From NCBI GenBank assembly GCA_030615505.1, contig JAUWZD010000007.1, forward strand, positions 4,702 to 68,701: a stretch of DNA of 64,000 nt, in the 5' to 3' direction. Made by a program: the position numbers and the translations under genes. Position 1 is the stretch's first letter. Each line of letters starts with the position of its first letter. This document shows positions 1 to 64,000 of the stretch, piece after piece. The notes under the pieces are model-generated. The model did not search any database. It saw only the letters and a list, made by a program, of their open reading frames with translations, and had not been told where the DNA came from. Source of the stretch: Spirochaetales bacterium. GTDB taxonomy: Bacteria > Spirochaetota > Spirochaetia > SZUA-6 > DRHE01.

Positions 1-388
1 CATTCTCAAGGGCAAGTTTTTTCTTCTCCAGTGCCCTTTTGACTATCATCCGCAGACCGTTCGGGGTGAATGGTTTGGGAACAAAATCATAGGCTCCTCT
101 TTTCATGGCCTCTACGGCGGACTCGATGGTTGCATACCCGGTAATGACGATTATGATAGCCTCAGGGTCGTCCCCTTTTATCTCGTTCAATACTTCCATA
201 CCAGCCAAGCCAGGCATCTTTAAATCAAGTATGATGAGGTCGAAAGATTCTTTCTTTAGCATAGCGAGCCCCATCAAACCATCATCGGCTACTTCTACCC
301 TGTTTCCATCCCGGGAGAGCGCTTGCCGGCATGAATCCCTTATGGCTTCATCATCATCAATGACCAGTATGTTCGCCCGGCCGTACAT
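1..388 (-). CDS. Response regulator receiver domain protein (partial; N-terminus at 388, continues past window start)
   Basis: Minus-strand translation from ATG at 388..386 gives MYGRANILVIDDDEAIRDSCRQAL...DLIILDLKMPGLAGMEVL...VITGYATIESAVEAMKRGAYDFVPKPF, a CheY-like receiver with conserved DD/D/K positions. The ORF runs off the left edge. Adjacent to the histidine kinase. Confidence 0.8.
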   Translation of the reverse strand, partial: MYGRANILVIDDDEAIRDSCRQALSRDGNRVEVADDGLMGLAMLKKESFDLIILDLKMPGLAGMEVLNEIKGDDPEAIIIVITGYATIESAVEAMKRGAYDFVPKPFTPNGLRMIVKRALEKKKLALEN

Positions 389-2308
389 TCAGTTCTCTCC
401 CCGCTTTAGAGGTAATCTGATAAAAAAGGTAGTTCCTTTCCCAGGTTCACTTTTCACCTCGATCGCACCTTCATGCCTTGTAATGATTCCATAGCTGACA
501 GCTAAGCCAAGCCCGGTTCCGTGGCCCATTTCTTTGGTGGTGAAGAACGGATCAAATAATTTCTCGAGATTCTCCTGGATGATGCCACAGCCCGTATCGG
601 TGAATTCAATTTCAATAGGTTTGTCCTCAAGTGTCATTCTCGTAGCAATAGTCAGTTCTCCCTTCCCCTCCATGGCCTCAGCGGCATTTATGATGATATT
701 TGTAAATACCTGCTGTATCTGGCTGGCATCTATCATCACCTTTGCCAGAGAAGGAGAAATAACTTTTTTTATTTTAATATTTTGGAATAATGCCTGATTT
801 TCAACTAATGAGAGGGTCCGTTCTAAAACTCCGTTTATATCCCATTCTTTGAACATGGGCTTGGTTTGATGGGCAAAGTCGAGGAGCCCCTTCACAATGT
901 CCTTACATCGTGTGGCTTCCCTCACTACCTTCTCCAGATTTTTACGAATGAGACCCTTTGCTTCCAAATCCTCTAATACTAAATGAACGTACATTAAGAC
1001 AGCCCCAAGTGGATTGTTTATTTCATGGGCCACTCCGGCAGCCAACTGTCCCAGGGTGGCCAGCCTTTCCGATTTCATTATCTGCTGCTCGGTGTATTCC
1101 TTTAACTTCTCATCCCTTTCTTTTAGTGAAGAAGCCATAAGGTTGAACGTCTCTCCGAGCTCTCCTATCTCGTCTTTTGATCTGATCTTAACCCGGTATT
1201 GCAGGTTGCCCTTTGCCCACTGATGAGAGGCAAATACTAAACGTTTAATCGGTTCCAATACACCTTTGGCCAGAAAACCGGAGACAATGAGAGCGATAAT
1301 CATCCCGGCAAGTGCTATTCCCAAAAACAGCGCTTTAGTGCTATTTCTCATATCCGTAAATTTCTCTTCCAGAACTCCCACATAGAGAATCCCGATTATC
1401 TCACCATTTATATCCTTTATAGGTTCATATGCGGCTATATACCAGTTATTCACCACAAATGCTCTATCTATCCATGAAAGCCCCTTTACCAATACCTGCT
1501 CGTATACCTCCTCAGATACTCGGGTCCCAATTGCCCGGCTTCCATCCTCTCTCTTAACATTGGTTGAGATGCGCAGGTTGCACTGAAAGATCGTAGATGT
1601 TCCAATATCCTTTCCCTTATACTTTACGCCTTGATAGACTGTGTCTTTTACCCCATCAACGATCTTGTAGTCTCGACTAAGTAAATTGCCACCGTACAGT
1701 ACTCCAATCAGGCTGCCGTTATAAAAAACAGGTGCAGCAGCCTTTATCATCATCCCTGAAGTCTCTTCAGTTTCGAGCCTTGGCCTTGCCTTCGGAGTAG
1801 AGATGAATTTTATATAGGCTTGCTCAACCAGATCTACCCCTTCTTTTATGAGTTCTTCCCCTGGAACTATCACTGTTGCAGTCGCAACTTCCCTCCTCGA
1901 TAATACCCAGCCTACCAGATCATCATGCGCCTGGTTGTCACTATAGACAGACGGATTACGGGACCTGACTATGACCCGCCCATTTTTATCCGTAAGTGTC
2001 AATATATCTAAGAATTCCCTCTTTCTTATCTTCTCCAGTTCGGTTTTTAGCATTTCTATATCATTCTCTAAAATGGCCTCTTCTATGAAAAACCTCATAG
2101 TGGTGAAACGTACAATATCTTTAATATTTTTAACTTCATCCTGATATATATGCCGGGCAGAGTTCAGGTCAATTTCCACCTTATCCTGAGCCTGCCTGAT
2201 TATGCCGGTAACGATTAAACGACTGCCTACCAGGGTAGCAACCAAACCGCATATTAGTATCACCGCCAAAAAACTTATAATCAGTTTTGTCCTTAATGAG
2301 ATTTTCAT
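389..2308 (-). CDS. Sensor histidine kinase (N-terminal TM plus extracytoplasmic sensor domain, HAMP, HisKA, HATPase_c)
   Basis: 639-aa ORF. H-box ATLGQLAAGVAHEINNPLGAV. G-boxes GTGLGLAVSYGIITRHEGAIEVKSEPGKGTTFFIRLP. N-terminal hydrophobic helix, a ~270-aa sensor region, then a second TM helix. Stop abuts the RR start. Confidence 0.85.
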   Translation of the reverse strand: MKISLRTKLIISFLAVILICGLVATLVGSRLIVTGIIRQAQDKVEIDLNSARHIYQDEVKNIKDIVRFTTMRFFIEEAILENDIEMLKTELEKIRKREFLDILTLTDKNGRVIVRSRNPSVYSDNQAHDDLVGWVLSRREVATATVIVPGEELIKEGVDLVEQAYIKFISTPKARPRLETEETSGMMIKAAAPVFYNGSLIGVLYGGNLLSRDYKIVDGVKDTVYQGVKYKGKDIGTSTIFQCNLRISTNVKREDGSRAIGTRVSEEVYEQVLVKGLSWIDRAFVVNNWYIAAYEPIKDINGEIIGILYVGVLEEKFTDMRNSTKALFLGIALAGMIIALIVSGFLAKGVLEPIKRLVFASHQWAKGNLQYRVKIRSKDEIGELGETFNLMASSLKERDEKLKEYTEQQIMKSERLATLGQLAAGVAHEINNPLGAVLMYVHLVLEDLEAKGLIRKNLEKVVREATRCKDIVKGLLDFAHQTKPMFKEWDINGVLERTLSLVENQALFQNIKIKKVISPSLAKVMIDASQIQQVFTNIIINAAEAMEGKGELTIATRMTLEDKPIEIEFTDTGCGIIQENLEKLFDPFFTTKEMGHGTGLGLAVSYGIITRHEGAIEVKSEPGKGTTFFIRLPLKRGEN

Positions 2309-2456
2309 GTCTTTCCTGTAGAGTATAGAATTTGTTAAAAGCTTGGTCTACAAGATCTTCTGGAGCACGCTTTAACAAATTAACTCTCCAGTTTTTGCGG
2401 AAATTCTCCGGCTTCCTTGATTTTATACCTTTCTTGAATTATCATCTTTCCCATCA

Positions 2457-3320
2457 ATGGAACTTGAACATATCTTACAGCCAATATCAAAAGAACTGCT
2501 TAAGGTTTCGACAGAGATAACAATTCAGCTAAATAAAATTTGTGAAAAACAAAACCCAGGATTCCTGGATAAAAAATATATGGATCAGACTATCAAGCAT
2601 CTCTTTAAGGTTCCGGGAAAATTATTGCGCCCGGCTTTAATTTTACTGTCTGCCAAAGCGGTCAACAAAATAGAAACACCAGATTATGATTCCTTAATAA
2701 AACTGGCAACAGCAGTTGAACTCATGCATTCTGCATCGCTTGTTCATGATGATATAATCGATGAATCAGAATATCGTAGAAAGCAGTTATCCCTGAACAA
2801 AGAGTTTTGCAATCAAACAGCAGTTCTCGTCGGGGATATCCTCTATTCTCAATTCTTCTCTATACTAATTAATCTCGAAACAGTGAGCCACGAACAGCAA
2901 ATAATGCTTTTAGAAATCTTCGCAACCACTACAAGAAGAATGTGTATAGGTGAAATATATGAACAGCAGATAAAGAATTACAATACAAAGCCCACTCTCC
3001 AGGAATACCTGGAAATTATAGAAAATAAGACTGCTTCTCTTATGTCCGCATGTTGCCTTTCTGGAGCAGCAATAAATGGAGCAGATGAAAAATTCTCCAG
3101 GGCGCTGGCAAACTATGGGCTTTGCCTCGGATCATCTTTTCAAATCAGTGATGATTGTATAGATGATGACTCATTATATAACTCTAAAAAAGATTTGATT
3201 GAAAAGGCAAAAGAATATTCTTGCCTGGCAAAAGAGGAGATAGCCGTTCTTGAGCAAAGCCCAGCCAAGCAAAGCCTCCTTAATCTAAGTGAGTATGTAA
3301 TTGAGAGAATTAAAGAATAG
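2457..3320 (+). CDS. Polyprenyl diphosphate synthase family protein (trans-isoprenyl diphosphate synthase)
   Basis: Two Asp-rich motifs typical of trans-prenyltransferases: LVHDDIIDESEYRRK and FQISDDCIDD. Confidence 0.7.
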   Translation: MELEHILQPISKELLKVSTEITIQLNKICEKQNPGFLDKKYMDQTIKHLFKVPGKLLRPALILLSAKAVNKIETPDYDSLIKLATAVELMHSASLVHDDIIDESEYRRKQLSLNKEFCNQTAVLVGDILYSQFFSILINLETVSHEQQIMLLEIFATTTRRMCIGEIYEQQIKNYNTKPTLQEYLEIIENKTASLMSACCLSGAAINGADEKFSRALANYGLCLGSSFQISDDCIDDDSLYNSKKDLIEKAKEYSCLAKEEIAVLEQSPAKQSLLNLSEYVIERIKE

Positions 3321-3325
3321 TAGGG

Positions 3326-4189
3326 TTAGAATATTTCCTCTGATAGTTCCTGAATTTGCTTGTAACTAAGAACCGGCCCATCCTTACAGACATACATAGT
3401 GCCAATATTGCATCGGCCGCACTTGCCGATTCCGCAGCTCATCCTTCTCTCTAAAGAGGTTATGATTCTATCCGGACTGAACCCCAAATCCAACAAGGGC
3501 AGCATGGTAAACTTCAACATTATCGGCGGGCCACAGACGAGCACAATAGCGTTCTCTGAGCTTGGCGCTATCTCCTGCAGCACCGCAGGTACGAATCCTT
3601 CCCGGCCCTTCCAGTCCTCATCACCCCTGTCCACGGTGACGTACATCTCTATTTCATCTCTCTCTTCCCACTCCTTTAGCTCGGGCTTGTATATGAGCTC
3701 GCCCGGGCTGCGTGCGCCGTAGATCACGGTGATATTTTCAAATCGGGCCCTGGACTTCTCGTTGAGCATATATCTGATGGTCGACCTCAGAGTTGTGAAG
3801 GCGAACCCCCCGCCCACGATAAGGACATTCTTCCTTTCCAACTCCTTCAAGGGAAAGGAATTCCCATAGGGTCCCCTCACGCCTATACGGGCGCCCTCCT
3901 CAAGATTGTGCAAAGCGGTTGTCACTACCCCTGTCGGGTAGCACTTCACTGTGAACTCCAGATATTGCTCATCCAGAGGCGAGGAGGCTATTCCTATAGG
4001 GCTTTCCCCGGCTCCCGGGACTGAAAGCATGGCAAACTGCCCACATTCGTATTTGAAGCTCTTCTTATCATCCCTGTTGCAGAAGGCCAGCCTGAATGTC
4101 TTGAGGTCCCTGGCCTCGTTCTCTATAGTGATCTTCTCGATGGTGACCAGTTTGGGGAAATATGGGTTAGCCATGCAATTTGAGCTCAC
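3326..4189 (-). CDS. FAD/NAD(P)-binding oxidoreductase with C-terminal [2Fe-2S] (AsrB / sulfhydrogenase gamma / PyrK-like)
   Basis: Ferredoxin-reductase-type fold motifs (GQFAMLSVPGAGESPIGIASSP; LIVGGGFAFTTLRST). C-terminal CGIGKCGRCNIG cluster motif. Last gene of the long operon; 4-bp overlap with the upstream gene. Confidence 0.75.
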   Translation of the reverse strand: MSSNCMANPYFPKLVTIEKITIENEARDLKTFRLAFCNRDDKKSFKYECGQFAMLSVPGAGESPIGIASSPLDEQYLEFTVKCYPTGVVTTALHNLEEGARIGVRGPYGNSFPLKELERKNVLIVGGGFAFTTLRSTIRYMLNEKSRARFENITVIYGARSPGELIYKPELKEWEERDEIEMYVTVDRGDEDWKGREGFVPAVLQEIAPSSENAIVLVCGPPIMLKFTMLPLLDLGFSPDRIITSLERRMSCGIGKCGRCNIGTMYVCKDGPVLSYKQIQELSEEIF

Positions 4190-5235
4190 TTAATCACCTC
4201 TGCCAATGTTTCTCTTATGTCCATGTTGACCGGGCAATTACTGATGCAGCGCCCGCAGCCGACACAGAAGATATCCTCGAAGTTTTCTACGGTATAGCGA
4301 AACTTGTGCATGATCCTCTGCCTCATCCTCTCCTCGTTCGAAGTCCTGGGGTTATGTCCCGAGGCTTCGAGGGTGAAGGAGGGGAACATGCAGGAGTCCT
4401 GAACTCTGATGCGCCTGCCCTTCAATTCGACCTTTTCATCGTAAAGACCGAAGCAGTGACAGGTCGGACACGTATAGGTGCAGACACCGCAGCCGAGGCA
4501 TCTCTGAGATATCTCCTCCCAGAGGGGGGAATCGAAGCAGCCCTGCAGCTTTTCGGTTATGCCGGAAAGATCGATTGTCTGAACCCTCTTCTCTGCAGCG
4601 GATACCTCCTCGTCTCTGGCTTTTATATCAGCTTTCCCGGGTTTCTTGAAGATGGCAGGGTAGTTCTCCATGAACCTCGTGCCTTTTTCAGAACAGGCCT
4701 CAAATAGAAGAGAGTCTTTCACCTCGAAGGCCAGTATGTCGGCCCCCTTCTTGCCAGCCGGGCTTGCCCCCACCGAGGTACAGAAGCAGGTCTTAAGCGG
4801 CTCCCTGCAGGCCAGTGATATTATGAGTGAGTTGTCCCTCCTGCTGCGATAGTAGGGATCAGTGAACTTCTCATCGATGAATATCTTATCCAGGTAGAGG
4901 AGTGAGAGCGCATCGCACGGCCTCACACCGAAGATCACGGCCTTCTCCTCGGACAGAGGAAGGTCTGTCATACTCTCATCCTCGTAGGTGCAGATCACCT
5001 CACTAAAGGGGAAGAACTGACGCTTGGGAGGCATCTTGAAGTTGGAGTAGTCAAGGGTCACCTCATCGTCCGGGCCGAGCTCGGAAAGGGACAGGCCCTC
5101 GCTTCCCCTGATGAGCCCATAGAATGTGCCCTCTTTTTTGACTGATGCGATGAGCTTCTTCAGGTCCTCTTTCTTTATCAATCCCTGCAACATCTCAATC
5201 CTCTTACGGTTCGGTGATAAAGCTCTGGCTATCAT
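4186..5235 (-). CDS. Fe-S protein, AsrA / sulfhydrogenase-beta-like (4Fe-4S clusters)
   Basis: Cys clusters CLGCGVCTYTCPTCHC and CVGCGRCISNCP. Pairs with the AsrB-like gene downstream, as in AsrAB/HydBG-type modules. Confidence 0.6.
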   Translation of the reverse strand: MIARALSPNRKRIEMLQGLIKKEDLKKLIASVKKEGTFYGLIRGSEGLSLSELGPDDEVTLDYSNFKMPPKRQFFPFSEVICTYEDESMTDLPLSEEKAVIFGVRPCDALSLLYLDKIFIDEKFTDPYYRSRRDNSLIISLACREPLKTCFCTSVGASPAGKKGADILAFEVKDSLLFEACSEKGTRFMENYPAIFKKPGKADIKARDEEVSAAEKRVQTIDLSGITEKLQGCFDSPLWEEISQRCLGCGVCTYTCPTCHCFGLYDEKVELKGRRIRVQDSCMFPSFTLEASGHNPRTSNEERMRQRIMHKFRYTVENFEDIFCVGCGRCISNCPVNMDIRETLAEVIK

Positions 5236-6199
5236 CCTGCTTGAAGGTCCACAGAGGCGGGAGCTCTTCGACTGAAAGACCGGGCACGTAATCGAACAGC
5301 TCTTTCACGTCCTTGACCAGTTTCTGGGTGAACAGCCGCAGGTCTATATCCATAGGACAGGCGTGGACGCAGGCGTCGCACTCCACGCATCTGCCGGCCT
5401 GGTGGAAGATCCGGCCTATGTGGTAGATCATCACATTCGAGAGCTCATCGCTTGCTCCTATCCACCTGGGTTTGGTTTGATCGACAAAACAGATCTTGCA
5501 GTAGCAATTCGGGCAGGCCTGCCTGCAGGCATAGCACCTGATGCATTTCGAGATCTCCTTGACAAAGCTCTGCCATCTCTCCTCGGTGGATTTGGCTTCG
5601 AATTCCCTGATCTTTTCATACCTTTCATCGCAGGCCTCTTTCGGCTCACCTTCGATCTGCAAGTCGGCTCCTTCCGCCAAAGGATGAGAGCATTCAAGAC
5701 AAGCCTCTGCGGTGACTTCCTCTCGTTTCAATCTCTTCTTCTCACCGGAGCTTGTGGTTACTTCAAGACTCCCGTCCACCTCTCCCTGGCAGGAATATGG
5801 GCCGGCACCGTCCAGGGCCGCCTCGACCTTTGCCGGATCGATCATGCCGGAACAGGGCATCCCGATGACGATGATATTTTCCTTAATTACCTGATTCTCC
5901 TTAAGCAGCCCCACGACCGATCGGGCATCGCAGCCCTTGGCGATGATCCCCACTCTCGGTGGCGGCGTCTCCTCTTTCTTATGCTCCTGCCTTTGGAAGA
6001 TCCGAGGAAGATAAACCGCCAGGTTATTTGTGCAGTAAGAGTTCCATACAAGCCTATCAACCTCCCCGGCGCTGTGCACGAAGCAGGGACGGCTCCTGAG
6101 CGGAAGCGAGCCATTCTCGTAGCCGATGAGGACGTCGATCTTCTCCCCGGCAAAAAGATCCTTCACCAAATCCTTTAGTTTAATCTCAATGTTGTTCAT
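5204..6199 (-). CDS. FrhB/FdhB-family Fe-S flavoprotein-like, HdrA-associated (paralog of 10280..11449)
   Basis: N-terminal domain with VGIIAKGCDARSV...IGMPCSG pattern. C-terminal ferredoxin-like CIRCYACRQACPNCYC...CVECDACVHACP. Clear paralogy to 10280..11449. Family assignment is tentative. Confidence 0.5.
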   Translation of the reverse strand: MNNIEIKLKDLVKDLFAGEKIDVLIGYENGSLPLRSRPCFVHSAGEVDRLVWNSYCTNNLAVYLPRIFQRQEHKKEETPPPRVGIIAKGCDARSVVGLLKENQVIKENIIVIGMPCSGMIDPAKVEAALDGAGPYSCQGEVDGSLEVTTSSGEKKRLKREEVTAEACLECSHPLAEGADLQIEGEPKEACDERYEKIREFEAKSTEERWQSFVKEISKCIRCYACRQACPNCYCKICFVDQTKPRWIGASDELSNVMIYHIGRIFHQAGRCVECDACVHACPMDIDLRLFTQKLVKDVKELFDYVPGLSVEELPPLWTFKQDDSQSFITEP

Positions 6200-6206
6200 T
6201 TCAGAA

Positions 6207-6641
6207 TCACAATCCCTTTTTCACAAGTTTTTTCGCTGGCCCCAATTCCTTTACCTCATCAACAACTTTTTCAATCAATGCGGCAAAGCGGCTGCCCTCG
6301 GATGCAGAAACCCATGAAAATTGCACCCGTTCAGGCTCGATGCCGAGGTAAGCGAGAAAATTCTTGAGCAGGGCGAACTTCCTCCTTGCCACGAGATTGC
6401 CACTGATATAGTGACAATCTCCAGGGTGGCAGCCGGAAACCAAAACCCCATCCACCCCCTGTTGCAGGGCTTTTACAATATACAATGGATTTATCCTTCC
6501 AGAGCAGGGCACTCTTATCACACGCAGATTAGGCGGATATTGAAGCCTGCTGACACCTGCCAGATCCGCACCTGCATAAGAGCACCAGTTACAGAGGAAT
6601 GCCACTATCTTGGGCTCCCAATTATCCACAGTTTTATTCAC
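6207..6641 (-). CDS. mvhD: MvhD/FlxD-like protein (methyl-viologen-reducing hydrogenase delta subunit family)
   Basis: IVAFLCNWCSYAGADLAG...GCHPGDCHY, the MvhD signature. Immediately downstream of an HdrL gene. Confidence 0.85.
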   Translation of the reverse strand: MNKTVDNWEPKIVAFLCNWCSYAGADLAGVSRLQYPPNLRVIRVPCSGRINPLYIVKALQQGVDGVLVSGCHPGDCHYISGNLVARRKFALLKNFLAYLGIEPERVQFSWVSASEGSRFAALIEKVVDEVKELGPAKKLVKKGL

Positions 6642-6671
6642 CTCTACCGTACCTACCTTATGCCAAAACTC

Positions 6672-9600
6672 TCAAATCGCTTCCAGCGCTTCTAAAATCT
6701 GTTCATTCCTGAAGCCCTTCAAGTCTATTGCCGATGCTAGGCACGTCGCGGCACAGGCGCCGCACCCCTTACACAGGGCTTCATTTATCGTGGCAATTCT
6801 CTTCTCGGTATCAAGCTCGATCGCATTATAGACGCACACCTCAACACAGGCACCGCATCCGTTGCATCTTTCCTCCCGTATGTATGAAACCTTGCCCTCG
6901 GCCTCGATCGTATCTTTGCTGAGAACCGTAGCGGCCCTTCCGGCCGCAGCCCTTGCCTGGGCTATGGTTTCCCCGATATCCTTGGGATAATGGGCAAGAC
7001 CGCAGACAAAAACACCGTCAGTAGCAAAATCAACCGGTCGAAGCTTGACATGTGCCTCAAGGAAGAATCCATCCGGGTCCAGAGGCACCTTCAAAAATTG
7101 AGAGAGAAGCTTGTTTTCCGGGTTGGGGATAATTCCCGCACTAAGCACTAAAAGGTCAGGATTAATGGCAAGCGTTTTGTTCAATATCTTGTCTCTTACA
7201 TCAACGGCCAAACCATTGCTATTTTTATGTACGTCGGGCTTTTCCTCTTTATCGTAGCGTATGAAGATAATGCCTTTCTCGCGGGCAGAGCGATAGAAGC
7301 TCTCCTTAAGCCCGTAGGTGCGGATATCCCGGAAGAGGACATATACTGCCGGCCTGGGATTTAGTTCTTTTAGCTTAATGGCATTTTTTATCGCATTTGA
7401 ACAACACACGCGGCTGCAGTAGGTCCTCTCATCATCCCTGGAACCCACACATTGAATCATCACCACCGTGGCTAAAGATGAGAGCTTTGATTTGTCGGAC
7501 CCATTCAGCATATCTTCTAACTCACGCTGTGTAACCACCCGGTCATCCTCGCCGTAGAGGTATTCCTTGGGTTGATACTCCTCTCCGCCTGAGGCGATGA
7601 TAACTACACCATGTTCGATTTCAGACAACGGGGGATCCAATACTGTCTTGAAATTCCCTATATACCCGCTTATTTCCCTGATCCTTGCATTCATATAGAG
7701 CTTAATCCTGGGATTTTTATTAACCTCTTCATCAAGTGCTTTCAGGATAGGTGCACTCTCCTCACCCTTGAGCGTAGTGTGGACATGCCTGAGATTTCCC
7801 CCCAGCTCCTTCTCCTTTTCCACCAGGTGAACCTGGAAGTTCTGCTCTGCAAGGTCAAGCGCAGCGGTCATACCGGCAAGGCCGCCGCCGATTATCAAGG
7901 CTTCCTTCTTGACATCGAGAGTTTCCTTGTACAACGGCTCGGCAAATACAACTTTAACAATAGAATTTCGAGTAAGATCCTTTGCCTTTTCCGTAGCCTT
8001 TTCAGGTTCCTTCTGATGAACCCAGGAGCATTGTTCTCGGATATTGGCAAATTCAAAGAGATAAGGGTTAACACCCGACTCTTTGAGGGTCTTCTGGAAC
8101 ATCGGTTCGTGAGTACGAGGGGTGCAGGCAGATACAACAATACGATTAAGGCCTTTCTCTTCTATAGCAGCCTTGATGATCTTCTGAGAATCCTGAGCAC
8201 AGGCAAAGAGGAGTTCCTGAGCATGCTTCACCCCGGGTAACCTTGAAACGTATTCCACCACCTGCGGAACATCAACGGTAGAAGCGATGTTTATCCCGCA
8301 CCGACAAATAAAAACTCCGACCCTGGGCGGAATGCCTCTAATATCTAACTCTTGCGGATATTCGAAGCGTATTTCCTTGCTCTGTAACTCACCCAGAAGC
8401 GCAGCTGCTGCTGAAGCCGCCCCGCTTGCCTCCATCACCGATTCGGGTATATCTTTAGGACCGGATATGCTCCCGCAGGAGAAGACCCCGGGCCTGGTGG
8501 TATTGACGGGCCGGAATGTATTCGTCTCCAGGAAACCCCTTGTATCCATAAACACAACTAATCGCCTGGCCGCATCCATGGATGATTCCGATGGCTCGAG
8601 GCCAACTGATAGTACAAGGAGGTCAAACTCTTCCCGGTTTATAATTCCCTCCTGGGTAATGTATTGGATTAGGAGGGTATCTGTATGGGGATTAGATTCC
8701 ACTGAAGCGATACGGCCGCAGATGAAACGAGTCTTATGTTGTTCCTTTGCCATGTCAACAAACCTGTCGAACCCCTTGCCGTAGGCCCTTACATCCATGT
8801 AAAAGATAGCGGTCTGAACCTCGGGTAAATGCTCCTGGGTAATTATCGCATCCTTGGCGGCCTGCATACAACAAATAGCAGAACAGTGCTCGTTTCCAGC
8901 CTGGGTCTCCCGGGATCCTACACATTGGAGAATCGCGATTCTTTTAGGTTCCTTCCCATCTGAAGGCCTTACTACATGGCCGCTGGTGGGGCCGGATGCG
9001 CTCAGTATCCTTTCGAATTCAATGCTCGTTACCACATTTGGGAAGAGCTTGTAGCCATATTCATTCTTGAGACTGGCATTAAACTCCTGAGAACCACAGG
9101 CCAGTATTACCGAACCAACCTCAAGCTCTAGAACCTGCTCCTTTTGTTCAAAATCTATGGCCTTTACTTCACAGAATTTCTCGCAGACCCGGCACTTTCC
9201 CGTCAGGTGATAGCGGCAGGTTTCCTTATCCATGATTGGAATGGCCGGGACAGCCTGAGGGAATGGTATGCGGATGCATTTGGTTTGGCTCAAGCCTTTA
9301 TTATATGGATCGGGTATCTTTATCGGGCACTTGGACATGCAGATCCCACACCCCGTACACTTATCTTCATCAACGTAGCGGGGCTTCTTGAGAACCTTCA
9401 CTCTGAAGTTGCAGGGAGAGCCTTCAAGGCTCAGAACCTCGGCATTGCTCACTATAGTGACATAGGGATGACTTCCCACCTCAACCAGCTTCGGGGAGAG
9501 GATGCACATAGCACAATCATTGGTCGGGAAGGTCTTGTCCAGCTGGGCCATCCGGCCGCCCACGGAGGGACCTTTCTCCACCAGGTAGGTCTCCACTCCC

Positions 9601-9701
9601 ATTTCTCCTAGATCGAGAGCAGCCTGAATACCGGCTATGCCTCCTCCTATCACCATTGCCTTCTTATGCATAGCTATTGTTCCTTCCGATCCTTGAGACA
9701 C
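6672..9701 (-). CDS. hdrL: HdrL-type large heterodisulfide reductase subunit A-like flavoprotein (HdrA domain plus a second HdrA-like FAD domain; 1009 aa)
   Basis: N-terminus VIGGGIAGIQAALDL...LDKTFPTNDCAMC (HdrA signature). Inserted ferredoxin Cys motifs. QCVGSRE...CSAICC, repeated in the second half as QCVGSRD...CSRVCC. C-terminal 2x CxxCxxC. Confidence 0.85.
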   Translation of the reverse strand: MSQGSEGTIAMHKKAMVIGGGIAGIQAALDLGEMGVETYLVEKGPSVGGRMAQLDKTFPTNDCAMCILSPKLVEVGSHPYVTIVSNAEVLSLEGSPCNFRVKVLKKPRYVDEDKCTGCGICMSKCPIKIPDPYNKGLSQTKCIRIPFPQAVPAIPIMDKETCRYHLTGKCRVCEKFCEVKAIDFEQKEQVLELEVGSVILACGSQEFNASLKNEYGYKLFPNVVTSIEFERILSASGPTSGHVVRPSDGKEPKRIAILQCVGSRETQAGNEHCSAICCMQAAKDAIITQEHLPEVQTAIFYMDVRAYGKGFDRFVDMAKEQHKTRFICGRIASVESNPHTDTLLIQYITQEGIINREEFDLLVLSVGLEPSESSMDAARRLVVFMDTRGFLETNTFRPVNTTRPGVFSCGSISGPKDIPESVMEASGAASAAAALLGELQSKEIRFEYPQELDIRGIPPRVGVFICRCGINIASTVDVPQVVEYVSRLPGVKHAQELLFACAQDSQKIIKAAIEEKGLNRIVVSACTPRTHEPMFQKTLKESGVNPYLFEFANIREQCSWVHQKEPEKATEKAKDLTRNSIVKVVFAEPLYKETLDVKKEALIIGGGLAGMTAALDLAEQNFQVHLVEKEKELGGNLRHVHTTLKGEESAPILKALDEEVNKNPRIKLYMNARIREISGYIGNFKTVLDPPLSEIEHGVVIIASGGEEYQPKEYLYGEDDRVVTQRELEDMLNGSDKSKLSSLATVVMIQCVGSRDDERTYCSRVCCSNAIKNAIKLKELNPRPAVYVLFRDIRTYGLKESFYRSAREKGIIFIRYDKEEKPDVHKNSNGLAVDVRDKILNKTLAINPDLLVLSAGIIPNPENKLLSQFLKVPLDPDGFFLEAHVKLRPVDFATDGVFVCGLAHYPKDIGETIAQARAAAGRAATVLSKDTIEAEGKVSYIREERCNGCGACVEVCVYNAIELDTEKRIATINEALCKGCGACAATCLASAIDLKGFRNEQILEALEAI

Positions 9702-9719
9702 GTTAGAGCTTTCAAGAGC

Positions 9720-10199
9720 TTACCCTGAGATCTGGCCAATCTTTGCCTTGAGCTCTTCTATCATCTGTTTTCTGCCTTCAATTGTGTTTTTTATCATGTC
9801 ACGCCTTATCATTTGAGAGAATCTGTCCACATCATCGCTATCCGCCAGCATATCCGCAGGTACACACTTATGCTTAATGGCGAGGTGTCTCAGTGCCTTC
9901 ATAATATCTGTAAAATTCACCTCCTGGGGGCAGCGGGCATAGCATCGGTAGCACATGACGCAAAACCAGATTACGGGTGATTTCAAAACCTCCTCCCGCA
10001 TCCCAAAAAGTACCTGCCGGATGATCTTTCTGGGGTTATACTCCTCATCAATGTTCGTTACAGGACAACCCGCAGCGCACGTACCACAGGCGAAGCACTT
10101 CCTAATATTCTCACCTCCCGGCAGAGAAGCCACCTCCTCACAGAAACTTGCATCCAGATCCTCAACCACTATCCTGTCGACTTCTCCACTATCCAACAT
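9720..10199 (-). CDS. HdrC-like 4Fe-4S dicluster protein
   Basis: CFACGTCAAGCP and CVMCYRCYARCP motifs in a ~160-aa protein; HdrC/SdhB-like architecture. Confidence 0.6.
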   Translation of the reverse strand: MLDSGEVDRIVVEDLDASFCEEVASLPGGENIRKCFACGTCAAGCPVTNIDEEYNPRKIIRQVLFGMREEVLKSPVIWFCVMCYRCYARCPQEVNFTDIMKALRHLAIKHKCVPADMLADSDDVDRFSQMIRRDMIKNTIEGRKQMIEELKAKIGQISG

Positions 10200-10279
10200 T
10201 ATCCGGCTCCTTATGAATTACAGAAATTACACACCTTTCAAGCGTTCGCCTATTCAAGTATACATGCCTCCGACTAAAA

Positions 10280-11449
10280 TTATTCACTCCCGGCCTCAGC
10301 CTGCAGCTCATCTTCCTTGAACACAGAAACCGGCGGTTCCTCCGCTGCATCCCTGCCCGGAACGTATTCAAACATCTCTTGCAGCTCACTCCCAATCAAG
10401 CCGAATAAACTCGATATGGGGAGATCACTGGGACAGGCACTGTCGCACATACCGCAGCCTACACAGGAGGTAGCCATGTGGCTCATTCGCGTCAGGTGAA
10501 ATATCAATGTGTCACCGGGCATTCGAATTGCTCCCCTTCGATCAGCCCAGTTCAAGAACTGCTCCGATCTATGCTCGAAAACCAACGATTTGAATACACA
10601 TTCCTTGCAATAACAGATCGGGCAGACATTCATACAGTTATGACAACGAATACAGGTGGACAGGGTTTGCATGAATTTTTCAATAATATTTACCCGCTCC
10701 TTTAATTCATCTATGACCTTAACACGCTGTTCTCTTCTCTTATGAGTAACTTTCTCTATCACTTTCTCTCTGTTGGCTGAATTTCCCTCTTTAAGCTCCA
10801 GTGAAAACTTCTGCGCCAGTTCTTTCTCAAATCGCCCACCCGCCATTAGAAGTATCTCTTTCGAATGATCAAGTCCCAAAAGACCAATGGTGATATCCCC
10901 ATTCAGCGGAACAGGATATTCACAGATCTGACAGCACTCCCGAAAGTTGTAGCCTTGCCTCGGTCTTATTTCTCCTTCGCTTGCCCCTTCTAAAAATGCC
11001 TGTGGTGAAAGCTCCCTGTCTTTCTTCACCATCTCAGCGTAATCTCCAACCTCATAAGTTCCGGGGCAATCTACGCCAATTGTCACGACATTGTCCAAAT
11101 TTACCTGCAAGAACTTGACCATCTCCACCGCCGCTCTCAGCTCACAGGGCTTCAATACGACTCCTATCCGACCATCAAAAGGGCTTGAGGTAAGCTCTGA
11201 GAGTATCCGGGCAGACTGGACCGCCATGGTAGGGGCAATCGGATTGGCGTCTTCTAACATCCTTGAGTCTTTGATCAAGCTCTGAACGAAACCGTCACCG
11301 CCTGGTAGCAGCTTTGGTACCAATAATGCCTCTACAAACTTACTTTCCATCAGTCGTCCCAAGAACTTCCGCAGACTCCTTAATGTGTCTTTATTCTCAA
11401 CCTTGATTATTGTGCTCTTCATCCTCTGTACCCCATCTAGACCATCCAT
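10280..11449 (-). CDS. FrhB/FdhB-family Fe-S flavoprotein-like, HdrA-associated
   Basis: IGVVLKPCELRAAVEMV...TIGVDCPG N-terminal domain. C-terminal CIRCHNCMNVCPICYC...CVGCGMCDSACP. Paralog of 5204..6199. Confidence 0.5.
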   Translation of the reverse strand: MDGLDGVQRMKSTIIKVENKDTLRSLRKFLGRLMESKFVEALLVPKLLPGGDGFVQSLIKDSRMLEDANPIAPTMAVQSARILSELTSSPFDGRIGVVLKPCELRAAVEMVKFLQVNLDNVVTIGVDCPGTYEVGDYAEMVKKDRELSPQAFLEGASEGEIRPRQGYNFRECCQICEYPVPLNGDITIGLLGLDHSKEILLMAGGRFEKELAQKFSLELKEGNSANREKVIEKVTHKRREQRVKVIDELKERVNIIEKFMQTLSTCIRCHNCMNVCPICYCKECVFKSLVFEHRSEQFLNWADRRGAIRMPGDTLIFHLTRMSHMATSCVGCGMCDSACPSDLPISSLFGLIGSELQEMFEYVPGRDAAEEPPVSVFKEDELQAEAGSE

Positions 11450-11859
11450 AGCTGCTTAATCGGATTGGGCCCTTTATCTTTCAGCTCTTCAACCATCTGG
11501 GCTGTTGTGTCGGCGAACAACTTCCCCTCGGACGCGCTGATCCAGCGAAGCCATATGCGGTCCTCGTCGTAACCAAAGCGATTCAGTATTTTTTTTAATA
11601 TGGTTATCCTCCGGCGTGCCTTATAGTTCCCCGTCTGGTAATGACAGTCTCCGGGGTGACACCCTCCAATCAGCACACCGTCTGCTCCTTCGATCAGGGC
11701 CTTCAGCACATATATCGTATCCACCGCTCCTGTGCACATAAGACGTACGATCCTTATGTTAGGCGGGTACTGCAGCCGGCTCGTTCCGGCAAGATCCGCC
11801 CCGGTGTAGGTACACCAATTACACAAGAATGCCACTATCCTTGGCTCAAACTCCTGCAT
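11437..11859 (-). CDS. mvhD: MvhD/FlxD-like protein
   Basis: IVAFLCNWCTYTGADLAG...GCHPGDCHYQ. Downstream of the second HdrL gene. Confidence 0.85.
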   Translation of the reverse strand: MQEFEPRIVAFLCNWCTYTGADLAGTSRLQYPPNIRIVRLMCTGAVDTIYVLKALIEGADGVLIGGCHPGDCHYQTGNYKARRRITILKKILNRFGYDEDRIWLRWISASEGKLFADTTAQMVEELKDKGPNPIKQLWMV

Positions 11860-11929
11860 AAGATTCCTCCTGATTCGGCACTAATTCTATTGGTAAAGCT
11901 CATAAAACCCGAGCAAACATTCTTATACT

Positions 11930-14900
11930 TCATCCTATTACCTCATCCAAAATATCCAATATCGTCGATCTCTCGAAATCATACTGCTGGGATGCTCCAT
12001 TTGGACAGGATATCACACAGGTACCGCATCCTTTGCAAAGATCCTCCAATACATTGGCCTTGTTGCTTACCTCATCTATTATTCGCGCATCGTAGGGACA
12101 TGCTGAAACGCAAATCCCACAACCTGAGCACAACCGTTCGTTCACATAAGCCTGATTATCCGCGTATTCCTGGAAAGCGTTCCAAATCAGTGCCGAGGCA
12201 CGAGCAGCCGCTGCCTTTCCCTGGCAGATAGCATCCCCTATGTGGTTCGGCGAATGACTGAGCCCACAGAAATATTTACCCCGATCCACCGAATCCAGAG
12301 GGGCTGCCTTGGGGTTGGCCTCGGCGAAGAATCCGTCCGCGTTCAATTCTAAGCCGGCTATCTCCGCCAGACGGTGGTTGTCCTCATTGGGTGCTATCCC
12401 GCTGCTCAAGACCAGGAGGTCCGCCTCCAGGCTAATCCTTTCTTTGACCACGCTGTCAAAGAAAGAGACCCTCAAAGTGCCGCTTGAGGCCGAGACCTCT
12501 GGCCTGGCTTGAGGTTCATAGCGGACGAAGATCACTCCCTTCCCCCGGGCCTCGTGATAGTATTTCTCATAGAACCCATAGGTCCTCATATCTCTGTAAA
12601 GCACATATACATCGGCCTCCGGATTCAGCTCCTTGAGCTTTAGCGCATTCTTCACTGCCTGCCCGCAGCATACCCTGCTGCAGTAGGGGTGCTTCTCATC
12701 CCGCGACCCCACGCACTGTATCATCACCACCGTTTTTGCCTTTGCGGCTTTCTCCTCCCTGCCGGCGAGCAGTCGCTCAAATGACTTCTGCGTAAGAACG
12801 TTCTCGTTCTTACCAAAGAAATACTCATCCGGCAGTGCTTCTCTACCGCCGGTTGCGAATATCACCGCGCCGTGAAGGATCTCCTTCTCTTCACCGTCAG
12901 CCGAGATCAGCGAATGATAGCTCCCCCAGGTTCCCTCAAGAGCCTTGAGCTCCGAACCTTTGAGCACTTCTATCTTGGGATGGGCCTCAACCCTGGAAAC
13001 CATATCCCTGAGCAGGGCTTGAATGTCCGAACCTTTGAGCGTGTAGTAAGCGGTTCGTGCGATTCCTCCCAGCTTATCACTTTTCTCTACCAATGTTACA
13101 TCCATGCCCTGTTCTGCGAGGCTCAAGCCGCTTGAAAGCCCGGATATTCCCCCACCTACTACCAGGACCCTGGAGCACACTCTCTTCCTGCCTGCCCTCC
13201 TGGGAACCGCCAGTTTGGCCTTCCTGAGGCTTGCCTGTACCAAACTCTTTGCCTTGCTGGTGGCTGCCGGAGAATCAAGAGCATGAACGTTCGCGCACTG
13301 CTCACCTATGTTTGCGTAGTCCAGCAGGCAGGAGCCTGTCGAAACGGCCTTGCACACACTTCTCAATGCCTTGCTCAGCGCCATGCCTCTGTGACCGGCT
13401 ATCACAACCCTGGTCAGCTCCTTCTCAGCAATTTTATTCTTTATTTCGTCCGCGCCTTTCTTCAGGGAAGTGATGTTGACCTTTTCCACGCATACGATAT
13501 CCGGATCTTGCTCAAACAACCTCGTTATCTCCTCGATGTCTAACCCTTGCGCAAGCACTCCCCTGTTATCGCAGATGAAGACTCCTATCGCCAGGCTCTC
13601 CTCATCAGCGATATCCTTCTCCTCGAAAAACTCCTCCTCCTCGACAGCCCTTTGCTCAAAATCATCAAGGAGACCCGAGACATCCGCCGCTGCGCTGGAT
13701 GCCTCCACCACGGTCTCCGGTATGTCTCTTGGCTCACGAAAGGCGCCGGCCACATATATCCCGGGCACAGAGGTCTCTGTGGGGCGAAACTCGTCGGTCA
13801 GGCAGAAGTTGTATTCGTTCAACTCCACGCCCAGCCGTTCGGCTGTTTCCTTGACCCTCGCCGGGGGGATAAACCCGAGTGAGAGCACCACCATATCGAA
13901 CTCTTCTTCCTCAAGCTGTCCGTTTTCGAGTCCGTATGTAAACATGAGGCACTTGCTGCGCTGAAGCTCCCGAACGGCCGAAATCGCGCTCCTCAGATAG
14001 CGTATCCCGTACTCCTGCTTGGCCCTTTCGTAGTAGCGCTCGTAGTCCTTGCCCATGGCGCGGATATCCATATAGAAGATGGCCGCCTCCAGCTCTTTAT
14101 CCCGCTCTTTCGATACCATGGCCTGCTTGGTGGCGTACATGCAGCAAATACTCGAGCAGTAGCCCTGACCGCACGATGGGTCTCGAGAGCCGACGCATTG
14201 TATGAAGGCTACCTTCTTTGGCCTTTTGCCGTCGGAGGGGCGTCCCGGCAGCCCTCCGGTAGAGCTTGAGAAACTCATCATCCGCTCGTACTGGATGCTG
14301 GAGACAACATTCTTGTACCTCCCGAGCCCGTACTCACCCTTGTTCTCTCCCTGGAAGGGTTCGAATCCAAACCCCAAAACGATTGCTCCGACATTGAGCT
14401 TCCTCTCCCGGGACTTATCCTGGAGATTGATCGCGCCGGGCGAGCACACCTTCAGGCAATCCCCGCACTTCGTACACGACGTCTCATCTATCACATAGGA
14501 ACGTGGTATCGCCTGGGCGAAGGGCAGGTGTATGGCCTTGCGCTTCTCTATGCCCGCACCCAGCTCACTATCAACTTCGACCGGGCAGACCTCGACGCAT
14601 CTATTGCACAAGTCACATTTTTCAATATCAACGAATCTCGGCTTCTCCACATAGGATACCTCAAAGTTTCCGGCCTGCCCTGCAAGATCCTTTAGTTCGC
14701 AATTGGTCAGAAGCTCTATGTTTTCGTGGAAATCGCTCTCATATATCGGGCAGTAAGCCGGCGGCTTGGGGCTCATGAAGCAGACGCCGCACGAGTTGGT
14801 GGGGAATGTCCGGTCCAGCAGGGGAAAGAACCCGCCTATGGCAGGAGCGCTCTCAAGCACATAGATGCGGTGGTCCTTCTCAGCCAGCAGCAGGGCCGAC

Positions 14901-14959
14901 TGCATCCCCGCAATACCGCCGCCGATTACCAGTACATCCCTATTCATGTCCTTGCTCAT
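11930..14959 (-). CDS. hdrL: HdrL-type large HdrA-like flavoprotein (1009 aa), paralog of 6672..9701
   Basis: VIGGGIAGMQSALLL...LDRTFPTNSCGVC, FIQCVGSRD...CSSICC, second MIQCVGSRD...CSRVCC, C-terminal CxxCxxC ferredoxin domain. About 40% identical to the other HdrL by eye. Confidence 0.85.
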   Translation of the reverse strand: MSKDMNRDVLVIGGGIAGMQSALLLAEKDHRIYVLESAPAIGGFFPLLDRTFPTNSCGVCFMSPKPPAYCPIYESDFHENIELLTNCELKDLAGQAGNFEVSYVEKPRFVDIEKCDLCNRCVEVCPVEVDSELGAGIEKRKAIHLPFAQAIPRSYVIDETSCTKCGDCLKVCSPGAINLQDKSRERKLNVGAIVLGFGFEPFQGENKGEYGLGRYKNVVSSIQYERMMSFSSSTGGLPGRPSDGKRPKKVAFIQCVGSRDPSCGQGYCSSICCMYATKQAMVSKERDKELEAAIFYMDIRAMGKDYERYYERAKQEYGIRYLRSAISAVRELQRSKCLMFTYGLENGQLEEEEFDMVVLSLGFIPPARVKETAERLGVELNEYNFCLTDEFRPTETSVPGIYVAGAFREPRDIPETVVEASSAAADVSGLLDDFEQRAVEEEEFFEEKDIADEESLAIGVFICDNRGVLAQGLDIEEITRLFEQDPDIVCVEKVNITSLKKGADEIKNKIAEKELTRVVIAGHRGMALSKALRSVCKAVSTGSCLLDYANIGEQCANVHALDSPAATSKAKSLVQASLRKAKLAVPRRAGRKRVCSRVLVVGGGISGLSSGLSLAEQGMDVTLVEKSDKLGGIARTAYYTLKGSDIQALLRDMVSRVEAHPKIEVLKGSELKALEGTWGSYHSLISADGEEKEILHGAVIFATGGREALPDEYFFGKNENVLTQKSFERLLAGREEKAAKAKTVVMIQCVGSRDEKHPYCSRVCCGQAVKNALKLKELNPEADVYVLYRDMRTYGFYEKYYHEARGKGVIFVRYEPQARPEVSASSGTLRVSFFDSVVKERISLEADLLVLSSGIAPNEDNHRLAEIAGLELNADGFFAEANPKAAPLDSVDRGKYFCGLSHSPNHIGDAICQGKAAAARASALIWNAFQEYADNQAYVNERLCSGCGICVSACPYDARIIDEVSNKANVLEDLCKGCGTCVISCPNGASQQYDFERSTILDILDEVIG

Positions 14960-14979
14960 GATACCTTCTTCTGACCTCT

Positions 14980-15834
14980 CTATAAGAGATTCCGGGACTC
15001 TAAAAGAGCTCTTGGATTCATTACATGTTTATCCCACCACTCATCTCTTCCCGGAAGATCCATAGCTATTCCCATCAGTTCCGTGAAATAGAACACAGGT
15101 AGTTTGGCATGGTTCCTGCCCGATTGCCTCATGTCCAGGTTAATCTGGCAGAGCCCACAGCTGACCATCGCGCAATCCGCCTCAGCCTCTAGCGCCATTC
15201 CGGTGATCTTGTCCGCTATCCCCACGGCTATCTTCCCGTGGGACATCCCCAGATCAGCACCGCAGCAGTCTGTCTTGTAGGACCAATCCAGTGCCTCGCC
15301 GCCCAGAGCCGTTACAATATCGTCCAGGAACATCGGGTTCTCAAAATCACCCATCTGTACAACCTTGGGGTCACGAACAAGAGCGCATCCGTAATAAGAG
15401 ACTACCTTAAGTCCGGAAAGCGGTTTCTTTACGTGGCTCTTCAGCCTATCCAGACCGACCTGGTCGAGAACCACATCGTGCATCAGCTTTATTTCCAGAT
15501 CCCCTCTGTACTTGAAGCCCACGATACCCTCGAGCTTCTTCCTCATATCGGGGTCATTTAAAAGTGCGTACTGAGCCCTCTTGACGGCATTGAAACAGCC
15601 TGCGCAGGGAATCGCCAGGGGTAAATCCCGCATCTGTGCCCTGGCTATGTTCCTGGCAGGAAGAGCAAGCCCGAGCAAATTACTCAAGCTGTGAGCGGCG
15701 GCAGCTCCGCAGCAGTTCCAATCATCTATCTCCATCAACTTGACTCCCAACTTATCAAAAACAGCGTGCAGGGAAAGGCTGTATTCAATACCTGTCGAAT
15801 GTGCCGTACAGCCGGGATAAAAAGAAACTTCCAA
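14980..15834 (-). CDS. hdrB: Heterodisulfide reductase subunit B-like (two CCG domains)
   Basis: YPGCT...CCGAAAAHS and later YYGCALVRD...CCGADLG, i.e. two CCG cysteine-rich domains. Confidence 0.85.
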   Translation of the reverse strand: MEVSFYPGCTAHSTGIEYSLSLHAVFDKLGVKLMEIDDWNCCGAAAAHSLSNLLGLALPARNIARAQMRDLPLAIPCAGCFNAVKRAQYALLNDPDMRKKLEGIVGFKYRGDLEIKLMHDVVLDQVGLDRLKSHVKKPLSGLKVVSYYGCALVRDPKVVQMGDFENPMFLDDIVTALGGEALDWSYKTDCCGADLGMSHGKIAVGIADKITGMALEAEADCAMVSCGLCQINLDMRQSGRNHAKLPVFYFTELMGIAMDLPGRDEWWDKHVMNPRALLESRNLL

Positions 15835-15837
15835 TGA

Positions 15838-16398
15838 TTATTCCTCTCTTTCCAGTTGGCCTTTGGTCTTGTAGGCCTTCTCATACAGCTTCCGTATCTC
15901 TTCGATCCCCTCCATCTGCTTGGGTATGAACGGAATCTTTCCCTTAGCCATCAGTGTGAGTCCTGAGGGCATTGGTGAGAAAAGATCAAGAGTTCGGATC
16001 ATATACGCTACGAAGAAGGTGGCCTCGTGCAGCCGGCCCCACATCTTGATTGACCTCATGAACTCTTCATGTAACTGTACTACGTTCCTCTCGGCCTCGT
16101 AGGCGCAGCCTTCCTCTATAGATAACTCCCTGAGGGTGTCCATGACCGCGCTCATATCTACCTCGTTAGGGCATCTCGCCCCGCAGGTCATGCAGGATAC
16201 ACAGAGCCAGATAGCGTGGCTCTTTAATACCTTCTCTCTCTCCCCGTACTGGATCATGCGTATCAAGGCGTTGGGCTTAAACTCCATATAAGAGGAGAGC
16301 GGGCACCCCACAAAGCATTTTAAACACTGGTAGCAGGCTTCAATGTTTTGTCCGCTGCGCTCCCTTACTTCCTTGATGAAACTCCTGTCTCTTTTCAT
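15838..16398 (-). CDS. hdrC: Heterodisulfide reductase subunit C-like (2x[4Fe-4S])
   Basis: CYQCLKCFVGCP and CVSCMTCGARCP. 3-bp gap to hdrB. Confidence 0.8.
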   Translation of the reverse strand: MKRDRSFIKEVRERSGQNIEACYQCLKCFVGCPLSSYMEFKPNALIRMIQYGEREKVLKSHAIWLCVSCMTCGARCPNEVDMSAVMDTLRELSIEEGCAYEAERNVVQLHEEFMRSIKMWGRLHEATFFVAYMIRTLDLFSPMPSGLTLMAKGKIPFIPKQMEGIEEIRKLYEKAYKTKGQLEREE

Positions 16399-16401
16399 TC
16401 T

Positions 16402-19400
16402 CTACTCCAATGCCGCGCTGACCATTTCAAATAATTGTTTCGCCCTGAATCCAAGCTGTTGCACAGCTCCCGAAGGACAGGCGCTTGCACAGGCCCCACA
16501 GCCCTTACACAGAGCCGCGTTAATTTTAGACACTCTCTTTCCCCTCACCGTAACTATCTCAGGTGCGTCATAGCTGCAAACAGAGACACAAATACCGCAG
16601 GCTGCACACACATCCTCATCCACAGAGCAGACGATTGCCTCCGGCGTGTATTCTGCCTTGGATATGATCGTGGCGGCACGACTGGCCGCTGCTTCGGCCT
16701 GGGTAATCGTCTCTTCGACATTTTTAGGTGCATGAGCCATGCCGGCAAGGAAGACACCGTCTACGGAGAAATCCACCGGACGCAGCTTCATATGAGCTTC
16801 AAGGAAAAACTTCTCCTTAGTCAGGGGGGTTTTAAGCATTTTTGCAATATCCTCCACATCGTCCTGTGGCACTATGGCCGGTGCAAGTACAAGAAGATCG
16901 CTGTCGATCTGCAGCATGCTTCCCAGGATAGGATCCTTGGTCTCGATCCGTAATCTTCCATTGGCCGCAGACACAAGCGGCTTCTGATCCACATCATAGC
17001 GGACAAACCTTACCCCCTTCTCTCGTGCCGCCGTATAATACCTCTCCCGGAAGCCATAAGTTCTCAGTTCCCGATACAGGATAAATACGTCCGTTTCCGG
17101 ATAATCCTCTTTTATTTTAAGCGCGTTCTTGATCGCCTGCGAGCAGCATATTCTGCTGCAGTACATCCTGTCCCCTTCGCGTGAACCAACGCATTGGATC
17201 ATCACCACCCTCTTTGCCTCGAACTCTCCCCGGGCAAGCTTTTCCTCCAGCTCACGCTGGGAAACTACCCTTTCCTCGGAGCCGTACATGTACTCGTCGG
17301 GCATACGTTCCCTGGCCCCGGTGGCTACGATTACTGCGCCGTGTTCAATCTCAGCTTCTTTCCCGTCCTGCGTGATCGCGGTCTTAAAATTGCCGACAAA
17401 CCCGTCAACGGATTTTATATTCGCGCCCATCCAGACCCTGATATTCGGATGGTTATTGACCTTCAGGATCATCTCTCCAAGCTGTCTCTGCGGATCTTCT
17501 GCACCAAGAAGGTAGTGCACATTCTTGAGATTTCCACCAAGTTCTTCCTCTCTTTCTACGATATTCACCTCGAAGCCCTGCTCAGCGAGATTGAGAGCCG
17601 CAGTCATTCCACCCATGCCGCCGCCGATGACCAGAGCCCCGCTCTTGACCGGTATGGGCATGCTGTAGAGAGGCTCTATCAGGCGGGCCTTGGCAACTGC
17701 CATACGAACCAAATCCTTGGACTTTCTCGTCGCTTCTTCCGGTTGGTGCATATGTACCCAGGAGCACTGGTCTCGGATATTCGCCATCTCGAAAAGATAA
17801 GGATTTAGACCCGCATCCCGAACGGTTTCCCGGAATAGCGGCTCATGAGTGCGGGGGGTGCAGGATGCGACCACAACCCTGTTGAGATTGTACTCCTCTA
17901 TCGCCTTCTTGATGCTTTCCTGAGTATCGATGGAACAGGTGTAGAGGTTGTCTTGGGCAAAAACAACGTCAGCTAACGTCTTGGCATATTCACGTACCTC
18001 AGGTACGTTTACTACTCCGCCGATGTTCACACCACAGTGACATACGAAAACGCCTATGCGAGGTCTTTGACCGGATACGTCTCTCTCGGGAGGCCATTCC
18101 TTCTGCGTCACAAGGGTACCGCGCTTCTCAGTTAATAGGGCCATAGCCTTTGCTGATGCGCTCGAGGCCTCCATCACGGTTTCCGGAATGTCCTTCGGCT
18201 CGGAAAACGGCCCACAGACGTATACACCCGGCCTTGACGACTCTACAGGATTGAACATTGAGGTTAAGGCGAACCCATTGCTGTCGAGCTCCACCTCGAA
18301 TTTCTTTGCCAGTTCCTTGACCTCCGCAGGTGGACGCAGTCCTGTCGAAAGAACAACAAGGTCGAACTCCCTGGTGACAAAATGGTTATCTTCATCGGTA
18401 TAACCGATACGGAGGTTCCTGGTCTGCTCTATCTCTTCAACAGAGGAGGGCCGACACCGGGTGTAGATTACACCCAGCTCTTTGGCGCGTTCGTAGTAGG
18501 CATCGAAGCCCTTGCCGAAGGCCCGCAGATCCATAAAGAAGATATTGCACTCAAGGTCCTCCTCATGTTCCATGGAGATGATAGCCTCCTTGGTAGCGTA
18601 CATGCAGCAAACCGACGAACAGTAGTTTCGTTCCGCGTCCCTTGACCCGACGCACTGGATGAAGGCGATCCTCTTTGGCGCCTTGAGGTCTGATGGACGG
18701 ACGATCTTCCCCCCATGCGGACCGCTTGCTGAGAGCAAGCGCTCGAATTGGAGACTGGTGATTACGTTCGGATACCAGGCATAGCCCAGCTCAAGCTTTT
18801 GACCTGCCTCGAAAATACAGTAGCCGGGAGTAAGGATGGCAGCTCCAACCTCGATTTCGACGACCTCGTCTTCCTGCGAATAGTCTATCGCCCCTGCCGG
18901 GCAGAAGGCCTCACATGCCTTACAGGCGCCGGTAAGAAAATGTATGCAGTGCTCTCTGTCGATTACCGGCACGTTGGGAAGAGCCTGGGGAAAGGGAATA
19001 TAGATGGCAGGTCGACTTACAAGCCCGGCATTATAGTCGGAGGCTATAGGCCGGGCTTGTCGGGTAGCAACATCTTCCACGGTCGCTGTACTGGTCGGAC
19101 ACACAACCTGGCAGGCCCCGCAGGCCATGCAGATAGGTGAATGTTTGTCATAGGCCGGCCCGACCTTACGGGTGTCGCCGCGGCCGCTGAAGTCGATCGC
19201 TCCTGTTTTCATCAGCTCTGAGCATACTCTGGTGCACAGGCCGCAGAGTATGCAGTCTTCGTTCTTCTTCGGGAAACGAGTATCAGTGACCCCAAGCTCC
19301 GCAGCGACCTCTTTTACCTTCTCCGAATCCGGGCACCGGGCCAGGAGGAGTTCCGCCATGATCCGCCGCGTCCTTTGCACCTTCTCGCTGTTTGTGCGGA

Positions 19401-19632
19401 CCACCAGACCTTCCTGCAAAGAGAAGGTACAGGCAGCCTTGAGCTGAGTGCGTGCCCGCTCCCCCACCTCTACCAGGCAGAGGCGGCAGGCGCCGTAGCT
19501 GGGTAAGCCTTTGCGATAGCAGAGAGTGGGTATCTTTATGCCCAACTCCTGGCAAGCCTCCAGGACGGTGCTGCCTGATTCCGTGCTCACCTGCCGGTCG
19601 TCGATTTTTAGGGTGATCTTACTCATAGGCAT
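16402..19632 (-). CDS. Fusion protein: NuoG/HydA-N-terminus-like [2Fe-2S]+[4Fe-4S] domain joined to an HdrL-like flavoprotein that lacks the N-terminal FAD-binding segment (1076 aa)
   Basis: N-terminus ITLKIDDRQV...CYRKGLPSYGACRLCLVEV (plant-type 2Fe-2S as in NuoG/HydA), then CILCGLCTRVC and CMACGACQVVCP. The HdrA body picks up at IPFPQALPNVPVIDREHCIHFLTGACKACEAFCP, which aligns to the HdrL region after residue ~130. FIQCVGSRD...CSSVCC, then a second FAD domain with MIQCVGSRE...CSRICC. Confidence 0.8.
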   Translation of the reverse strand: MPMSKITLKIDDRQVSTESGSTVLEACQELGIKIPTLCYRKGLPSYGACRLCLVEVGERARTQLKAACTFSLQEGLVVRTNSEKVQRTRRIMAELLLARCPDSEKVKEVAAELGVTDTRFPKKNEDCILCGLCTRVCSELMKTGAIDFSGRGDTRKVGPAYDKHSPICMACGACQVVCPTSTATVEDVATRQARPIASDYNAGLVSRPAIYIPFPQALPNVPVIDREHCIHFLTGACKACEAFCPAGAIDYSQEDEVVEIEVGAAILTPGYCIFEAGQKLELGYAWYPNVITSLQFERLLSASGPHGGKIVRPSDLKAPKRIAFIQCVGSRDAERNYCSSVCCMYATKEAIISMEHEEDLECNIFFMDLRAFGKGFDAYYERAKELGVIYTRCRPSSVEEIEQTRNLRIGYTDEDNHFVTREFDLVVLSTGLRPPAEVKELAKKFEVELDSNGFALTSMFNPVESSRPGVYVCGPFSEPKDIPETVMEASSASAKAMALLTEKRGTLVTQKEWPPERDVSGQRPRIGVFVCHCGVNIGGVVNVPEVREYAKTLADVVFAQDNLYTCSIDTQESIKKAIEEYNLNRVVVASCTPRTHEPLFRETVRDAGLNPYLFEMANIRDQCSWVHMHQPEEATRKSKDLVRMAVAKARLIEPLYSMPIPVKSGALVIGGGMGGMTAALNLAEQGFEVNIVEREEELGGNLKNVHYLLGAEDPQRQLGEMILKVNNHPNIRVWMGANIKSVDGFVGNFKTAITQDGKEAEIEHGAVIVATGARERMPDEYMYGSEERVVSQRELEEKLARGEFEAKRVVMIQCVGSREGDRMYCSRICCSQAIKNALKIKEDYPETDVFILYRELRTYGFRERYYTAAREKGVRFVRYDVDQKPLVSAANGRLRIETKDPILGSMLQIDSDLLVLAPAIVPQDDVEDIAKMLKTPLTKEKFFLEAHMKLRPVDFSVDGVFLAGMAHAPKNVEETITQAEAAASRAATIISKAEYTPEAIVCSVDEDVCAACGICVSVCSYDAPEIVTVRGKRVSKINAALCKGCGACASACPSGAVQQLGFRAKQLFEMVSAALE

Positions 19633-20081
19633 TCACCTTTTCTAGTGTCAAAGCGGGTAACATCTGTACCTCTCCTGTGCTCGTAGAGGAAATCGACCCC
19701 GCGATGCCCCGCCACCAGTGTCTCCAGGGTAGCGTAAGTGTCGCCCAGTGGTTTGCGGTCAGGATGGCTGCGGCGGAAGGTTGCCCTGATCCTCGTGCCG
19801 GCCTCCGGCCTGGAGGATATTTCAAACTTACCCTCTGCTTCCCTGGTTGCTTGAGCCAATAGTGCCAGGCCCAACCCGATTCTCTTTTCAGACTTTGTGG
19901 TAAAGAAGGGATTGGCTGCCTGGCGCATTGTCTCCGAATCCATACCCTTGCCGTCATCCTCGATCTGAAGGGTAAGCAGGTCATTTTCCAGGTCCTCGAC
20001 CAAAGAGATCCCGATCAGTTTTGCCTCAGCGCGGATCGAGTTCTCTACGATGTCCATAATATGAAACGATAGATCTTTCAT
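19623..20081 (-). CDS. GHKL-type ATPase (HATPase_c, anti-sigma regulatory factor-like)
   Basis: IEDDGKGMD...GLGLALL motifs; 152 aa with no kinase H-box. Confidence 0.6.
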   Translation of the reverse strand: MKDLSFHIMDIVENSIRAEAKLIGISLVEDLENDLLTLQIEDDGKGMDSETMRQAANPFFTTKSEKRIGLGLALLAQATREAEGKFEISSRPEAGTRIRATFRRSHPDRKPLGDTYATLETLVAGHRGVDFLYEHRRGTDVTRFDTRKGECL

Positions 20082-20797
20082 TGCCCTGTAATTATCCTCC
20101 GTCCCCCTGTTCGCCTGAGGGCCATCCCTATCTCCGCTGCTGTTCCATTCTCAACTAGAAAGCAAGTCTGCCTGGTACCGATCTCCCCGGGACGGTGAGC
20201 GTCCGAAGACCGAATCACAGGTGTATTTCCAGGCAGTGCAGGTAGTCTTTCGGAGCATACCTCCACCCCGTCCAGCTTCAGGTCCTCCGGGATGAATCCG
20301 AGCTGGCTGAGCACGCTGAAGCTAGGACGGTCCACATGAGATGCTATCGCCAGGCCATTGAACTCGTGGATAATCCGCACGACTTCATCCAGACTCAGAT
20401 CCGTGGCCCCGATCAACAGCTTCCGATTGCGGCGGATCACCCTGTCCTGTCCATCCATCACCAGTTGTTCACCGAAGATGCCGGGATCGTTCTCGCCCGG
20501 GAGATTGTCATAGATGACATCCTGAACCGCACTCAGAAGGCGGTCCTCCTGGAAGAGCCCCAGCACATGCACTTCCTCACGGGAGGTTATCTCCATACCT
20601 CCGATCACGGCCAGCCCAACCTTTTCTGCTGCTCGGACCACCGCCTGGACGTTCTCCGCTGAGTTGTGGTCACAGATCGCAATCAGATCCAATCCTTTCT
20701 CTCGAGCTTGCCTGGTCACCGTCAAAGGAGACATCTCCCTCTCTGCGCACGGTGAAAGGCAGGTATGTATATGCATATCAGCATGCAGTGCCCTCAC
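20078..20797 (-). CDS. PHP-domain phosphoesterase
   Basis: N-terminus ADMHIHTCLSPCA, then DLIAICDHN, the PHP metal-binding histidine/aspartate pattern. Confidence 0.7.
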   Translation of the reverse strand: MRALHADMHIHTCLSPCAEREMSPLTVTRQAREKGLDLIAICDHNSAENVQAVVRAAEKVGLAVIGGMEITSREEVHVLGLFQEDRLLSAVQDVIYDNLPGENDPGIFGEQLVMDGQDRVIRRNRKLLIGATDLSLDEVVRIIHEFNGLAIASHVDRPSFSVLSQLGFIPEDLKLDGVEVCSERLPALPGNTPVIRSSDAHRPGEIGTRQTCFLVENGTAAEIGMALRRTGGRRIITGQ

Positions 20798-21165
20798 TTC
20801 CTGATTCCGGACAGGCCCAGATTGTACAGCCGGCCTATCAGCTCGAAGGCCGGAAGGGCGCTGACCAGCAGCGGAATATTCTCTTCCCTGGCCTTCTGGA
20901 GGGTATCTGCTTCGGGCTCACGCCCGTTGACCAGGACTATTCCAGCCAACCCTTTCATGCTCGCTACGGCGACGGTGTTCTGGTGCGTTTGCAGAGTCAC
21001 CCACAGGTCCCCTTCCTCAGCGTTAGCTATCACATCGCTGATCAGATCGCTGGCGTATCCCCCCTGCACCTCGTTCGAGAGTGAACCATTGCCGGCCTTC
21101 ACTTCAAGCTTAAGCCTTTTTGTGATCTCACTCAGATCCATCTTCGTTCCCCACCAGAATCTCAA
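20794..21165 (-). CDS. DRTGG domain protein
   Basis: ASDLISDVIANAEEGDLWVTLQTHQNTVAVASMKGLAGIVLVNG matches the DRTGG domain pattern. Paralogous to 22074..22478. Confidence 0.6.
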   Translation of the reverse strand: MRFWWGTKMDLSEITKRLKLEVKAGNGSLSNEVQGGYASDLISDVIANAEEGDLWVTLQTHQNTVAVASMKGLAGIVLVNGREPEADTLQKAREENIPLLVSALPAFELIGRLYNLGLSGIRK

Positions 21166-22117
21166 CTTTTAGCCTCGTCCCTTTGCCTACAGTTGAGCTA
21201 AGGTTCATTCTGTCAGAACACTTCTGTATATTGTGAAGGCCCATTCCTGCACCAAATCCGAGCTCCCTCACCCACTCCGGGGCTGTGGAGAAGCCCGGCT
21301 TAAGGGCCTGATCGATATCCGGAATCCCGGGGCCATCATCCTCCACCTCGATCTGGATAATTTCAGGCTCGATCTTCGTCTTTATTTTTCCGCCATTGGT
21401 GAAAAATATTAGATTCATCTCCGCCTCGTAGGTGGCAATGGCGGCTCGGCGTGTGATCTGGGGGGATATTCCCAGCCGCAGAAGGGTGGTTTTTAGACCG
21501 CCGGCGCTGTTGCCTGCCCGGCTGAAATCCCCTCCGCTCACCTGGTACTCAAAGATCAGCGCGCTCTTGTCGGCAACTATATCCTCGAAGATATGGCTCG
21601 ACCTGGTGCTGTGTATCTCCGCCTGGCGGTAACCGATATCTAACTTTTTAAGCAGTCCCCCGATAATGTCGCCCTTGGTGATCACCCCGGTCAGCTTTCC
21701 GATCCCCCTGGCGAGTACCGGCAGTCGGCCGAAGCCGAACCGCTCAAGATTGTTGAACGCCTGGATGAGGGGTTCATCCTCAAAAACGCTGATGACCTTT
21801 CTGGTCATTCGATCAACTACGGCACAGTCAGGCCCACCGTCATATAGCCACCTGATGAAATCCTCCAGGCTGATGATACCTACCAATCGTCCTTCCTCGA
21901 CTACTGGTGTACCGGAGATGCGATTATCTCGCAAGACTGCCCGTAGATCGCTCATCTGGGTTGAAGGGATGACTTTGATAACCCCCCTCTTCATCACATC
22001 GCCGACCCGGAGCTCATAAACGAGCTCCTGAATCTTGGTTATTTCTCTTTCTATCAATGGGAGTTTACCCTCCTTATCTAGCCCCGACGGCCAGGCCCTT
22101 TGAGTACAGCCGGCCAC
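21128..22117 (-). CDS. CBS-pair plus GHKL ATPase domain protein
   Basis: Two CBS-like segments (VMKRGVIKVIPSTQMSDL...; VDRMTRKVISVFEDEPL...), then IEVEDDGPGIPD...GFGAGMGLHNIQ (HATPase_c). Confidence 0.7.
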   Translation of the reverse strand: MAGCTQRAWPSGLDKEGKLPLIEREITKIQELVYELRVGDVMKRGVIKVIPSTQMSDLRAVLRDNRISGTPVVEEGRLVGIISLEDFIRWLYDGGPDCAVVDRMTRKVISVFEDEPLIQAFNNLERFGFGRLPVLARGIGKLTGVITKGDIIGGLLKKLDIGYRQAEIHSTRSSHIFEDIVADKSALIFEYQVSGGDFSRAGNSAGGLKTTLLRLGISPQITRRAAIATYEAEMNLIFFTNGGKIKTKIEPEIIQIEVEDDGPGIPDIDQALKPGFSTAPEWVRELGFGAGMGLHNIQKCSDRMNLSSTVGKGTRLKVEILVGNEDGSE

Positions 22118-22478
22118 AAGATTCGTACATCAACAGTTGCGTAACGAACAGCGGCATCCCCTTCTCCTTAGCCAGCGTGATTGTTTCCGGCTGGGGTTTC
22201 TTACCACGGACGAAGCATATAGCGGTTAAATCCAATATTTCGGCCGTGCGTATCACCTGCGAATTGGTCAATCCGGTCAAGAGCAGAGAACCTGGAGTGC
22301 AGCAGGTCAGCATATCGCTTATGAGGTCGCTGGCGTGGCCTGAGCTGACCTCCTGGTCGCCGCAGTCGGTGTTCCAGACCAACTCCGCTTGGAGAACCTG
22401 CTGAACGTCTTGCAGCTTCACTGCACCGTTACCGCCTCGGACCTGCAAACGTCTCGGCAAACGCCGCACTTGATGCAC
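22074..22478 (-). CDS. DRTGG domain protein (start uncertain; ORF overlaps the NuoF-like gene by ~60 nt)
   Basis: HASDLISDMLTCCTPGSLLLTGLTNSQVIRTAEILDLTAICFVRG; paralog of 20794..21165. Confidence 0.55.
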   Translation of the reverse strand: MHQVRRLPRRLQVRGGNGAVKLQDVQQVLQAELVWNTDCGDQEVSSGHASDLISDMLTCCTPGSLLLTGLTNSQVIRTAEILDLTAICFVRGKKPQPETITLAKEKGMPLFVTQLLMYESCGRLYSKGLAVGAR

Positions 22479-24211
22479 TTCTCCTGATCAATGGTCTGCG
22501 GTTTCCCCTTCTCGCCCGAGATCGCCTGCTGCGGGCAATTCTTTACACAGAGCAGGCAGGCATTGCACTTCTCCGCATCGATGGTATACGTTATCAGAGC
22601 CCTGCAGACACCTGCCGGACAGCGCTGCTCATTGATATGCGTCTCGTACTCATCCTTGAAGTAACGCAAGGTGCTCAATACCGGGTTCGAAGCCGTAGCG
22701 CCCAACTGGCAAAGGGAGCCGTCCTTTACCGCCTGGCTCAATTCCTCGAGCAGCTGGATATCCCCCTGATTGCCCTTGCCATCGCAGATATCTGTAACGA
22801 TCCGATACATGGCATCCACTCCCTCGCGGCAGGCGGTGCACTTTCCGCAAGACTCGCTCCGCAAGAACTCGAGGAAGTATCTGGCCACATCGACCATGCA
22901 GTTATCCTCATCCATCACAATCATCCCGCCCGAGCCCATCATCGAGCCGACCTCGGTCAGGCGCTCGTAGTCTATCGGTAGGTCCAGGAGGGACGCCGGG
23001 ATACATCCACCTGAGGGTCCTCCCGTCTGCACAGCCTTGAAGGCCTTGCCGTTCTCCATCCCGCCGCCGATATCGAAGATGATCTCTCGCAGCGTGATAC
23101 CCATTGGGACCTCAACCAGGCCGGTGTTCCTCACCTTGCCAACCAGTGCGAAGACCTTGGTTCCCTTGCTGGTCTCCGTGCCGATCTGTGAGAACCACCC
23201 TGCTCCCCGCTTGATAATCTCGGGGACGATTGCCAGTGTCTCCACATTATTGAGAACCGTCGGCTTCTCCCATAGTCCTTTCTCGGTAGCGTGAACTTGC
23301 TTCGAGAACGGCTCCGGCGGATCTCCCTGAATCGAGGCTCTCAGGGCACTGGACTCACCGCAGACAAACGCCCCAGCGCCCCTGAACACGGATATATCAA
23401 AGTCAAATCCTGTCCCCAGAATGTCATGGCCCAGGAGGCCGTATTCCATGGCCTGCTTGATGGCCAGGTTCAGCCGTTGCAGTGCCAGGGGGTACTCCGT
23501 GCGGATGTAAATGTAGCCCTGGCCGGCGCCTACTGCCTTGCCTGCGATAGCCATACCTTCGAGTACGGAGTGAGGATCACTTTCTATTATGCTTCTATCC
23601 ATAAAAGCGCCGGGATCGCCTTCGTCGGCATTACATATGATATATTTTTCCTTGCTGTGATGACTTGCAGCTGATTCCCATTTCCTCCCGGTGGGGAAGC
23701 CGGCGCCCCCCCGCCCGCGGAGACCGGAATCCTTGACAGTCTGGATGATCTCCTGGCTGGTCATTGAGGTGAGGGCCCTGGCCAGCGCCCGGTAGCCTCC
23801 TCGGGCAATTGCTTCCTCGATCTTCTCAGGGTCGATCATTCCGCGATTGCGCAGGGCGATCAGCCGCTGCTTCTCGAAGAAATCAATCTCACTCATCTTC
23901 GGGACCGGCGCTTTCTCAAGCGAAGGAGTGTACATGAGCCGCTTGACCGGACGCCCTTTCAAGAAGTGCTCCTCGACCAGGTGGGGAATATCCTTCTCGG
24001 AAAGAAGCTGGTAAAAGATATTGTCCGGCTGGACGACCATTACCGGGCCCTGGGCGCAGAATCCGTTGCAGCCGGTCATGACAACGGCGATCTCATCCTG
24101 TAGCTCATGCTTTCCCAACTCCTGTTCAAGGTCGGCTTTAATCCGAAAGGACCCGTTCGAGACACAACCGGTTCCGGCACAGAGCATTAGATGCATCCGG
24201 GACTTTTTCAT
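22418..24211 (-). CDS. NuoF/HydB-like NADH-binding FMN flavoprotein with N-terminal thioredoxin-like [2Fe-2S] and C-terminal 2x[4Fe-4S] (bifurcating-hydrogenase beta-subunit type)
   Basis: GRGGAGFPTGRKWE (FMN/NADH site), ESCGKCTACREG (NuoF 4Fe-4S), N-terminus CAGTGC...CNGFCAQGP, C-terminus CNACLLCVKNCP / CIKCGVCRDVC. Confidence 0.9.
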   Translation of the reverse strand: MKKSRMHLMLCAGTGCVSNGSFRIKADLEQELGKHELQDEIAVVMTGCNGFCAQGPVMVVQPDNIFYQLLSEKDIPHLVEEHFLKGRPVKRLMYTPSLEKAPVPKMSEIDFFEKQRLIALRNRGMIDPEKIEEAIARGGYRALARALTSMTSQEIIQTVKDSGLRGRGGAGFPTGRKWESAASHHSKEKYIICNADEGDPGAFMDRSIIESDPHSVLEGMAIAGKAVGAGQGYIYIRTEYPLALQRLNLAIKQAMEYGLLGHDILGTGFDFDISVFRGAGAFVCGESSALRASIQGDPPEPFSKQVHATEKGLWEKPTVLNNVETLAIVPEIIKRGAGWFSQIGTETSKGTKVFALVGKVRNTGLVEVPMGITLREIIFDIGGGMENGKAFKAVQTGGPSGGCIPASLLDLPIDYERLTEVGSMMGSGGMIVMDEDNCMVDVARYFLEFLRSESCGKCTACREGVDAMYRIVTDICDGKGNQGDIQLLEELSQAVKDGSLCQLGATASNPVLSTLRYFKDEYETHINEQRCPAGVCRALITYTIDAEKCNACLLCVKNCPQQAISGEKGKPQTIDQEKCIKCGVCRDVCRSEAVTVQ

Positions 24212-24597
24212 AGCGCCTGCTCACTGCCAATGGCCAGGGCGTAATCGGCAACGATCTTGCCGCCCATAACGTGCTCTGTAAATATCTTATTCACCTTCTC
24301 CTCTGTGAGATCTATATATTTAACCGGGGCTTGCCCTTCAAGCTCGACGGTCATCATTGGCTCCTTGCTGCACAAGCCTGCGCAACCGGAGCTAGTGATG
24401 ATAATATCGCCAGTATCGAGCTCGCTAACGCATTCGATCACGGCAGACATTATTTTACGCGCCCCGGCAGATATCCCGCAGGTCCCCATGTGGATAGTAA
24501 TCTTGGCCCGCCCCGATCCTTCGCGCAGAGACATCACCTTTTTCATACGCTCGGTAATCTTGTCAAGATCCTCTGGTCGCAGCTTAGCCATTTTCAC
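24208..24597 (-). CDS. Thioredoxin-like [2Fe-2S] ferredoxin (HndB/NuoE-like small subunit)
   Basis: ITIHMGTCGISAGARK...SSGCAGLCSKEP. 129 aa, typical small subunit of NADH-dependent hydrogenase/FDH modules. Confidence 0.7.
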   Translation of the reverse strand: MKMAKLRPEDLDKITERMKKVMSLREGSGRAKITIHMGTCGISAGARKIMSAVIECVSELDTGDIIITSSGCAGLCSKEPMMTVELEGQAPVKYIDLTEEKVNKIFTEHVMGGKIVADYALAIGSEQAL

Positions 24598-24605
24598 TTC
24601 CTTCG

Positions 24606-25505
24606 CTAGGCAGGATATTTGTCCAGCGCCTTAACTATCTTTTGCGGGGTAATTTTGCCGTAAACATCTTCATCGATGGTCACTACTGGTGCCAGGCCGC
24701 AGCAGCCCAGACAGCGCACAGCTTCCAGCGTAAAGCGTCTATCCCCGGTTGTTCTGCCGGCTTGAACATCAAGCTCCCGCTCAAGGCTTTCCAGAATCCG
24801 CGAGCCTCCCTTAACATGGCAGGCGGTCCCCAAACACACCCTGATGATATGCTCGCCCCGGGGCTCGAGGCTGAACACGTTGTAGAATGTAGCGATACGC
24901 AAGACCCGTGATAGAGGTATTCCAACGGCCTCGGATACATGCCGCATCGCGCCAGGCGGGAGCCACTTGTACCTGGCGTTAATGTCCTGAAGGATAGGGA
25001 GAACCGATCCCCTTTCTCCCTCATGTTCGGCGAGGATTCGGTTCACCTCGCTGAGCTCGCCGGGAGTGAGCTCCAGCGGCTCCGGTTCCGCGGGTTCAAC
25101 ATAGGCCCTGTTCCTCACCAAACAGTTCGCCATGCACTCTCCGCAGCCTGTGCATTGATCAGCTTTTACCGAGCGAGCCTTTTTCCTGACGCGGACTTTG
25201 AAGGCCCCAGGTTCTCCCTCTATGCTTTCAACTTCTGAGTAGGTAAGCTTCTCAATGTTTATGTGGCTCCCGCACTCTACCATTCTTGGTGCAAGTGTGC
25301 ACATTGCACAGTCATTGGTTGGAAAGGTCTTGTCGAGCTGGGACATGACCCCGCCGATAGCGGGACTTCTTTCCACCAAATAGACCTTAAACCCTGCATT
25401 TGCCAGGTCTAAAGATGCCTGCATACCTCCGATGCCTGCCCCCACAACCAGGACTGAACCCACCTTGTTATTACTACCCTGACTACTCAAAGCCATAGCC
25501 TCCAC
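24606..25505 (-). CDS. Fusion protein: HdrA N-terminal FAD-binding segment joined to a NuoE-like [2Fe-2S] domain; first gene of the operon
   Basis: Residues 1..~130 (VLVVGAGIGGMQASLDLANAGFKVYLVERSPAIGGVMSQLDKTFPTNDCAMC...CTGCGECMANC) run parallel to the first ~130 aa of both HdrL genes. The remainder (LPILQDINARYKWLP...RVCLGTACHVKG...CLGCCGLAPVV) is a NuoE/24-kDa-subunit fold. Confidence 0.8.
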   Translation of the reverse strand: MEAMALSSQGSNNKVGSVLVVGAGIGGMQASLDLANAGFKVYLVERSPAIGGVMSQLDKTFPTNDCAMCTLAPRMVECGSHINIEKLTYSEVESIEGEPGAFKVRVRKKARSVKADQCTGCGECMANCLVRNRAYVEPAEPEPLELTPGELSEVNRILAEHEGERGSVLPILQDINARYKWLPPGAMRHVSEAVGIPLSRVLRIATFYNVFSLEPRGEHIIRVCLGTACHVKGGSRILESLERELDVQAGRTTGDRRFTLEAVRCLGCCGLAPVVTIDEDVYGKITPQKIVKALDKYPA

Positions 25506-25610
25506 GCCCTGTTTCGCTATTACAATTATTCTGATTCAACCAAGGAACTCTGTCAATCAGAATCGTCCATTTTTTCACGGAAAGATCGATCCTTAGTGTA
25601 GCTGATTCTA

Positions 25611-26420
25611 TTACTCATTGCTGCGTTTGCGCCTGCCCCAGGCTATTTTTGAAATCCAGATACTAATCTCATACAATATAATTACTGGAATCGCCAGCAT
25701 AAACTGGGTAAATATATCCGGGGGTGTTAGAATAGCTGATAATATAAACATCAGAAGAATAGCGTATTTTCTTTTTTGAGCTAAGAACTTGGGTGTAACA
25801 AGTCCTATTCTGGTGAGAAAGAGAATTACTAAGGGTAACTCAAAAATCAGTCCAAAGACTGATATTAATAATATAATTATAGATGTATACTTACTGATGG
25901 TAAACATCGGTTTTAAGCCGCTACTGACACTTATCAGAAAGTACAATCCTGCCGGAGACATAATAAAATATGCAAATAGAGCTCCCGCTGCAAATAGAAG
26001 AAAAGATATTGGAAAATAAATAAAGATAATCCTGCGTTCCTTTTTCTCCAGTCCTACTGAAATAAACTTCCATATTTGATAGATAATAAATGGCAGTACT
26101 ATTATAATCCCACTAAAAAATGATACCTTTAATTTTACTATAAAACCTTCAGATGGTCCTATGTAGTGTAAGTCGAATTCCGGATTTTGCAATTTGGCCC
26201 TGACTGATTTAACTAATTCTAAAAAGGGACTGCCCAAAGCAAAGGGATTATCTTTTTTTCCGCTTAAGGCATCCAGGGGGCCGCGTATGATATCCAGGAT
26301 TAAAATATCATAACATAAATAACTGACAATCATTCCAATCACGACAGCCACAAGGCAGAATATTATCCTCATCCTCAACTCACCGAGGTGCTCAAGTAAT
26401 GATTTTTCTTCGTCTATCAA
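25611..26420 (-). CDS. tatC: Twin-arginine translocase subunit TatC (TTG start)
   Basis: LLEHLGELRMRIIF at the N-terminus, six hydrophobic helices, ILTPPD motif. RBS GGGGAG 6 nt upstream of the TTG. Confidence 0.9.
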   Translation of the reverse strand: MIDEEKSLLEHLGELRMRIIFCLVAVVIGMIVSYLCYDILILDIIRGPLDALSGKKDNPFALGSPFLELVKSVRAKLQNPEFDLHYIGPSEGFIVKLKVSFFSGIIIVLPFIIYQIWKFISVGLEKKERRIIFIYFPISFLLFAAGALFAYFIMSPAGLYFLISVSSGLKPMFTISKYTSIIILLISVFGLIFELPLVILFLTRIGLVTPKFLAQKRKYAILLMFILSAILTPPDIFTQFMLAIPVIILYEISIWISKIAWGRRKRSNE

Positions 26421-26425
26421 AGTAA
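26221..26425. repeat. Direct repeat copy A (~205 bp): tatC 5' end plus start region; partner at 37087..37290
   Basis: Visual alignment of 26221..26425 with 37087..37290 shows ~94% identity (about 12 substitutions). Confidence 0.85.
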
Positions 26426-26509
26426 TCTCCCCATGTATGGAATCTGCAAAGTCTTAAGGTAAGCCGATAACAATATTTATCAGACAAGTAAAAATGTCAA
26501 GTATAAATT

Positions 26510-27568
26510 AAAATGATTATCCGGTTCCCTAAGGTTCTTCCTTCAAAATAAAGAGATAGGATGCAACCATCCTGTAAGCTTACCTGAAGCATATAAATCC
26601 TCATAAGTTGGTCCACATTTTTGACTTGCCAATCCCAAGATTGTCTGGAAAGCTGCCATGGGAGTTCTTCGCCTATTATGTCGAAAGACAAACTCATTCA
26701 AGTATGCTTGCAAGTGCTTTCCACTTACTCCGTGATGTGTGCCTTCGAGCCAAACCTTCAAATTGCCTATGGTGCGGTGAATGTGCTCAAGTTCCTTAAT
26801 ACTAACAACTTCATGTATATAGCCTGCCTTATTCAAACCGTCATAACCAGACCAATCATCTGTATAAACTAACGAACCAGGTTCTACATTGCCTTCAACA
26901 AATCCAATAAGAGTTTCACCTGAAACATCAGGGATAACATTTAACCTTAGACGCCCAACACGTTTCTTCTTTGTTGGTTCATCGATAACTTCTATCGCAC
27001 CAGCAACAATTGTTTTTCCTGACACTCCACGACCTCGTTTTCCCGCTTTTGAGGCCCCAATATATGTTTCGTCGACTTCTATAACACTGTGGATTCTATC
27101 ACGATCTGGACGTACCATCGCTGCACGGAGCTTGTGCAGAATTTGATAAGCTGTTTCATATCGATTTATGCTAAGCTGTTTCTGGAACTGAAGAGCTGAA
27201 AAACCTGGTGTATGAGTGGCAACAAGATAAGCACCCCAGAACCATATCACTAATGAAGTTCTTGTACCATGCATGACAGTTCCTGCCGTAATGCTAGTTT
27301 GATTCCCACATTCCGAACATTCAAGTCTACGATAGGTTTCTATATTGTAAGGATCAGCATTAATCTTACATTTAGGGCAAATAAACCCATTGGGCCAACG
27401 GCATTTATAAAGGTAGTCTATGCAAGTTTTTTCGTCAGGAAACCAATGTTGAAATTCAAGGAGTGTTTTCGGAAATGGAATTTTACCTCGCTCATGTCCA
27501 TTCTTGATTTTTTGCACAAATATTATGCTACTTCAGATCACTTCCTTAGTAAACCGGATAATCATTTT
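26510..27568. mobile_element. IS1595-family insertion sequence (ISXO2-like transposase) with ~25-bp imperfect terminal inverted repeats
   Basis: IRs aaaatgattatccggttccctaagg (26510..26534) and ccttagtaaaccggataatcatttt (27544..27568), 2 mismatches. A single transposase ORF lies inside. Confidence 0.75.
26543..27517 (-). CDS. IS1595-family (ISXO2-like) transposase with N-terminal zinc-ribbon
   Basis: CIDYLYKCRWPNGFICPKCK...CSECGNQTSITAGTVMHG (zinc ribbon), then DETYIG...TDDWSGY...YLNEFVFRHNRR, the ISXO2-like DDE domain. Confidence 0.85.
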   Translation of the reverse strand: MQKIKNGHERGKIPFPKTLLEFQHWFPDEKTCIDYLYKCRWPNGFICPKCKINADPYNIETYRRLECSECGNQTSITAGTVMHGTRTSLVIWFWGAYLVATHTPGFSALQFQKQLSINRYETAYQILHKLRAAMVRPDRDRIHSVIEVDETYIGASKAGKRGRGVSGKTIVAGAIEVIDEPTKKKRVGRLRLNVIPDVSGETLIGFVEGNVEPGSLVYTDDWSGYDGLNKAGYIHEVVSIKELEHIHRTIGNLKVWLEGTHHGVSGKHLQAYLNEFVFRHNRRRTPMAAFQTILGLASQKCGPTYEDLYASGKLTGWLHPISLF

Positions 27569-27689
27569 TTTTATTTTATAGCACTTCTTGCCAATATATG
27601 TTTTAAAGAGAGGGTTGGTATAATTCTAAACGCAACTCTTTTTACCATCCTTCTGATTTTTACAGTAAATCCCCGCAAAATTGTCAATT

Positions 27690-28283
27690 TCTCCCAGAAA
27701 TTGCGTATGAAGAATCTCCTCCCATCAGGAGAGTTTATCAGTGAAGTTTACACCCCTTATCAACATATCCTTTTAGGCGCACTTCCCTCTCAGATGGTTG
27801 TCCTTTCCAACGGAGAGATTATCAATAGCATTCCTGAGGTTGTAGATGCCGATAAGGATAGCGCTCTCTTCGTATCTGGAGCTAATTTACCGTAAAAAGT
27901 ACTTATTTTGGGAATTGGCTCAGAAAATTTAATCCGTTCTCTTTTAAAATTCCCCATAAAAAATATAACTTATTGTTCGGAGGATCAGATTTACTATGAT
28001 GAAGTTCAACGAAACCTCCCCTTCGGAATTAAAAAAGAGTTTCCAAGACAGCCGGTTAGAAATTGTTTTCCGTTCTCCTCGGTTATTTTTAAAAGAAAAT
28101 GCATCTCCTGGAAACAGTAGCCAGAAAAAGTTTGACCTGGTCATAGTTAATACCCCTGATCCTTCCAATCTAATAATAAATAATCTTTTTACTCAGGAGT
28201 TTTATTCCCTCCTAAAGGAGAATTTGAAAGACAGGGGAGTTCTGGGCACCCGCATAACATCAGCAGAGAATTATATTGGTTAA
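27690..28283 (+). pseudogene. Spermidine-synthase-like (aminopropyltransferase fold) gene with at least two frameshifts; may originally have continued into the TM segment at 28563..28979
   Basis: Fragments in three frames: EVYTPYQHILLGA...LSNGEIINS...DADKDSALF (27269..27895 ORF tail); MGIGSENLIRSLLKFP...SEDQIYYDEVQ (27908..28120); FDLVIVNTPDPSNLIINNLFTQEFYSLLKENLKDRGVL (27996..28283). AT-rich. Confidence 0.5.
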
Positions 28284-28562
28284 GAAATCAGAAATTATGG
28301 TTCCTGCCTTTATTATACTTTAAAAGAGGTATTCCCTAAAATTGTCATCGTGCCGGGGAAAATAAACTGGTTTTTCGCCGGAGCTAACGATTCTTCTTTA
28401 ACAGAGGATGCATCCGTTTTGGAATCGCGGTTTAAAAAATTGGCTCCTTTTGTTTAAGAGAGGTAAATTCCTGAACCGTGATGCACATCCTTTAACTTTC
28501 TTCCTTAATCTTCTTGTCATGGCACGCTATTCCAGCTCATCGGTTTAATCAATTCCCTCTTT

Positions 28563-28979
28563 ATGCTTGGATTATGTATAGGGGGCTTTTGGGAAAAGTC
28601 TTTTATAAAGAGTTTTCCCATCCTAAAAACAATAGTTTCCATATTATCTATTCAATCAATATTGATTCTCATTGCTTACCCAATTTTTAATCAGCTAAAT
28701 CTTGTCCCTCAAGCACTATTTATTCTTTTTATCGTTTTTTTCTTAATTTCTGGAATCTTAACAGGAAGCTCTTATCCTCTTTGTGCCCAACTGCTTCAGT
28801 ATAATAATATTTCATTGTTAAATACTGCAGTAAATTTAGAACTCCTCGACCACTGGGGAGGTTCATTGGCAGGATTAATAACAGGATTGTTCATGCTGCC
28901 CCTCTTAGGAGTATTTAATACTCTACTCGTTCTGTTTTTTGTTTGCTTTACTTTATTAGTGCTTTTTTTATGGAAGTAA
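28563..28979 (+). CDS. Hydrophobic membrane protein (3-4 predicted TM helices); possibly a remnant C-terminal segment of the disrupted upstream gene
   Basis: 138-aa ORF made almost entirely of hydrophobic helices; no catalytic motifs. Confidence 0.3.
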   Translation: MLGLCIGGFWEKSFIKSFPILKTIVSILSIQSILILIAYPIFNQLNLVPQALFILFIVFFLISGILTGSSYPLCAQLLQYNNISLLNTAVNLELLDHWGGSLAGLITGLFMLPLLGVFNTLLVLFFVCFTLLVLFLWK

Positions 28980-30547
28980 TCCCTATTCATCTTATTGTAG
29001 GAGAAAGAAAGCTTCAGAGATTATCCCTTCCCTACGTTCGAACTTCTTTCATTCTGCTGGCGATAGCTATATCTTTTTTGCTTGACTCCTATCTTTTGGA
29101 GAGAAAGAGAGATGTCCAGGTGGAAAAGCTCTCTCTGATTGTAAAAATGACAGGAGAGAAGTTCAACAGACAAAAAACTCCTTTTCCTGCCTACCTATCT
29201 CAAAGCAAAGAAAAAAGGATATATGTCCTGGATTCCGATGATTATGCTCCCCGGATAAGGGGATTTGCTGGCCCAATAAACCTTCTTATCGGAGTAGATG
29301 CAAAGGGAGAAATCCAAGAAATAAGAGCATCCCCACATAGGGAGACTCCTTCTTATGTCTTAGGTATGGATAATTTTTTGTCTAAATTTAAAAGTCTTCG
29401 GTTAGGGCAAAAATTTTTTCTCACCACAAAGCGAGACTCACATCAGCAAATCCCTCAAACGGGTGCTTTCGGCGGAAATATAGATGCCATGAGTGGAGCA
29501 ACAATTACCTCTCAAGCATTGATAGACATTGTAAATGAAACGGGCAGCAAGCTTAGAGAAATAGAAGCGTTTGGATTATCGAAGGAGAGCTTAGAGCAAA
29601 AGGATGTGGCCTCTTTAGCTATTGATGTCCCTTCTTTAGTCCTTATCTTCTTCACTGTATCAGCAATTGTACTTTATCTGTTCTTCTCTGATAAAGTAAT
29701 GCTGAGGAGGGTATATCTTTTCCTTTCAGTGATTTTTTTAGGATTTTTTTATAACTCTACTTTTTCTGTTTTTCATCTAAGCAAGCTTTTCACTTTCAAT
29801 TTACCGTCCTTTACATTGCTATCGATTATTCTTATATATCTTATTCCTTTAACCTTAGCTATATTGTTTGGGCCAGTATGGTGCGGCTGGATATGTCCTT
29901 TTGGAGCGCTTCAAGAGCTGTTAGGGAGTTCCAGATTATCTTTTAAGGTATCTAAAAAACTCGATAAAAAGGCGAGGTACTTTAAGTTTGCATTCCTGGC
30001 ATTCTTTATCGTAGTTATATCTCTCGAGAGAGAAGCATCTTTTTTCAAGCAGGAACCTCTCTCTATGTTTTTCCTTAATCCTACTAGGATTTCTTTTGAT
30101 AAACTTTTGTGCATTGTCATAATAATATTATCAATTTTTTTCTTAAGATTCTGGTGCAGGTATTTCTGCATCTGCAGGGCATTACTTTCTTTCTTTAATA
30201 AGATTTCTCCTCTTAAAAGGCTTTTCTCTAAAAACTACAAAAATTACCCCTTTGGCATTGAGGGTCCCCATGATTTAGATTGTATTCACTGTAATCTGTG
30301 TCTGTATGCCATAAGAAAGGATATGAGGAAAGATAGCTACTTTAAGATCGCCTTCTTTTTTACCATTCTGCTAATGATAATAATATTTTTTTCTAATATA
30401 AAAATACAGAAGCCAACTTCATATCGTACAGAAGCAGGAGAGAGGATTCTTTTTGAAAGAATAGATAAAGAGAGAATAGAAAGGCTCATCGAAGAGGATA
30501 AGCTTTCCAATAAGGAAGCCATGTTCTATGAGGTTATAGAGGAGTAA
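28943..30547 (+). CDS. NosR/NirI-like membrane protein: FMN-binding domain plus polytopic TM region with CxxxCP and ferredoxin-like Cys motifs
   Basis: GGNIDAMSGATITSQALIDIV (FMN_bind motif), PVWCGWICPFGALQE (NapH/NosR-type CX3CP), CIHCNLCLYAI, about 8 hydrophobic helices. AT-rich. Confidence 0.55.
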   Translation: MLYFISAFFMEVIPIHLIVGERKLQRLSLPYVRTSFILLAIAISFLLDSYLLERKRDVQVEKLSLIVKMTGEKFNRQKTPFPAYLSQSKEKRIYVLDSDDYAPRIRGFAGPINLLIGVDAKGEIQEIRASPHRETPSYVLGMDNFLSKFKSLRLGQKFFLTTKRDSHQQIPQTGAFGGNIDAMSGATITSQALIDIVNETGSKLREIEAFGLSKESLEQKDVASLAIDVPSLVLIFFTVSAIVLYLFFSDKVMLRRVYLFLSVIFLGFFYNSTFSVFHLSKLFTFNLPSFTLLSIILIYLIPLTLAILFGPVWCGWICPFGALQELLGSSRLSFKVSKKLDKKARYFKFAFLAFFIVVISLEREASFFKQEPLSMFFLNPTRISFDKLLCIVIIILSIFFLRFWCRYFCICRALLSFFNKISPLKRLFSKNYKNYPFGIEGPHDLDCIHCNLCLYAIRKDMRKDSYFKIAFFFTILLMIIIFFSNIKIQKPTSYRTEAGERILFERIDKERIERLIEEDKLSNKEAMFYEVIEE

Positions 30548-30666
30548 ATTACGTTTATTTTCCAAACGGCCGCGCTCATCCTGCACCTTAAGACCAGCCT
30601 TGAAAGGTCAAGATTGTGAAATACGGGACTCTCCCCCACTAAGATATTCGTACCAGGAAAAAAATA

Positions 30667-30984
30667 TCAAAAAGGTTCTAAAAATAACAACATCTTGCCT
30701 CCGCAGACATCTCCATTCCGAGTGCCTAGATCGTCTGTAAGATCTACTTCTATTAGTTCGGTGGTTTTAGTAGTGATAATACAGCGAAGTGCGGCAGTCC
30801 GGACATTGTCCTCTCCACATCCCCCTCCTACGGATCCATACAAAGTACCATCGACACAGACAATCATCTTAGCTCCTTGCTCCCGTGGAGTGGAACCGAT
30901 GGTTTCAACGATGGTAGCAAGACAAACAGCTACTCCGCGATTTCGAAGCTCTGCAAGTTTGCGAAAGATTTCTTGATCGGTCAT
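30667..30984 (-). CDS. XdhC/CoxI N-terminal-domain-only protein (105 aa)
   Basis: VCLATIVETIGSTPREQGAKMIVCVDGTLYGSVGGGCGEDNV...DVCGGKMLLFLEPF. 4-bp overlap with the upstream xdhC. Confidence 0.7.
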   Translation of the reverse strand: MTDQEIFRKLAELRNRGVAVCLATIVETIGSTPREQGAKMIVCVDGTLYGSVGGGCGEDNVRTAALRCIITTKTTELIEVDLTDDLGTRNGDVCGGKMLLFLEPF

Positions 30985-31748
30985 TTGCTACCTCCAACCG
31001 CTGTTCTCAAAGCTAGCACTCCTGCCGAACCCTTCCTGCGTATGCAAACAAGCTCAGCCACGATGGAGATGGCAATCTCAGCAGGCGATTCGGCCCCGAT
31101 TGGAAGCCCAATCGGAGTAAAGACTTCTTTCAGACGATCTTGAGGTATACCCTCTTGAGCTAATATGTCTAAAACAAAGCGAATCCTTCGGCGGCTTCCG
31201 ATAAGTCCAACGTAAGCAGTTTCATTGCGCAATATCTCAACAAGACACTCTATGTCATGCTCATGGCCACGCGTTATCACGACAACATAGGTGGATGGGC
31301 TGAGGGGCATATCACGCAAGGCTTCTGTGAAGTCCTCCGCAATCACCTTACAATCAGGAAAGAGAGACGTGTGAGCAAACTCAGATCGATCATCGAGCAC
31401 AGTAACACTAAATCCAACTTGGCGGGCAAAGCGCGTTAGGTGTAAGGCTATATGACCTGCGCCGCATACCAGAAGCTTCGCATCAGCTGAAAGAACATCG
31501 ATAAAGACTCTTACTCCGTGAGCAATTTCAACAATGCGTTTCTTCTTCTCTTTGAGAGCCTCCAGAGCCGGATCACACAAAGTCATTCTCAACTGCTTCG
31601 ACTCAATTTCTCCCTCCATCGATCCATCCCTCAATATAATCACTTTCCGACCAGATGGGACATCCGAGCGGTGAGAGGCTACGATAGTGGCAAGACAAAA
31701 AGTTTCCCCTTTTTCCAGAAGTTCATTAACTCTATCAATAAGCTCCAT
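30981..31748 (-). CDS. xdhC: XdhC family protein (molybdenum-cofactor insertion/sulfuration accessory; XdhC_CoxI plus Rossmann XdhC_C)
   Basis: FCLATIVASHRSDVPSGRKVIIL...KLLVCGAGHIALHLTRFARQVGFSVTVLDDR...ITRGHEHD. Confidence 0.8.
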   Translation of the reverse strand: MELIDRVNELLEKGETFCLATIVASHRSDVPSGRKVIILRDGSMEGEIESKQLRMTLCDPALEALKEKKKRIVEIAHGVRVFIDVLSADAKLLVCGAGHIALHLTRFARQVGFSVTVLDDRSEFAHTSLFPDCKVIAEDFTEALRDMPLSPSTYVVVITRGHEHDIECLVEILRNETAYVGLIGSRRRIRFVLDILAQEGIPQDRLKEVFTPIGLPIGAESPAEIAISIVAELVCIRRKGSAGVLALRTAVGGSK

Positions 31749-31866
31749 AAGTACTTCAATAATAAATCAATAATTGGTGAGGAGAAAGTAATCTGCAAGG
31801 CATTAAAGGCGGTTTTACAAGGCGAAAAACCCACCTATCCGCTGAATCAGGTTTGATAAGGTATGG

Positions 31867-32916
31867 TCAGCCCTTAAAGCTTATCCCTCTGCCCTCTTTG
31901 ACCTCGCCAATGATCCAGCAGGGATGTCCCCGCCGCTCGAATAATTCGAACAGCCGATCCAGCTTATTAGGCCTTACGGAAGAGAGTAGCCCCCCCGATG
32001 TTTCCGGGGTAAAAAGCATCAACTGCTCTTTTTTGCCTATGGAGGCTTCAAAACGAACCTTCCCGACGTAACAGTTCCTGTTACGGAACGTACCGCCTGG
32101 AAACAGATTCTTTTCTGCATACTCCCGGGCACCCTCCAAAAAGGGAATCTTTTGCATAAATAAAGAGAGCTGCACATTACTATTATCAGCCATCTCCAGG
32201 CCGTGGCCCATCAGGGAAAACCCGCTAACATCCGTACAGGCCTGCACACCGACTTCCTGAAAGATGCGGGCGGCCTGGCGGTTCAGTTTTTTCATACTGG
32301 CAACTGAAGCGGAGATCTCCGGCTCACTGGCGATTTCCATTTTTAAAGCCGTAGTGGTAATACCAGTGCCCAGAGGCTTGGTGAGAACCATCAGATCCCC
32401 CGGACGGGCATTCGCCTTCTTCAGGATCCGATGCGGATTTGCCAGACCTGTAACGGCCAATCCGTATTTAAGCTCCTTATCTATTAGCGTGTGTCCCCCG
32501 GCCAGGACGCCTCCGGCTTCAGCCACCTTATCAGCACCACCGCGCAGGATATTTTCCATGGTCTCTGAGGACAGATCTTCGGGAAAGCAGCAGACATTCA
32601 GGGCCAGGGTAACCTCACCGCCCATGGCATAGACATCGCTTAGAGAATTGGCAGCCGCGATTGCGCCGAAGTCGTATGGATCGTTTACAATGGGCGGGAA
32701 AAAGTCTATGGTCTGGATCAGTGCACACTCTTCACTGATCTTATACACCGCCGCATCATCGCTGACCGCCAGTCCTACTAAAAGATTGGGGTATTGATCC
32801 GGATTAAAATAACTCTTTAAAAGGCGCAGGACCTGCGCCAGGGTCTCAGGACCCATCTTGGCCGCTCACCCAGCCGCAGAAGATAAAGCTGTAAGCGGAA
32901 TAGTTCGCTCAGCCAA
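31867..32916 (-). CDS. selD: Selenophosphate synthetase SelD, selenoprotein form: TTG start at 32916, in-frame UGA (Sec) at 32868..32866
   Basis: The ORF track starts at ATG 32856, but in-frame upstream translation gives (L/M)AERTIPLTALSSAAG-U-AAKMGPETLAQVLRLL. This matches the SelD N-terminal motif (E. coli ...[25 protein letters not shown]) with TGA at the catalytic Cys/Sec position. GGAGG RBS 6 nt upstream of the TTG. Downstream DAAVY...DFFPPIVNDPYDFGAIAAANSLSDVYAMGG is the AIR-synthase-like fold. Confidence 0.8.
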
Positions 32917-33196
32917 CTGCTTACCTCCAATCCCTTTATTAATCCATGGTGATTCTTTCACAAACTTGTTCCAATTTCAAGCAGGTGCGTTCCCAAGGTA
33001 AATCAGATAGTTGTTTTTGGTTTGATTCGTTTTCGACAGGTAGCCTATTACTATGCCCAGAATTAGGGCAGCTTCAAGAATTTCCCTCAGCATAATTATG
33101 TAACTGGACAGCACAATTTTTCTCCTGTAGTCTGATCAGGTTATAGGTAGCATCCCGCGCATGAGTCCTCCATATGGCTCCGCGGCTCTTCTCAGC

Positions 33197-33532
33197 TTAC
33201 CTATCACGAGGATCATTCAGTTTGCAACAGTCAAGCTTTTTGCCTCCAAACTGCTTCCTGTTATTCTCGGCCATTCGGCCAAGAAAGCGCTCAAGAGGAC
33301 TCTTTTTCTTCTCAACAGCAGCAGTAATACAGCAGCCTGAATCGATAATCTCTTCTTTGATGCAATCGATAGACAGAATCCGCCGGCAGTATTCGATCCT
33401 GATGCCGCTTTCCTGGAGGGCGACGTTATTCACACCCTCCATTTTCATCAACCTTTCATAGAAAGCGGAAGCCGCCTCCTGTGATGGACGATCTTCTAAA
33501 GGAATCACAGATACTGATAAGTACTCTTCCAT
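33197..33532 (-). CDS. Hypothetical Cys-rich small protein (GCC and DCC motifs), next to copZ
   Basis: 111-aa ORF with SGCCITAA and LDCCKLNDP; no recognisable family. Confidence 0.35.
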   Translation of the reverse strand: MEEYLSVSVIPLEDRPSQEAASAFYERLMKMEGVNNVALQESGIRIEYCRRILSIDCIKEEIIDSGCCITAAVEKKKSPLERFLGRMAENNRKQFGGKKLDCCKLNDPRDR

Positions 33533-33603
33533 AAATATCTCCTCTTTTCGGGTAGGCGAAGAGGAAGTAGAGGTGTGAGCTCCCTCTGCGCAGTGAATCA
33601 GAT

Positions 33604-33813
33604 TCAGGAGACTCGATAGCCCTGAGCCTCTATGGTTTCTTTGATCTGGGGTAACCCGACCTGGCTCTCATCGTAGCGAACGGCAACCGATTTTCCTTCC
33701 AGGTCTACCTCGACGTTCGTAACTCCCTGTAAGGCATCCACTGCCTTTTCCACCGTCATCTTGCAGTGGTTGCAGGTCATGCCTTCCACTGTAAGCTTGT
33801 TTTCTATAGCCAT
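33604..33813 (-). CDS. copZ: Heavy-metal-associated (HMA) domain copper chaperone CopZ-like
   Basis: LTVEGMTCNHCKMTVEKAV, the GMTCxxC motif in a 69-aa protein. Confidence 0.85.
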   Translation of the reverse strand: MAIENKLTVEGMTCNHCKMTVEKAVDALQGVTNVEVDLEGKSVAVRYDESQVGLPQIKETIEAQGYRVS

Positions 33814-33840
33814 CTTTTTCTCCTTCTTTTGGTTTGACGT

Positions 33841-34074
33841 TTAATTTCCTTTAGCTATAAATCGTTTCAGACTCAGTGAGTTTGAAACCACCGATACAGA
33901 GCTGAACGACATGGCAGCTCCTGCAATGATCGGGCTCAGCAATCCTACCGCGGCAACTGAAATGCCCACGGCGTTGTAGAAGAATGCCCAGAAGAGGTTC
34001 TGCCGGATCTTGGTCATGATCTTTCGTGAAAGCTGTAAAACTGCCCCTATCGTACGCAGATCACCTTTCATCAA
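33841..34074 (-). pseudogene. C-terminal fragment (~77 aa) of a heavy-metal P-type ATPase (CopA-like); the rest of the gene is absent
   Basis: [49 protein letters not shown] matches the last two TM helices of CopA-type ATPases. The upstream gene is unrelated (a kinase 23 bp away). Confidence 0.7.
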
Positions 34075-34096
34075 AGTGACATCGGCAGACGGGTAT

Positions 34097-35797
34097 CTAC
34101 ATGTTCTTTATCTCTCTGAATTTGATTCGGAATTCTGTCCCTTCATCTCTGTTTAGCTCTATCTTACCCTCAAGCTGTTCCTCTGCTAAACCGGTGACCA
34201 GTTTTAAACCTAATGATTCAATATCTCTGAAGTCCAAATCTTCTGGTATTCCAACACCGTTATCGCTGACCATCAGTTCAATCTCATTTTCATCAGTTGA
34301 GTTAAGGGATATCTTGATCTTACCTCTTCTGCCTTCGGAAAAGGCATGTTTCAGAGAATTGGAAACCAGCTCACTGATGATAAGTCCAAGCGGAATGGCA
34401 TTATCAATTCCTAAGTAAACATTTCCCAGATCCATTTCTAGTGAAATTCTGCCTGCTCTTCCTACATAAGTCCTGAATAAGTCATTTGCAAGATTCTTGA
34501 TATAATCACAGAAATTAATGCACGAAAGGTCTTTGGACTGGTAAAGTTTCTCGTGGATAAGTGCCATCGATTTTATACGGTTCTGGCTTTCTTTGAACAT
34601 CTCAATATACCTTTTATCCTTGATATGTCTGGACTGAAGCTTAAGCAGGCTTGTTATAACCTGCATATTGTTCTTGACCCTGTGGTGGATTTCCCTCAGA
34701 AGCACCTCTTTCTCTCTGAGAGATGCCTTGATTTGCTCTTCAGCCTTCTTACGTTCGGTAATGTCACGACTTATTCCTATCAATCCCCTGATGTTTTCCT
34801 GGTCGTCAAGGATGGGACATTTGATGGTTTCTAAGCAAAGCCTCTCGCCCTTATCGTCAGTCATTTGCTCTTCGATACGGATTGGCTTGCGCCTTTTGAT
34901 GACTTCTTCATCGCTCTTTCGACACAGCTCGGCCATTTCTGGAGGGAGGAATTGTTCATCGTTTTTTCCGAGGATCTTTTCTCTCTCCAAACCCACCAGT
35001 TTCTCAAGTGCTTTGTTCACCACAATATTGCGGCCCTGCGCATCCTTAAAATATACAGCATCAGGAATAGTCTCGATTAACGTATTAAGCTTTGTGTTTG
35101 CCTCCCGCAGCGCTTTTTCCGCCTGCTTGTGCTCAGTGATTTCTTGTTCAAGTTGTTCATTGGTCCTTTCTAATTCGATTGTGCGCTGCTCTACCTTCTC
35201 CTCAAGGTGGTCACGGTATTTCCTCAATTCCTCCTCTGCTTTTTTCCGCTCGGTGATTTCTCCATGCAACTGTTCATTTGTTTCTTTAAGCTTTTTAGTT
35301 CGGGAAGATACTAAACGTTTGAGCATCCAAATCCATAAGAGAAAAGCCACGGCTCCCAACAGGACCATAAGCAGTCCAATTACAAGCAATCGCTGTATCT
35401 CTTTTGCTCTTATTTGTTTTCTTTTGATAGGGACAAATATGAACTTATCTAGATCCAAATCCCCTTCAACTATCCCGCTCTGTTTAAGAAAAGTGTGCAT
35501 GCGTCGCCAGCGATCAGGGTTAGTATGACCTACAGGCACTATTGGATAAAGAATCAGCTTGCGAACTCTTTCATCCTGAAAATGATTGAAAGATTTAAAG
35601 TCATCCACGGCAATGATACGTGGTAGCTCGCGAGCAATTCTATATGCAATTGACTCAGGATTTTCTAGTGCATACATCCAGCCATTTAGGCTGGCCTGGA
35701 TGAATCTTTGAACCAGATCCGGATTCCGGTCAACCAGACGTTGGTGGGTGAACAGTGAATCTCCATAGAAATCGACTCCATAGGTCGATGGCAGCAA
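34097..35797 (-). CDS. Sensor histidine kinase, HisKA_2 type, with PAS domains and coiled-coils; N-terminal periplasmic binding-protein-like domain appears 5'-truncated
   Basis: [20 protein letters not shown] (HisKA_2 H-box), GLGLKLV (ATPase), two PAS-like regions. The ORF begins mid-way through an SsuA/NMT1-like binding domain with no signal peptide and no upstream coding. Confidence 0.7.
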
Positions 35798-36399
35798 ACT
35801 CTTTAATTGATAGGAAAAATTATAATTTGAGAAAGGAGAAAAATCAAAAAAAACGGAGTAATTTTCGCAAAAACTGACGAGATTCTCTTAAAAATCGCAT
35901 CTTATAGAGAAAAGCCAGGTATAGGATGTTTTGCAATCCGATTTTTAGCCATTAAGCCATTAGATTAGCATAATCATGCCTATCTGTCGATTCTTTAAAG
36001 AAATTGAGAACGTATATTACCCCTGGAAGATTGTAAGAGAAAATAAAAAGACAGTTTCACTTAATTCCATTCAGAGAGGCTGGATCAGGTCCGGGAGGGG
36101 TATGATGAGTTTTTACAAGATGCCTAAGGATTTTTTTCACCTCATCAGGATCGGTAATGACAGCTATTATCTTCATGGGAGATGCACATTTTTGGTAGTG
36201 CGGTCCATAATACTATACCTGCCGATTCACATACCTCACATAGAAAATCTTAAAACCACTAAAACAGGGTCGGCAGATCACCGTAAGTTCTTATTCGTAA
36301 ACGAAGTCTCCAGACTACACGCCTGCTTGTTCGCACTAGAACGACTTCCAGTTCTCCTGATTTAACCTTTTGCAAAACGGTCTACCGGCTTAACCCTGG

Positions 36400-37080
36400 G
36401 GCTGCAGTCGCTCTCTTATACGGCAGCCAACCCTCACCAACATCAACCGGTTTTAGCTTCTCGATATCCTGTTCAGTGATCACGATATGCCACGGAGCTC
36501 CATCCGTCAACTGTGAACCGCGCAGTAAGCTGGCTTCTACCCATCGAATGACTGTACTTCGATAGACTCCAAACAGCTCTGCTGCTTTCGAGCCAACACT
36601 CTCAGCCGCTTTCCGGCCAGGGGGTGCGGTGGGTATGTAATGTAGATTTCCGATAGCAGATCATCATCGGCATAAGTAGTCTGCAACGCAGTACGGACAG
36701 ATAAAGGGGTGAACTTCAAAGATCTAAAAACAAAAACTGGATTGTCTATGCGAAGCGTCCTTTTGCCGGTCCCGAACAAGTACTGGAATATCTGGGCCGC
36801 TATACCCATAGAGTGGCTATCTTCAATCACCGGATCAAGTCGATCAAGGATGGGAAAGGTGTGGTTAAGAATCCCAAGCATCGGGCCTTATTGATGACCG
36901 TTTATGGTACTGGTTTACGAGTAAGCGAAGTTGTCCGATTAAAGCCCTGTCATATCGAAAGTGATCGAATGTCGATTCGCGTGGAACTGTCGCAACCGCC
37001 ATTGTCCTAAGTGTCAGACCCTGGTCAAAGAGAGGTGGCTACAGGAACGTAAAGATGAACTCATACCTGTTGGTTATTTC
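36400..37080 (+). pseudogene. Remnant of an IS91-family element: degenerate tyrosine-recombinase-like ORF fragments plus the N-terminus of an IS91-type transposase, cut off at 37080
   Basis: Frames give KHRALLMTVYGTGLRVSEVVRLKPCHIESDRMSIRVE (integrase-like), then CPKCQTLVKERWLQERKDELIPVGYFQF (IS91 transposase N-terminal zinc motif). The element ends abruptly at the tatC repeat. Confidence 0.5.
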
Positions 37081-37086
37081 CAATTT

Positions 37087-37290
37087 TAAAAAGGGACTGC
37101 CCAGAGCAAAGGGATTATCTTTTCTGCCGCTTAAGGCATCCAAGGGACCGCGTATGATATCCAGGATCAAGATATTATAACATAAATAACTGACAATCAT
37201 TCCAACCACGACAGCCACAAGGCAGAATATTATCCTCATCCTCAACTCACCGAGGTGCTCAAGTAATGATTTTTTTTCGTCTTTCAAAAC
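37087..37290. repeat. Direct repeat copy B (~205 bp): duplicated tatC 5' end encoding an 82-aa truncated TatC N-terminus (ORF 37039..37287, TTG start), abutting the selB stop
   Basis: About 94% identical to 26221..26425. Encodes MKDEKKSLLEHLGELRMRIIFCLVAVVVGMIVSYLCYNILILDIIRGPLDALSGRKDNPFALGSPFL versus TatC MIDEEKSLLEHLGELRMRIIFCLVAVVIGMIVSYLCYDILILDIIRGPLDALSGKKDNPFALGSPFL. Confidence 0.85.
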
Positions 37291-39242
37291 AAGTCTCCTG
37301 CTTTGAGTGCTGCAATTCCTTTCTCCGTTATCAGGCGAAGATCTCCTGATCGTTGGGTAACACCCTCACTATCATATATAGCTAGTAATAACAGGCATAT
37401 TTTCCTGTTACCTTTAACAAGGTTACGAAACTCTGCCACTGTCATACCCTCTTTCCGGCAGGCAAGAGCCTTCAGCAACATCTTTCTGCATCGATCTACT
37501 AAAGAGGCATGGAGGTAACTATCATCTATAAAATAGACCTCCTTCTTTTCAACAAGATAGCGCAGGATATTGTTCAGCCCCTTTTCATCAATATCCTGGC
37601 TTTTCGCGGCAAGAATAAGTTCGGACATAAGGGGGGCCTTCATTTTGCAACTCTTCAGAAAATTTGCTACAAAACTTATCTGGCGATTCAATTCCTGCTC
37701 AATGTCTACTGAGTGATTATTTAGTGCCCAGGTATGTTCAACCTGTTTCAACTTCCCCTCCGCTTCCAGTTTATTAAGTAAAAGATGTAGAAAAACTTCT
37801 GCCGGGCAATCACGATCTATCCTCAATATGCCCATAAGTTCTTCGGTTGTACGTCCTCTCTTAACAAGCGGGTTTCTTCTGTGAAAGGAAGCAATATTTT
37901 TCAACAGCTGTTCCTCTAATCTATCGCATTCTCTCTTTACAATTAGATAGATATTGTCGCCGTAAGTAGAGCAGAATAGATCTTCCGGCAACGAGTTGGA
38001 AACTACTGCGTGCACCTGGTTGGGTGAGACATTCAGTAGATCAGCGATCTCCCTGTGTGTAACCACGCTTAAGCGCTTTCTTACTTCCAAAGCAACAAGT
38101 TCCTGGAGTTTTCCTTCAGCAATCCTGGTCATGCTTTCAATCAATTTTCCAGAACGCCGGCGGTGAAGCAGAGGGAATGTATCAATTACCACACCTCCCC
38201 CAAGAGTTATATCACTCGATGTATTCCGGATTACGAACCTATCACCCCATTGGACATTGAGGGGGTCTTCCAGATGTATCTGAACAAGGGCAGTGTTTCC
38301 CCCGGTTAACCTATCACAATCAATCAAGTGGACTCTTGCCTGTTGTTCATATGTACCAAGATGAAAAATCACCAGGTTCCATAATTTAGTGAAACTGCGA
38401 TTATGATGAAAGAGACGCAGTCTGGCATCCAGCATTTTAGTATGACGAAGAATACGGTCTGAGATGATCATACCTCTTTTAAAATCCTGGCGGGTAAGAC
38501 CTACAAGGTTTATTGCTGCCCTGTCACCAGCAACTACCTCTTCATCTTCTTTTCCGAAGCATTCAATCCGCCTCACTCGCAGCTTCTTTTCTCCAGGTAA
38601 TAGGTAAGCCGTATCACCCACACGCAGGGTACCGCCTATCACTGAGCCGGTGACAACCGTTCCAAAGCCCCTCACACTGAAGATCCGGTCAATAAACATC
38701 CTGAAAATCTCACCCACTGGTCTATCAGTAATTCGTGATGCTACCTGGTTAATACATTCCCTTAACTGATCAAGACCATCACCATTGATTGCAGAAACTT
38801 TTACAATCGGGCAATTCTCCAGAAAGGTTCCGGAAACAAGTCCTTTTATCTCATCCTCGGCCAAGTCGACAATCTCAGGTTCAACCAGATCAATTTTCGT
38901 TATTGCCACAAGTCCACTTCGTACGCCCAGTACGTCCATAATCTGAAGGTGCTCATGTGTTTGGGGCATCACACCACTATCTGCCGCAACAACCATCAGG
39001 GCAAAATCCAAACCACATGCACCTCCAACCATTGTATGGACAAAATCGCGATGACCTGGAACGTCTATAATGCCGATTATGTCACCAGAAGAAAGAGCTA
39101 AATACGCAAAACCCAGATTTATTGTTATCCCGCGCTTCTTCTCCTCCTGGTGAGTGTCACAGTCAATTCCTGTCAACGACTTTATTAACGCCGTTTTCCC
39201 ATGGTCAATATGGCCTGCGGTACCCATAATAAGGTGTTTCAA
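37284..39242 (-). CDS. selB: Selenocysteine-specific elongation factor SelB
   Basis: MGTAGHIDHGKTALIKSLTGIDCD...ITINLGF...DVPGH (EF-Tu-like G domain), then winged-helix C-terminal domains; 652 aa. Confidence 0.9.
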   Translation of the reverse strand: MKHLIMGTAGHIDHGKTALIKSLTGIDCDTHQEEKKRGITINLGFAYLALSSGDIIGIIDVPGHRDFVHTMVGGACGLDFALMVVAADSGVMPQTHEHLQIMDVLGVRSGLVAITKIDLVEPEIVDLAEDEIKGLVSGTFLENCPIVKVSAINGDGLDQLRECINQVASRITDRPVGEIFRMFIDRIFSVRGFGTVVTGSVIGGTLRVGDTAYLLPGEKKLRVRRIECFGKEDEEVVAGDRAAINLVGLTRQDFKRGMIISDRILRHTKMLDARLRLFHHNRSFTKLWNLVIFHLGTYEQQARVHLIDCDRLTGGNTALVQIHLEDPLNVQWGDRFVIRNTSSDITLGGGVVIDTFPLLHRRRSGKLIESMTRIAEGKLQELVALEVRKRLSVVTHREIADLLNVSPNQVHAVVSNSLPEDLFCSTYGDNIYLIVKRECDRLEEQLLKNIASFHRRNPLVKRGRTTEELMGILRIDRDCPAEVFLHLLLNKLEAEGKLKQVEHTWALNNHSVDIEQELNRQISFVANFLKSCKMKAPLMSELILAAKSQDIDEKGLNNILRYLVEKKEVYFIDDSYLHASLVDRCRKMLLKALACRKEGMTVAEFRNLVKGNRKICLLLLAIYDSEGVTQRSGDLRLITEKGIAALKAGDLF

Positions 39243-39291
39243 TTTTTCACCTCAACACTAATGGATAATACTCTTAAAAAATAATGAATTC

Positions 39292-40716
39292 TTAGCCCAG
39301 AGATTTAATCGATTCCGAGATTGAATGAGCTATATATTCAATATCTTCCTCAAATACAGTCAATACATCAAAAACAATCTTACCTTCGCGCAACACCCCA
39401 ACAATGGGACGTTCAAGGCTAAGGAGTCTCTTAAAAATTTGCTCGGCAAAGCTCAACTCATGCTCACCTTCTCTATTCTGCGGCAAAACTTCTACCGCGG
39501 CACTCTTAAGTCTAACAGCAGGTAATGTTCCGCCACCGCATTGGCCCTCGCTTGCATTCAGCCGGGCAGAGATTTCAAGGCTTGATAGTTCTTCAAGAAG
39601 TCTTGAAGCAATGGATTTCAGTTCCCCCTGACTCCTATCCAAAATGGCAAAAGTCGGGCAGGAAGAGGAGAGTTTTTTATCATCGAGATATTGCCTGCAC
39701 ACACTTGAAAGAGCTGTGAGTGTTAATTTTCCAACCCGTACAGCCCTCATAATTGGAGAACGGCTGAGACGCGAGATCAATAAAGCTTTGCCTGCAGCAA
39801 TTCCTGCCTGCGGACCGCCTAAGAGTTTATCGCAACTAAATGTCACAATGTCAGCGCCGGATGCTATCGCACTGCGGACATCCGGTTCATTCTGTAGAAG
39901 TATTCCCTTTAGCTTACTGAGAAGTCCTGAACCAATATCATACACCATTGGCAAATTATGCGTATGTGCCAGATGCGATAAATCTTTTACCGAGACTTCT
40001 TCAGTGAAGCCGGTTATTGTGAAGTTGGATCTATGGGCTTTGAAGAGTAATGCTGTTCGTGGAGTAATCGCTTCCTCGTAGTCAGAAAGACGAGTCTTGT
40101 TCGTTGTTCCAACCTCGACCATATGGACACCACTGGCTTCAATGATCTCTGGAATACGAAATGAGCCGCCAATTTCTATCAGTTCCCCTCTTGAAATAAT
40201 TACTTCACGATCGCGGGCCAGGGTATTGAGGACAAGGACTATAGCTGCGGCATTGTTGTTAACAACCACAGCATCTTCTGCCGAGGTTAGGAATTTCAGT
40301 ATCTCAACAACATGCTTGTTCCTGCTGCTGCGACAGGCATACTTAAGGTCATACTCTAAATTAGAATAGCCTTTAGCAACCTGTGATATATCATTTATGA
40401 CTTCCTGCCCCAGAGGTGCTCGACCAAGATTCGTGTGAAGCACCACTCCGGTTGCATTAATCACCGGCTTAAGTGACTGTCCTGAGATGCAGCTCACCAG
40501 GTCCTCAATATCTGAAATAATGAGCTCCATTGTGCAGGTGTTTTTACCATCCAGGATACTATCTCTGAGGCGCTTTATCACTTTGCGGGTGGCATAGGTT
40601 ATAAGCTCACGGCTGTTTTTATTAATCAATCCCCTTATAATGGGATTGTTTAACACCAGGTTAACGCTGGGTAAACTTCTTAAGTTTTTATTCTCAGGCT
40701 TAATGTTACTGGTCAT
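39292..40716 (-). CDS. selA: L-seryl-tRNA(Sec) selenium transferase SelA
   Basis: VINATGVVLHTNLGRAPL signature; PLP-fold region ...IVTFSCDKLLGGPQAGI. Confidence 0.9.
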   Translation of the reverse strand: MTSNIKPENKNLRSLPSVNLVLNNPIIRGLINKNSRELITYATRKVIKRLRDSILDGKNTCTMELIISDIEDLVSCISGQSLKPVINATGVVLHTNLGRAPLGQEVINDISQVAKGYSNLEYDLKYACRSSRNKHVVEILKFLTSAEDAVVVNNNAAAIVLVLNTLARDREVIISRGELIEIGGSFRIPEIIEASGVHMVEVGTTNKTRLSDYEEAITPRTALLFKAHRSNFTITGFTEEVSVKDLSHLAHTHNLPMVYDIGSGLLSKLKGILLQNEPDVRSAIASGADIVTFSCDKLLGGPQAGIAAGKALLISRLSRSPIMRAVRVGKLTLTALSSVCRQYLDDKKLSSSCPTFAILDRSQGELKSIASRLLEELSSLEISARLNASEGQCGGGTLPAVRLKSAAVEVLPQNREGEHELSFAEQIFKRLLSLERPIVGVLREGKIVFDVLTVFEEDIEYIAHSISESIKSLG

Positions 40717-40740
40717 GTGTACAACTGGTTTCTGATAGTA

Positions 40741-40834
40741 ACAGAGAGGGCAGGAATCGAACCTGCCGCGGAGGGTTTTATCCGCCCGCTACTGGTTTTG
40801 AAGACCAGCCGGAACACCAGTTCCATCCTCTCTA
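40741..40834 (-). tRNA. selC: tRNA-Sec (selC), anticodon UCA, ~94 nt, long variable arm; ends approximate
   Basis: Minus strand reads tagagagg-at-ggaactggtgttcc-g-gctggtCTTCAAAaccagt-agcgggcggataaaaccctccgcgg-caggttcgattcctgc-cctctctg. Anticodon loop cTTCAAAa (TCA) with a 6-bp anticodon stem, 4-nt D-loop, long extra arm and TTCGATT T-loop. 25 bp upstream of the selA start. Confidence 0.75.
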
Positions 40835-40877
40835 TGATAAATCTAATAGCCCATATTGCTTTGGGCCAGGTTGAATG

Positions 40878-41090
40878 TCAAGGGAGATCTTTATCTTCAC
40901 CTTTTGACTCTGTCTGTGGGGTGTCTTCTTGTTCAGAATTAGACTCCTCATCCATTCCCTCCAGTGAGTGCCTGAATTCCCTTATACCCTTAGCTATAGC
41001 CCGGCCAATCCCGGGTAATTTTTTAGGGCCTAATACTATAAATCCAATAATCAAAATAACAATTAATTCAGGCATTCCAATACCAGACAT
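40878..41090 (-). CDS. tatA: Twin-arginine translocase TatA/TatB-family protein
   Basis: MSGIGMPELIVILIIGFIVLGPKKLPGIGRAIAKGIREFR, the canonical TatA TM plus amphipathic helix; acidic C-terminal tail. Confidence 0.8.
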   Translation of the reverse strand: MSGIGMPELIVILIIGFIVLGPKKLPGIGRAIAKGIREFRHSLEGMDEESNSEQEDTPQTESKGEDKDLP

Positions 41091-41109
41091 ATCTCGTAAC
41101 TCCTGTATT

Positions 41110-42843
41110 TTAAATTAATTCTTTAGAAATGCCGCTTAGCATTCCTTGAATAACCCGGAACACATTAAAGCGAAAGAGCTTTACCGGCCACTTCATTTCA
41201 TTTTTTTTACACATGGTCGAATGATCCTTAAAATTATATTGACTCATTATTTTTTTTATCCCCTGCTCAAGCCTGGGATTATCTCCAAACGAAAAAATAT
41301 TATCAATCGCCTCTATCATCTCCTTTTCCCGTTCAATTCTTTCCTCAATTTTCTCAGCCTCCCTCTGGCTTAATATCCCATATCTCAGCTTCAGCCGATT
41401 AAGCTCAAAAGCTGCTTCGTATGTGCTGGATACCAATTCATCACGACTCATCCACTCTGTCTCATAATTAAGTGTGTATTTCCAACTTGGAGAAAGTTGC
41501 GCCTGACGGTGCTCTGCCAGAGTGCGATGAAATATCCTGTAACCAAACTTTTCAGGGCTCTCAAATGCCCTGCTTCCCGGGTCAAGAAACGGGGCAAGAG
41601 GTGAGATATAGGGATGAATTCTCCCGTTACTGTCTCGGCAGTACTTTTCCATTAAATTGCCACAGTATCCGATAGTTTCCTTAACTGATTGTGGTGTTTG
41701 ACCAGGCAGCCCAATCATAAAAAAGATATCCACCCTTTTACATCCCAATTCCAATGCATCTTTGAGGGTCCTCTCAAGGGATGCATTGTCATAATCCCTC
41801 CCGAGCTTCTTTCGTATTTTTTCATCATGTGATTCAGGTGAAATTTGAATGTTAAAGTTAGGAATGGCGGCCGCCACCGTCTCCAGAAACTCCTTAGACG
41901 GCGGAGAGAATAATTCAAAAGCTAGATGATTTTTAATCTTCCATTCCTTGATTTTATTCAGTAGATCTCGAGCATAATCAAAGCCGGCCTGCAGAATATC
42001 TCCTACTATGATAATCGGTGCGTTAAGATAGCCTGCTATCAATCCAATATCCTCTGCTACAAGGTGCGGGCTTCGATATGCCGGGGAGCTTCTTCCACAG
42101 ATGCTCTTATATGCACTTGCCGAACCGCCGCATATTAGGCAATTATGAACACAGCCCCGGCAATTTAAAGCAGCCACAATGGGATAATTTAACCATCCCC
42201 TGAAAGGCAGATGACCCAGGAGGTCTAGATGCCGGGCAGAAGACCTCATAATGCTCCTGTAATCGAATGGTATCCCGTTTAAATCTACAGGCAAATGGGA
42301 GAGCTCATTTATCCGAACCTGACCATCTTTCTGCCAGGTGAGATTGGATACATCTTCCAAAGAGCTTTTCTCTTTAACCGATGCTAAAAGCTGGCGCAAT
42401 GGCTCTTCTGCCGAATCACCCCTGATAACATAATCAACCTGAGGGTACAGGATTAGCTCCTTATGGTAATAAGAGGAAGTGAAACCACCGAAGATGACCG
42501 GTATTTCCGGATGATACTTTTTAACTATTCTGGCCAGTTCTAAGCTGCCCTGTGCATGAACCAACCAGTGCAAATCTATACCAAAGCTCAAGGGATTTAA
42601 TGATTTAATCAATTTCTCTACACTGAATCTGCGGTTTCTTAACATCCTGAGGGCTACATTAATTATGCGTACTGAATAACCTTGTCTCTGGAGATACTCC
42701 CGTATGGTCATAAAACCAATGGGATACATCTCAAATATCTGTGTCGAAGGAACCACATCACTGACGGGACCGTACATAACTGATTTTTCTCGAAAATCAT
42801 AGACACTCGGTGGATGAAGTAGAATTAAATCCGTCCTGGACAT
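41110..42843 (-). CDS. B12-binding-domain radical SAM protein (class B radical SAM-like)
   Basis: N-terminal Rossmann-like B12-type region (VIFGGFTSSYYHKELI...), then CRGCVHNCLICGG (CxxxCxxC radical SAM cluster motif); 577 aa. Confidence 0.65.
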   Translation of the reverse strand: MSRTDLILLHPPSVYDFREKSVMYGPVSDVVPSTQIFEMYPIGFMTIREYLQRQGYSVRIINVALRMLRNRRFSVEKLIKSLNPLSFGIDLHWLVHAQGSLELARIVKKYHPEIPVIFGGFTSSYYHKELILYPQVDYVIRGDSAEEPLRQLLASVKEKSSLEDVSNLTWQKDGQVRINELSHLPVDLNGIPFDYRSIMRSSARHLDLLGHLPFRGWLNYPIVAALNCRGCVHNCLICGGSASAYKSICGRSSPAYRSPHLVAEDIGLIAGYLNAPIIIVGDILQAGFDYARDLLNKIKEWKIKNHLAFELFSPPSKEFLETVAAAIPNFNIQISPESHDEKIRKKLGRDYDNASLERTLKDALELGCKRVDIFFMIGLPGQTPQSVKETIGYCGNLMEKYCRDSNGRIHPYISPLAPFLDPGSRAFESPEKFGYRIFHRTLAEHRQAQLSPSWKYTLNYETEWMSRDELVSSTYEAAFELNRLKLRYGILSQREAEKIEERIEREKEMIEAIDNIFSFGDNPRLEQGIKKIMSQYNFKDHSTMCKKNEMKWPVKLFRFNVFRVIQGMLSGISKELI

Positions 42844-42862
42844 ATATCCCTATTTTTCTCCT

Positions 42863-43747
42863 CTAGTGAAATATCCTGTTTCCAACCAGGATTGATTCCA
42901 TTACCCCACTGTATGCTAAAGAGATCTCAGTATGGGCCGAAAATCCACATCTTTCACAGGAAATCTCCCCGCGGTTCTTAACATAACAGCCCTGGGTGAG
43001 CTTTCCGTCCGGGTCCACGCTGGCAATCATCCACGGATGACACCTCCAGCGGTTGTTTTTCAATGCCTTAAGACAGGCGTAAGAATCTGCTATGGGCAGC
43101 CCCTGTTTTTTCAAGCTTATAAGATTTTCCAGAACCATCATCCGCTTATTAAATGGTAGAAATAGGTCCTCTTCTACCTCCTGGTATGGATAATGAAATT
43201 GGACGGTTATTCCCTTTACCTCCGTTGAAAGGAATTTCACCAATTCCGGTACTTCTTCCCAGTTGAGGGAATTAATGGTTATATGGGCGAAGATTTTGGG
43301 ATGAGAAGAGCTCCTTATATTAGAGATAATCTTATCAAAGCTCTCACCACGAAGGTAGTCGTGCGTTTTTTTTAAGCCGTCTATACTTACCCAGATATTA
43401 TTAGCATTAACATCCAGAGGAAATGTCCCGTTTGTTGTTATTCCCACATTAAAGAAAAGCCTTCTTGCCTCTCTCACAATATCCTTAATGTCATAGCCGG
43501 CTTCTTCCCATAGGAACGGCTCTCCTCCTTCAATAATTAATATTCTAACGCCATGCTCATAAAGCTTATTCAAAGACTCCATTGCCATGGAAAAGGAAAT
43601 ACTCTTCTTCTCCTTTTTCCAGAAAGGGCAATGTCTGCATTTGAGATTGCATTTATGGGTAAGCTTTATTCCTGCTAAAAGAGGCCTTTTAATATTAAAA
43701 AAGCGGCTTTTTACATAGTATAAGAAATAGTATGCATACCAGGCCAT
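42863..43747 (-). CDS. Radical SAM protein with SPASM/twitch-like C-terminal Cys motifs
   Basis: LTHKCNLKCRHCPFW (CxxxCxxC). C-terminus CHPWMIASVDPDGKLTQGCY...CERCGFSAH. Confidence 0.7.
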   Translation of the reverse strand: MAWYAYYFLYYVKSRFFNIKRPLLAGIKLTHKCNLKCRHCPFWKKEKKSISFSMAMESLNKLYEHGVRILIIEGGEPFLWEEAGYDIKDIVREARRLFFNVGITTNGTFPLDVNANNIWVSIDGLKKTHDYLRGESFDKIISNIRSSSHPKIFAHITINSLNWEEVPELVKFLSTEVKGITVQFHYPYQEVEEDLFLPFNKRMMVLENLISLKKQGLPIADSYACLKALKNNRWRCHPWMIASVDPDGKLTQGCYVKNRGEISCERCGFSAHTEISLAYSGVMESILVGNRIFH

Positions 43748-43792
43748 CCGTGTTAAGAGTTTCAGCGTTAACGGCTTATTGCCCTACCCCTT

Positions 43793-43963
43793 ATCATTGG
43801 TTGGTTCTTTAATCTCACCACTAATTTCCTGGCCCGCTTTTTTAAATTCCTTGATCGACTTGCCCAGAGAACGTGCTATCTCAGGAATCCTTGCCGCCCC
43901 AAATACAAGTAGGGCAATACCGAAGATCACAATCAGCTCCGTCAATCCCAATCCACCTATCAT
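43793..43963 (-). CDS. tatA: TatA/TatE-family protein (second copy; not in the supplied ORF track, read from the minus strand)
   Basis: Manual translation: MIGGLGLTELIVIFGIALLVFGAARIPEIARSLGKSIKEFKKAGQEISGEIKEPTNDKG. The plus-strand ORF 43779..44042 is its shadow. Confidence 0.7.
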
Positions 43964-44087
43964 ATCTCTTTACCAACCTTTCTCTATATTTAATATCAGC
44001 CGCTTTCTGCGGGAATATTATTTTAACCATATCTATCTTTAATATCTAAATCTTTTTACTTCCCCTGTCAAGAGCCTCATAGAGCAT

Positions 44088-45014
44088 CTATATTTTTAAA
44101 GCCCCGGCGATTATATAGCTGCAAGACAGGAGGAGTCCACTCATAAGATGGATAGCTATAGTCCTGCTCATAGCAGGTATCAATTTTCTTCCTGCTTTGT
44201 AGTTAATCCTTGCCAATCTGGCTGCTTTCCAGGCCAGGGGAACGGTAAATAGAGCCATAAGGCTCATCCAGGGGATTATTCCTAATAAAATTGCTAATAT
44301 TATAACCAGGAAAGTAAAAATCAACAGGAGATAAAAGCCTTTAATTGCCCTTTCCGGTCCCATTCGGACAATGAGTGTATCTTTCTTTGCTGCTTTATCG
44401 CAAATATAGTCCGGGAATTGGTTGATATAAAGGATAGCTGTTATCAGGAGACCCACCGGTATGGAGATAACCAATGCTTCTAAACTAAAGCTTTGTGTCT
44501 GAACATAGTAGGAACCCGATAACACCAGGGGGCCGCAGTTTAGACCTGCCAGGAACTCACCCCAGCCCCGATATCCAATTCTTATTGGTGATGCGGTATA
44601 GAAATATCCGGATAAAACTCCTATGATGCCAATTATTAATATCGCCCAGCCGCGAGCATAGCTTAGATATAAGCCAATCAAAATGGCCAGAGCGAAAAAG
44701 AATATTGCAGCCAGGTAAATCTTCTCTTGTGATATGAGTCCTTCCTGGATTACACGGCTGCCTCCGCTAAAGGGGGTGAATTCTTTATTAATATCATCAG
44801 CACGACTCTTATGATCAAAGTAGTCATTGGCCAGATTCGTTCCTGCATTTACAAATACAACAGCCAGGATGGTTAACAAAAAGTACCCAGAATAAAATAT
44901 ACCGGTTCTGTACCAGGCAATTGCCGCTCCCAAGACTGTTGGTACTATTACTGCTTGAAAGAATGGCGCACGAAGTGCCTTTATCCACAATTTTAATGAT
45001 GATAATAGATCCAT
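44088..45014 (-). CDS. UbiA-superfamily prenyltransferase (MenA-like 1,4-dihydroxy-2-naphthoate prenyltransferase candidate)
   Basis: NLANDYFDHKSRADD (NDxxDxxxD-type motif), 8-9 TM helices, 308 aa. Confidence 0.65.
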   Translation of the reverse strand: MDLLSSLKLWIKALRAPFFQAVIVPTVLGAAIAWYRTGIFYSGYFLLTILAVVFVNAGTNLANDYFDHKSRADDINKEFTPFSGGSRVIQEGLISQEKIYLAAIFFFALAILIGLYLSYARGWAILIIGIIGVLSGYFYTASPIRIGYRGWGEFLAGLNCGPLVLSGSYYVQTQSFSLEALVISIPVGLLITAILYINQFPDYICDKAAKKDTLIVRMGPERAIKGFYLLLIFTFLVIILAILLGIIPWMSLMALFTVPLAWKAARLARINYKAGRKLIPAMSRTIAIHLMSGLLLSCSYIIAGALKI

Positions 45015-45892
45015 TATGCCTGTTCTGTCCTGAATAAAGAAATATCCCCTCCCCGGAATCCTTCCTTATCTGCAACAATATCCAGGGCTAAGGTAGATAA
45101 GGTCTCAACAAACAGGTTCATGATATTGTCCATCCTGCGAGAATCTATTGTCTTAATGTATCTTTTGCATTTATCGCACACATCTATTCTATGTGCTTCA
45201 TCACCTTCTGCAAAGAAGTACCTCAAAGATTCCTGATCATCGTTTTCACAGAAAGGGCAGACCAGTCTCTTAAACAACCACTCGGTATGGCATAGCGGAC
45301 AGAACAGCCATCTTCTACCTGTTTCTTCCTCTAATCTAGCTATCAGGGACTCTCTGCCGCAGATGGGGCAATACCCCCTGAGCCAGTTATTTGAGTCAGC
45401 AATTTCTGCTAACTTTTCAGCGTAGCTTGCAATAAAAGGAGATAAAGCCTGATTGACAAGAAAATAGAATATAGTGTAATCAATCTCCAAATCACCGGCT
45501 AAGCTCTCCAGGACTGATCCATCCTCCATAAGGCCTTTAATAAGCAGCCTATGCTGCTCAGCCAGAGAGGAGCTGTTAAAGGTTGCAGGTATTGCTTCTT
45601 CCCTCTTATTTCGAAGAATCTGGTGGATGTCCCTTAAGATTTTATCAAGAAGATGCGGGTCTATTTTGATATCTTCAGGACTTAAGAGAGGGATACCTTT
45701 TGAATTTCTGCTGCGGAATAAGTCATTGTTAGAAACACTCAAATCAGGTTGAAAGGATGATTGAACCTTCTTTTGAGCATTGAACGTGCATTCATAAAAT
45801 TCGAGAATCTCCTTTAATTCCGGCTTTACGGTCTTTAACTCAGCAATCTGAACCAGAGCTAAGCTATAAAAATCTTCCTCTGTCTTCTCCAA
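45014..45892 (-). CDS. fdhE: Formate dehydrogenase accessory protein FdhE-like
   Basis: CPICGRE...CPLCHTEW...CPFCEN...CDKCKRYIK, the four CxxC pairs characteristic of FdhE. Confidence 0.75.
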   Translation of the reverse strand: MEKTEEDFYSLALVQIAELKTVKPELKEILEFYECTFNAQKKVQSSFQPDLSVSNNDLFRSRNSKGIPLLSPEDIKIDPHLLDKILRDIHQILRNKREEAIPATFNSSSLAEQHRLLIKGLMEDGSVLESLAGDLEIDYTIFYFLVNQALSPFIASYAEKLAEIADSNNWLRGYCPICGRESLIARLEEETGRRWLFCPLCHTEWLFKRLVCPFCENDDQESLRYFFAEGDEAHRIDVCDKCKRYIKTIDSRRMDNIMNLFVETLSTLALDIVADKEGFRGGDISLFRTEQA

Positions 45893-46051
45893 TTATGTGA
45901 CCCCTTTATGCTATTACCTTCGAAATCTTGCGCCTTCAACACAAGAAATAATCAAGTCCAGCGCCCGAATATATTGTGTCGGACTTTTACTTATAAAACT
46001 TTGGTTGCGGCTGTATGCTGCGCTGGGCTAATAAAACAAAAATGAACTTTT

Positions 46052-46942
46052 CTATATATGCATTTGCCCGCCAATCAGTATTGCGTACCTAAGGAAGAAA
46101 CCACCCAATAGTACCAGAACAGAAATAAGCATCGATATTTGAGGACTCTTTGCTCCTCCCTTAAAACCAACAAGAAGGGGTACAACCAAACCCAGACCAA
46201 TAATGCCGATCCACCATAGAAGTCCGAATGCAGAACCGATAACAGCTTTCATTTGAGCGGAACCGATTCCAACAATGATGAAAAGGATAACTATAAGAAG
46301 CTGAAACACAATTAAGCGGCTGTTCATAATCTCTAATCTGGGAACATCGGAACCTATCTTGCTCTCCGGCTTGAAGACCTGTAAAACCGCCAGTATAAAA
46401 GCAACTGCCGCTATGCCCGTTACAATGGCAGATGAAACAAAAACCAGGGGAAGCAGCCAGTTGTTCCAGAGTAGATTGCTTGTCGCAGAAATTAGAATAC
46501 CGGTGTAAACTGTAACCAGCAGTGCAAAAGGCAACCCAACAACTCCAAGTACTTTCTTGAGTGTTTCAGCCCATTTGAATGGGTAGGCGAGAAGAGTGAT
46601 GACCAGGTATAGCAAAGATCCCAATATAAATATGGTCAAAAGCCAGGTACCGGTTGACATTGTGGAGCCAATCTTGAACATAAGCGATTCAACGCCAAGT
46701 GTCTCGTGTGAGCGCTTTAAAATCATCTCCCAGAAACGCCCCGGTTTACCCAGGTCAATAACTAAAAGAAGCACACCCAGGATCGCAGGCCAGGGAGCAA
46801 TTAAAGCCCCTGTTGTGCTTATTCTCCTGTACTTTCTTCCCCCAGCCAGATCAGCCACTACGGCCACCATAAAAACTGCGGCACCTAAACCCGCCGCAAA
46901 TAAGTCTAAAGCTACTGGTATACCCCAATTGTAATGTTCCAT
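46052..46942 (-). CDS. NrfD/PsrC-family integral membrane subunit (quinone-interacting subunit of the formate dehydrogenase)
   Basis: 296 aa, 8 predicted TM helices, N-terminal MEHYNWGIPVALDLFAAGLGAAVF typical of NrfD/HybB-like proteins; follows fdhB. Confidence 0.65.
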   Translation of the reverse strand: MEHYNWGIPVALDLFAAGLGAAVFMVAVVADLAGGRKYRRISTTGALIAPWPAILGVLLLVIDLGKPGRFWEMILKRSHETLGVESLMFKIGSTMSTGTWLLTIFILGSLLYLVITLLAYPFKWAETLKKVLGVVGLPFALLVTVYTGILISATSNLLWNNWLLPLVFVSSAIVTGIAAVAFILAVLQVFKPESKIGSDVPRLEIMNSRLIVFQLLIVILFIIVGIGSAQMKAVIGSAFGLLWWIGIIGLGLVVPLLVGFKGGAKSPQISMLISVLVLLGGFFLRYAILIGGQMHI

Positions 46943-46944
46943 AT

Positions 46945-47736
46945 CTATTCTCCCCCTGACTTAGCATCGGATGCTGCAGTATCGGATGCTGACCGTTGTT
47001 TAAACAAATAAGCAAATATGGCGACAAGGATAGCCATCCCGGGTATTACTCCCAGCAGCCACCTCCAAAAAATCTTTTCAGTCGGCTTTCTGGGAGCCTC
47101 AGGCAACCCATATATTGAAGCCTTTTCTGGTAAGAGGTACATCACATGCTGACCACCCAACTCATCCTTTCCGTAAATGCGTGTAGAAAATCCCTGTTTC
47201 TCCAGGATATTCTGCCTCTCCCTGGCAACAGCTAACATTCCGGTTCTTGAACCGAAACTAACAGCTCCGGTTGGACAGGTTGTAGCGCAGGCCGGCTCAA
47301 GGCCATTTTTAACTCGATCCAAACACATCCAGCATTTCCTGACTGTCCCACTGGCACGGTCAAACTGCGGAATGTCGAATGGACAGACCTCAACGCAATA
47401 CTTACACCCGGTACAGATACTCTGGTTTATATAAACTATTCCATTCTCCAGTTTTTTTATTGCCCCGGTAGGACAGACCTGTTCACATGGAGCATCAACG
47501 CAGTGATGGCACTGTTGTTTACGGAATAACCACCTCGGATTTTCATCATAATCTTCCGGTTCAATAAATTGAATAAGCGTCCAGGTATTGGCAGAGAGCC
47601 TGGGAGGATTCTGGTAAGTGCCGGTAAATTTGGTCTTTTCGGCCGGACGTTGATTCCACTGCTTACAGGCTACCTGACATCCCCGGCACCCTATACATTT
47701 AGCTACGTCGATTAGCATTGAAACTTCAGTCATCAT
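46945..47736 (-). CDS. fdhB: Formate dehydrogenase Fe-S subunit (FdnH/HybA-like, 4x[4Fe-4S], C-terminal TM anchor)
   Basis: CIGCRGCQVACK, CHHCVDAPCEQVCP, CTGCKYCVEVCP, CWMCLDR...CATTCP, plus a C-terminal hydrophobic helix. Confidence 0.85.
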   Translation of the reverse strand: MMTEVSMLIDVAKCIGCRGCQVACKQWNQRPAEKTKFTGTYQNPPRLSANTWTLIQFIEPEDYDENPRWLFRKQQCHHCVDAPCEQVCPTGAIKKLENGIVYINQSICTGCKYCVEVCPFDIPQFDRASGTVRKCWMCLDRVKNGLEPACATTCPTGAVSFGSRTGMLAVARERQNILEKQGFSTRIYGKDELGGQHVMYLLPEKASIYGLPEAPRKPTEKIFWRWLLGVIPGMAILVAIFAYLFKQRSASDTAASDAKSGGE

Positions 47737-50700
47737 TTATGCCACTCCCTTCTTTTTAACATCGCACAGAAAAGCCTTGTACTCCGGAATCATTGTATTG
47801 GCATCTCCTACATGAGGAGTCAGACAGTTAGCGCTGGAACCCCTGGAAAGACCTGCATAGCCCCAGTGCCAGGGAATACCGATCTGGTGTACAACTTTTC
47901 CGTTCAGTTGGAAAGGCTTAAAACGCGAAGTAACACAGGCCACACCTTCTAATGTACCGCGAGCTGTTGTTACAATTACCCGGTTACCGTTCTTTATCCC
48001 CTTTTCAGAGGCAAGCTCACGGCTCATCTCCACAAATACATCCGGCATAAGTTCTACCAGCCAGGGCAGATTACGCGTCATAGCGCCTGCCTGCCAGTGT
48101 TCGGTTACACGGTATGTTGTGCCCACAATGGGGAAGTCGGCAGGCGTGCCTATTTCATTGCCCTCTGGTCTATCCTTGTGCCATAATTTTATAGCAGGAT
48201 TGATTGCTTCAGCATGTCCCATTGGATTTTTGTCCAGCGGGCTTTCCAGCGGTTCATAATGCTCAGGGAGGGGGCCATCGGCCCTGCCCATTCCAAAAAT
48301 CCGTGCATGCCCCTCAGGCTTCATAATGAAGGGATACCTTGCATCATCCCGCAAAGTTCCGTCTGGATTCATGAGCGGGTACCATCCTCCGTCAGGCACA
48401 TCACCGATCCACTTTTTGGTAACATACTTTCCATCCAATGCAACGCCCTCAAAGGCAATTACAGGATGCTCCTTATCCCAGGGCCTACCCTTCATGTCAA
48501 CAGATGCACGGTTATAGATAATTCTCCGATTCACCGGCCAGCACCAGGACCATTCCGCATAGAGCCCGATATTGCTCGGGTCTATTCCATTGCGCCTGGC
48601 AGCCATGTTGCCTGCTTCAGTATATGAAGCGCAGTAGAGCCAGTTGCCCGAAGAGGTGGTTCCGTCAGCATTCAGCTTACCGAAACTGGGAAGGAGCTTC
48701 CCGGTTGTAAGATCGTACCCGTTTATCTCTTTGGCTACCGCGTGCACATCCGGCTCATCAGCAGAGCCGTAATTCCACTGCATATCAAGAATCGCAGCAG
48801 AGATGGGACCGCCCTGATTTTTGTAGCGTGCACTTACAGCCTTGAAGAGCCTGTCAAGGATCCACAGGTCGGATTTAGCCTTACCGGGAGGATGGACCGC
48901 AGTGTAGCGCCACTGGCTCCAGCGTCCTGAGTTGGTTATGCTGCCTTCCTTCTCCACGGATGCAGCCGCCGGCAGCAAGAAGACCTCAGTTTTGATGGCA
49001 GCCGGGTCCACCAGGTCATTGAGATTGTCCGCCTTGGGGCGACGCCAGAAATTGGCGGTGTCGGTCTCCCAGAGATCGGCGCATACAAGCCAATCCAGCT
49101 TCTCCAGCGCTTTACGTTCCTTCTGGGCATTTGGGCCGCCTACCGCAGGATTCTGACCCATACATAGCATCCCTTTTATGGTCCCATCATACATAGCCTC
49201 AAACAACGAGATATGTGAGTAGTCCCTGTCTACCTCACGCTTGGGCAGATACCCATAAGCGAAATCATCGGCCGGCGTTGCCCTGTCTCCATACCAGGCT
49301 TTCAGAAGGCTGACAATGTATTTACGCGCATTATCCCACCAGTTGGCGCTCTTCGGGTCCTTGTTCTTTCCCTCGTAGTGGTTCTTGGAATAGGAATCTA
49401 CGGAGACATCCTCCTCATCAGGAGTCGCCAGATAACCTGGCAGGATATGAAATAATATGCAGTGGTCTGTTGAGCCCTGCACATTTGACTCACCGCGAAG
49501 CGCATTGATTCCTCCCCCGGCAACCCCCATATTGGCCAGCAGCAATTGGAGAATGGCATAGCCGCGGATGTTCTGTGTGCCGTAGGTGTGCTGTGTGGTG
49601 CCCATGGCATACATAATCGTACCGGCTTTTCCTGGACGGCCGGATTCAGCAAACGTCTTGCACACATCAAGGTAGGTATCTTCCGGAGTTCCCGTGATAC
49701 TGCAGACCGTTTTTGCATCGTATCGGGAAACATGCCTCTTGAGTAGCTGGAACACACAGTTCCGGTCCTTGAGGCTCTTATCCTTTATAGGAATGCCCTT
49801 ACCATCCAGCTGATATTTCCAGGTATCTTTGTTATACGTACGCTTATTCTTATCGTACCCGCTGAAAACACCATTCAGATCCCCAGGCAGTTTAAAAGCA
49901 GGATCGATAAGAAAGGAGGCATTGGTGTACTCATGCACATATTCCATATTATAGTTCTGCGGGTTCTTCTCCATATCGTCCAGCACATACTTTATCAGTC
50001 CGTTAATAAAGGCAATATCTGTCCCGGAACGCATTGGCGCATAGATATGCGCCTTGGAAGATGTTCGAGTAAAACGTGGGTCCACGCTGATAAGCTTTGC
50101 CCCGCGTTCGATTGCTTTTGTTACCCATTTAAATGAGATGGGATGGTTTTCTGCGGCATTACTGCCGATAATCATAATCCTGTCGGCGTTGCGTATATCA
50201 ATCCAGTGATTGGTCATAGCACCCCGCCCGAACGTCTCGGCCAAACTGGCCACAGTGGCTGAGTGTCATATTCGGGCCTGGTGTTCTATATAAACCACCC
50301 CCAGGGCGCGCATGAACTTGCTGTACAGGTAGCACTCCTCATTATCCAGGGCGGCGCCGCCAATTGCAGCTAGACTGTCGATGCGATTGACTTTACGACC
50401 GTCAGATAGTGCAGCATCACGGGTTTCTTTTATCCTGCTGGAAATCCGGTCAATCGCCCAATTCCAGGACTTCTCCTCCCAGTAAGCGCTTCCAGGCGCC
50501 CGGTACTTGACCTTTGTAAGACGAAGGTCATTGTTAGCTACCTGATACAGAGCTGAGCCCTTACTGCAAAGAGAACCCTCATTGATGGGATGGTCCGGAT
50601 CTCCTTCGATGTTGATAACCTTCCCGTTGCTAACAGAAACAATCTCACCACATCCAACAGCACAGTAAGGACATATGGTGGTTGTCTGTTTGGCATAACG

Positions 50701-50844
50701 AATTCTTAGACGTAATTCTTCAGCCTTGGCTTGAATTGCCTCCAGCTTAAATATGCCAATAGTCGCGAAAGCCGTAACTCCTGTGAGTTTTAGAAATTGT
50801 CTTCTTGTTATTTTCAATCTTTGTCTCCTCCTCTCTTGACTCAC
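47737..50844 (-). CDS. fdhA: Formate dehydrogenase catalytic subunit (molybdo/tungstopterin), Tat-exported, selenocysteine-containing: in-frame UGA at 50268..50266 joins ORFs 50266..50844 and 47737..50253
   Basis: Tat signal RRQRLKITRRQFLKLTGVTAFA. 4Fe-4S motif CPYCAVGCG. Read-through of TGA gives ...[36 protein letters not shown], the conserved Sec context of FdnG/FdhA (compare E. coli ...[26 protein letters not shown]). Confidence 0.9.
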
Positions 50845-51251
50845 TCTTCTTGGCTAAGAATCTTTTTTATATTGACCAATGATTTTCATTAAATTATATC
50901 ATACATAAAATAAATAATCAAGAATTTTTTTAAGTTGGGATCTTAAGAAGCAGATCTTTTCCATTGACCATCAATAAACAGTCTATACTAACCCCGGCAT
51001 AAATATACCGGGATGTAGATAAGCCGGAGAGGATTATTTAGATGGGATAATATTTGTATAGCAGAAATCATTCCCCTGCGAAATGAAAGCGAAGAAGAGT
51101 TTAAAGTGAAAGCAAGGGGGGATTGTAGTGGTTGGATTCTGTGCTATACTGGATGTTAGAACTGGTAAGGACTTTTACATGAACATCGCCATCACCCAAA
51201 CGGAATCAGGCGTGTCTGTATCCGATTGGGGCCTTATCGTTTGGAAGCACT

Positions 51252-52661
51252 ATGTTGAAAATGCGGGATGATAATCCTCTAACGGCAAAGATTTATAAGT
51301 TACTGTTATACTTCATTCTTCCCCTTTTATTAGCTGCCCTCATCTGTCTCTGTACCATTATTAGTAATCATCTTGACTCTATTCTCTTTAAAACACTCAT
51401 CCTGATTTCAGGCGGATTACTTGGCTTCCTCGCAGTCTATTTTTTCTTCACAAATTCTCCCTGGATAAAATCCTGTAAGCTTCAATCCAAACAGCTTCAG
51501 GCATTTTGTAAAGCAATCAAGAAAGCCGCCAGTTCTTTAGAACTTCAGGAGATTATTGATACTTTGACCAAGATAATCGTTGATGTCACCGAGGTGAGGG
51601 GATGTTCTATCAGGCTTCTGGATGCAAAAAGCGGAAAAATGGAGCTAAGAGCTATCGCAGGGATTGAGGATGATATTGGGGGTAATTTGCTGGATATAAA
51701 GGAAAATATCTATCAAAAGAGACTGCTGAATGGTGAACCGATAATCGTAAAAGACGTTTGTTTGAGAGATTTCCCTGAAATTAACGATGAAATTGAATCT
51801 CTCATCTGTGTTCCCCTGCGCCTTGAGCAACAAATTTTTGGTGCTATCTGCATTTACGGAGAAAGAGGTCAAAAGCTGTCCCAACAGATGATTTCAATTC
51901 TTTCCAGCCTGGGTAATGTAGTTTCTCTCACCATAGCTCATGCATCTGTTTATGAGGATTTAAAGAGCCTAGTAAAAACCAAAACACAGTTCATGCTCCA
52001 GGCCTCTCATGAATTAATTTCTCCTTTAAACACAATTCAATCAATTGCCAGGACCATTCTCCAGGGGTACACGGGAGAGCTCAACGAGAAGCAGAGAGAG
52101 ATGATTTCAAGGATAGATATTCGATCCCAAATACTTTCGGAAATAGTTAGTGACCTTTTGACTCTGGCCAGTGGCAGGGTCGTATCACCCACTATAAAAC
52201 TCAAGCGGGTTAATATGAATAGGATTGTGCAAGAAACTGTAAAATTCTTCGAAACTAAATCCAGGGAAAAGAATCTTGATATGGAGCTGCTGACTCTAGC
52301 CGAAGCTCCAGTTAATGGCAGCGAGGGGGGGCTGCGCTCAATAGTTACCAATCTCATCTCCAATGCGGTTAAATATACCCCTGAAGGCGGGAAGGTAACC
52401 CTCAGGCTGTTTGAGAAGCAGGGCGTTGTTGTTTTCGAAATAAGCGATACGGGAATTGGTATTCCGGAGGATGAGCAGGAGAGGCTGTTCAGTGAATTTT
52501 TCAGGGCCTCAAATGCCAGGACCCTTTCGGAGACGGGAACAGGGCTTGGTATGGCGATTGTCAAAGCAACAGTTGAACAGCACGGCGGTTCAGTGGAGTT
52601 CGAAAGTGAGCAGGGTAAAGGCACCACTTTTAGAGTTCACCTCCATAAAGCTGAAGGTTAG
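51252..52661 (+). CDS. Sensor histidine kinase with two N-terminal TM helices, GAF domain, HisKA and HATPase_c
   Basis: GAF region (VTEVRGCSIRLLD...LICVPL...GAICIY), H-box LQASHELISPLNTIQ, ATPase VFEISDTGIGIPEDEQERLFSEFFRA...GTGLGMAIVK. Confidence 0.85.
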   Translation: MLKMRDDNPLTAKIYKLLLYFILPLLLAALICLCTIISNHLDSILFKTLILISGGLLGFLAVYFFFTNSPWIKSCKLQSKQLQAFCKAIKKAASSLELQEIIDTLTKIIVDVTEVRGCSIRLLDAKSGKMELRAIAGIEDDIGGNLLDIKENIYQKRLLNGEPIIVKDVCLRDFPEINDEIESLICVPLRLEQQIFGAICIYGERGQKLSQQMISILSSLGNVVSLTIAHASVYEDLKSLVKTKTQFMLQASHELISPLNTIQSIARTILQGYTGELNEKQREMISRIDIRSQILSEIVSDLLTLASGRVVSPTIKLKRVNMNRIVQETVKFFETKSREKNLDMELLTLAEAPVNGSEGGLRSIVTNLISNAVKYTPEGGKVTLRLFEKQGVVVFEISDTGIGIPEDEQERLFSEFFRASNARTLSETGTGLGMAIVKATVEQHGGSVEFESEQGKGTTFRVHLHKAEG

Positions 52662-53040
52662 CCGAGGGGGCGGTTCATCGGAGATTACAAATAGGCCTGA
52701 TTATGCTAATCGAATGATTTTTTTCCTTTCTCGAATTATAACTTTTCCTATTAATTATAATTCTACCTCTCTATTTCCGGGGCCGTGAAAGGCCCTGGGA
52801 GGTAGGTTCAACCCTCAGCTACGTGACTGATATTCAAGGTCAGCTTTGCAAACCGTTACAAAACTAATCGCGTTCCGTATGAATGTTTGTAACTCCGGGA
52901 AATTGCCCCCAGAGCAAGCGCATCTAATTTCAGAGGAAGATCAAGGAGAAAAAATGATCATTACAAACACTTACGACGTAGCTAAGCTGGTTGGACCCAG
53001 GCTTAAGAATAAGCACAAGGAACATTTTCTGATTCCATCT

Positions 53041-53289
53041 CTACACCCATTCTTGACAAAGCGCCTCAGCCTGTTCCAGAACCGTCTGCGTGGCTTTCTC
53101 CTGTTTATCCGGCGGGTAATCGTACTTGCGAAGAATCCGTTTGACGATTACACGAATTTGAGCTCGGGCGTTTTCCCGGAGCGAAAATATCAACGACTTC
53201 ATCAGAGGCAACAGCGCGTGACACCAACGTTTCATTAAGAAAAAAATACCATATTGATATTGGTGACCGGATTGATGTGATTTCTGCAC
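53041..53289 (-). pseudogene. C-terminal remnant of a type I restriction enzyme R subunit (HsdR)
   Basis: [45 protein letters not shown] is the conserved HsdR C-terminal tail. Only ~80 codons are present. Confidence 0.65.
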
Positions 53290-53450
53290 CGGATGGTATT
53301 TTATTGAAACCTCTCCCTAAAGAAAATAGCCAAAAATCTTTGACTGAACGATTATTTGGGATCTTCAGCGGCTATGCATCCGGAAAATCAAAACCAACCA
53401 AAGCTCACATTTATAAGGCAACTGAAACAGGTTTTACTGAAGGATGGACA
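53232..53450 (+). pseudogene. AbrB/MazE-like antitoxin fragment (no clear start codon)
   Basis: Frame gives [29 protein letters not shown]..., the SpoVT/AbrB swapped-hairpin motif. Overlaps the start of the PIN fragment. Confidence 0.4.
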
Positions 53451-53629
53451 GAGTGATCGCTCTATTGGATACTAACATTCTGATTCGATTTTTAACACTT
53501 GATAAAAGCGAGAAATATAAAAATCTATATACTTTCTTTGAATCTCTGGAACGTGTCGAAATGCGGGTTGAGTTGAAGTTGATCGTTTTATTCCAGGTGA
53601 AGTATGAAAAAACTCCGTATAGTCGTTAA
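53444..53629 (+). pseudogene. PIN-domain (VapC-like) toxin N-terminal fragment (61 aa)
   Basis: MDRVIALLDTNILIRFL is the PIN N-terminal D-containing strand. The ORF terminates after 61 aa. Confidence 0.55.
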
Positions 53630-53935
53630 AACGGCTGTTTTTGACTTTTGAGAATAGCCACGTTTAAGCTCCAGATGATTCAGGTAACAGAGAATATCAT
53701 CCCGGCTTATAAGGTTGATTTTCTTCTTCTTCCCGATGAATTGTGCAAAAGCAAGGATATGGTAGTAATTTGATCTGACTGCTCCATCGCGAAGTCTTGT
53801 CTCCTGGATTAAGTGTTTTATATAGATGTGGCAAGCTTGCTTTACCTCCAGCCGATCCACGGCAGAATCGCCTTCATGTTCAATAAATCTTATTATCTTA
53901 CTGGTGTAAACCGGTAAATGCTTACTGTCGAGCAT
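53588..53935 (-). pseudogene. N-terminal (SAM-like domain) fragment of a tyrosine recombinase/integrase; catalytic domain absent
   Basis: ...RDGAVRSNYYHILAFAQFIGKK...YLNHLELKRGYSQKSKTAVLTTIRSFF resembles the XerD/phage-integrase N-terminal domain. 115 aa only. Confidence 0.55.
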
Positions 53936-54233
53936 GTTTGCGTGAATCAGAAACTTGAAGAATCTTTTTCCTCGTATAAGCTTCCCCCCTGGAGGATTCC
54001 TTCATGCAGTCCCGGATAACCTTTTCAGGTATTTGAGAGACTGCAAGATCATCAATATCGAGATTAATAATCTTAAACAAATGATTTTTTATACCCCCTA
54101 TGGAAACAACAAACGGTTGGATTTTGGCCGGGAGTGGTGTATCTGGCCCCGTGGAAATGGTGTGAGTCAGTAGCTTGTGACTTGAGGAGTCTTTCAGAAA
54201 ACGGGAAAGGGCGCGCTTCCGGAAGTCAATTGT

Positions 54234-55310
54234 CTATGAAGCCTTCTTACCCATCAAGGGTGTGAGGGATTCGGGAAACGTTGGGGCACTGATTATCCTC
54301 TTAAGTTTGGCAGAAACCGGGCACTCGTTCCCGGTTGATTTCTTCATTTCCCGGCGTACGATCTCTGCATCGACGTCGGAAAACCGTTGGGCAAGATCCC
54401 TCTTACCACTGAGAAGAATATCCATAAAATCCTTGTTTCTTAGATTCATGACCAAAGGGGTGTCCTTGAGCATTGCCTTCAGTGCTCTCTCCGTAGCTTG
54501 AAAACCATTCTTCTTGCGATAGGTTCGCATGAGGGTTCTGAAGAACTGCTCCAGTATGTCGTTGGTCCGTTGGGGTTGGATGATGATCTTCCCCACCTTT
54601 GTTTCCAAAACAATGGGATCACAGAACAACATGTCCCAGTACTTGTTGATTTGGCCGATCATCTTTTGATATGCTTTGTCCTTCATGCAGTTGTTGTCCT
54701 TGGACAGCCGGCTTTTAAACTTCGTTACCTCTTTCTCGATCGTCTTCATGTTGCACAGTTCTCCGTCGTCATTCAATTTCTTGATTCTAAAAGTGGTTTC
54801 TATGCTCGTCCTGCTCGGCTCAACTATAATCAGCATCTCATCGACACCGATGGCCGTGCCTCTCCCCATATGCTCTATTTCGGCTTCCATATCAAGAATC
54901 ACCCATTCCTGTCGCGCCACCATCAGATGGGAAAGAAGACTCTTGAGGAAAGCATTTTCAGGACAGGCGCAGCCGCCTCCGCCTTTTTTCACCGTCCCCA
55001 TGACGAGCAGTTTTATTCCCTCTTGTTCCACCCAATATTTCTCGGGTATATCATCAACTTTGGGATTTAAGGTGAAAAAGGGAGCGGGCTCGTCGACTCT
55101 TGTTCCTGTTCTTTCGGCAATCAACTCTTTCAGCTCCACGATCGGAGTTATTTTTTTCTCCCCTGGGATATTGAGAATAGTAGCCAAGTTCATATCCGGG
55201 TCGGCATCGATTACCAGGACTCTGTGCCCCGATTCGCTCAATATTCTAGCCATCAAGGCCGTAATAGTGGTCTTGCCTACCCCGCCCTTTCCCGTAACCG
55301 CTATTTTCAT
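54234..55310 (-). CDS. CooC-like MinD/ParA-family metallochaperone ATPase with ~100-aa C-terminal extension
   Basis: MKIAVTGKGGVGKTTITALMARILSESGHRVLVIDADPDMNL (deviant Walker A), GGGGCACPE (CxC motif as in CooC Ni-insertion ATPases), downstream Walker B region. 358 aa. Confidence 0.65.
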   Translation of the reverse strand: MKIAVTGKGGVGKTTITALMARILSESGHRVLVIDADPDMNLATILNIPGEKKITPIVELKELIAERTGTRVDEPAPFFTLNPKVDDIPEKYWVEQEGIKLLVMGTVKKGGGGCACPENAFLKSLLSHLMVARQEWVILDMEAEIEHMGRGTAIGVDEMLIIVEPSRTSIETTFRIKKLNDDGELCNMKTIEKEVTKFKSRLSKDNNCMKDKAYQKMIGQINKYWDMLFCDPIVLETKVGKIIIQPQRTNDILEQFFRTLMRTYRKKNGFQATERALKAMLKDTPLVMNLRNKDFMDILLSGKRDLAQRFSDVDAEIVRREMKKSTGNECPVSAKLKRIISAPTFPESLTPLMGKKAS

Positions 55311-55381
55311 ATTGCCTCGCTATCAACAATATAGCCCGGTCTGAAACAGATGCCAAACCGGTGCCGGCACCGCTCATTTCG

Positions 55382-56161
55382 TTAGACAATTATCCTGTCC
55401 TCGGCACTGTAAACGTTCATTCTATCTCCCCTGGCGAATCCCACCAGGGTTAAGCCCATCTCCCGGGCCAGGTATACGCTTCGGTTGGTAGGAGCGCTCC
55501 TGGAGATCATCAGCGGCAGCCTGAATCGCTGCATTTTGAGAAGAACTTCAGAGGATATTCTCCCACTGGTCACCAGGATTTTATCCTCGAAGTCATGATT
55601 TTCCAGGACATACCGGCCGATTACTTTGTCCACCGCATTGTGCCTGCCTATATCCTCCCTGAAAATGATAATGCCCCTGCGGTCGGCCAGGGCGGCGCTG
55701 TGCACCCCGCCTGTTTTTTTATGAATAAATGACCTTTTTTTAAAATCCGCCATCAATTTCTTGATCAGCAGGCGGTTTATCCTGAAATCGGAAAAGGATT
55801 CGGGAATACGGCCTGGCTTTTGATCGGGGCGGTCAAAAAACCTGAAAGCCCCAGCCCCGCAACTGGTGCCGATCACCCACCCTGAATCCGGTAGGTTCGG
55901 CTCATTTCCGCCGTTCAAATAGATATAGGCGATCCAGGTGGCTCGATTCAGAACGATTTTCCCGATGTCTTCCGGCTTTCGCACCAGCCCCGAGGTGAGC
56001 AGGAATCCCCTGACCAGATCTTCGAGGTCCATGGGGGAGCAGATGAGGGTGGCAATGCACTTATACCCGGCCATGAGTTTCAGGGGAACTTCCTCGGTTA
56101 GGAGATCTTCCTCGGTAGTCTTATGCGGTCCTCTTATTTTCGTGATTTTAAAGGATTCCAT
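55382..56161 (-). CDS. fdhD: Formate dehydrogenase accessory sulfurtransferase FdhD
   Basis: GTSCGAGAF, GRHNAVDKVIG, TSGRISSEVLLK, the FdhD family signatures. 259 aa. Confidence 0.85.
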   Translation of the reverse strand: MESFKITKIRGPHKTTEEDLLTEEVPLKLMAGYKCIATLICSPMDLEDLVRGFLLTSGLVRKPEDIGKIVLNRATWIAYIYLNGGNEPNLPDSGWVIGTSCGAGAFRFFDRPDQKPGRIPESFSDFRINRLLIKKLMADFKKRSFIHKKTGGVHSAALADRRGIIIFREDIGRHNAVDKVIGRYVLENHDFEDKILVTSGRISSEVLLKMQRFRLPLMISRSAPTNRSVYLAREMGLTLVGFARGDRMNVYSAEDRIIV

Positions 56162-56860
56162 TTTTACTCCCGGCTTGGAAATCTCGGTCTAAAAGAAACC
56201 TCCGGGCTCTGCTTGCAAAAGTATCTTTAAAATCCTTCGGTGTATTCAGATTGACGAAGATCTCCCTGTTTTGCTTTTTATTTTCCAATTCGAGATATTG
56301 AATATTAATGGACCGGAATAAGCCCCTGGTTGAATATTCTTGTTTTGATTTGATTAAAGACCGGATACTATCTTTCAGGCTCTTCTTGTATACGGCGTGC
56401 AGAGGCTCTATCAATTTCCCGATCCTGGGCACTAAGGCCTCGCAGTCCAGTTTTTTGAAATATTTTATCTCTTCCCGAATCAGCTCAATCTTAAGAAAGG
56501 GCATATCGCAGGCCACGAAAAAAACAGCCTCCTTGGTAGTCCGGTTTAAACCGGCGTGAATTCCTCTCAGGGTGCCCACCCCCCTCAATATGTCCGATTC
56601 CATTATGATCCCTGTGACAAAGTTTTTGAAGCTCCCCGGCGAATCGGTGATCAGAATGATCTCTTCAAATATCTCTGCAAAAAGGTCGATTGTCCTCTTG
56701 ATGATGGGAATGCCGTTCACCCGGAAGAAACACTTATTCTATCCCCCTCCATCCTGACATTTTTCCCGCCGGCCAGGATAGCCCCGGCCAGAGCATTTTC
56801 CTTGTTTTGCGGCACGGCCCATCCCGGCCGGCCGGTTGAATGCCTGTTTGTCATATACAT
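56148..56860 (-). pseudogene. mobA: Molybdenum cofactor guanylyltransferase MobA, apparently frameshifted: N-terminal 47 codons (56860..56717) in a different frame from the main body (56720..56148, GTG)
   Basis: Body NGIPIIKRTIDLFAEIFEEIILITD...VACDMPF matches MobA. The GTP-binding N-terminal motif AILAGGKNVRMEGD is encoded upstream in another frame that ends at a TGA overlapping the GTG (tccgGGTGAacgg). Confidence 0.65.
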
Positions 56861-56960
56861 GCCCTATTCTAACATCTGTTCGTTAAAAGAGGAAGATTCC
56901 TTACCGGATCAGGCTGGACCTGAAAGTGGCGCGGTGAAACCGGTAAGAAATCAATGTTGC

Positions 56961-59355
56961 TAATACATAATTTTCGGCTATTAAAAATATAGCTTGACAA
57001 TAATTGAAAAGCATTATATGATTCTCTTAGGTTCAAGAAAAAGGACCTTCTGGGAGGGATCATATATGCAAACTCATCTTGGCAAAACTGATATTCCGCA
57101 ATGGATTCAAAAGATCTCCGAATCTAAATTGTCTGTTCCTGAGTACTTTAGCAATAACAAAGTTCCTTTTAGCCAAGCTCAGTATTATCGGTACAAAAAG
57201 CGAATAGATCAGGAGGGTACCGAATCACTGGAAGATCAGCGAGCGAAGGGGAATAATCGTCGTATCACCGCTGAGATAGAGGGGTATCTGAAGGGGTATG
57301 TTTCCGGAAAGCCGGAGTCTAGCCTATCGGAGATAAAGGAGGTATTGAAAGAGCGGTTTGCCATTGATCTTTCAGAGGCTGGGATAAGCCGATGCTTAAA
57401 ACGCCTTGGATGTAGTCGAAAAGATAAACCGAGGCAAGAGAAAGTTAAACGAACATACACGGTATGTGGAGGCTTCGAGCTTATTAGTGCACTGGCTTGT
57501 CATATGGGCTGGCCGCAAGCTGTTTCGGTCATTATCAAGAAACGAATACAGCAGATAAAAAGAAGTAAGCTCTGGGATAAGAATAATCCTGAAGACAAAA
57601 AGCTTGGACGAAACAAGCAGGGCCAATTCACATCAAGATACAACCGGCGCCGTGAAGTCCGGGAGAGACGATTTGAGTCGATAGAGAACAAAAGAGAAGA
57701 GAACAACTTTCGCAGCATGAGTATAAGTACAGCAAGTCCACCAGTGATAGCCCGCAAGAGTTTAGCGATGCTCGCTTTACCTGTTGTCACCAACAATGGG
57801 ATGATACGTTCTGTGGATACGCCTCTGGGTGATGCCCTTCGCTGTGTATGCGGATTTAATTACAAGCAGTCTACACTTACCAAGTTCATGGCGGAGTTGA
57901 AGTATCTTGGGGTAGCGGAGTATCTGTTACGCAACCAGGTAGAGTTCTGGCAGAAGTTCTGGCAGAAACATCCTATCGGCAAGATGGAGTTACCTGTGCT
58001 TTGCTACTACATAGATGGAAACACAAAGGCCCTCTGGTCCAAAAAGCGTGTGAAGAAAAATAAAGTCACGATGCTGGGACGGGTGATGGGATGTATGGAA
58101 ACAGTGTTTGTGCACGATAATTTCGGCAGACCCATCTATTTTGAGACTTATTCCGGGCATGCACCGGTAGGAGAGTACATATTGAGTCTTTTCCAAAAAA
58201 TAGAAAAGGCTCTTGAAGGTCCTGGAAGCGAATTACCGGTCAACCGGGCTATTGTGATGGATGCAGCAAATAACAGTGTTCGTACCCTTCGGGCATTTGC
58301 TGCGCAAGATAAGTATCACTACATCACCTCATTAGACGACAACCAATGGAATCCGCGAAATATACGCGCTGAAGGCAAGCCACAACGGTATCACTATGGC
58401 GAAGCAACCCTGAGTGATTGTGAGATTGAATTAAAGGATTCCCAAGATGAAGGATATCTCATCACCAGCCGGGCAATCAAGATAGAATGGGACTATGGTA
58501 AACGCACAGTTATTTTAACAAGCCTTGATCCATCCATTGTGGGAGCAAGTGAAGTTGTAAAAGCGTACTTTGACCGCTGGCCGGATGAGGAACTTCAGTT
58601 TCGCTCGATGAAGAAAGTCGCCTGTTTGAATCGAGTTACAGGATATGGCAAGCAACAGCAGGAGGACAGAAATGTGCTGGAAAAACAAAAGGAGCTTCAA
58701 AGAAAGATCAGCACTTTGAAAAAAACACTGGCTGAACTTTTTCCCCCCATTGGGGAGCAAGAAGCTGCAATTGCCAGGTTAGTGAAAGATGAGCGGAAAC
58801 TCAGAGAAATCAGCCGAATTGAAAAGGGGCAGCGCATCTTGCCTCAAAAGGAGCATGAGAGATTTCAAGAGATTGTCCGTGAAATAGCCCAAAAACAGCG
58901 CGCAATAAAAAAGATCATGGAACCGCAGAAACATGAGTTTAAGAGGCTTCGCAAGTGGGAACGTGAATGGTTACGACTGCAAGGCAAAGAAAAAGTATAC
59001 AGCGTAGATGTTGAATTGGATGAAATCATGACTTTTTATCGAGTGGGTTTGGTTAATATGTATAGTTACCTCTCATATGAGCTTTTTGGTAAAAGTTCCA
59101 TATCGATGAATAGGCTTGTTCACTCAATACTGCACCTACCGGCTCTTGTGGAAGAGACGAAGGAGATGAAAAGAGTGAGGCTAAAGTATAATGGAAAGGA
59201 TCCTGAGATGATGGAAAATCTACAGGAGGCGATTGGCAAAATAAACGATCTTGGACTAAAAGAACTAAACGGGAAAACCGTAGAGTTTAATATCGGAGAT
59301 ATTGATTCTCATTTATTTTCAAATAATTAGCTAATAGCCGAAAATTATGTAATAT
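56961..59355. mobile_element. IS4/IS1634-like insertion sequence with ~23-bp terminal inverted repeats (1 mismatch) and an intact 778-aa transposase ORF
   Basis: Left end taatacataattttcggctatta (56961..56983). Right end taatagccgaaaattatgtatta as reverse complement (59333..59355), 1 mismatch. Confidence 0.7.
56994..59330 (+). CDS. DDE transposase, IS4-superfamily type (N-terminal HTH, long C-terminal coiled-coil)
   Basis: LCYYIDGNTKALW (D1), AIVMDAANNSV (D2), YFDRWPDEELQFRSMKK (Y-x2-R-x3-E-x6-K, the IS4 YREK signature). Confidence 0.75.
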   Translation: MTIIEKHYMILLGSRKRTFWEGSYMQTHLGKTDIPQWIQKISESKLSVPEYFSNNKVPFSQAQYYRYKKRIDQEGTESLEDQRAKGNNRRITAEIEGYLKGYVSGKPESSLSEIKEVLKERFAIDLSEAGISRCLKRLGCSRKDKPRQEKVKRTYTVCGGFELISALACHMGWPQAVSVIIKKRIQQIKRSKLWDKNNPEDKKLGRNKQGQFTSRYNRRREVRERRFESIENKREENNFRSMSISTASPPVIARKSLAMLALPVVTNNGMIRSVDTPLGDALRCVCGFNYKQSTLTKFMAELKYLGVAEYLLRNQVEFWQKFWQKHPIGKMELPVLCYYIDGNTKALWSKKRVKKNKVTMLGRVMGCMETVFVHDNFGRPIYFETYSGHAPVGEYILSLFQKIEKALEGPGSELPVNRAIVMDAANNSVRTLRAFAAQDKYHYITSLDDNQWNPRNIRAEGKPQRYHYGEATLSDCEIELKDSQDEGYLITSRAIKIEWDYGKRTVILTSLDPSIVGASEVVKAYFDRWPDEELQFRSMKKVACLNRVTGYGKQQQEDRNVLEKQKELQRKISTLKKTLAELFPPIGEQEAAIARLVKDERKLREISRIEKGQRILPQKEHERFQEIVREIAQKQRAIKKIMEPQKHEFKRLRKWEREWLRLQGKEKVYSVDVELDEIMTFYRVGLVNMYSYLSYELFGKSSISMNRLVHSILHLPALVEETKEMKRVRLKYNGKDPEMMENLQEAIGKINDLGLKELNGKTVEFNIGDIDSHLFSNN

Positions 59356-59632
59356 ATAATTACCCTCTCATTTTTGCGTCCTACGCGAGAAAATTGCGAG
59401 CAATTAACTGTTGAACATAAAAATATACCTTCTTCTCATCGAGAAGTTTTTACGAGTTAATAAATCTGGCTGAGACCTTTGCACAATTGTTGATACCTAA
59501 AACCTACTTTAAAAGAAACTTGACAAAATAAAAGAGCAAAAATCGAAATTTGTCATATTTTCCCCTTGCAAAACAAACAGATTTTGAGATACTAACTGTT
59601 AGTAGTAATAACAAACAGTTAGGAGGGGACTG

Positions 59633-59937
59633 GGGAGTTCGAAAAAGAAAAGATCAAAATCATCGATAAGATTCATTCCTTGGACAACGTCATTCGAGGA
59701 TCTGTGTTTGAATACAAGCGGTATTGTGGTAAATCGAGCTGTAATTGTGCCAGAATGAAGAAACCACATAAGTCGATGTTTTTGTCCTTCAAGTACCAGG
59801 GCAAAACCCGATTAATACCTATCAAAAAAGAGCAGATCCCGCAAATTAAAAAGCGAATCAAGGATTACAAGGAATTAAAAGCCGCCATCGATGAATTGGC
59901 CCGAATTAATGCCGAGTTGCTTAGAAGCGAAGAGTGA
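59633..59937 (+). CDS. Small basic Cys-containing protein preceding the transposase fragment (possible IS accessory/OrfA-like protein); start uncertain
   Basis: ...YKRYCGKSSCNCARMKKPHK... Overlaps the next ORF by 4 nt. No recognisable family. Confidence 0.3.
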
Positions 59938-61090
59938 GGGTCATTATGGGAGGAGATCAAGTAATCTACCGGGATGAGAAGGTAGAGGTTTTCCGGCAGG
60001 AAGAGGATCTGCTGTTAACTTTCAAGCAACCCCATATGTTGCGGATCCATTCCAGGGATCGGCAGGCCATCGATGATGAAGTGATCCGTATGCTGAAGAT
60101 GCGTAATCCAGAGGGGCAGAAGTATTTTGTCCAGGAAGAAGTGGGAAGGATCATCGGGGTATCGCGACAGATGATCAACCGGCGCTGGCAGGTGTACAAG
60201 AAAGAGGGCTTGCTTGCGCTGTTGGCCGGAGAGTGGGAGAAATCTAAGATCACACCGGCACTCTTAGACAGGCTGGCAGAGATCGTTGTGGAGAATCCAT
60301 TCCTGTTCGAGCAAGAAATCAAAGAGCGTCTTCAGGAAGAAGGGTTCTGTACAGAGATATCAAATGCCACGCTCTACAGCGCCTTAAAACAAATGGACGG
60401 CAGGAAACTGATCATGCTCATGCGTAAGAAAGCCAGTAAGATCGTGCCGGAGGCTTTTATGGAAGCAAGCTACATGATCGAGAGGTTGTTCGGGATCATC
60501 GATGATCTGTTTACCAAGGTGCCCAAAGAAGCAATAGACCACGCTATAAAGCAGGGATTAGAGTACTTGAGGTCATATTTCAGACAGACAACCCATAATA
60601 GAGCAGGACCCACCGAGAAAGACAAATACAGGCAGAGGAAAAAGCTTAAGCGTGACAAGAAGAGAAAGATTAGGTTTTTGAAATATCTATTGGCAGGAAT
60701 TATGGGAGTCCATGAATGCCCCGACTGCCATAGTCCCAATATCAAGTTCCACTCCAAGCGAGAGCGTGGATACACCGATAGATGGGGTGAGAAGATACAA
60801 TCCCATTCAATAGCTTATCAGTGTTTGAACCGGAAATGTAAGACAAAGTATTTCACCCGCCCACCTGACGGGGTTGAGCTGTATTCCCGGGTTCATCGGG
60901 AGGTAAAGAAGATGATGCTAAGATTGAGCTTTCACCTTCGGGGCTCCTTATGCAGGGTTCGCGACGAACTGAAGGAACATGGGATTGACGTGTCTTTGAC
61001 CACCGTGCTCCGATGGATCAAAAAAGCTGGAGAAGAATGTGTGAAAATGGGTATCCACTTCCTTCTCGTAGGCACAAGATGTAGTATAGA
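59934..61090 (+). pseudogene. N-terminal portion (HTH plus zinc-ribbon) of a transposase gene interrupted by insertion of a degenerate IS1595 copy
   Basis: HTH-like IIGVSRQMINRRWQVYKKEGL, zinc ribbon CPDCHSPNIKF...CLNRKCKTKYF. The reading frame then runs into the inserted ISXO2-like sequence (~61094). Confidence 0.45.
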
Positions 61091-61093
61091 GAG

Positions 61094-61932
61094 GTGTTTG
61101 AGAAAGAAGAGCGCTATCCCGTCGGAGGGGTGGACTACCCGAGGACGTTACAGGAATATGAGGAGTGGTTTTCCTCGGAAGCCGCTTGCATCGACTACTT
61201 GCGGCGTGTCAGATGGTCCGGAGGATTCAAGTGCCCTGGATGTGGTGGAAATTCTGCTTGGGCCACTTACAGGGGGCACCTGAGGTGCAAGAAGTGCCAG
61301 CGTCAGACGTCCGTAACGGCGGGTACCAGACGGCATGGGCCTGGCTTCACAAGCTTCGTCGTGCCATGATCCGACCTGGCAGGGACCGTCTCTCTGGTGA
61401 GGTTGAGGTGGACGAGACATACTTCGGGGGCGTGGAGGCCGGCGTTTCGGGGCGAGAGACCGAGACGAAATCGATAGTCATGATCGCGGCGGAGGTTCAG
61501 GGCCGCGGCATCGGACGTATTCGCATGGCTCGTGTGGAGGACGTTTCCGCCGAAAGCCTTATTCCTTTCATTCAGTCGACCGTGCACGAAGGGAGTATAG
61601 TGCGTACGGACGGCTGGAGGTCCTACAACGGACTGAAGAAAGTTGGATACGACCACCGGCTAAAGTCCATCTCCGGTAGTGGCGATCCTGCCCACGTAGT
61701 TATGCCTCGTGTCCACCGTGTGTCGGCCCTCCTCGACCGGTGGTGGCTGGGAATTTATCAGGGAGGCATCAGCGCCAGGCACCTGGATTATTACCTGGAC
61801 GAGTTCACGTTCCGCTTCAATCGGCGCGGTTCGCGGGCTCGCGGTATGTTATTCTATCGTCTTGTTCAACAGGCTTTGCAAGTGGATCCAGCACCATACA
61901 AACGCCTTGTCAAGGGTAAAGAAAAGGAGTGA
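61094..61932 (+). pseudogene. Degenerate IS1595-family (ISXO2-like) transposase gene: internal ~40-codon deletion/frameshift splits it into 61094..61369 and 61165..61932
   Basis: N-terminus CIDYLRRVRWSGGFKCPGCGG...CKKCQRQTSVTAGT (zinc ribbon). Second frame ...AWLHKLRRAMIRPGRDRLSGEVEVDETYFGG...TDGWRSYNGL...YYLDEFTFRFNRR. Compare the intact copy at 26543..27517. GC-rich, unlike that copy. Confidence 0.75.
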
Positions 61933-62762
61933 TACAAGATGTTGTGGTCACGAGAGCGAAGTGGATACCCAATTGTGTGAATACTTTGAGTCTTTCCAGG
62001 CGGGAAGACTGGAAACAGCCGCTTTGTATCGATGAGAAGTGGATCAAAATCAGGAATCGATGGTGCTATGTGTTCACTGCCGTAGGAGCCACCGTAGGGG
62101 ATCTATTGGCAGTGGAGCTGTTTTTTCACAAAGACAAGCAGGCCATGAGGACCTTTCTTTACCAGCTGAAAGCCTTTGGATTTCGTCCAGAATCGATCAC
62201 CACAGATCTATTGATGGGCTATGAGTCGGTTGTGAAGAAAGTATTCCCGGATTGTCTTTTTATGCAGTGTGTTCTACATGCTGGCCGGGATGCCAAACGT
62301 ATTGTCAGGACCACTCTACCGGCTGAGGAAGATGAGGAGTGGAAGAAGAGGTTGACCAAGCGTATCGGAACCTTATTTAAAAGTAAGAATATAAAACAGG
62401 CTAAAAAGCGGTATTTCAAGATCATGCGTTTGAGAGATCAAGCGCCTGATGCGGTTTCAGGGGTTTTTGATATGTTGGAGAAGTATTACCCAAAACTCCG
62501 CCTCTCGCTTCTTCGAAAGGATATCCCCAGTACCACCAATCCGGTAGAGAGAGCGATTGGAGAGTTTGAAGAACGCTACCAGCTTACTAAAGGCTTCACT
62601 TCCTTCTTTTATGCTCAGTTCTTCATCAAAGCCTACCAAATCTATTATCGACTCAGAAAGATAAGCTTTGGGCGTTTCCAAGGTAAAAGTCGTTTGGAGC
62701 TAAAGGGAAACCCCGCCGGGAAATTGAGCTTTGCCGATTTCCTGACCCCTACCTTCTGTTGA
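61929..62762 (+). pseudogene. C-terminal DDE catalytic portion of the interrupted transposase (IS6/IS240-like DDE pattern); true 5' boundary inside the IS1595 remnant
   Basis: CIDEKWIKIRNRWCYVFTAV (D), ESITTDLLMGY (D), TNPVERAIGEFEERY (E), resembling the IS6/IS240 DDE_Tnp layout. Confidence 0.5.
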
Positions 62763-62873
62763 TTTTGTCAAGTTTCTAAGCGCCAACAATTTTGCAAAGG
62801 TCTCTTTTAATAAAGTAGAAAAAGTTAGTAATAATAACTTGACTAATATATCTGATAATACAATAATGAAAGT

Positions 62874-63086
62874 ATGAAAATAACTGTAGAGATATCAGAA
62901 AAAGAATTAATAGAAATCCAATTATATTCAGGAGAAAAACGTAAAGGACCTGCTGTTCGCAAACTGGCATTGGAATCTCTTCAATTAAAAAAGCGCCGTG
63001 CCATGAGTGATAAAATAATGTCAGGTGAATGGAATATAGACTTCCCCGCATCAGTCGGCAAACAAGAGGACCGCTCATCTTGGTAA
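62874..63086 (+). CDS. Putative VapB-type antitoxin (70 aa) immediately upstream of the PIN toxin
   Basis: Small ORF MKITVEISEKELIEIQLYSGEKRKGPAVRKLALESLQLKKRR... ending where the PIN ORF begins. Classic toxin-antitoxin arrangement. Confidence 0.45.
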   Translation: MKITVEISEKELIEIQLYSGEKRKGPAVRKLALESLQLKKRRAMSDKIMSGEWNIDFPASVGKQEDRSSW

Positions 63087-63484
63087 TTGATACATCTATT
63101 TGGGTTGATTATTTTCGTTCCAAAACACCGAATCATGTAAAACATCTGGCCGATAGACTGATAAATAGCCCTGGTGTCTGGATGTGCGAACCAATCCACT
63201 TTGAGCTTCTTAGATCAACACCTGTAGAAATGCACAGTGAATTGGAATCATACTTTTCCACTTTCCCTGTTCTACCGACACCGGGTGATCTCTGGTTAAA
63301 AGCAACATACCTTGGACAGAAATGTCAGGAGATAGGTTTCAATCCGCGGCCTTTAGATATTCTGATTGCACAGATTTGTCTTACTCACAATACTGTTCTG
63401 GCCACTTTTGATGCTGATTTTAATAAAATTGCATCGGTTTGTAATCTGCAGGTCAATTACTTTGATCGATTATCCCTACCGTAA
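63029..63484 (+). CDS. vapC: PIN-domain toxin VapC; true start probably near 63080, as the ORF-track start overlaps the antitoxin
   Basis: LILVIDTSIWVDYF (first PIN acidic residue), ...MCEPIHFELLRS..., LATFDADF (C-terminal D). Confidence 0.75.
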   Translation: MEYRLPRISRQTRGPLILVIDTSIWVDYFRSKTPNHVKHLADRLINSPGVWMCEPIHFELLRSTPVEMHSELESYFSTFPVLPTPGDLWLKATYLGQKCQEIGFNPRPLDILIAQICLTHNTVLATFDADFNKIASVCNLQVNYFDRLSLP

Positions 63485-63695
63485 TTGATTGACTATAGTT
63501 TTATAAAAATTAGGCGATCCATCCTCACTTCTTCCTGTCACGGTACCTTTTATTCTTCATGATATTTAACCATAAAGAATATAACAAGTATCCTGCTGTG
63601 GCACAGAGTATCCCGATCAGCAGCAAGGTTCCTGTCTTCATTTTAATTACTCCTTTCCCGTTAGTGTGCGGAAGCCTTTCCTTTCGTCGAATGAC

Positions 63696-64000
63696 CTAAA
63701 TCAGGCGGTGCAGGGCTTCTAAATGCTCCTCAAACTCCGATCCTGAAAAGCAGAACTTGAGCTCCTGAAATCTTTTCCTGAAACTTGTGACTTCCCCTTT
63801 CACCTGCTTGCCTTCCACCACCACATCGCGGATGAATTGGGTCAGGGTTTTAAAATCTTCTTCTTCCATACCGAACCGGGTCATTTCCGAAACCCCTAAC
63901 CTCAATGAGCCTGATGCGGTAAATCCCTCCTCCTGGGGAGATGCCTGAAAATTGACAATGATATTGTTCTCTTCAAGAGAGTTGTTGCATAATCCTAACT
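63696..64000 (-). CDS. glyA: Serine hydroxymethyltransferase (GlyA) C-terminal part; partial, continues beyond the window end
   Basis: The ORF extends in-frame to the window edge: ...EENNIIVNFQASPQEEGFTASGSLRLGVSEMTRFGMEEEDFKTLTQFIRDVV. Compare E. coli GlyA ...[35 protein letters not shown]. Confidence 0.6.
   Translation of the reverse strand, partial: LGLCNNSLEENNIIVNFQASPQEEGFTASGSLRLGVSEMTRFGMEEEDFKTLTQFIRDVVVEGKQVKGEVTSFRKRFQELKFCFSGSEFEEHLEALHRLI

Follow-up and report, generated by a model that had tools for sequence, protein, structure and literature searches.

A gene cluster with three type II HdrA modules, one split by a Bfu-type NADH module, as a candidate electron-bifurcation system in a Spirochaetales bacterium

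Described systems resembling the cluster

The closest solved analogue of the cluster described here is, judged by gene content, the class II benzoyl-CoA reductase (BCRII) BamDEFGHI. In the cryo-EM structure of Bam[(BC)2DEFGHI]2 from Geobacter metallireducens, a HydBC-type NADH/ferredoxin module (BamGHI) and an HdrA-type module built on a fused HdrA dimer (BamE, ~1000 aa) are arranged in series, as two energy-coupling modules within one soluble assembly (bioRxiv 10.64898/2026.04.10.717634). Our cluster, likened to this assembly from its genes alone, is predicted to share the HydBC-type module, the fused-dimer HdrA, an MvhD adaptor (BamF) and an HdrBC-like subunit (BamD). By contrast, it lacks the tungsten catalytic module BamB/BamC, encodes three HdrAs rather than one, has HdrB and HdrC as separate proteins and keeps the two CCG motifs complete (BamD has a degenerate distal cluster), retains the TrxR2 flavin-N5 lysine (Gln768 in BamE), and has MvhD proteins without selenocysteine. 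Further, one of its HdrAs carries the NADH module as a covalent fusion within the inserted ferredoxin domain, whereas in BCRII separate subunits feed the C-terminal ferredoxin domain and BamF.

The Bfu classification names a Bam-Bfu but no Hdr-Bfu type, with 17 clades unassigned (Schut et al., 2022; PMC9304861). Relative to this family, G3 (genes are numbered G1-G20 from the start of the cluster) aligns with HydB/BfuB along its whole length (the two additional Fe-S domains included), the C-terminal half of G1 corresponds to HydC/BfuC, and the N-terminus of G9 corresponds to a short BfuA with one [2Fe-2S] and two [4Fe-4S] clusters; the difference lies in the third-substrate module, which is an HdrA fused to both BfuA and BfuC.

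HdrL, as originally described in Desulfobacterium autotrophicum, is defined by a GltD/NADH domain (PMC2702500), and type III HdrAs carry GltD in the same inserted ferredoxin domain that receives the Bfu module here (PMC12054007). None of G9, G12 and G16 has GltD, and the gene is instead split by an inserted Bfu module of three subunits. The original prediction labeled G12 and G16 as HdrL, which the absence of a GltD/NADH domain rules out; both are type II, double-TrxR HdrAs like BamE (PMC2702500; PMC12054007). Type II HdrAs of methane-metabolising archaea have the same extra TrxR domain and, like G12 and G16, adjoin MvhD and FdhB-like genes (PMC12054007), although here the host, a bacterium, is presumed not to use F420. 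The HdrA-MvhD-FdhB trio of the methanogen Fdh-MvhD-HdrABC supercomplexes (PDB 7bkb, 8rvu, 9t1s), in which FdhB-MvhD-HdrA contacts are seen, occurs twice (G12-G14 and G16-G18), so that the two modules predicted around HdrL survive as HdrA-MvhD-FdhB-like trios. In contrast to the supercomplexes, FdhA is missing and the FdhB-like gene is followed by an NAD(P)H module in the G16-G18 trio and by an HdrC-like wire in the G12-G14 trio.

Two bacterial systems are also similar. In the FlxABCD-HdrABC system of Desulfovibrio vulgaris (DVU2398-2404), as summarised in papers citing Ramos et al. (2015) (PMC4759654; PMC5947623), the order hdrC-(hdrB)-hdrA-flxD-flxC-flxB-flxA is that of G15-G20, and the NAD(P)H flavoprotein, two Fe-S proteins and MvhD homologue correspond by role rather than by sequence comparison; G15-G20 differ from the system so described in lacking hdrB and in having a type II (double) HdrA. 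G10-G14 resemble Sfum_0819-0824 of Syntrophobacter fumaroxidans (hdrABC, an Fe-S protein, mvhD and hdrL; PMC5947623).

Layout and modules of the cluster

In the window (the whole 64-kb stretch analysed), 20 minus-strand ORFs run from 25505 down to 3326. All are co-directional and intact, each having an equally long, full-length counterpart in relatives, and they fall into three recurrent modules, M1 (G1-G9), M2 (G10-G14) and M3 (G15-G20). The widest gaps are 80 bp (G14/G15) and 70 bp (G12/G13), and overlaps are 4-61 nt when the longest ORFs are taken but become shorter if alternative starts preceded by better ribosome-binding sites are chosen. The gaps at the G9/G10 and G15/G16 junctions are 3-20 bp, which suggests translational coupling. 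A 105-bp gap separates the tatC stop (25611) from the first start (25505), and a convergent polyprenyl synthase gene (2457-3320, plus strand) ends 5 bp from the last cluster stop (3326); Pfam confirmed both neighbors (TatC, polyprenyl_synt). The 105-bp gap contains a candidate operon promoter, the sigma-70-like site TTGACA-17-CAGAAT (25528-25556, minus strand), a consensus match within a total of -35/-10-like matches that does not exceed that of shuffled sequence. Likewise, promoter- and terminator-like matches within the cluster were not in excess over shuffles, and the 70-bp gap, the 80-bp gap and the 3' end of the cluster folded no better than shuffles. We infer that G1-G20 most likely form one transcription unit. 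The layout, flanks, gene order and domain-level content all agree with the original prediction, as does the presence of three HdrA-type paralogues, G1(N)+G9, G12 and G16.

G1 (24606-25505) joins the start of a type II HdrA to a NuoE/HydC (BfuC) [2Fe-2S] domain. Within its N-terminal ~130 aa lie the GxGxxG motif for FAD, a Cys pair (DKTFPTNDCAMC) and, from the inserted ferredoxin domain, the first CxxCxxCxxxC motif; its C-terminal half (residues 152-297) matches HydC (8a6t_C). G9 (16402-19632) begins with a BfuA-like NuoG/HydA N-terminal module (residues 1-~185; [2Fe-2S] and 2x[4Fe-4S]) and continues with the remaining half of the inserted ferredoxin domain, then TrxR1, an N-domain-like segment, TrxR2 and, at the C-terminus, a further ferredoxin domain. 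Residues 17-131 of G1 and 186-502 of G9 cover contiguous HdrA2 profile positions (141-256 and 247-562); further, residues 4-131 of G1 (51% identity to G16 residues 1-128) and 168-1073 of G9 (49% identity to residues 115-1008) together tile G16 (1-1008). By this tiling, what had been listed as NuoE-HdrA(N) and NuoG-HdrA, with the domains correctly named, are not two partial paralogues but together make up a single double-domain (type II, BamE-like) HdrA, whose gene is, on this evidence, broken inside the inserted-ferredoxin domain by insertion of a HydBC/Bfu-type NADH/ferredoxin module. Therefore, the bifurcating-flavin site and that domain would be built from two polypeptides. By analogy, the Bfu module may occupy the place at which free ferredoxin docks in methanogen HdrA.

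The flavoprotein of this insert, G3 (22418-24211), has a Trx-like [2Fe-2S] domain at its N-terminus, then an FMN/NADH core bearing [4Fe-4S], and a 2x[4Fe-4S] ferredoxin-like domain at its C-terminus. It matches HydB/BfuB (7q4v_B) over its full length (residues 4-590) with 787 bits, compared with ~340-375 bits for complex I NuoF over the core only (residues 125-530). These matches support the assignment of G3 and the C-terminal half of G1 as a HydBC/Bfu-type NADH module, in line with the NADH module first proposed. G2 (24208-24597), a small thioredoxin-like ferredoxin with putative cluster ligation and a weak profile match below curated cut-offs, has a homologue at the same position in 27 of 42 related loci; from its operon position we presume it comparable to HndB.

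M1 also embeds a non-redox cassette, present in 22 of the 42 loci, that probably regulates the enzyme. Profile matches identify a CBS pair with a GHKL (SpoIIAB-like) ATPase/kinase domain (G5, 21128-22117), a PHP-family phosphoesterase (G7, 20078-20797) and a stand-alone GHKL/HATPase_c protein (G8, 19623-20081). G6 (20794-21165) is a DRTGG-like small protein kept in related loci (E 2.8e-4, below cut-off), and G4 (22074-22478), a small protein paralogous to it in position, gave no family match in profile searches but has homologues in 22 loci at a conserved position.

M2 opens with the HdrC-like 2x[4Fe-4S] subunit G10 (15838-16398; HdrC/QmoC N-terminal profiles, below equivalog cut-offs) and the HdrB-like G11 (14980-15834; 157 bits against a cut-off of 345). 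Two complete CCG motifs can be read directly in G11 (C9...C41C42...C77xxC80 and C150...C190C191...C227...C233xxC236), pointing to a disulfide-type high-potential site, and the assignment of G10/G11 as the predicted catalytic HdrC/HdrB pair is supported. Then follow G12 (11930-14959), a type II HdrA of 1009 aa, the MvhD/FlpD [2Fe-2S] adaptor G13 (11437-11859; profile matches), and G14 (10280-11449), an FdhB-like, possibly flavin-binding Fe-S adaptor (9t1s_M at 6e-34; also 7bkb_E) beside which no donor module is encoded.

M3 has FlxDCBA-type gene order. The short HdrC-like 2x[4Fe-4S] protein G15 (HdrC2; 9720-10199), without an adjacent HdrB, precedes G16 (6672-9701), again a type II HdrA of 1009 aa, with domain order permuted relative to M. 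wolfeii HdrA and K283 as the Lys409 equivalent. In the FlxD, FlxC, FlxB and FlxA positions are, respectively, the MvhD/FlpD adaptor G17 (6207-6641; profile matches), the FdhB-like Fe-S protein G18 (5204-6199; 7bkb_E at 3.6e-29), the sulfhydrogenase-beta/AsrA-family Fe-S protein G19 (4186-5235; 9nez_B at 1.6e-44), and G20 (3326-4189; 9nez_C at 3.5e-53), a FAD/NAD(P)H-binding [2Fe-2S] protein of the sulfhydrogenase-gamma/AsrB/PyrK family. The matches support an NAD(P)H-linked, Flx-like end module for G19/G20. The Flx-like half of the original "AsrAB/Flx-like" label thus holds, but not AsrA/AsrB, for sulfhydrogenase beta/gamma profiles score higher (for G19, ShyB 192 bits, AsrA 148) and AsrC is absent. 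G14 and G18, labeled FdhB-like, are true FdhB homologues, and the supposed Mvh partners are MvhD adaptors, with no Mvh hydrogenase in the cluster.

Pairwise identities of 38-49% (G12 is 41% identical to the HdrA part of G9 and 38% to G16) mark the three HdrAs, by sequence, as old paralogues. A Lys409-equivalent lysine is kept in 6/6 of their TrxR domains; therefore, sequence does not tell which flavins bifurcate. Only NuoE reaches an NCBIfam equivalog cut-off, marginally, and since all other cluster proteins fall below, substrates are not transferable from named enzymes.

Distribution among related loci

The comparative check for separate sub-modules was run on about 165 related loci, and M1, M2 and Flx-type modules each also occur alone. 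M1 is found in more than 15 phyla, including Thermoplasmatales; G1-like proteins number 3911 at E <= 1e-40, and G1-type and G9-type fusions occur together in 40 of 42 loci. In most genomes M1 stands alone, its commonest layout, with MvhD directly after it in 41/45 loci, an HdrCB/QmoC-like gene upstream in 24/34 and a second HdrA downstream in only 8/28. In our cluster M1 has neither its own MvhD nor the upstream HdrCB/QmoC-like gene, and such parts occur in the cluster only within M2. Dozens of metagenome contigs (e.g., L096, L103, L105, L107, L111) carry M2 with neither M1 nor M3 in its 10-kb flanks, and stand-alone hdrCB-hdrA-flxDCBA-type loci occur twice (L059, L113). Where another HdrA module lies just upstream, Flx-linked HdrAs have an HdrC-like gene but no hdrB (10/10 loci); where they stand alone, both hdrC and hdrB are present (2/2). 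The 12 loci behind this contrast lack phylogenetic independence. At L020, Flx-type genes directly follow the MvhD of M1.

The identical three-module order is kept in the relatives L083, L087, L136 and L001, and triple linkage persists from 95% to about 60% identity, even in L136 and L092, where GltD takes the place of the Bfu insert. Unsplit relatives (L057, L036, L136, L092) have the GltD domain in the same inserted-ferredoxin domain. L084 and L127, relatives with 78% identity to G9, have M1 transcribed divergently from M2, so co-transcription of the two is not obligatory.

Candidate functions of the cluster

On balance, with moderate confidence, we favor a coupled cytoplasmic flavin/Fe-S electron-bifurcation system, in which three recurrent modules, each around a type II HdrA, are encoded in one transcription unit. 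The absence from M1 and M3 of parts that they carry when alone argues for functional coupling. The cluster would be a redox hub, possibly wired in series, that connects NADH, NAD(P)H and ferredoxin with a disulfide. Electrons from NAD(P)H would enter at G20/G19 and travel via G18 and G17 to the flavin of G16, where the low-potential electron would go to ferredoxin and the high-potential one through G15, G14 and G13 to the G12 flavin; the high-potential exit from there would be HdrC/HdrB with a putative disulfide. The Bfu core of M1 would join NADH and ferredoxin to the same hub, and flow may instead run in reverse (confurcation).

A less probable alternative is that three independent enzymes (a Bfu-HdrA for NADH/ferredoxin, one of HdrABC-MvhD-FdhB-like type and a Flx-Hdr-like one using NAD(P)H), each with its own partners and role, lie side by side for shared regulation or cofactor maturation only. 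The stand-alone occurrence of each module, the divergent M1 and the age of the HdrA paralogues are all as it would predict, but the missing MvhD and HdrCB of M1, the missing HdrB of M3, the short gaps at both module junctions and the triple linkage retained despite the GltD-for-Bfu exchange speak against it. The two separate pyridine-nucleotide modules may instead indicate an Nfn/Stn-like transhydrogenase in which NADH (at the Bfu FMN) and NADPH (at G20) are coupled with ferredoxin, the HdrA modules act as wiring or as additional coupling sites, and no disulfide is a physiological substrate. M1 and M3 coexist without any HdrB in L025, L039 and L042, and GltD-for-Bfu replacements and GltD-NuoF fusions in relatives recall the Stn/Nfn-Bfu enzymes matched (8oh5, 9n5u). 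However, the complete CCG motifs of G11 do not fit, three HdrAs would be redundant where a single bifurcating site suffices in known transhydrogenases, and a preference of G20 for NADPH over NADH is only putative; we consider this reading improbable. No more credible is a BCRII-like low-potential reductase whose catalytic subunit (AOR-type, formate dehydrogenase or hydrogenase), encoded elsewhere, docks on the FdhB-like adaptors or free inserted ferredoxin domains. BamDEFGHI-like parts are present, FdhB-like adaptors are normally bound to FdhA in solved structures, and G14 has no adjacent donor module, yet AOR-family, cytoplasmic FdhA and hydrogenase large-subunit genes were not found in the window. 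Its sole FdhA contains Sec and lies ~22 kb away beside NrfD and Fer4_11 genes, and, as weaker evidence, no such gene recurs beside the modules in the about 165 loci, in a synteny screen that recognised only homologues of the 20 cluster proteins.

Returning to the coupled system, the claim of one multi-module machine is only partly supported: the conserved linkage and the parts missing from M1 and M3 favor it, whereas the occurrence of each module alone and the divergent M1 of relatives 78% identical do not. No name was found in the literature searched for a Bfu module spliced into HdrA, though the arrangement is widespread; the three modules are of known electron-splitting kinds. Although they are separable elsewhere, their triple linkage is conserved in this lineage.

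Gene content and layout of the cluster

The 20 open reading frames (ORFs) of the cluster (G1–G20 in transcription order) run head to tail on the minus strand from 25505 to 3326, and both the ORF listing and coordinate arithmetic uphold the gene layout of the original prediction. G15 is preceded by the widest gap (80 bp) and G13 by the next widest (70 bp), the other junctions being gaps of 3–30 bp or overlaps, and the long apparent overlaps shorten with alternative starts that have better ribosome-binding sites. On the 5′ side, tatC (25611–26420, assigned by Pfam) ends 105 bp upstream of the first cluster start, and on the 3′ side a convergent polyprenyl synthase gene (2457–3320, also identified by Pfam) ends 5 bp from the last cluster stop. 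A −35/−10-like site (TTGACA-17-CAGAAT, 25556..25528) lies in the 105-bp gap upstream of G1. No Rex-type box was found upstream of G1, and matches to it across the window were at chance level. Promoter and terminator mapping had been proposed as a check on a single transcript; in a sequence scan of the cluster interior, promoter- and terminator-like matches were not more frequent than in shuffled sequence, and the folding of the 70-bp gap, the 80-bp gap and the cluster 3′ end was no better than that of shuffles. Given the tight layout and the absence of internal signals above shuffles, a single transcript for G1–G20 is plausible. The lengths of all 20 ORFs agree with those of homologs in related contigs, and therefore none is a pseudogene; in-frame TGA codons are absent from all 20 genes.

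Gene identities were taken from Pfam, NCBIfam and PDB sequence searches. Since the only curated NCBIfam equivalog cut-off reached was that of the NuoE model, and that marginally (145 vs. 141 bits), all gene names are to be read as “-like.” The original prediction called the first genes Nuo-like, and their domains are indeed related to NuoE, NuoF and NuoG, but G3 is a flavoprotein of the HydB/BfuB type rather than a complex I NuoF: residues 4–590 align with HydB (7q4v_B) at 787 bits, whereas complex I NuoF covers only residues 125–530 at ~340–375 bits. G3 also aligns with 7t2r_B, 8a6t_B and 9n5u_B and with the B subunits of NiFe-Bfu, Stn and Nfn-Bfu enzymes, and according to Pfam its FMN/NADH core, which has a [4Fe-4S] cluster, is flanked by an N-terminal thioredoxin-like [2Fe-2S] domain and a C-terminal 2×[4Fe-4S] domain. 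A complex I N-module was rejected, as G3 carries both HydB-specific extensions, its NuoF equivalog score is 470 against a cut-off of 559, and the window holds no other nuo genes. The C-terminal half of G1 (residues 152–297) matches HydC/NuoE (8a6t_C, 4e-45), and the first ~185 residues of G9 form a short NuoG/HydA-type [2Fe-2S] plus 2×[4Fe-4S] module, residues 1–189 matching Fer2_4, Fer4_7 and the N-terminal profiles of FeFe_hydrog_A6/HoxU/NuoG. The cluster is thus predicted to encode the defining parts of the Bfu family (HydABC-type bifurcating enzymes): BfuB with all three domain types (G3), BfuC (G1) and BfuA (G9). G2 is a thioredoxin-like ferredoxin by a weak match.

The Hdr genes carry the motifs of methanogen-type HdrABC: FAD and CxGxRD...CSxxCC motifs of HdrA in G9, G12 and G16, 2×[4Fe-4S] of HdrC in G10, and both complete CCG motifs of HdrB in G11. 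None reached the equivalog level for CoB-CoM heterodisulfide reductase (HdrA 790–1010 vs. a cut-off of 1100–1400, HdrB 157 vs. 345, HdrC 69–91 vs. 160). HdrL was originally described as an HdrA/glutamate-synthase fusion with an NADH site (PMC2702500); G9, G12 and G16 have no Fer4_20/GltD-length match, and therefore the label HdrL, used in the original prediction, is not strictly applicable to them. Such a domain is present in a related locus, L057 (Fer4_20 at 165–241; PRK12771, 557 bits over 163–665). G15 is a short HdrC-like protein, and G13 and G17 contain MvhD/FlpD domains. These MvhD adaptors are all that was found of the Mvh partner claimed earlier; MvhA and MvhG are absent, so an Mvh [NiFe]-hydrogenase was rejected. 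By contrast, the FdhB-like label of G14 and G18 proved correct, both being true homologs (E 6e-34 and 3.6e-29) of the FdhB subunit of solved Fdh-MvhD-Hdr supercomplexes. For G19 and G20 the best PDB matches are the beta and gamma subunits of sulfhydrogenase I (9nez; 1.6e-44 and 3.5e-53). Both also match the Asr models, but with scores (AsrA 148, cut-off 323; AsrB 194, cut-off 289) lower than those of the sulfhydrogenase models, and no AsrC-like gene was found, so that an Asr sulfite reductase was rejected. G15–G20 are a candidate FlxABCD-HdrABC module: their order and domain types fit hdrC-hdrB-hdrA-flxD-flxC-flxB-flxA, except that hdrB is missing from the module.

The third-codon-position GC content (GC3) is 0.50–0.71 in the cluster vs. 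0.30–0.36 in its immediate flanks (tatC 0.36, polyprenyl synthase 0.34, IS1595 transposase 0.30), and within the cluster G14–G17 (0.50–0.55) lie below G18–G20 and G1–G13. Other window genes reach 0.55–0.64, and the cluster is also present in relatives of 91–95% identity. The step could reflect horizontal acquisition or expression-linked codon bias; the former is suggested, though not decisively. Three transposase genes were found, two of the IS1595 family and one other of the DDE type (26543–27517, minus; 61165–61932 and 61929–62762, plus), one IS1595 copy adjoining the cluster just beyond tatC. In the low-GC region beyond this element, 28943–30547 (plus) encodes a 534-amino-acid protein with FMN_bind and Fer4_5 domains, by family names a NosR/NapH-like membrane redox protein. 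Elsewhere in the window, a selenocysteine formate dehydrogenase cluster occupies 45014–50844 and 55382–56720 on the minus strand. There, an in-frame TGA (50266–50268, within EHQARI*HSATV) links the ORFs 50266–50844 (Molybdop_Fe4S4) and 47737–50253 (molybdopterin oxidoreductase). Genes for a Fer4_11 subunit, a membrane subunit of the NrfD type and FdhE come next, with FdhD and a MobA-like gene close by. Selenocysteine machinery is encoded at 31867–40834 (minus): selD-like 31867–32856, selB 37284–39242, selA 39292–40716 and tRNA-Sec 40741–40834; a search with selA yielded MAG relatives only, at 91% identity.

A type II HdrA divided between Bfu subunits

The cluster combines modules of known kinds, and its most interesting feature is an HdrA that is split by Bfu parts. 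With BLASTP, G1 (residues 4–131) and G9 (168–1073) tile onto residues 1–128 and 115–1008 of G16 at ~50% identity; on the NCBIfam HdrA2 profile, G1 residues 17–131 correspond to positions 141–256 and G9 residues 186–502 to 247–562. Because this tiling is contiguous, the N-terminal part of G1 and the C-terminal part of G9 are two halves of a third copy of the ~1000-residue protein encoded by G12 and G16. The original prediction had recognized the NuoE–HdrA(N) and NuoG–HdrA fusions, both of which stand, but had only half seen that they make up a single split protein.

Mapping of M. wolfeii HdrA onto G16 (4–135 to 459–590, 141–505 to 10–378, and 507–647 to 869–1007) reveals a permuted and duplicated architecture: a first TrxR domain with an inserted ferredoxin domain (10–~450), the N-domain (459–590), a second TrxR domain, and a C-terminal ferredoxin domain (869–1007), with a second GxGxxG and a second CxGxRD...CSxxCC motif at ~600–760. 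Two TrxR-like FAD domains per chain and permuted HdrA domains are the hallmarks of type II HdrA (PMC12054007), and the architecture is also that of the fused HdrA dimer in BamE. A lysine equivalent to Lys409 of M. wolfeii HdrA and Lys280 of BamE is kept in all six TrxR domains of the cluster, and the sequence does not discriminate which flavins bifurcate.

The G1/G9 break separates the two Cys motifs of the inserted ferredoxin domain, which in methanogen HdrA is the ferredoxin-reducing, low-potential arm (PMC12054007). G1 contributes the cysteine pair DKTFPTNDCAMC, the GxGxxG motif for FAD and the first cluster motif, so that both the flavin site and the inserted ferredoxin domain would have to be built jointly from G1 and G9. 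In unsplit relatives (L057, 1492 amino acids, and the loci L036, L136 and L092), a GltD-like NAD(P)H domain sits in the same inserted domain ~25 residues from the split point, and these proteins are the closest homologs of both HdrA halves (57–67% identity). The nearest named homolog of G9 is from a Spirochaetes MAG (81%); a look-up of the exact G9 sequence gave no match.

The nearest solved system is class II benzoyl-CoA reductase (BCRII; preprint 10.64898/2026.04.10.717634), a specialized enzyme of aromatic-compound degraders, with which the cluster shares a HydBC-type module, MvhD, a fused HdrA dimer (BamE, as in the type II HdrA here) and an HdrBC-like subunit. However, BCRII has a tungsten catalytic module, unfused subunits and another entry point into HdrA, and its BamF carries selenocysteine where both MvhD copies of the cluster have cysteine. 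Membership in BCRII was rejected, as no AOR-family (BamB-type) protein occurs among the window ORFs scanned. The predicted wiring also has a topology unlike that of BCRII, with a Bfu or GltD module placed at the ferredoxin-reducing arm. The classification of Bfu enzymes names Bam-Bfu and no Hdr-Bfu type (Schut et al., 2022, PMC9304861), with no Hdr entry in its supplement and 17 clades left without assignment, and that of HdrA (types I, Ia, II and III) includes neither a Bfu-inserted nor a split form (PMC12054007). In the literature searched, which did not include the Appel 2021 review, neither an HdrA split by NuoE/NuoG nor an Hdr-Bfu type was found to be named; nuoEFG-mvhD-hdrA units were already recorded at the annotation level in the 2013 genome paper of Desulfotignum phosphitoxidans. 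In databases, members of the family are annotated merely as “NuoE” or “FAD-dependent oxidoreductase.”

Modules in related loci

The comparison covered 80 GTDB loci retrieved with G9, a further 80 loci from metagenomes retrieved with G12 and five individual homolog contexts (handles beginning with L); their ORFs were classified by comparison with the 20 window proteins. The loci resolve into three recurrent modules: M1 (G1–G9 in the window), M2 (G10–G14) and M3 (G15–G20). M1, composed of a G1-type gene, an optional ferredoxin, NuoF, an optional cassette and NuoG–HdrA, occurs in more than 15 bacterial and archaeal phyla, among them Spirochaetes, Planctomycetota, Acidobacteriota, Aminicenantes, Bacteroidota, Actinomycetota, Chloroflexota, Thermotogae, WOR-3, Elusimicrobia and Thermoplasmatales, and G1-like fusions comprise 3911 clusters at E ≤ 1e-40. 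Among the loci with a NuoG–HdrA fusion (n = 51), a G1-type fusion lies upstream in 40/42 and NuoF in 41/42, MvhD follows directly in 41 of 45, and HdrCB or a QmoC-like membrane protein precedes M1 in 24 of 34. The non-redox cassette (G4–G8; 20078–22478, minus; DRTGG-like, CBS-GHKL, DRTGG-like, PHP phosphoesterase, GHKL) lies between nuoF and nuoG-hdrA in 22 of 42 loci across phyla, and is thereby embedded between genes of one split protein; from the family names, regulation of a SpoIIAB-like kinase/PHP phosphatase type can be guessed.

Variants of M1 were also observed. In L006 (4013–7084), NuoF has a fused GltD-like NAD(P)H domain (Fer4_20 plus Pyr_redox_2, Pfam) in place of the C-terminal 2×[4Fe-4S] tail, which suggests an NADH/NADPH variant of the M1 enzyme. 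NuoF is ~1000 amino acids or longer in L006, which was the one scanned with Pfam, and in L007, L015, L017–L019, L027, L038, L041, L045, L046 and L064. The HdrC-like gene upstream of M1 in L015 (3537–4751) encodes a membrane protein that is QmoC-like over its full length (184 bits, positions 6–360 of the 360 in the profile), pointing to the quinone pool as the probable high-potential acceptor in such lineages, vs. the soluble HdrB in the window. Similar genes of 380–404 amino acids occur in L019, L022–L024, L027, L028, L032, L038, L045, L050, L057, L060–L062, L069, L071–L074, L077 and L080, a list that includes the GltD-type HdrA form; the gene scanned for QmoC was that of L015.

The sub-modules do occur separately, as a comparative check proposed earlier had asked. 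M2 (HdrC-HdrB-HdrA-MvhD-FdhB-like) stands alone in dozens of contigs, and in several of these neither M1 nor M3 occurs in the 10-kb flanks; it is similar to the HdrABC/HdrL cluster that proteomics detected in S. fumaroxidans. In L084 (1–13225) and L127 (78% identity for G9), M1 is divergent from HdrC-HdrB-HdrA-MvhD-FdhB-like-HdrC2 across a shared ~380-bp region, HdrC2 being the short HdrC-like protein of the G15 type; a response-regulator gene follows M1 in both. M3 (HdrC-like, HdrA, MvhD, FdhB-like, FlxB, FlxA) follows M1 in L002, L011, L025, L039, L042, L070 and L078 and M2 in L087–L089, L128 and L136, stands alone in L059 and L113, where it carries hdrC and hdrB, and in L020 Flx-type genes come directly after the MvhD of M1. 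The full three-HdrA layout is limited to relatives of the window, namely L083 and L087 (91–95% identity) and L001 (complete genome CP070696, labeled Spirochaetaceae), with L004 keeping the same layout up to its contig end after the second HdrA; L136 and L092 have three HdrAs with GltD replacing the Bfu split. Between HdrC2 and the third HdrA, L001 has an extra full FrhB/FdhB gene (19956–21068; 370 amino acids, N and C domains), a position at which the window has no gene.

Coupling within and between the modules

What the sequence establishes is which cofactor-binding modules are present and in what order. That Bfu parts are covalently fused to both HdrA halves is strong evidence that both coupling modules belong to one enzyme, in which the Bfu core would exchange electrons between NADH, ferredoxin and the HdrA flavin via the NuoG-like clusters and the inserted ferredoxin domain. 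The Bfu core would thus replace free ferredoxin at the low-potential arm, the part that the GltD domain may play in relatives. The direction of electron flow may be that of bifurcation or of confurcation.

In M3, electrons from NAD(P)H would pass through G20, G19, G18 and G17 to the G16 flavin. G15, without an HdrB, might then hand the high-potential electron to G14 and G13 and on to the flavin of G12, whose own high-potential exit would be HdrC/HdrB and a disulfide. This wiring is proposed because, in the loci classified, every G14-type FdhB-like gene has HdrC2 and an HdrA after it, because HdrC2 comes without hdrB in 10/10 loci with an HdrA module upstream while hdrC and hdrB are both present in 2/2 stand-alone loci (a small sample of phylogenetically non-independent loci), and because M1 of the window lacks the MvhD and HdrCB that M1 usually carries. 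A coupled system of three modules is the reading that we slightly favor. That the three are independent neighbors is a less probable alternative, to which the separate occurrence of the modules in other genomes is relevant, as is the adaptor pattern to the coupled reading. It is unlikely, though conceivable, that the locus encodes one megacomplex for three-stage serial bifurcation. Here each type II HdrA would send its high-potential electron via HdrC-like, FdhB-like and MvhD proteins to the next HdrA flavin, the chain would terminate at HdrB, and the last HdrA would have a HydBC-type Bfu core inserted in its low-potential arm. Of the “one machine” of the original prediction, the part that the Bfu–HdrA fusions support is a single enzyme; a single particle of three modules is not established. 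If true, such a megacomplex would form a cascade with more flavin-based coupling sites than the two in BCRII; a single particle could then balance NADPH, NADH and ferredoxin against a disulfide, or alternatively yield electrons below the ferredoxin potential for a further partner.

Two different bifurcation modules in a single complex were unreported before the 2026 BCRII structure, and the fusions of NuoE and NuoG to HdrA halves provide sequence-level evidence for a HydBC-type and an HdrA-type module in one enzyme. This Bfu-split form of type II HdrA is widespread, has no name in the literature searched and, as predicted here, differs topologically from BCRII. With three HdrAs, a Bfu module and an Flx-type module, the window has the richest version of the system and is well suited as a template for expression and cryo-EM. 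Should the coupling be confirmed, these proteins would constitute a widespread, so far unnamed Hdr-Bfu class and a tractable system for how bifurcation sites are chained.

Follow-up and report, generated by a model that had tools for sequence, protein, structure and literature searches.

The window analysed here, a stretch of 64,000 nt, carries a series of genes for HdrA-like and associated redox proteins, and all those described below are on the minus strand. From the gene of protein A through hdrB, neighbours overlap or lie less than 10 nt apart. Protein A (24606..25505, 299 aa) combines an HdrA N-terminal fragment (aa 17–131, nt 25113–25457) with a NuoE/HydC/BfuC part, a thioredoxin-like [2Fe-2S] domain (aa 152–297, nt 24615–25052). 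The fragment represents the ~115 first residues of an HdrA-type FAD domain and includes GxGxxG (aa 22–27), FPTNDCAMC (aa 61–69) and Cys motif 1 of the ferredoxin domain (C118–C128). As originally predicted, the protein runs collinear with HdrA and then switches to NuoE: residues 17–130 aligned with residues 8–127 of a 1009-aa HdrA-like protein of the same window (11930–14959; 41% identity, E=9e-27), and residues 152–297 with HydC/NuoE of a solved bifurcating hydrogenase (8a6t_C, E=4e-45; PF01257 at 2.4e-49 in Pfam). That the N-terminus is HdrA and not an unrelated FAD fold was also evident from solved methanogen HdrA structures, to which residues 17–135 aligned (8rvu 153–271, E=1.9e-39; 5odc_A 146–257, E=3.7e-36).

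Protein I (16402..19632, 1076 aa) starts with a BfuA/NuoG-like head (residues 1–185, nt 19078–19632) with sites for one [2Fe-2S] cluster (C38, C49, C52, C68) and two [4Fe-4S] clusters (C127–C137 and C168–C178), the His-ligated cluster being absent. The remainder of a tandem HdrA follows, with the inserted-ferredoxin loop, motif 2 (C229–C244) and the rest of the TrxR1 domain, including K348, in the first unit, and an N-terminal domain (CHCG at 531) and a TrxR2 domain (GxGxxG at 670) in the second, ending in an intact 2x[4Fe-4S] domain. Residues 4–204 matched the N-terminal FeS domains of BfuA/HydA (9mqx_A, E=9e-32; 8a6t_A, E=5e-29), and residues 168–1071 aligned with 115–1004 of the 1009-aa protein (41% identity, E=0), so the 1076-aa product is indeed a NuoG/HydA-like FeS head followed by an HdrA remainder.

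The genes lying between those of A and I were also those expected. Protein B (24208..24597, 129 aa) is an HndB-like, thioredoxin-like [2Fe-2S] ferredoxin with a weak PF01257 match (9e-5). Protein C (22418..24211, 597 aa) is a full-length HydB/BfuB flavoprotein in which Pfam detected an N-terminal Trx-like [2Fe-2S] domain, the FMN/NADH site, the NuoF [4Fe-4S] domain and a C-terminal 2x[4Fe-4S] ferredoxin, and its residues 4–593 aligned end to end with bifurcating HydB chains of solved structure (7q4v_B, 7t2r_B; E ~1e-235). Next comes a putative regulatory cassette of five genes (19623..22478; Pfam, NCBIfam) encoding DRTGG (22074–22478), CBS+GHKL (21128–22117), a second DRTGG (20794–21165), PHP (20078–20797) and a GHKL ATPase (19623–20081).

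Beyond protein I, the expected hdrC and hdrB were found. The HdrC-like product (15838..16398, 186 aa) has a 2x[4Fe-4S] domain in Pfam and matched the NCBIfam HdrC and QmoC models, both under the curated cut-offs, whereas the HdrB-like one (14980..15834, 284 aa) has two CCG domains, with PF02754 in two stretches, and scored 157 bits with the NCBIfam HdrB model against a cut-off of 345. They are followed by the 1009-aa protein used above as collinearity reference (11930..14959), an unsplit tandem HdrA and BamE-like paralogue, and by an MvhD-type [2Fe-2S] adaptor (11437..11859, 140 aa; PF02662 at 1e-51). The paralogue may belong to the same assembly as A, C and I, and the gene order that includes it recurs in a Spirochaetaceae genome and in metagenome contigs. 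Further Hdr-related genes (3326..11449), whose order is partly conserved elsewhere and whose membership in the complex is uncertain, encode an FrhB/FdhB-like FeS protein (10280–11449), a second HdrC-like protein (9720–10199), a second tandem HdrA of 1009 aa (6672–9701), an FrhB-like protein (5204–6199) and two Flx-like products, a sulfhydrogenase-beta-like protein (4186–5235) and a gamma-like FAD/NAD subunit (3326–4189).

The break within the inserted ferredoxin domain

On the NCBIfam HdrA2 profile, protein A spans positions 141–256 and protein I resumes at 247; thus, the two proteins abut at Cys motif 1 of the inserted ferredoxin domain. The motif of protein I that aligns at this junction (CxxCxxCxxxC, C168–C178) is the second [4Fe-4S] motif of the BfuA-like domain, so that HdrA motif 1 resides on A (C118–C128) and motif 2 on I (C229, C237, C240, C244). 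Likewise, the only GxGxxG of protein I is located within TrxR2, and the one for TrxR1 is on protein A. These profile and sequence alignments upheld the prediction of a single HdrA unit split inside its inserted ferredoxin domain and capped at the split ends by NuoE and NuoG-like domains. The description of HdrA taking the place of the hydrogenase H-cluster was also fair, as the order of BfuA head and catalytic module mirrors that of HydA. Both 1009-aa genes had been named HdrL in the original prediction; they hold as collinear references, but the name does not, since they are BamE-like tandem HdrA proteins and lack the GltD module on which the first definition of HdrL rests (Strittmatter et al. 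2009).

Two sister arrangements mark the inserted ferredoxin domain as a grafting site. In classical HdrL, proteins of ~1500 aa, a GltD-like NAD(P)H module is inserted there in cis. In Desulfobacterales, the N-fragment is found free-standing as a ~127-aa selenoprotein (at least 15 loci) that ends 5–12 aa past motif 1.

Conservation of the split pair and its neighbourhood

The architectures of proteins A and I were each found in more than 120 protein-database clusters, at identities of at least 68% and at least 59%, respectively. Synteny was counted over 38 species-level genome loci, each with at least 7.5 kb downstream and spread over at least 12 phylum-level lineages. This search across genomes for co-occurrence with the NuoE-HdrA(N) fusion, which the prediction had called for, returned a NuoF-type gene and the HdrL remainder in 38 of 38 loci. 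The remainder carries the NuoG-like head in 36 of them, and MvhD is encoded downstream of protein I, usually directly after it, in 33. Protein B (19 of 38) and the regulatory cassette (12 of 38, between C and I and in identical order) are optional. The whole cassette was also present in metagenome contigs and in one Spirochaetaceae chromosome. An assembly artefact is excluded by the identical architecture in dozens of independent assemblies.

In 20 paired A/I sequences of 49–79% identity, the cofactor ligands were invariant (20/20): G22/G24/G27, F61–C69, motif 1, the NuoE Cys, the BfuA Cys, motif 2, CC-K and PKDIP. In ~25 Desulfobacterota loci, selenocysteine (an in-frame TGA) replaces the second Cys of FPTNDCAMC, a position that matches the BamE C59–C62 disulfide, which adjoins the bifurcating FAD (10.64898/2026.04.10.717634). 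Protein I retains CCMYATK, whose K348 corresponds by position to BamE Lys280, a residue that has been described as characteristic of the bifurcating FAD (bioRxiv 10.64898/2026.04.10.717634).

These data bear on the reading that A and I are two adjacent independent enzymes, or products of a decayed or misassembled hdrA, the fragment on A being a non-functional remnant and the first HdrA domain of I lacking FAD. Protein I alone does lack a dinucleotide-binding motif for TrxR1, and the A–I complex is a predicted one. However, the fragment is 60–90% identical across phyla with every ligand invariant, is recoded with selenocysteine in many genomes and is kept as a separate small gene where unfused, and the co-occurrence with an I-type gene (38/38) speaks against independence. 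We regard this reading as highly improbable and already largely refuted.

In the Planctomycete members L003 and L086, MvhD and [NiFe] small and large subunits of an Mvh-like hydrogenase are encoded directly downstream. Upstream, L003 has another pair of small and large [NiFe] subunits, encoded next to a PAS histidine kinase and a sigma-54 regulator; this pair is a candidate regulatory H2 sensor.

Proposed complex and alternative wirings

We consider it rather probable that the operon encodes one multi-subunit flavin/FeS enzyme joining two electron-bifurcation modules, with a reassembly, wiring, direction and substrate that we infer from sequence. The first module, of the HydBC/BfuBC type and acting on NAD(H) and ferredoxin, would comprise protein C and the NuoE domain of A, and the BfuA-like head of I would serve as its FeS outlet. 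In the second, HdrBC and MvhD would partner a BamE-like tandem HdrA flavoprotein. The modules would be covalently interlocked, as the HdrA N-piece is carried on BfuC and the C-piece on BfuA. Since the break in the first HdrA unit falls directly behind motif 1 of the inserted domain, the candidate bifurcating FAD site would be formed by two polypeptides, A providing GxGxxG and the C66/C69 redox pair, and I providing K348 and PKDIP. The inserted 2x[4Fe-4S] domain would likewise be composite, with motif 1 from A and motif 2 from I. A single-sequence AlphaFold prediction of a joined A/I construct gave a pLDDT of 35.

Electrons would move between the FMN/NADH and ferredoxin site of BfuBC, the BfuA clusters A1-A2-A4, the composite inserted-ferredoxin clusters, the Cys pair and the HdrA FAD, from which one branch would lead through HdrC/HdrB to a thiol/disulfide substrate and the other, by way of the C-terminal ferredoxin domain and MvhD, to a partner that varies. 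For this window we favour the oxidation of NADH and reduced ferredoxin at Bfu, with electrons of the HdrA flavin passing to a disulfide at HdrBC and to the MvhD-linked acceptor. The predicted path from NADH (and ferredoxin) to heterodisulfide or DsrC is one among several wirings and directions compatible with the data. Points against our reading are the HdrB and HdrC scores under the curated cut-offs and the lack of a dsrC in the 64,000-nt window.

In the solved class II benzoyl-CoA reductase (BCRII), Bfu reaches the HdrA-like flavin via the C-terminal ferredoxin domain and the MvhD-like BamF, and the inserted ferredoxin domain is a low-potential output, not a Bfu entry (10.64898/2026.04.10.717634); thus, the proposed wiring or direction may be wrong. 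An unlikely but not negligible arrangement is Bam-like, with electrons passing from BfuA to the C-terminal ferredoxin domain of I, MvhD and FAD, the inserted domain free as low-potential output to ferredoxin or a partner, and the split and fusions serving only as tethers for stoichiometric assembly. This path is the one resolved experimentally in the sole solved complex of HdrA and Bfu (10.64898/2026.04.10.717634), MvhD is nearly always present (33/38), and protein I retains a complete C-terminal 2x[4Fe-4S] domain. Against it, the second [4Fe-4S] motif of BfuA runs into the inserted-ferredoxin loop and motif 2 within ~50 residues of the same chain and motif 1 is tied to BfuC, which would bring the Bfu clusters alongside the inserted domain; moreover, the GltD-type relatives also insert an FeS/flavin module into this domain.

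A further possibility, which we hold more tentatively than the proposed direction, keeps the same complex and makes Bfu the acceptor at the low-potential side of the HdrA flavin. A mid-potential donor would reduce FAD via MvhD, the high-potential electron would go to HdrBC, and the low-potential electron would pass through the inserted ferredoxin domain and BfuA to NAD+ and ferredoxin. In Planctomycetes this donor would be H2, fed in by an Mvh-like hydrogenase; here, FrhB-like/Flx-like modules would take that role. H2 as donor also fits because of the Planctomycete cassettes with Mvh-like [NiFe] hydrogenase downstream of MvhD (L003, L086) and the upstream [NiFe] pair of L003. The same role is suggested by MvhD following protein I in 33 of 38 loci and by Bfu being spliced into exactly that inserted ferredoxin domain which is the low-potential output in methanogen HdrA and BamE (10.64898/2026.04.10.717634). 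However, delivering very low-potential electrons to NAD+ would waste energy, the window contains no hydrogenase, and the GltD-type sisters have at that spot an NAD(P)H-oxidising module, read as an electron input (PMC2702500).

Relation to known systems

Taken together, the sequences point to a widespread redox enzyme in which an HdrA-type flavoprotein is cut in two, each half being joined to a subunit of a hydrogenase-type NADH/ferredoxin module. No description of this split and fused family was found in the literature searched. The claim that the architecture is unlike described systems stood for the split and fusion but not for the pairing of HdrA with a NuoEFG/Bfu module, which has a precedent in BamDEFGHI.

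This class II benzoyl-CoA reductase (Bam-Bfu), Bam[(BC)2DEFGHI]2 of Geobacter metallireducens (Schut et al. 2022, PMC9304861; Appel et al. 2026 preprint, 10.64898/2026.04.10.717634), is the closest known system. Both have a HydBC/Bfu-type NADH/ferredoxin module (BamGHI), an HdrA flavoprotein that is a fused dimer (BamE), an adaptor resembling MvhD (BamF) and an HdrBC-like subunit (BamD); they also share the Cys pair and the Lys close to the bifurcating FAD, and a small BfuA without the His-ligated cluster. In contrast, BamE is a single unbroken chain, with BamG and BamI as proteins of their own, Bfu joins through BamI, the C-terminal ferredoxin domain and BamF, and the inserted domain supplies the tungsten subunits BamBC, which are missing here. 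HdrB and HdrC, separate here, are fused there, and the split family occurs in at least 12 phylum-level lineages and is not confined to aromatic degraders.

Among HydABC/BfuABC enzymes (FeFe-HydABC, NiFe-HydABCSL, NfnABC and WorABCSL), BfuB is conserved end to end (E ~1e-235), as are the BfuC domain and the FeS head of BfuA, and the HndB-like subunit and regulatory genes lie inside the operon. The catalytic module is joined to the C-terminal side of the BfuA head, as it is in Type 1 Bfu enzymes, but here this 'third-substrate' module is a bifurcating-type HdrA flavoprotein and BfuC also bears an HdrA piece. No Bfu type with a fused HdrA was found in the parts of the 2022 Bfu survey (PMC9304861) covered here.

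HdrL sensu Strittmatter et al. 2009, the HdrA/glutamate-synthase fusion of Desulfobacterium autotrophicum and the Syntrophobacter HdrABC/HdrL, shares the tandem-HdrA backbone followed by MvhD, and an NAD(P)H-oxidising module between Cys motifs 1 and 2 of the inserted ferredoxin domain. HdrL N-termini are 63–69% identical to protein A, and the C-terminal parts 50–57% to protein I. Unlike the split pair, HdrL is unsplit, lacks NuoE/F/G-type subunits and carries a single GltD/NfnB-like graft in cis, placed ~35 residues later, beyond the PFPQAxP loop.

Finally, MvhAGD-HdrABC and FlxABCD-HdrABC share the HdrA FAD domain with inserted and C-terminal ferredoxin domains, the MvhD adaptor and HdrBC with CCG domains, and the former also the Mvh-like hydrogenase genes of Planctomycete members. 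In contrast, their HdrA is a single, homodimeric chain whose inserted domain reduces ferredoxin directly, and in Flx-Hdr NADH enters via FlxA-D (MvhD-like), with no NuoEF/Bfu module.

Domain composition and anatomy of the split

The 299-aa protein A (minus strand, 24606-25505) had been expected to start as HdrA and to continue as NuoE, and both parts of this expectation were borne out with E-values far beyond chance. Pfam searches gave only generic FAD-Rossmann matches for residues 17-116. However, residues 17-135 aligned with solved methanogen HdrA chains (8rvu, residues 153-271, E=1.9e-39; 5odc_A, residues 146-257, E=3.7e-36), residues 17-131 covered positions 141-256 of the NCBIfam HdrA2 profile (4e-44), and residues 17-130 were 41% identical to residues 8-127 of an unsplit HdrA-like protein of 1009 aa encoded in the same window (minus strand, 11930-14959; E=9e-27). 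The specific match to the HdrA profile, which includes the FPTNDC and ferredoxin motifs, rules out that this fragment is a generic Rossmann FAD fold. The remaining part of A (residues 155-297) is a NuoE-type thioredoxin-like [2Fe-2S] domain (Pfam, 2.4e-49), with residues 152-297 matching residues 15-160 of 8a6t_C (E=4e-45).

The original prediction also placed a NuoG-like head on the 1076-aa protein I (minus strand, 16402-19632), followed by the resumption of HdrA, and this order was recovered as well. Residues 4-204 correspond to a BfuA/NuoG-type head, matching 9mqx_A, from the WorABCSL Bfu enzyme (E=9e-32), and 8a6t_A (E=5e-29). Over residues 168-1071, I is 41% identical to the 1009-aa protein (residues 115-1004), and it picks up the HdrA2 profile at position 247. 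The domain identities and the split point are established by these alignments.

All the elements of the first TrxR-like FAD domain are present but divided between the two polypeptides. Protein A carries GxGxxG (aa 22-27), the FPTNDCAMC motif with its Cys pair (aa 61-69) and a single CxxCxxCxxxC motif (aa 118-128), whereas I retains the CCMYATK (K348) and PKDIP motifs of the first unit; the sole GxGxxG of I, at aa 670, lies in the second HdrA unit, with none for the first. Neither A nor I holds the GxGxxG, the FPTxDCxxC(U) pair and the flavin Lys on one polypeptide, as HdrA and BamE do. The BfuA head of I contains two ferredoxin motifs (C127-C137 and C168-C178), directly followed by a conserved loop (DYNAGL...PFPQALP) and a third motif (C229, C237, C240, C244). 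By alignment, this loop and third motif are the loop and second motif of the ferredoxin domain inserted in HdrA, the cysteines of which are distributed as motif 1 on A (C118-C128) and motif 2 on I (C229-C244), both invariant. Because GxGxxG and motif 1 are on A, and K348, PKDIP and motif 2 on I, two sites are predicted to be composites of A and I: the FAD pocket in the first TrxR-like domain, and the inserted 2x[4Fe-4S] domain. By Cys count, the BfuA head is predicted to be complete, and HdrA motif 2 of I to require motif 1 of A.

Across 20 A/I pairs (49-79% identity), aligned as constructs of A, a linker and residues 1-518 of I from genome loci, every predicted ligand was invariant; this alignment served solely to assess ligand conservation. 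Mixing the chimera with unpaired homologues of A and I in MAFFT put the A homologues on the second TrxR domain, and that alignment was discarded. A 1-136 joined to I 187-1076 was modelled by AlphaFold2 without an alignment, and the model, with pLDDT 35 and pTM 0.29, was too low in confidence to read. By position, C66 and C69 of A and K348 of I would correspond to the C59-C62 disulfide and Lys280 of BamE (known here from its preprint description), which adjoin the bifurcating FAD in the cryo-EM structure of the Bam-Bfu benzoyl-CoA reductase BCRII (10.64898/2026.04.10.717634).

The Bfu components and their operon

The genes belong to a tightly packed minus-strand series running from 25505 to about 3300, in which those from 25505 to 14980 overlap or lie less than 10 nt apart. 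Protein A is followed by the HndB-like protein B (minus strand, 24208-24597, 129 aa) and by protein C (minus strand, 22418-24211, 597 aa), in which the NuoF/HydB-type flavoprotein predicted between A and I could be recognised: residues 4-593 matched 7q4v_B and 7t2r_B, HydB/BfuB chains from bifurcating hydrogenases of solved structure, from end to end (E about 1e-235), the two extra domains with their Cys included, and the Pfam assignments were PF01257, PF01512, PF10589 and Fer4. To a NuoF-like FMN/NADH core it adds a Trx-like [2Fe-2S] domain at the N-terminus and a 2x[4Fe-4S] ferredoxin domain at the C-terminus, domains that set BfuB apart from respiratory NuoF. The NuoE-like [2Fe-2S] part of A has the features of BfuC, with four invariant Cys, and here bears an extra N-terminal HdrA fragment. 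The head of I has the N-terminal FeS sites through which BfuA feeds the BC core (A1 [2Fe-2S], A2 and A4 [4Fe-4S]), with invariant cluster Cys, and it lacks the A3 site HxxxCxxCxxxxxC, as in Type 2 BfuA.

The regulatory cassette anticipated between A and I also stood as gene content: five small genes (minus strand, 19623-22478) were assigned to DRTGG, CBS plus GHKL, DRTGG, PHP and GHKL domains. Beyond I, and always on the minus strand, hdrC (15838-16398), hdrB (14980-15834), the 1009-aa HdrA-like gene and mvhD (11437-11859) are found, and past mvhD further FrhB-like, HdrC-like, HdrA-like and Flx-like genes extend to about 3300. The partner subunits of HdrA were identified by Pfam as HdrC (Fer4_8/17), HdrB with two CCG stretches and MvhD (FlpD); the HdrB and HdrC scores were under the NCBIfam equivalog cut-offs for the methanogen proteins. 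I (CHCG at 531) and the other 1009-aa paralogue (6672-9701; CRCG at 466) have the CxCG of the HdrA N-terminal [4Fe-4S] domain, but the tandem HdrA at 11930-14959 does not, so cluster content may differ among the three HdrA paralogues.

Scans of 8000-27000 for promoter-like sites (14 versus 15.4 in shuffles) and terminator-like sites (21 versus 16.7) did not outperform the shuffles, and a TTGACA-17-CAGAAT site upstream of A (25528-25556) carries no evidential weight. The operon is immediately preceded by tatC (25611-26420) and an IS1595-family transposase gene (26543-27517). The G+C content, about 0.55 within the operon, is about 0.38 at 26-30 kb, a composition break that may mark the edge of a transferred block.

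The window also encodes a Sec-containing FdnG-type formate dehydrogenase (minus strand, 47737-50844), in which ORFs of 192 and 838 aa are joined by an in-frame TGA within the motif HQARI-U-HSATVA of the molybdopterin oxidoreductase. It is followed by a 4Fe-4S subunit (46945-47736), an NrfD-like membrane subunit (46052-46942) and FdhE (45014-45892). Genes for SelB (37284-39242), SelA (39292-40716) and tRNA-Sec (40741-40834) are present, and an AIR-synthase-related protein with AIRS/AIRS_C domains (31867-32856) may be SelD. Despite this nearby selenocysteine machinery, position 69 of A is Cys, not Sec.

Spread of the split family and its sister arrangements

A search of 5.8 billion proteins recovered the architecture of A in more than 120 clusters (68-91% identity), with source labels including Planctomycetota, Bipolaricaulota and Spirochaetes, and that of I also in more than 120 (59-92%). 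The nearest relatives come from metagenomes; among genomes, a Spirochaetes MAG matched best, with 74% (A) and 81% (I) identity. In a scan of GTDB species genomes, 80 loci were kept and their ORFs classified with the window proteins; synteny was counted where 7.5 kb or more of sequence followed the A-type gene, which was so in 38 loci. All 38 also have the NuoF-type gene and the HdrL remainder. The NuoG-like head was on the HdrL remainder in 36, MvhD was present in 33, the HndB-like gene in 19 and the regulatory cassette in 12. The family occurs in at least 12 phylum-level lineages, and by record titles the taxa comprise Spirochaetes, Planctomycetota, TA06, Cloacimonadota, Eubacteriales, Melioribacter, Acidobacteriota, Fibrobacterota, Gemmatimonadota, Sumerlaeia, Bacteroidetes, several Desulfobacterota orders and one archaeon.

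The gene order of the window (A, C, I, hdrC, hdrB, tandem HdrA, mvhD, FeS protein, HdrC-like, FrhB, tandem HdrA) recurs on a Spirochaetaceae chromosome, without B and without the regulators. In Planctomycete contigs (L003; L086, 13268-17237), I is followed by mvhD and the small and large subunits of a [NiFe] hydrogenase. Contig L003 has a second small and large [NiFe] pair upstream of the cassette, beside a PAS histidine kinase and a sigma-54 regulator; this pair could be a regulatory H2 sensor, which would hint at H2-responsive control. The upstream and downstream features of L003 together take in 2252-7574 and 19265-20897. A complete rnf operon plus apbE lies directly upstream of the cassette in one close metagenomic homologue (L001, 3464-9465; 74% identity to A), a neighbourhood that would link the cassette to the NADH and ferredoxin pools.

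Two sister arrangements affect the same domain. In unsplit relatives of about 1500 aa (L081, 10004-14473; L046, 9950-14986; L072, 9983-14416; about 15 more loci), identity to A is 63-69% over the first ~130 residues and identity to I is 50-57% over the last ~850, with a GltD/NfnB-like module (Fer4_20 plus Pyr_redox_2) between these parts; this is the classical HdrL, first defined as a "heterodisulfide reductase/glutamate synthase fusion" (PMC2702500). The Bfu breakpoint and the GltD insert share the inserted ferredoxin domain, but the insert comes about 35 residues later, past the PFPQAxP loop; the alignment rules out that both events fall at an identical residue. From these sequences, the inserted ferredoxin domain looks like a place where NAD(P)H-oxidising modules have been grafted in repeatedly.

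In the second arrangement, detected in at least 15 Desulfobacterales-type loci (L060, 9998-10381; L063, 9998-10375; L048, L050, L052, L056, L057, L061, L064, L065, L067, L068, L070, L071, L074), the N-fragment is a free-standing ORF of 118-134 codons that stops 5-12 residues past motif 1, with a separate nuoE gene downstream in a different frame. An in-frame TGA takes the place of the second Cys codon of FPTNDCAMC, a feature found in about 25 loci, and gene callers likely miss such small Sec genes. Selenocysteine use is known in HdrA-type proteins, and its position at this Cys argues that the N-fragment is catalytically important. An assembly artefact or a pseudogene was rejected as an explanation because of the conservation, the Sec recoding and the synteny.

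Another variant concerns BfuB, which in L086 (4117-7185) is C-terminally fused to a GltD-like module (Fer4_20 plus Pyr_redox_2); NuoF-type ORFs of this BfuB-GltD-like type, of about 1020-1185 aa, were found in L009, L011, L012, L017, L034 and L036. The extension suggests an extra NADPH site in the same complex.

Proposed wiring and comparison with known systems

Flavin-based electron bifurcation underlies the energy conservation of anaerobes. In the scheme that we propose, A, C and I would form a Bfu-type module in which the BfuA cluster chain A1-A2-A4 abuts the composite clusters of the inserted ferredoxin domain. The Cys/Sec pair would link these clusters to the FAD in the first HdrA unit, where the path would fork: one branch would lead to HdrC/HdrB (two CCG domains), another to MvhD and on to partners that vary, by way of the C-terminal ferredoxin domain. 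For the window, we favour NADH and reduced ferredoxin as the probable donors for HdrBC-dependent disulfide reduction, as this fits the input role given to the GltD module of HdrL (PMC2702500) and the rnf operon beside the cassette of the close homologue. The reverse role, in which the Bfu module would take the low-potential electron and reduce NAD+ and ferredoxin, is a serious rival to this favoured direction and weighs most for the hydrogenase-linked Planctomycete versions.

A second rival is a Bam-like wiring, with the fusions as mere tethers. In BCRII, the Bfu module (BamGHI) confurcates NADH and reduced ferredoxin and feeds BamE through BamI, the C-terminal ferredoxin domain and BamF, and the inserted ferredoxin domain is the low-potential output to BamBC (10.64898/2026.04.10.717634). 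In the split family, Bfu is spliced into that output domain of HdrA, and therefore the wiring or the role would differ from those of BCRII.

Returning to our own scheme, we hold it possible, with slightly less than even confidence, that the family is an undescribed class, spread over at least 12 phylum-level lineages, that hard-wires the unrelated HydBC-type FMN and HdrA-type FAD bifurcation sites through the low-potential (inserted-ferredoxin) arm of HdrA, with a FAD pocket and a 2x[4Fe-4S] domain each made from two polypeptides: an operon spliced into a gene. If true, energy would move between two bifurcation sites without free ferredoxin, and plug-in partners (HdrBC, Mvh hydrogenase, Flx-like or FrhB-like) would fix the overall reaction. 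This would indicate an unrecognised link among the NADH, ferredoxin, thiol/disulfide and, in some lineages, H2 pools. The gene structure is itself unusual, a flavoprotein cut within its cofactor-binding domain and each half fused to a subunit of another enzyme. With the same breakpoint region taken in sister lineages by a GltD insert (~35 residues away) or by a free selenoprotein fragment, the family is a natural experiment in recombining bifurcation modules. Annotations such as "NuoE family protein" and "FAD-dependent oxidoreductase" would be corrected, and small selenoprotein genes overlooked by gene callers are brought to light.

Regarding earlier descriptions, the text covered of the 2022 Bfu survey (PMC9304861) names the types FeFe, NiFe, Fdh, Nfn, F420, Wor, Bam, Codh, Por, Mbh, Nuo and Rub, counts 18 of 57 clades as uncharacterised, and yielded no Hdr-fused type. 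Full-text literature searches, of incomplete coverage and thus compatible with an earlier mention, returned no description of the fission/fusion family, only remarks on gene order. Among these, the Desulfotignum phosphitoxidans genome paper reports nuoEFG-mvhD-hdrA clusters (PMC4046663), which may belong to the split family.

Compared with the known systems, C, A and I contain the defining sequence features of BfuB, BfuC and BfuA, a family also marked by the simultaneous, coupled reduction or oxidation of NAD+ and ferredoxin. In contrast to single-chain HdrA and BamE, where the FAD domain is on one polypeptide, this domain is here divided between A and I. HdrL sensu stricto has a GltD/NfnB-like module inside the protein, as the ~1500-aa relatives do, whereas Pfam detected no Fer4_20 or GltD-type match in A, I or either 1009-aa protein. 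BCRII has BamB and BamC as catalytic output, and the operon lacks both: no AOR-type protein (BamB, tungsten) is encoded in 3326-25505, where every gene was assigned, and none was seen in the annotated related loci. By its preprint description, BCRII also has an intact BamE with separate BamG (NuoE) and BamI (NuoG-like), which in the split family are fused to the halves of HdrA. The split family is a double-module enzyme of HdrA-type and Bfu-type parts, a pairing already known from BCRII, and two distinct FBEB modules in one complex were previously unreported according to the BCRII preprint (10.64898/2026.04.10.717634). The split family would be the second such case, with a far wider spread than BCRII and a different connection point.

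Follow-up and report, generated by a model that had tools for sequence, protein, structure and literature searches.

Why does the 5′ end of tatC occur twice next to selB, once within a complete gene and once as a stub, with almost 11 kb of unrelated DNA in between? We addressed this question in a 64-kb window (the whole stretch of DNA analysed), which comes from a metagenome assembly (read set of the contig: SRR14872670); strain-level chimerism is conceivable in such an assembly from sequence alone. A preliminary description of the locus had attributed the arrangement to a circular element that carried a captured tatC fragment of a related lineage and integrated by a single homologous crossover.

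A duplicated tatC 5′ end

The window contains one direct-repeat family with a single pair of copies, A and B, each 207 nt long, 94% identical and spaced by 10,867 nt. In the whole 64-kb window it is the sole repeat of at least 60 nt with more than 72% identity, which excludes chance as its origin.

25611..26420, minus strand: intact mosaic tatC (Pfam, site patterns, protein comparison, NJ bootstrap)
26215..26421, minus strand: repeat copy A, with which the intact tatC begins (98.1% identity with the L008 clade)
37082..37288, minus strand: repeat copy B, a presumed resident tatC 5′ stub of 68 homologous codons (repeat comparison, tree)

Copy A makes up codons 1-68 of a 269-aa TatC matching the entire Pfam TatC profile (1-208/208, E=1.6e-68). 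Copy B opens an 82-aa ORF (37039-37287), still scored by the profile as a TatC N-terminus, whose TTG start overlaps the selB stop as TTGA. Both the repeat and the truncated ORF at the selB stop had been reported in the preliminary description: self-comparison of the window, a check named there, shifted the repeat ends by just 4-6 nt and matched the identity of ~94%, while the ORF and its profile match bear out the stub.

Over 206 nt from the TTG start the copies differ by 12 mismatches and no indels (94.2% identity). Their longest identical run measures 68 nt, and a run of 17 identical nt lies at the 3′ boundary of the repeat. Six changes are synonymous and six non-synonymous; the resulting pN/pS of 0.27 indicates that they arose in functional genes and not in a decaying paralog. 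Copies A and B are not recent paralogs. Excision of the block by recombination between the repeats, using the 68-nt run, would be possible in principle.

The site is empty in relatives

On eight distinct contigs of related organisms (L004, L008, L009, L036, L037/L038, L040, L042 and L043), selC-selA-selB is followed directly by tatC and a nuoE-like gene, and tatC is single-copy in all relatives. Their blastn matches run up to window position 37289 and pick up again at 26508. With the site empty in relatives, the 10.87 kb between the copies is an insertion.

40741..40834, minus strand: selC (tRNA-Sec), upstream of selA, resident backbone (Rfam RF01852, 70 bits; ARAGORN anticodon TCA)
39292..40716, minus strand: selA, resident backbone (Pfam SelA, E=4.7e-132), collinear with relatives at about 92% nucleotide identity
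37284..39242, minus strand: selB, resident backbone (Pfam), its stop overlapping the start of the tatC stub

The order selA-selB-tatC, earlier assumed to be ancestral, is seen directly at these eight sites, none of which carries an element, and the interpretation of the block as a mosaic insertion is upheld by this comparison of relatives, likewise suggested in the preliminary description. On the selB side, Logan contig L006 matches at 100% identity and stops 39 nt into copy B.

Borders of the block

26422..26509, minus strand: ancestral selB-tatC spacer of 88 nt, upstream of the intact tatC (alignments, blastn, promoter scan)
26510..27568, minus strand: IS1595-family element with an intact transposase of 324 aa (26543-27517), at which the non-homologous block ends on the right
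36385..36660, minus strand: weak HTH_17 (excisionase-like) fragment, mobile-element debris (Pfam E=0.003, below cut-off)
36705..37086, plus strand: IS91-family debris (Pfam Y2_Tnp 4e-13, Phage_integrase 2e-4, Zn_Tnp_IS91 7.8e-12; stop-to-stop peptides)

At the right border, the single IS1595 copy of the window is delimited by 25-nt inverted repeats (26510-26534 and 27544-27568, 92% complementary). Its transposase combines DDE_Tnp_IS1595 with an N-terminal zinc ribbon (Pfam 7.4e-31 and 9e-14; NCBIfam transpos_IS1595 5.9e-56). Comparison of the flanks (TATAAATT versus TTTTATTT) revealed no 8-bp target duplication. A composite transposon and simple IS transposition were both rejected: IS1595 is present once, the other border is an IS91 fragment, and there is no target duplication.

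Between this element and tatC, the spacer begins about 5 nt past the selB stop position of spacer-type relatives (L008 position 3765 and L040 position 7241 both map to window 26508 by blastn). The intact tatC had been thought to have lost its native upstream context to IS1595 DNA. This is true beyond the spacer, but the 88 ancestral nt remain and include a GGAG ribosome-binding site as well as a conserved TTGACA-17-AATATT that resembles a promoter (26500-26472).

The left border consists of a Y2_Tnp fragment (profile 85-139/183), a 37-aa tyrosine-recombinase fragment and the N-terminal domain of Zn_Tnp_IS91 (profile 51-85/90), in this order: the two IS91 pieces are out of sequence, with the integrase fragment between them. 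The IS91 remnant noted previously is real, as transposase fragments only, and a complete element (Zn_Tnp_IS91 and Y2_Tnp with oriIS/terIS ends) was rejected. The Phage_integrase fragment (E=2e-4, below cut-off) has IS91 fragments of the same strand on both sides and looks like part of an IS91-associated unit. No att core was evident in the block, and Pfam profile searches gave no intact integrase there.

The Zn_Tnp_IS91 fragment reads into copy B and is cut there, placing the left joint at about 37081/37082. Here tatC nt about 207 meets Zn_Tnp_IS91 profile position 85/90, with a possible overlap of 5 nt or less. Neither side is the end of an element; the joint sits within the transposase ORF and has the appearance of a typical illegitimate joint. 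Microhomology at this point is definable only with an intact copy of the same IS91 element.

Cargo

27569-28979, plus strand: pieces of a frameshifted spermidine-synthase-like pseudogene (Spermine_synth fragments)
28943-30547, plus strand: NosR-like membrane protein (FMN_bind and Fer4_5)
30599..34090, minus strand: transferable module from the copA tail to xdhC, 96-97% nucleotide identity to L039, where the flanks are different
30667-30984, minus strand: xdhC, 105 aa (Pfam/NCBIfam)
30981-31748, minus strand: xdhC, 255 aa (Pfam/NCBIfam)
31867 to about 32916, minus strand: Sec-selD with an in-frame TGA (Sec codon 32866-32868, motif SSAAG-U-AAK)
33197-33532, minus strand: Cys-rich ORF with an LDCC motif, a mini metal protein (Pfam/NCBIfam)
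33604-33813, minus strand: copZ (HMA domain)
33841-34074, minus strand: copA tail (a longer HAD-domain ORF in L039)
34097..35797, minus strand: 5′-truncated PAS/HisKA_2 histidine kinase (Pfam; NMT1 profile positions 167-215 only, the last 49)

Profile and motif searches verified every gene label given to the block in the preliminary description. Its summary of the content as accessory or decayed is too broad: no decay is apparent in Sec-selD, copZ, the NosR-like gene or either xdhC gene. The segment 27569..30547 is low in GC (35-39%), and the block has at least four internal breakpoints (27569, 30599, 34090 and 35797). The best non-self match of SelD reaches 65-66%, whereas backbone genes have relatives at about 90%. 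These comparisons mark the cargo as foreign to the clade, with no SelD relative exceeding 66% and with the L039 match set in other flanks. ORF and Pfam profile searches of the block found no intact replication, transfer or recombinase genes.

Ancestry of the copies and of the tatC body

NJ trees of consecutive segments give different neighbours to the window. The last 763 nt of selB group it with L004 (90.5% bootstrap). In tatC nt 1-206 the two copies fall on opposite sides of a 90.5% split, copy A with the L008 clade and copy B with L004, L042 and L037. For nt 331-720 the window joins the L008 clade with 100% bootstrap; identity here is 96.9%, whereas the backbone stands at about 91%. From nt 721 to +1400 the window returns to L004 and L042 (100% bootstrap). 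The change from L008-like to resident type occurs at about nt 720-790, and from about nt 720 both tatC and the downstream nuoE-like gene resemble the L004 clade. Nt 207-330 are about 89% identical to every relative and form a branch of their own, weakly L004-sided (63.5% bootstrap), with three L004-type sites at 26145-26108. As this stretch is not L008-like, the donor tract is not cleanly continuous.

No site of the alignment shows a derived state common to A and B alone. Together with the bootstrap split, this agrees with the earlier proposal that the two copies belong to different related lineages. The selB/tatC junction of copy B is of the overlap type, with a 93-nt deletion found otherwise only in L004, and its residue N38 also occurs in L004-clade TatC (P0002/L042); no switch to the donor type is seen along copy B. 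Copy A differs from L008 at 4 of 206 coding positions versus 13 of 88 in the spacer. By these figures the donor is not the sampled L008 clade and the region is finely mosaic. Fine-scale mosaicism extends over the entire locus. Since the lineages recombine often, the L008-like tract 331-720 could come from a separate event.

Origin of the insertion

The sequence comparisons show the insertion with its empty sites in relatives, the separate ancestry of the copies, how far donor-like sequence extends and what kind of joint lies at either border. We tentatively favour one import of sister-lineage DNA, with tatC homology at one end and an illegitimate joint at the other, a process known as homology-facilitated illegitimate recombination (HFIR). 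That a single event delivered everything, that copy A is foreign and copy B resident, and that the substrate was linear and not circular, we infer from the sequence.

The recipient would be a chromosome of the L004-like lineage, with selB and tatC overlapping as TTGA and no spacer between them. It would have acquired some 11.6 kb or more of DNA from a sister lineage whose selB and promoter-bearing tatC spacer were already separated by mobile debris and cargo: IS91/integrase remnants, the truncated kinase, the copA'-copZ-LDCC-Sec-selD-xdhC module, the NosR-like gene and IS1595. Homologous pairing in tatC would anchor the incoming DNA, with the right crossover near tatC nt 720-790 (window about 25700-25630), while the left end, broken in the IS91 transposase gene, would be fused to the resident tatC (at about nt 207) by an illegitimate joint. 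Codons 1-68 of the resident gene would then persist as the stub (copy B), still translationally coupled to selB; the working tatC would be mostly the donor allele, from copy A onward, under the promoter of the donor spacer; and the Sec-type selD and metal-handling genes would come to lie beside selC-selA-selB. One donor tract from the end of copy B to tatC nt about 720 would explain every ancestry switch in the segment trees. A genome in the donor state, with the block between selB and the spacer and without the stub, was not found among the related contigs.

The Campbell-type alternative, in which a circle bearing the spacer and a related-lineage tatC 5′ end leaves one truncated and one complete copy after a single homologous crossover, is possible, if rather unlikely, and needs extra steps. 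It reproduces the topology exactly, namely direct repeats of the same orientation (207 nt, 10,867 nt apart) around the insert, the truncated copy behind its native upstream neighbour selB and the complete one behind foreign DNA (IS1595 and spacer). The different lineages of A and B fit, as does the IS91-family remnant adjoining the stub, and a crossover within the repeat predicts that nt 207-330 are not L008-like. Donor-like sequence, however, is not confined to the duplicated segment: a captured fragment of 205 bp recombining once within itself fails to give L008-like nt 331-720 between L004-like outer flanks. The circle would need at least 720 nt of tatC and a later trimming of copy B into the IS91 transposase gene, or an unrelated second recombination, and copy B never changes to the donor type. 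The tatC/IS91 joint lies at neither terIS nor oriIS, leaving rolling-circle capture without direct support, and neither a circle nor intact replication, transfer or recombinase genes are evident; IS1595 lacks a target duplication. Improbable, too, are two or more unrelated steps, with the block assembled in place by IS1595/IS91 activity and deletions, and with the ancestry of copy A and the tatC body shaped, earlier or later, by ordinary homologous recombination or gene conversion between co-existing lineages. The locus-wide mosaicism and the breakpoints inside the block would suit such a history, and the IS1595 without target duplication and the internally deleted IS91/integrase fragments amount to several rearrangements. 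But transposition in place makes no 207-nt target duplication, paralogs with common derived states would be expected where none are seen, and on the left the ancestry switches coincide with the insertion border.

It is quite improbable that the assembler created the structure, as a strain chimera through common tatC 5′ sequence or from an empty site plus a free circle. In favour of it, the window derives from a metagenome contig (68.9 kb at NCBI); a Logan assembly made independently from the same sequencing run is interrupted at 36138 and within the repeat, where L006 stops at 37245; and strain chimeras look mosaic in ancestry. Yet copies A and B can be phased, as they differ at 12 sites and their longest identical run is shorter than usual reads; the tatC nt 207/IS91 and IS1595/spacer joints must both be physically real; over 12.4 kb, L006 and L007 agree with the window at 100% identity; and the L008-like tracts are 97-98%, not 100%, identical to the L008 clade. 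A site-specific island that targets the tatC 5′ end and supplies a substitute 5′ end and promoter, its integrase since decayed, is very unlikely. It could claim the tyrosine-recombinase and weak excisionase-like HTH fragments less than 700 nt from the left border, the 17-nt identical run at the 3′ boundary of the repeat, and a duplicated gene end that makes tatC intact again. The integrase fragment, though, sits among IS91 fragments, the border lies within the transposase ORF, the donor-like tract runs 500 nt beyond the supposed core, and none of the eight related contigs has any element here. Neither an intact integrase with att sites nor recurrent use of the site was found (8 empty sites), and no other genome was found with different cargo at tatC nt about 190-207 beside an intact integrase. 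Direct repeats of the same orientation would also follow from an old tandem selB-tatC duplication in the lineage itself and decay of one copy, but site patterns and tree effectively refute it: A and B have no derived state in common and occupy opposite sides of the 90.5% split, their junction types differ, pN/pS is 0.27 and relatives are all single-copy.

Comparison with known systems

HFIR and patchy donor tracts are documented results of DNA uptake (PMC3240628, PMC5361080, PMC13344027). HFIR goes back to de Vries & Wackernagel 2002 and Prudhomme et al. 2002, as cited in PMC5361080, and is described in E. coli conjugation (PMC3240628); natural cases have been proposed for Vibrio cholerae T6SS effector-immunity arrays and Rhs orphan strings (PMC5361080). 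As in these, our locus would, on the favoured reading, combine a homologous anchor at one end with its illegitimate joint at the other (tatC nt about 207/IS91, without homology and with a few nt of microhomology at most); foreign cargo was gained, and a remnant of the displaced resident gene would lie beside the functional incoming allele, donor and recipient being related lineages. A difference is that the remnant here is a 5′ stub, where theirs is an orphan 3′ end or an immunity gene. In addition, a housekeeping translocase gene acts as the anchor, and the cargo comprises 10.7 kb of mostly decayed mobile DNA; the process is also reconstructed from sequence, and the organism is uncultivated.

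The integrative elements e14 and phage 21 in icd bear a substitute gene end. There, too, a diverged gene-end duplicate flanks the element and the target gene is intact after insertion; here, in contrast, the border is within an IS gene without intact integrase or defined core, the duplicated end is a 5′ end with promoter, and the site is empty in all relatives. IS-bounded composite transposons and cointegrates have IS elements at or near both borders and mosaic cargo as well, but our borders belong to different IS families, one being a fragment, there is no target duplication, and transposition leaves the diverged 207-nt duplication unexplained. IS91/ISCR elements mobilise adjacent DNA, and partial 3′-CS duplications, along with a truncated 3′-CS, are known in ISCR1-linked class 1 integrons (PMC3575428). 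Campbell-type integration of circular DNA, these integrons included, shares with our locus direct repeats of host sequence around the insert, one of them truncated, an IS91-family element at the border by the truncated copy, and the lack of target-site duplication. It differs in that our IS91 fragment is cut within the transposase gene, with oriIS/terIS not identified; donor-type sequence reaches about 500 nt past the repeat, and no circular form is evident.

We see a slim chance that the block is still mobile: an island lacking an integrase, which travels between sister lineages with the promoter-bearing tatC 5′ segment it has captured serving for RecA-dependent homing, as a cassette. If so, it would always land at selB-tatC, restore tatC expression, deliver Sec-selD to selCAB and be able to exit by recombination of the 207-nt repeats.

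On the preferred reading of a single sister-lineage import, the locus clearly exemplifies gene acquisition driven by recombination, an ordinary event of a known kind. It leaves current understanding unchanged, and its value is that of a clean case study: a natural example, from an uncultivated lineage, of foreign DNA entering a chromosome without dedicated integration machinery. A housekeeping gene common to both sides would serve as anchor, the incoming allele replacing the resident one, of which a stub remains. As a caution for annotation, the 82-aa 'TatC' ORF should be read as a stub and tatC itself as a mosaic. As a regulatory side effect, tatC is predicted to have passed from translational coupling with selB to a promoter of its own, and a foreign Sec-containing selD now adjoins selC-selA-selB.

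Repeat and gene order at the locus

Self-comparison of 24-40 kb bears out the direct repeat of the 5' end of tatC noted in the preliminary description: two copies of 207 nt, 94% identical, lie at 26215-26421 (copy A) and 37082-37288 (copy B), at a spacing of 10,867 nt. It is the sole long high-identity repeat in the whole 64-kb window. Over the 206 nt from the TTG start, the copies show 12 differences and no indels, and their longest identical run is 68 nt. A weaker direct repeat (14019-14162 and 18482-18625; 144 nt, 72% identity) probably belongs to paralogous Fe-S/HdrA-like genes.

Features of the locus in minus-strand order; the block lies between the 82-aa ORF and IS1595
40741-40834, minus strand: selC (tRNA-Sec), directly upstream of selA
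39292-40716, minus strand: selA
37284-39242, minus strand: selB
37039-37287, minus strand: 82-aa ORF, its TTG start overlapping the selB stop (TTGA); first 68 codons are copy B
26510-27568, minus strand: IS1595
26422-26509, minus strand: spacer of 88 nt between IS1595 and the intact tatC
25611-26420, minus strand: intact tatC; first 68 codons are copy A
24606-25505, minus strand: nuoE/HdrA-like gene

The 82-aa stub is catalogued as an NCBI protein and clustered with full-length TatC (P0176), an entry that will distort automated tatC copy counts. Exact-protein look-up gave no match for the TatC, nuoE-like protein or IS1595 transposase of the window, probably owing to start-codon choice or cut genes.

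Related genomes carry the empty site

A SelB search of GTDB representative genomes returned L004. This MAG contig from 'Ca. Glassbacteria' encodes a SelB of 89% identity, and tatC and then the nuoE-like gene come straight after its selB. TatC searches of metagenome and protein indexes added the contigs L008, L009, L036, L037/L038, L040, L042 and L043, with the order rSAM-tatA-selC-selA-selB-tatC-nuoE-like and no intervening DNA. All relatives thus have the empty site, and none shows the order of the window as an ancestral layout, in line with the preliminary description. In L008, L009 and L040 the alignment (~92% at the DNA level) stops at window position 37289 and picks up again at 26508; the window therefore holds 10.87 kb of extra DNA relative to the clade, and the block is an insertion.

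The wider neighbourhood in L036, L037 and L040 comprises Mo-formate dehydrogenase, an Fe-S subunit, NrfD, FdhE, UbiA, tatA, two radical-SAM genes, tatA, selC, selA, selB and tatC. This conserved selC neighbourhood ties formate dehydrogenase to Tat export and to selenocysteine insertion.

Two types of selB-tatC junction

We compared the junction at L004:805-825, L008:3756-3856 and L042:270-335. In most relatives, 92 nt separate the selB stop from the tatC start, and this spacer holds a GGAG ribosome-binding site and a conserved TTGACA-17-AATATT. The one relative without it is L004, where a precise 93-nt deletion has made the selB stop overlap the tatC start in TTGA. The clade is thus polymorphic for presence or absence of these 93 nt, and the deletion moves tatC from its own putative promoter to translational coupling.

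Copy B has the deleted, overlapping junction of L004, at 37284-37290. In front of copy A, 88 nt of spacer remain (26422-26509), including the promoter-like site 26500-26472; the IS1595 end cuts this spacer ~5 nt past the position of the selB stop in spacer-type relatives. The working tatC had been thought to have lost its native upstream context, but it keeps the ancestral upstream region of the clade, in another allele than that of the stub. The spacer of copy A diverges by 13% from that of L008, which is unexplained.

Ancestry switches along tatC

A three-taxon comparison without outgroup gave no topology. Because L037 is barely more distant than the other relatives in selA-selB, we used unrooted splits from per-segment neighbour-joining trees with 200 bootstraps.

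Ancestry of successive segments
selB, last 763 nt: window with L004; bootstrap 90.5%
tatC nt 1-206: copy A with the L008 clade, against copy B with L004, L042 and L037; bootstrap 90.5%; copy A 98.1% identical to L008 and 94.2% to copy B
tatC nt 207-330: window alone on its branch, ~89% identity to all; an unexplained patch
tatC nt 331-720: window with the L008 clade; bootstrap 100%; 96.9% identity
tatC nt 721 to 600 nt downstream: window with L004 and L042; bootstrap 100%; 95.5% identity

Site by site, no position holds a state common to A and B and absent from relatives; N38 and a GGC codon are common to copy B and L042, a contig of the L004 clade. The differences between A and B are six synonymous and six non-synonymous (pN/pS 0.27), so most of the divergence arose while both were in working genes. 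The copies are alleles of two lineages and not recent paralogs. This agrees with the earlier suggestion of a tatC 5' fragment captured from a related lineage as regards the two origins (90.5% split), but not as regards extent, the donor-like sequence running ~500 nt past the repeat.

Joints and cargo of the insertion

At the left joint, copy B homology ends at ~37082. On the plus strand, an IS91-family transposase, represented by its N-terminal zinc domain (36943-37086; Zn_Tnp_IS91 profile 51-85 of 90), runs into the joint and is cut there. Ahead of this domain come fragments of a tyrosine recombinase (37 aa) and of Y2_Tnp, and the opposite strand carries a weak HTH_17 fragment. The joint interrupts a gene and does not coincide with the end of an element, which makes it an illegitimate or deletion joint. 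The Logan assembly of the same run, SRR14872670, breaks at 36138 (end of contig L007) and at 37245, inside copy B (end of contig L006), a pattern suggesting that further copies of the IS91/integrase/HTH debris (36138-37081) exist in the sample.

The right border is an intact IS1595 with 25-nt inverted repeats. Its flanks, TATAAATT and TTTTATTT, show no target duplication, an absence that is unexplained; its two sides were therefore formerly not contiguous. In the block, no gene for an integrase, a relaxase or replication is intact, and megablast with the whole block as query found no match among PLSDB plasmids.

The gene labels previously assigned in the block were all checked and all hold. 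Segment 30599-34090 (3.5 kb: copA tail, copZ, an LDCC-motif mini metal-binding protein, Sec-selD, xdhC of 255 aa and xdhC of 105 aa) is 96-97% identical to L039:640-3915, a contig from another metagenome. There copA extends upstream, both flanks differ, the first 800 bp of selD are absent and a 608-bp insert precedes xdhC. Among 5.8 billion proteins, the block SelD matches nothing above 66% identity except itself, whereas backbone proteins have relatives at ~90%; the module is therefore foreign to the clade and has recently moved. The XdhC-family maturation factor (30667-31748, minus strand) consists of two overlapping ORFs, the 255-aa one with XdhC_CoxI and Rossmann domains and the following 105-aa one with a second XdhC_CoxI. 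Since L039 keeps this arrangement, the split xdhC is probably functional rather than frameshifted.

Base composition is patchy within the block (GC 35-39% at 27.5-30.5 kb, 47-51% at 30.6-33.5 kb, 42% for the kinase) but does not cleanly separate block from backbone, which itself ranges from 36% (tatC) to 55% (nuoE-like). At the tatC/nuoE-like boundary (~25500), GC rises sharply from ~36% to 54-58% in the nuoE-like gene, the nuoF-like gene and beyond. As relatives keep the same gene order, this boundary belongs to the backbone; it may mark a much older acquisition.

Origin of the insertion

We tentatively favour a one-sided import of sister-lineage DNA by a process like homology-facilitated illegitimate recombination (HFIR), although we hold this with less than full conviction. 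The resident chromosome would have been L004-like, with selB and tatC overlapping, and the donor a spacer-type sister lineage carrying the block in a harmless position between selB and the tatC spacer. Homologous recombination around tatC nt 720-790 would have brought in the right end. The left end would have come from a break inside the IS91 transposase gene and been joined illegitimately to resident tatC at nt ~207. A single such event would explain every ancestry switch. The pattern at the locus matches that described for HFIR (PMC3240628), a mechanism also put forward to explain the orphan gene remnants that lie next to newly arrived modules at Vibrio T6SS and Rhs loci (PMC5361080). Transformation commonly leaves discontinuous donor tracts (PMC13344027), which could explain the non-donor patch at tatC nt 207-330.

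The Campbell-type integration of a circle, put forward in the preliminary description, predicts a topology identical to that observed. With donor-like tatC reaching nt 720, however, it needs extra steps: either the circle carried at least 720 nt of tatC and copy B was later shortened by a deletion, or an independent second recombination took place. We consider it possible but unlikely; on this model the locus would be similar to integrons linked to ISCR1 in which the 3'-CS is duplicated (PMC3575428). IS91 rolling-circle capture as direct cause of the left joint was rejected, the joint lying inside the transposase ORF. Multi-step assembly in place seems improbable to us. An assembly chimera is more doubtful still: the window is part of a 68.9-kb metagenome contig at NCBI and same-run Logan contigs break inside the repeat, but they are 100% identical to the window over 12.4 kb. 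Collapse or duplication by the assembler is likewise unlikely because of the 12 differences between copies and their 68-nt maximal identical run. We give little credence to a decayed site-specific island, and hardly any to an old tandem duplication. A recent one was discarded, as A and B have no common derived sites and differ in junction type; so were a composite transposon (no second IS copy, no target duplication) and a selC-targeted island, the insertion being inside tatC, 3.5 kb from selC.

Consequences for the locus

Judging from the junctions, tatC would now be under its own putative spacer promoter and no longer coupled to selB, while the 82-aa TatC stub would still be so coupled. The selC-selA-selB genes now have the foreign Sec-selD as a neighbour. 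If the repeats recombined with each other, the block could be lost and the overlapping selB-tatC junction regained. Altogether, we regard the locus as a clear, well-supported case of an already known process.
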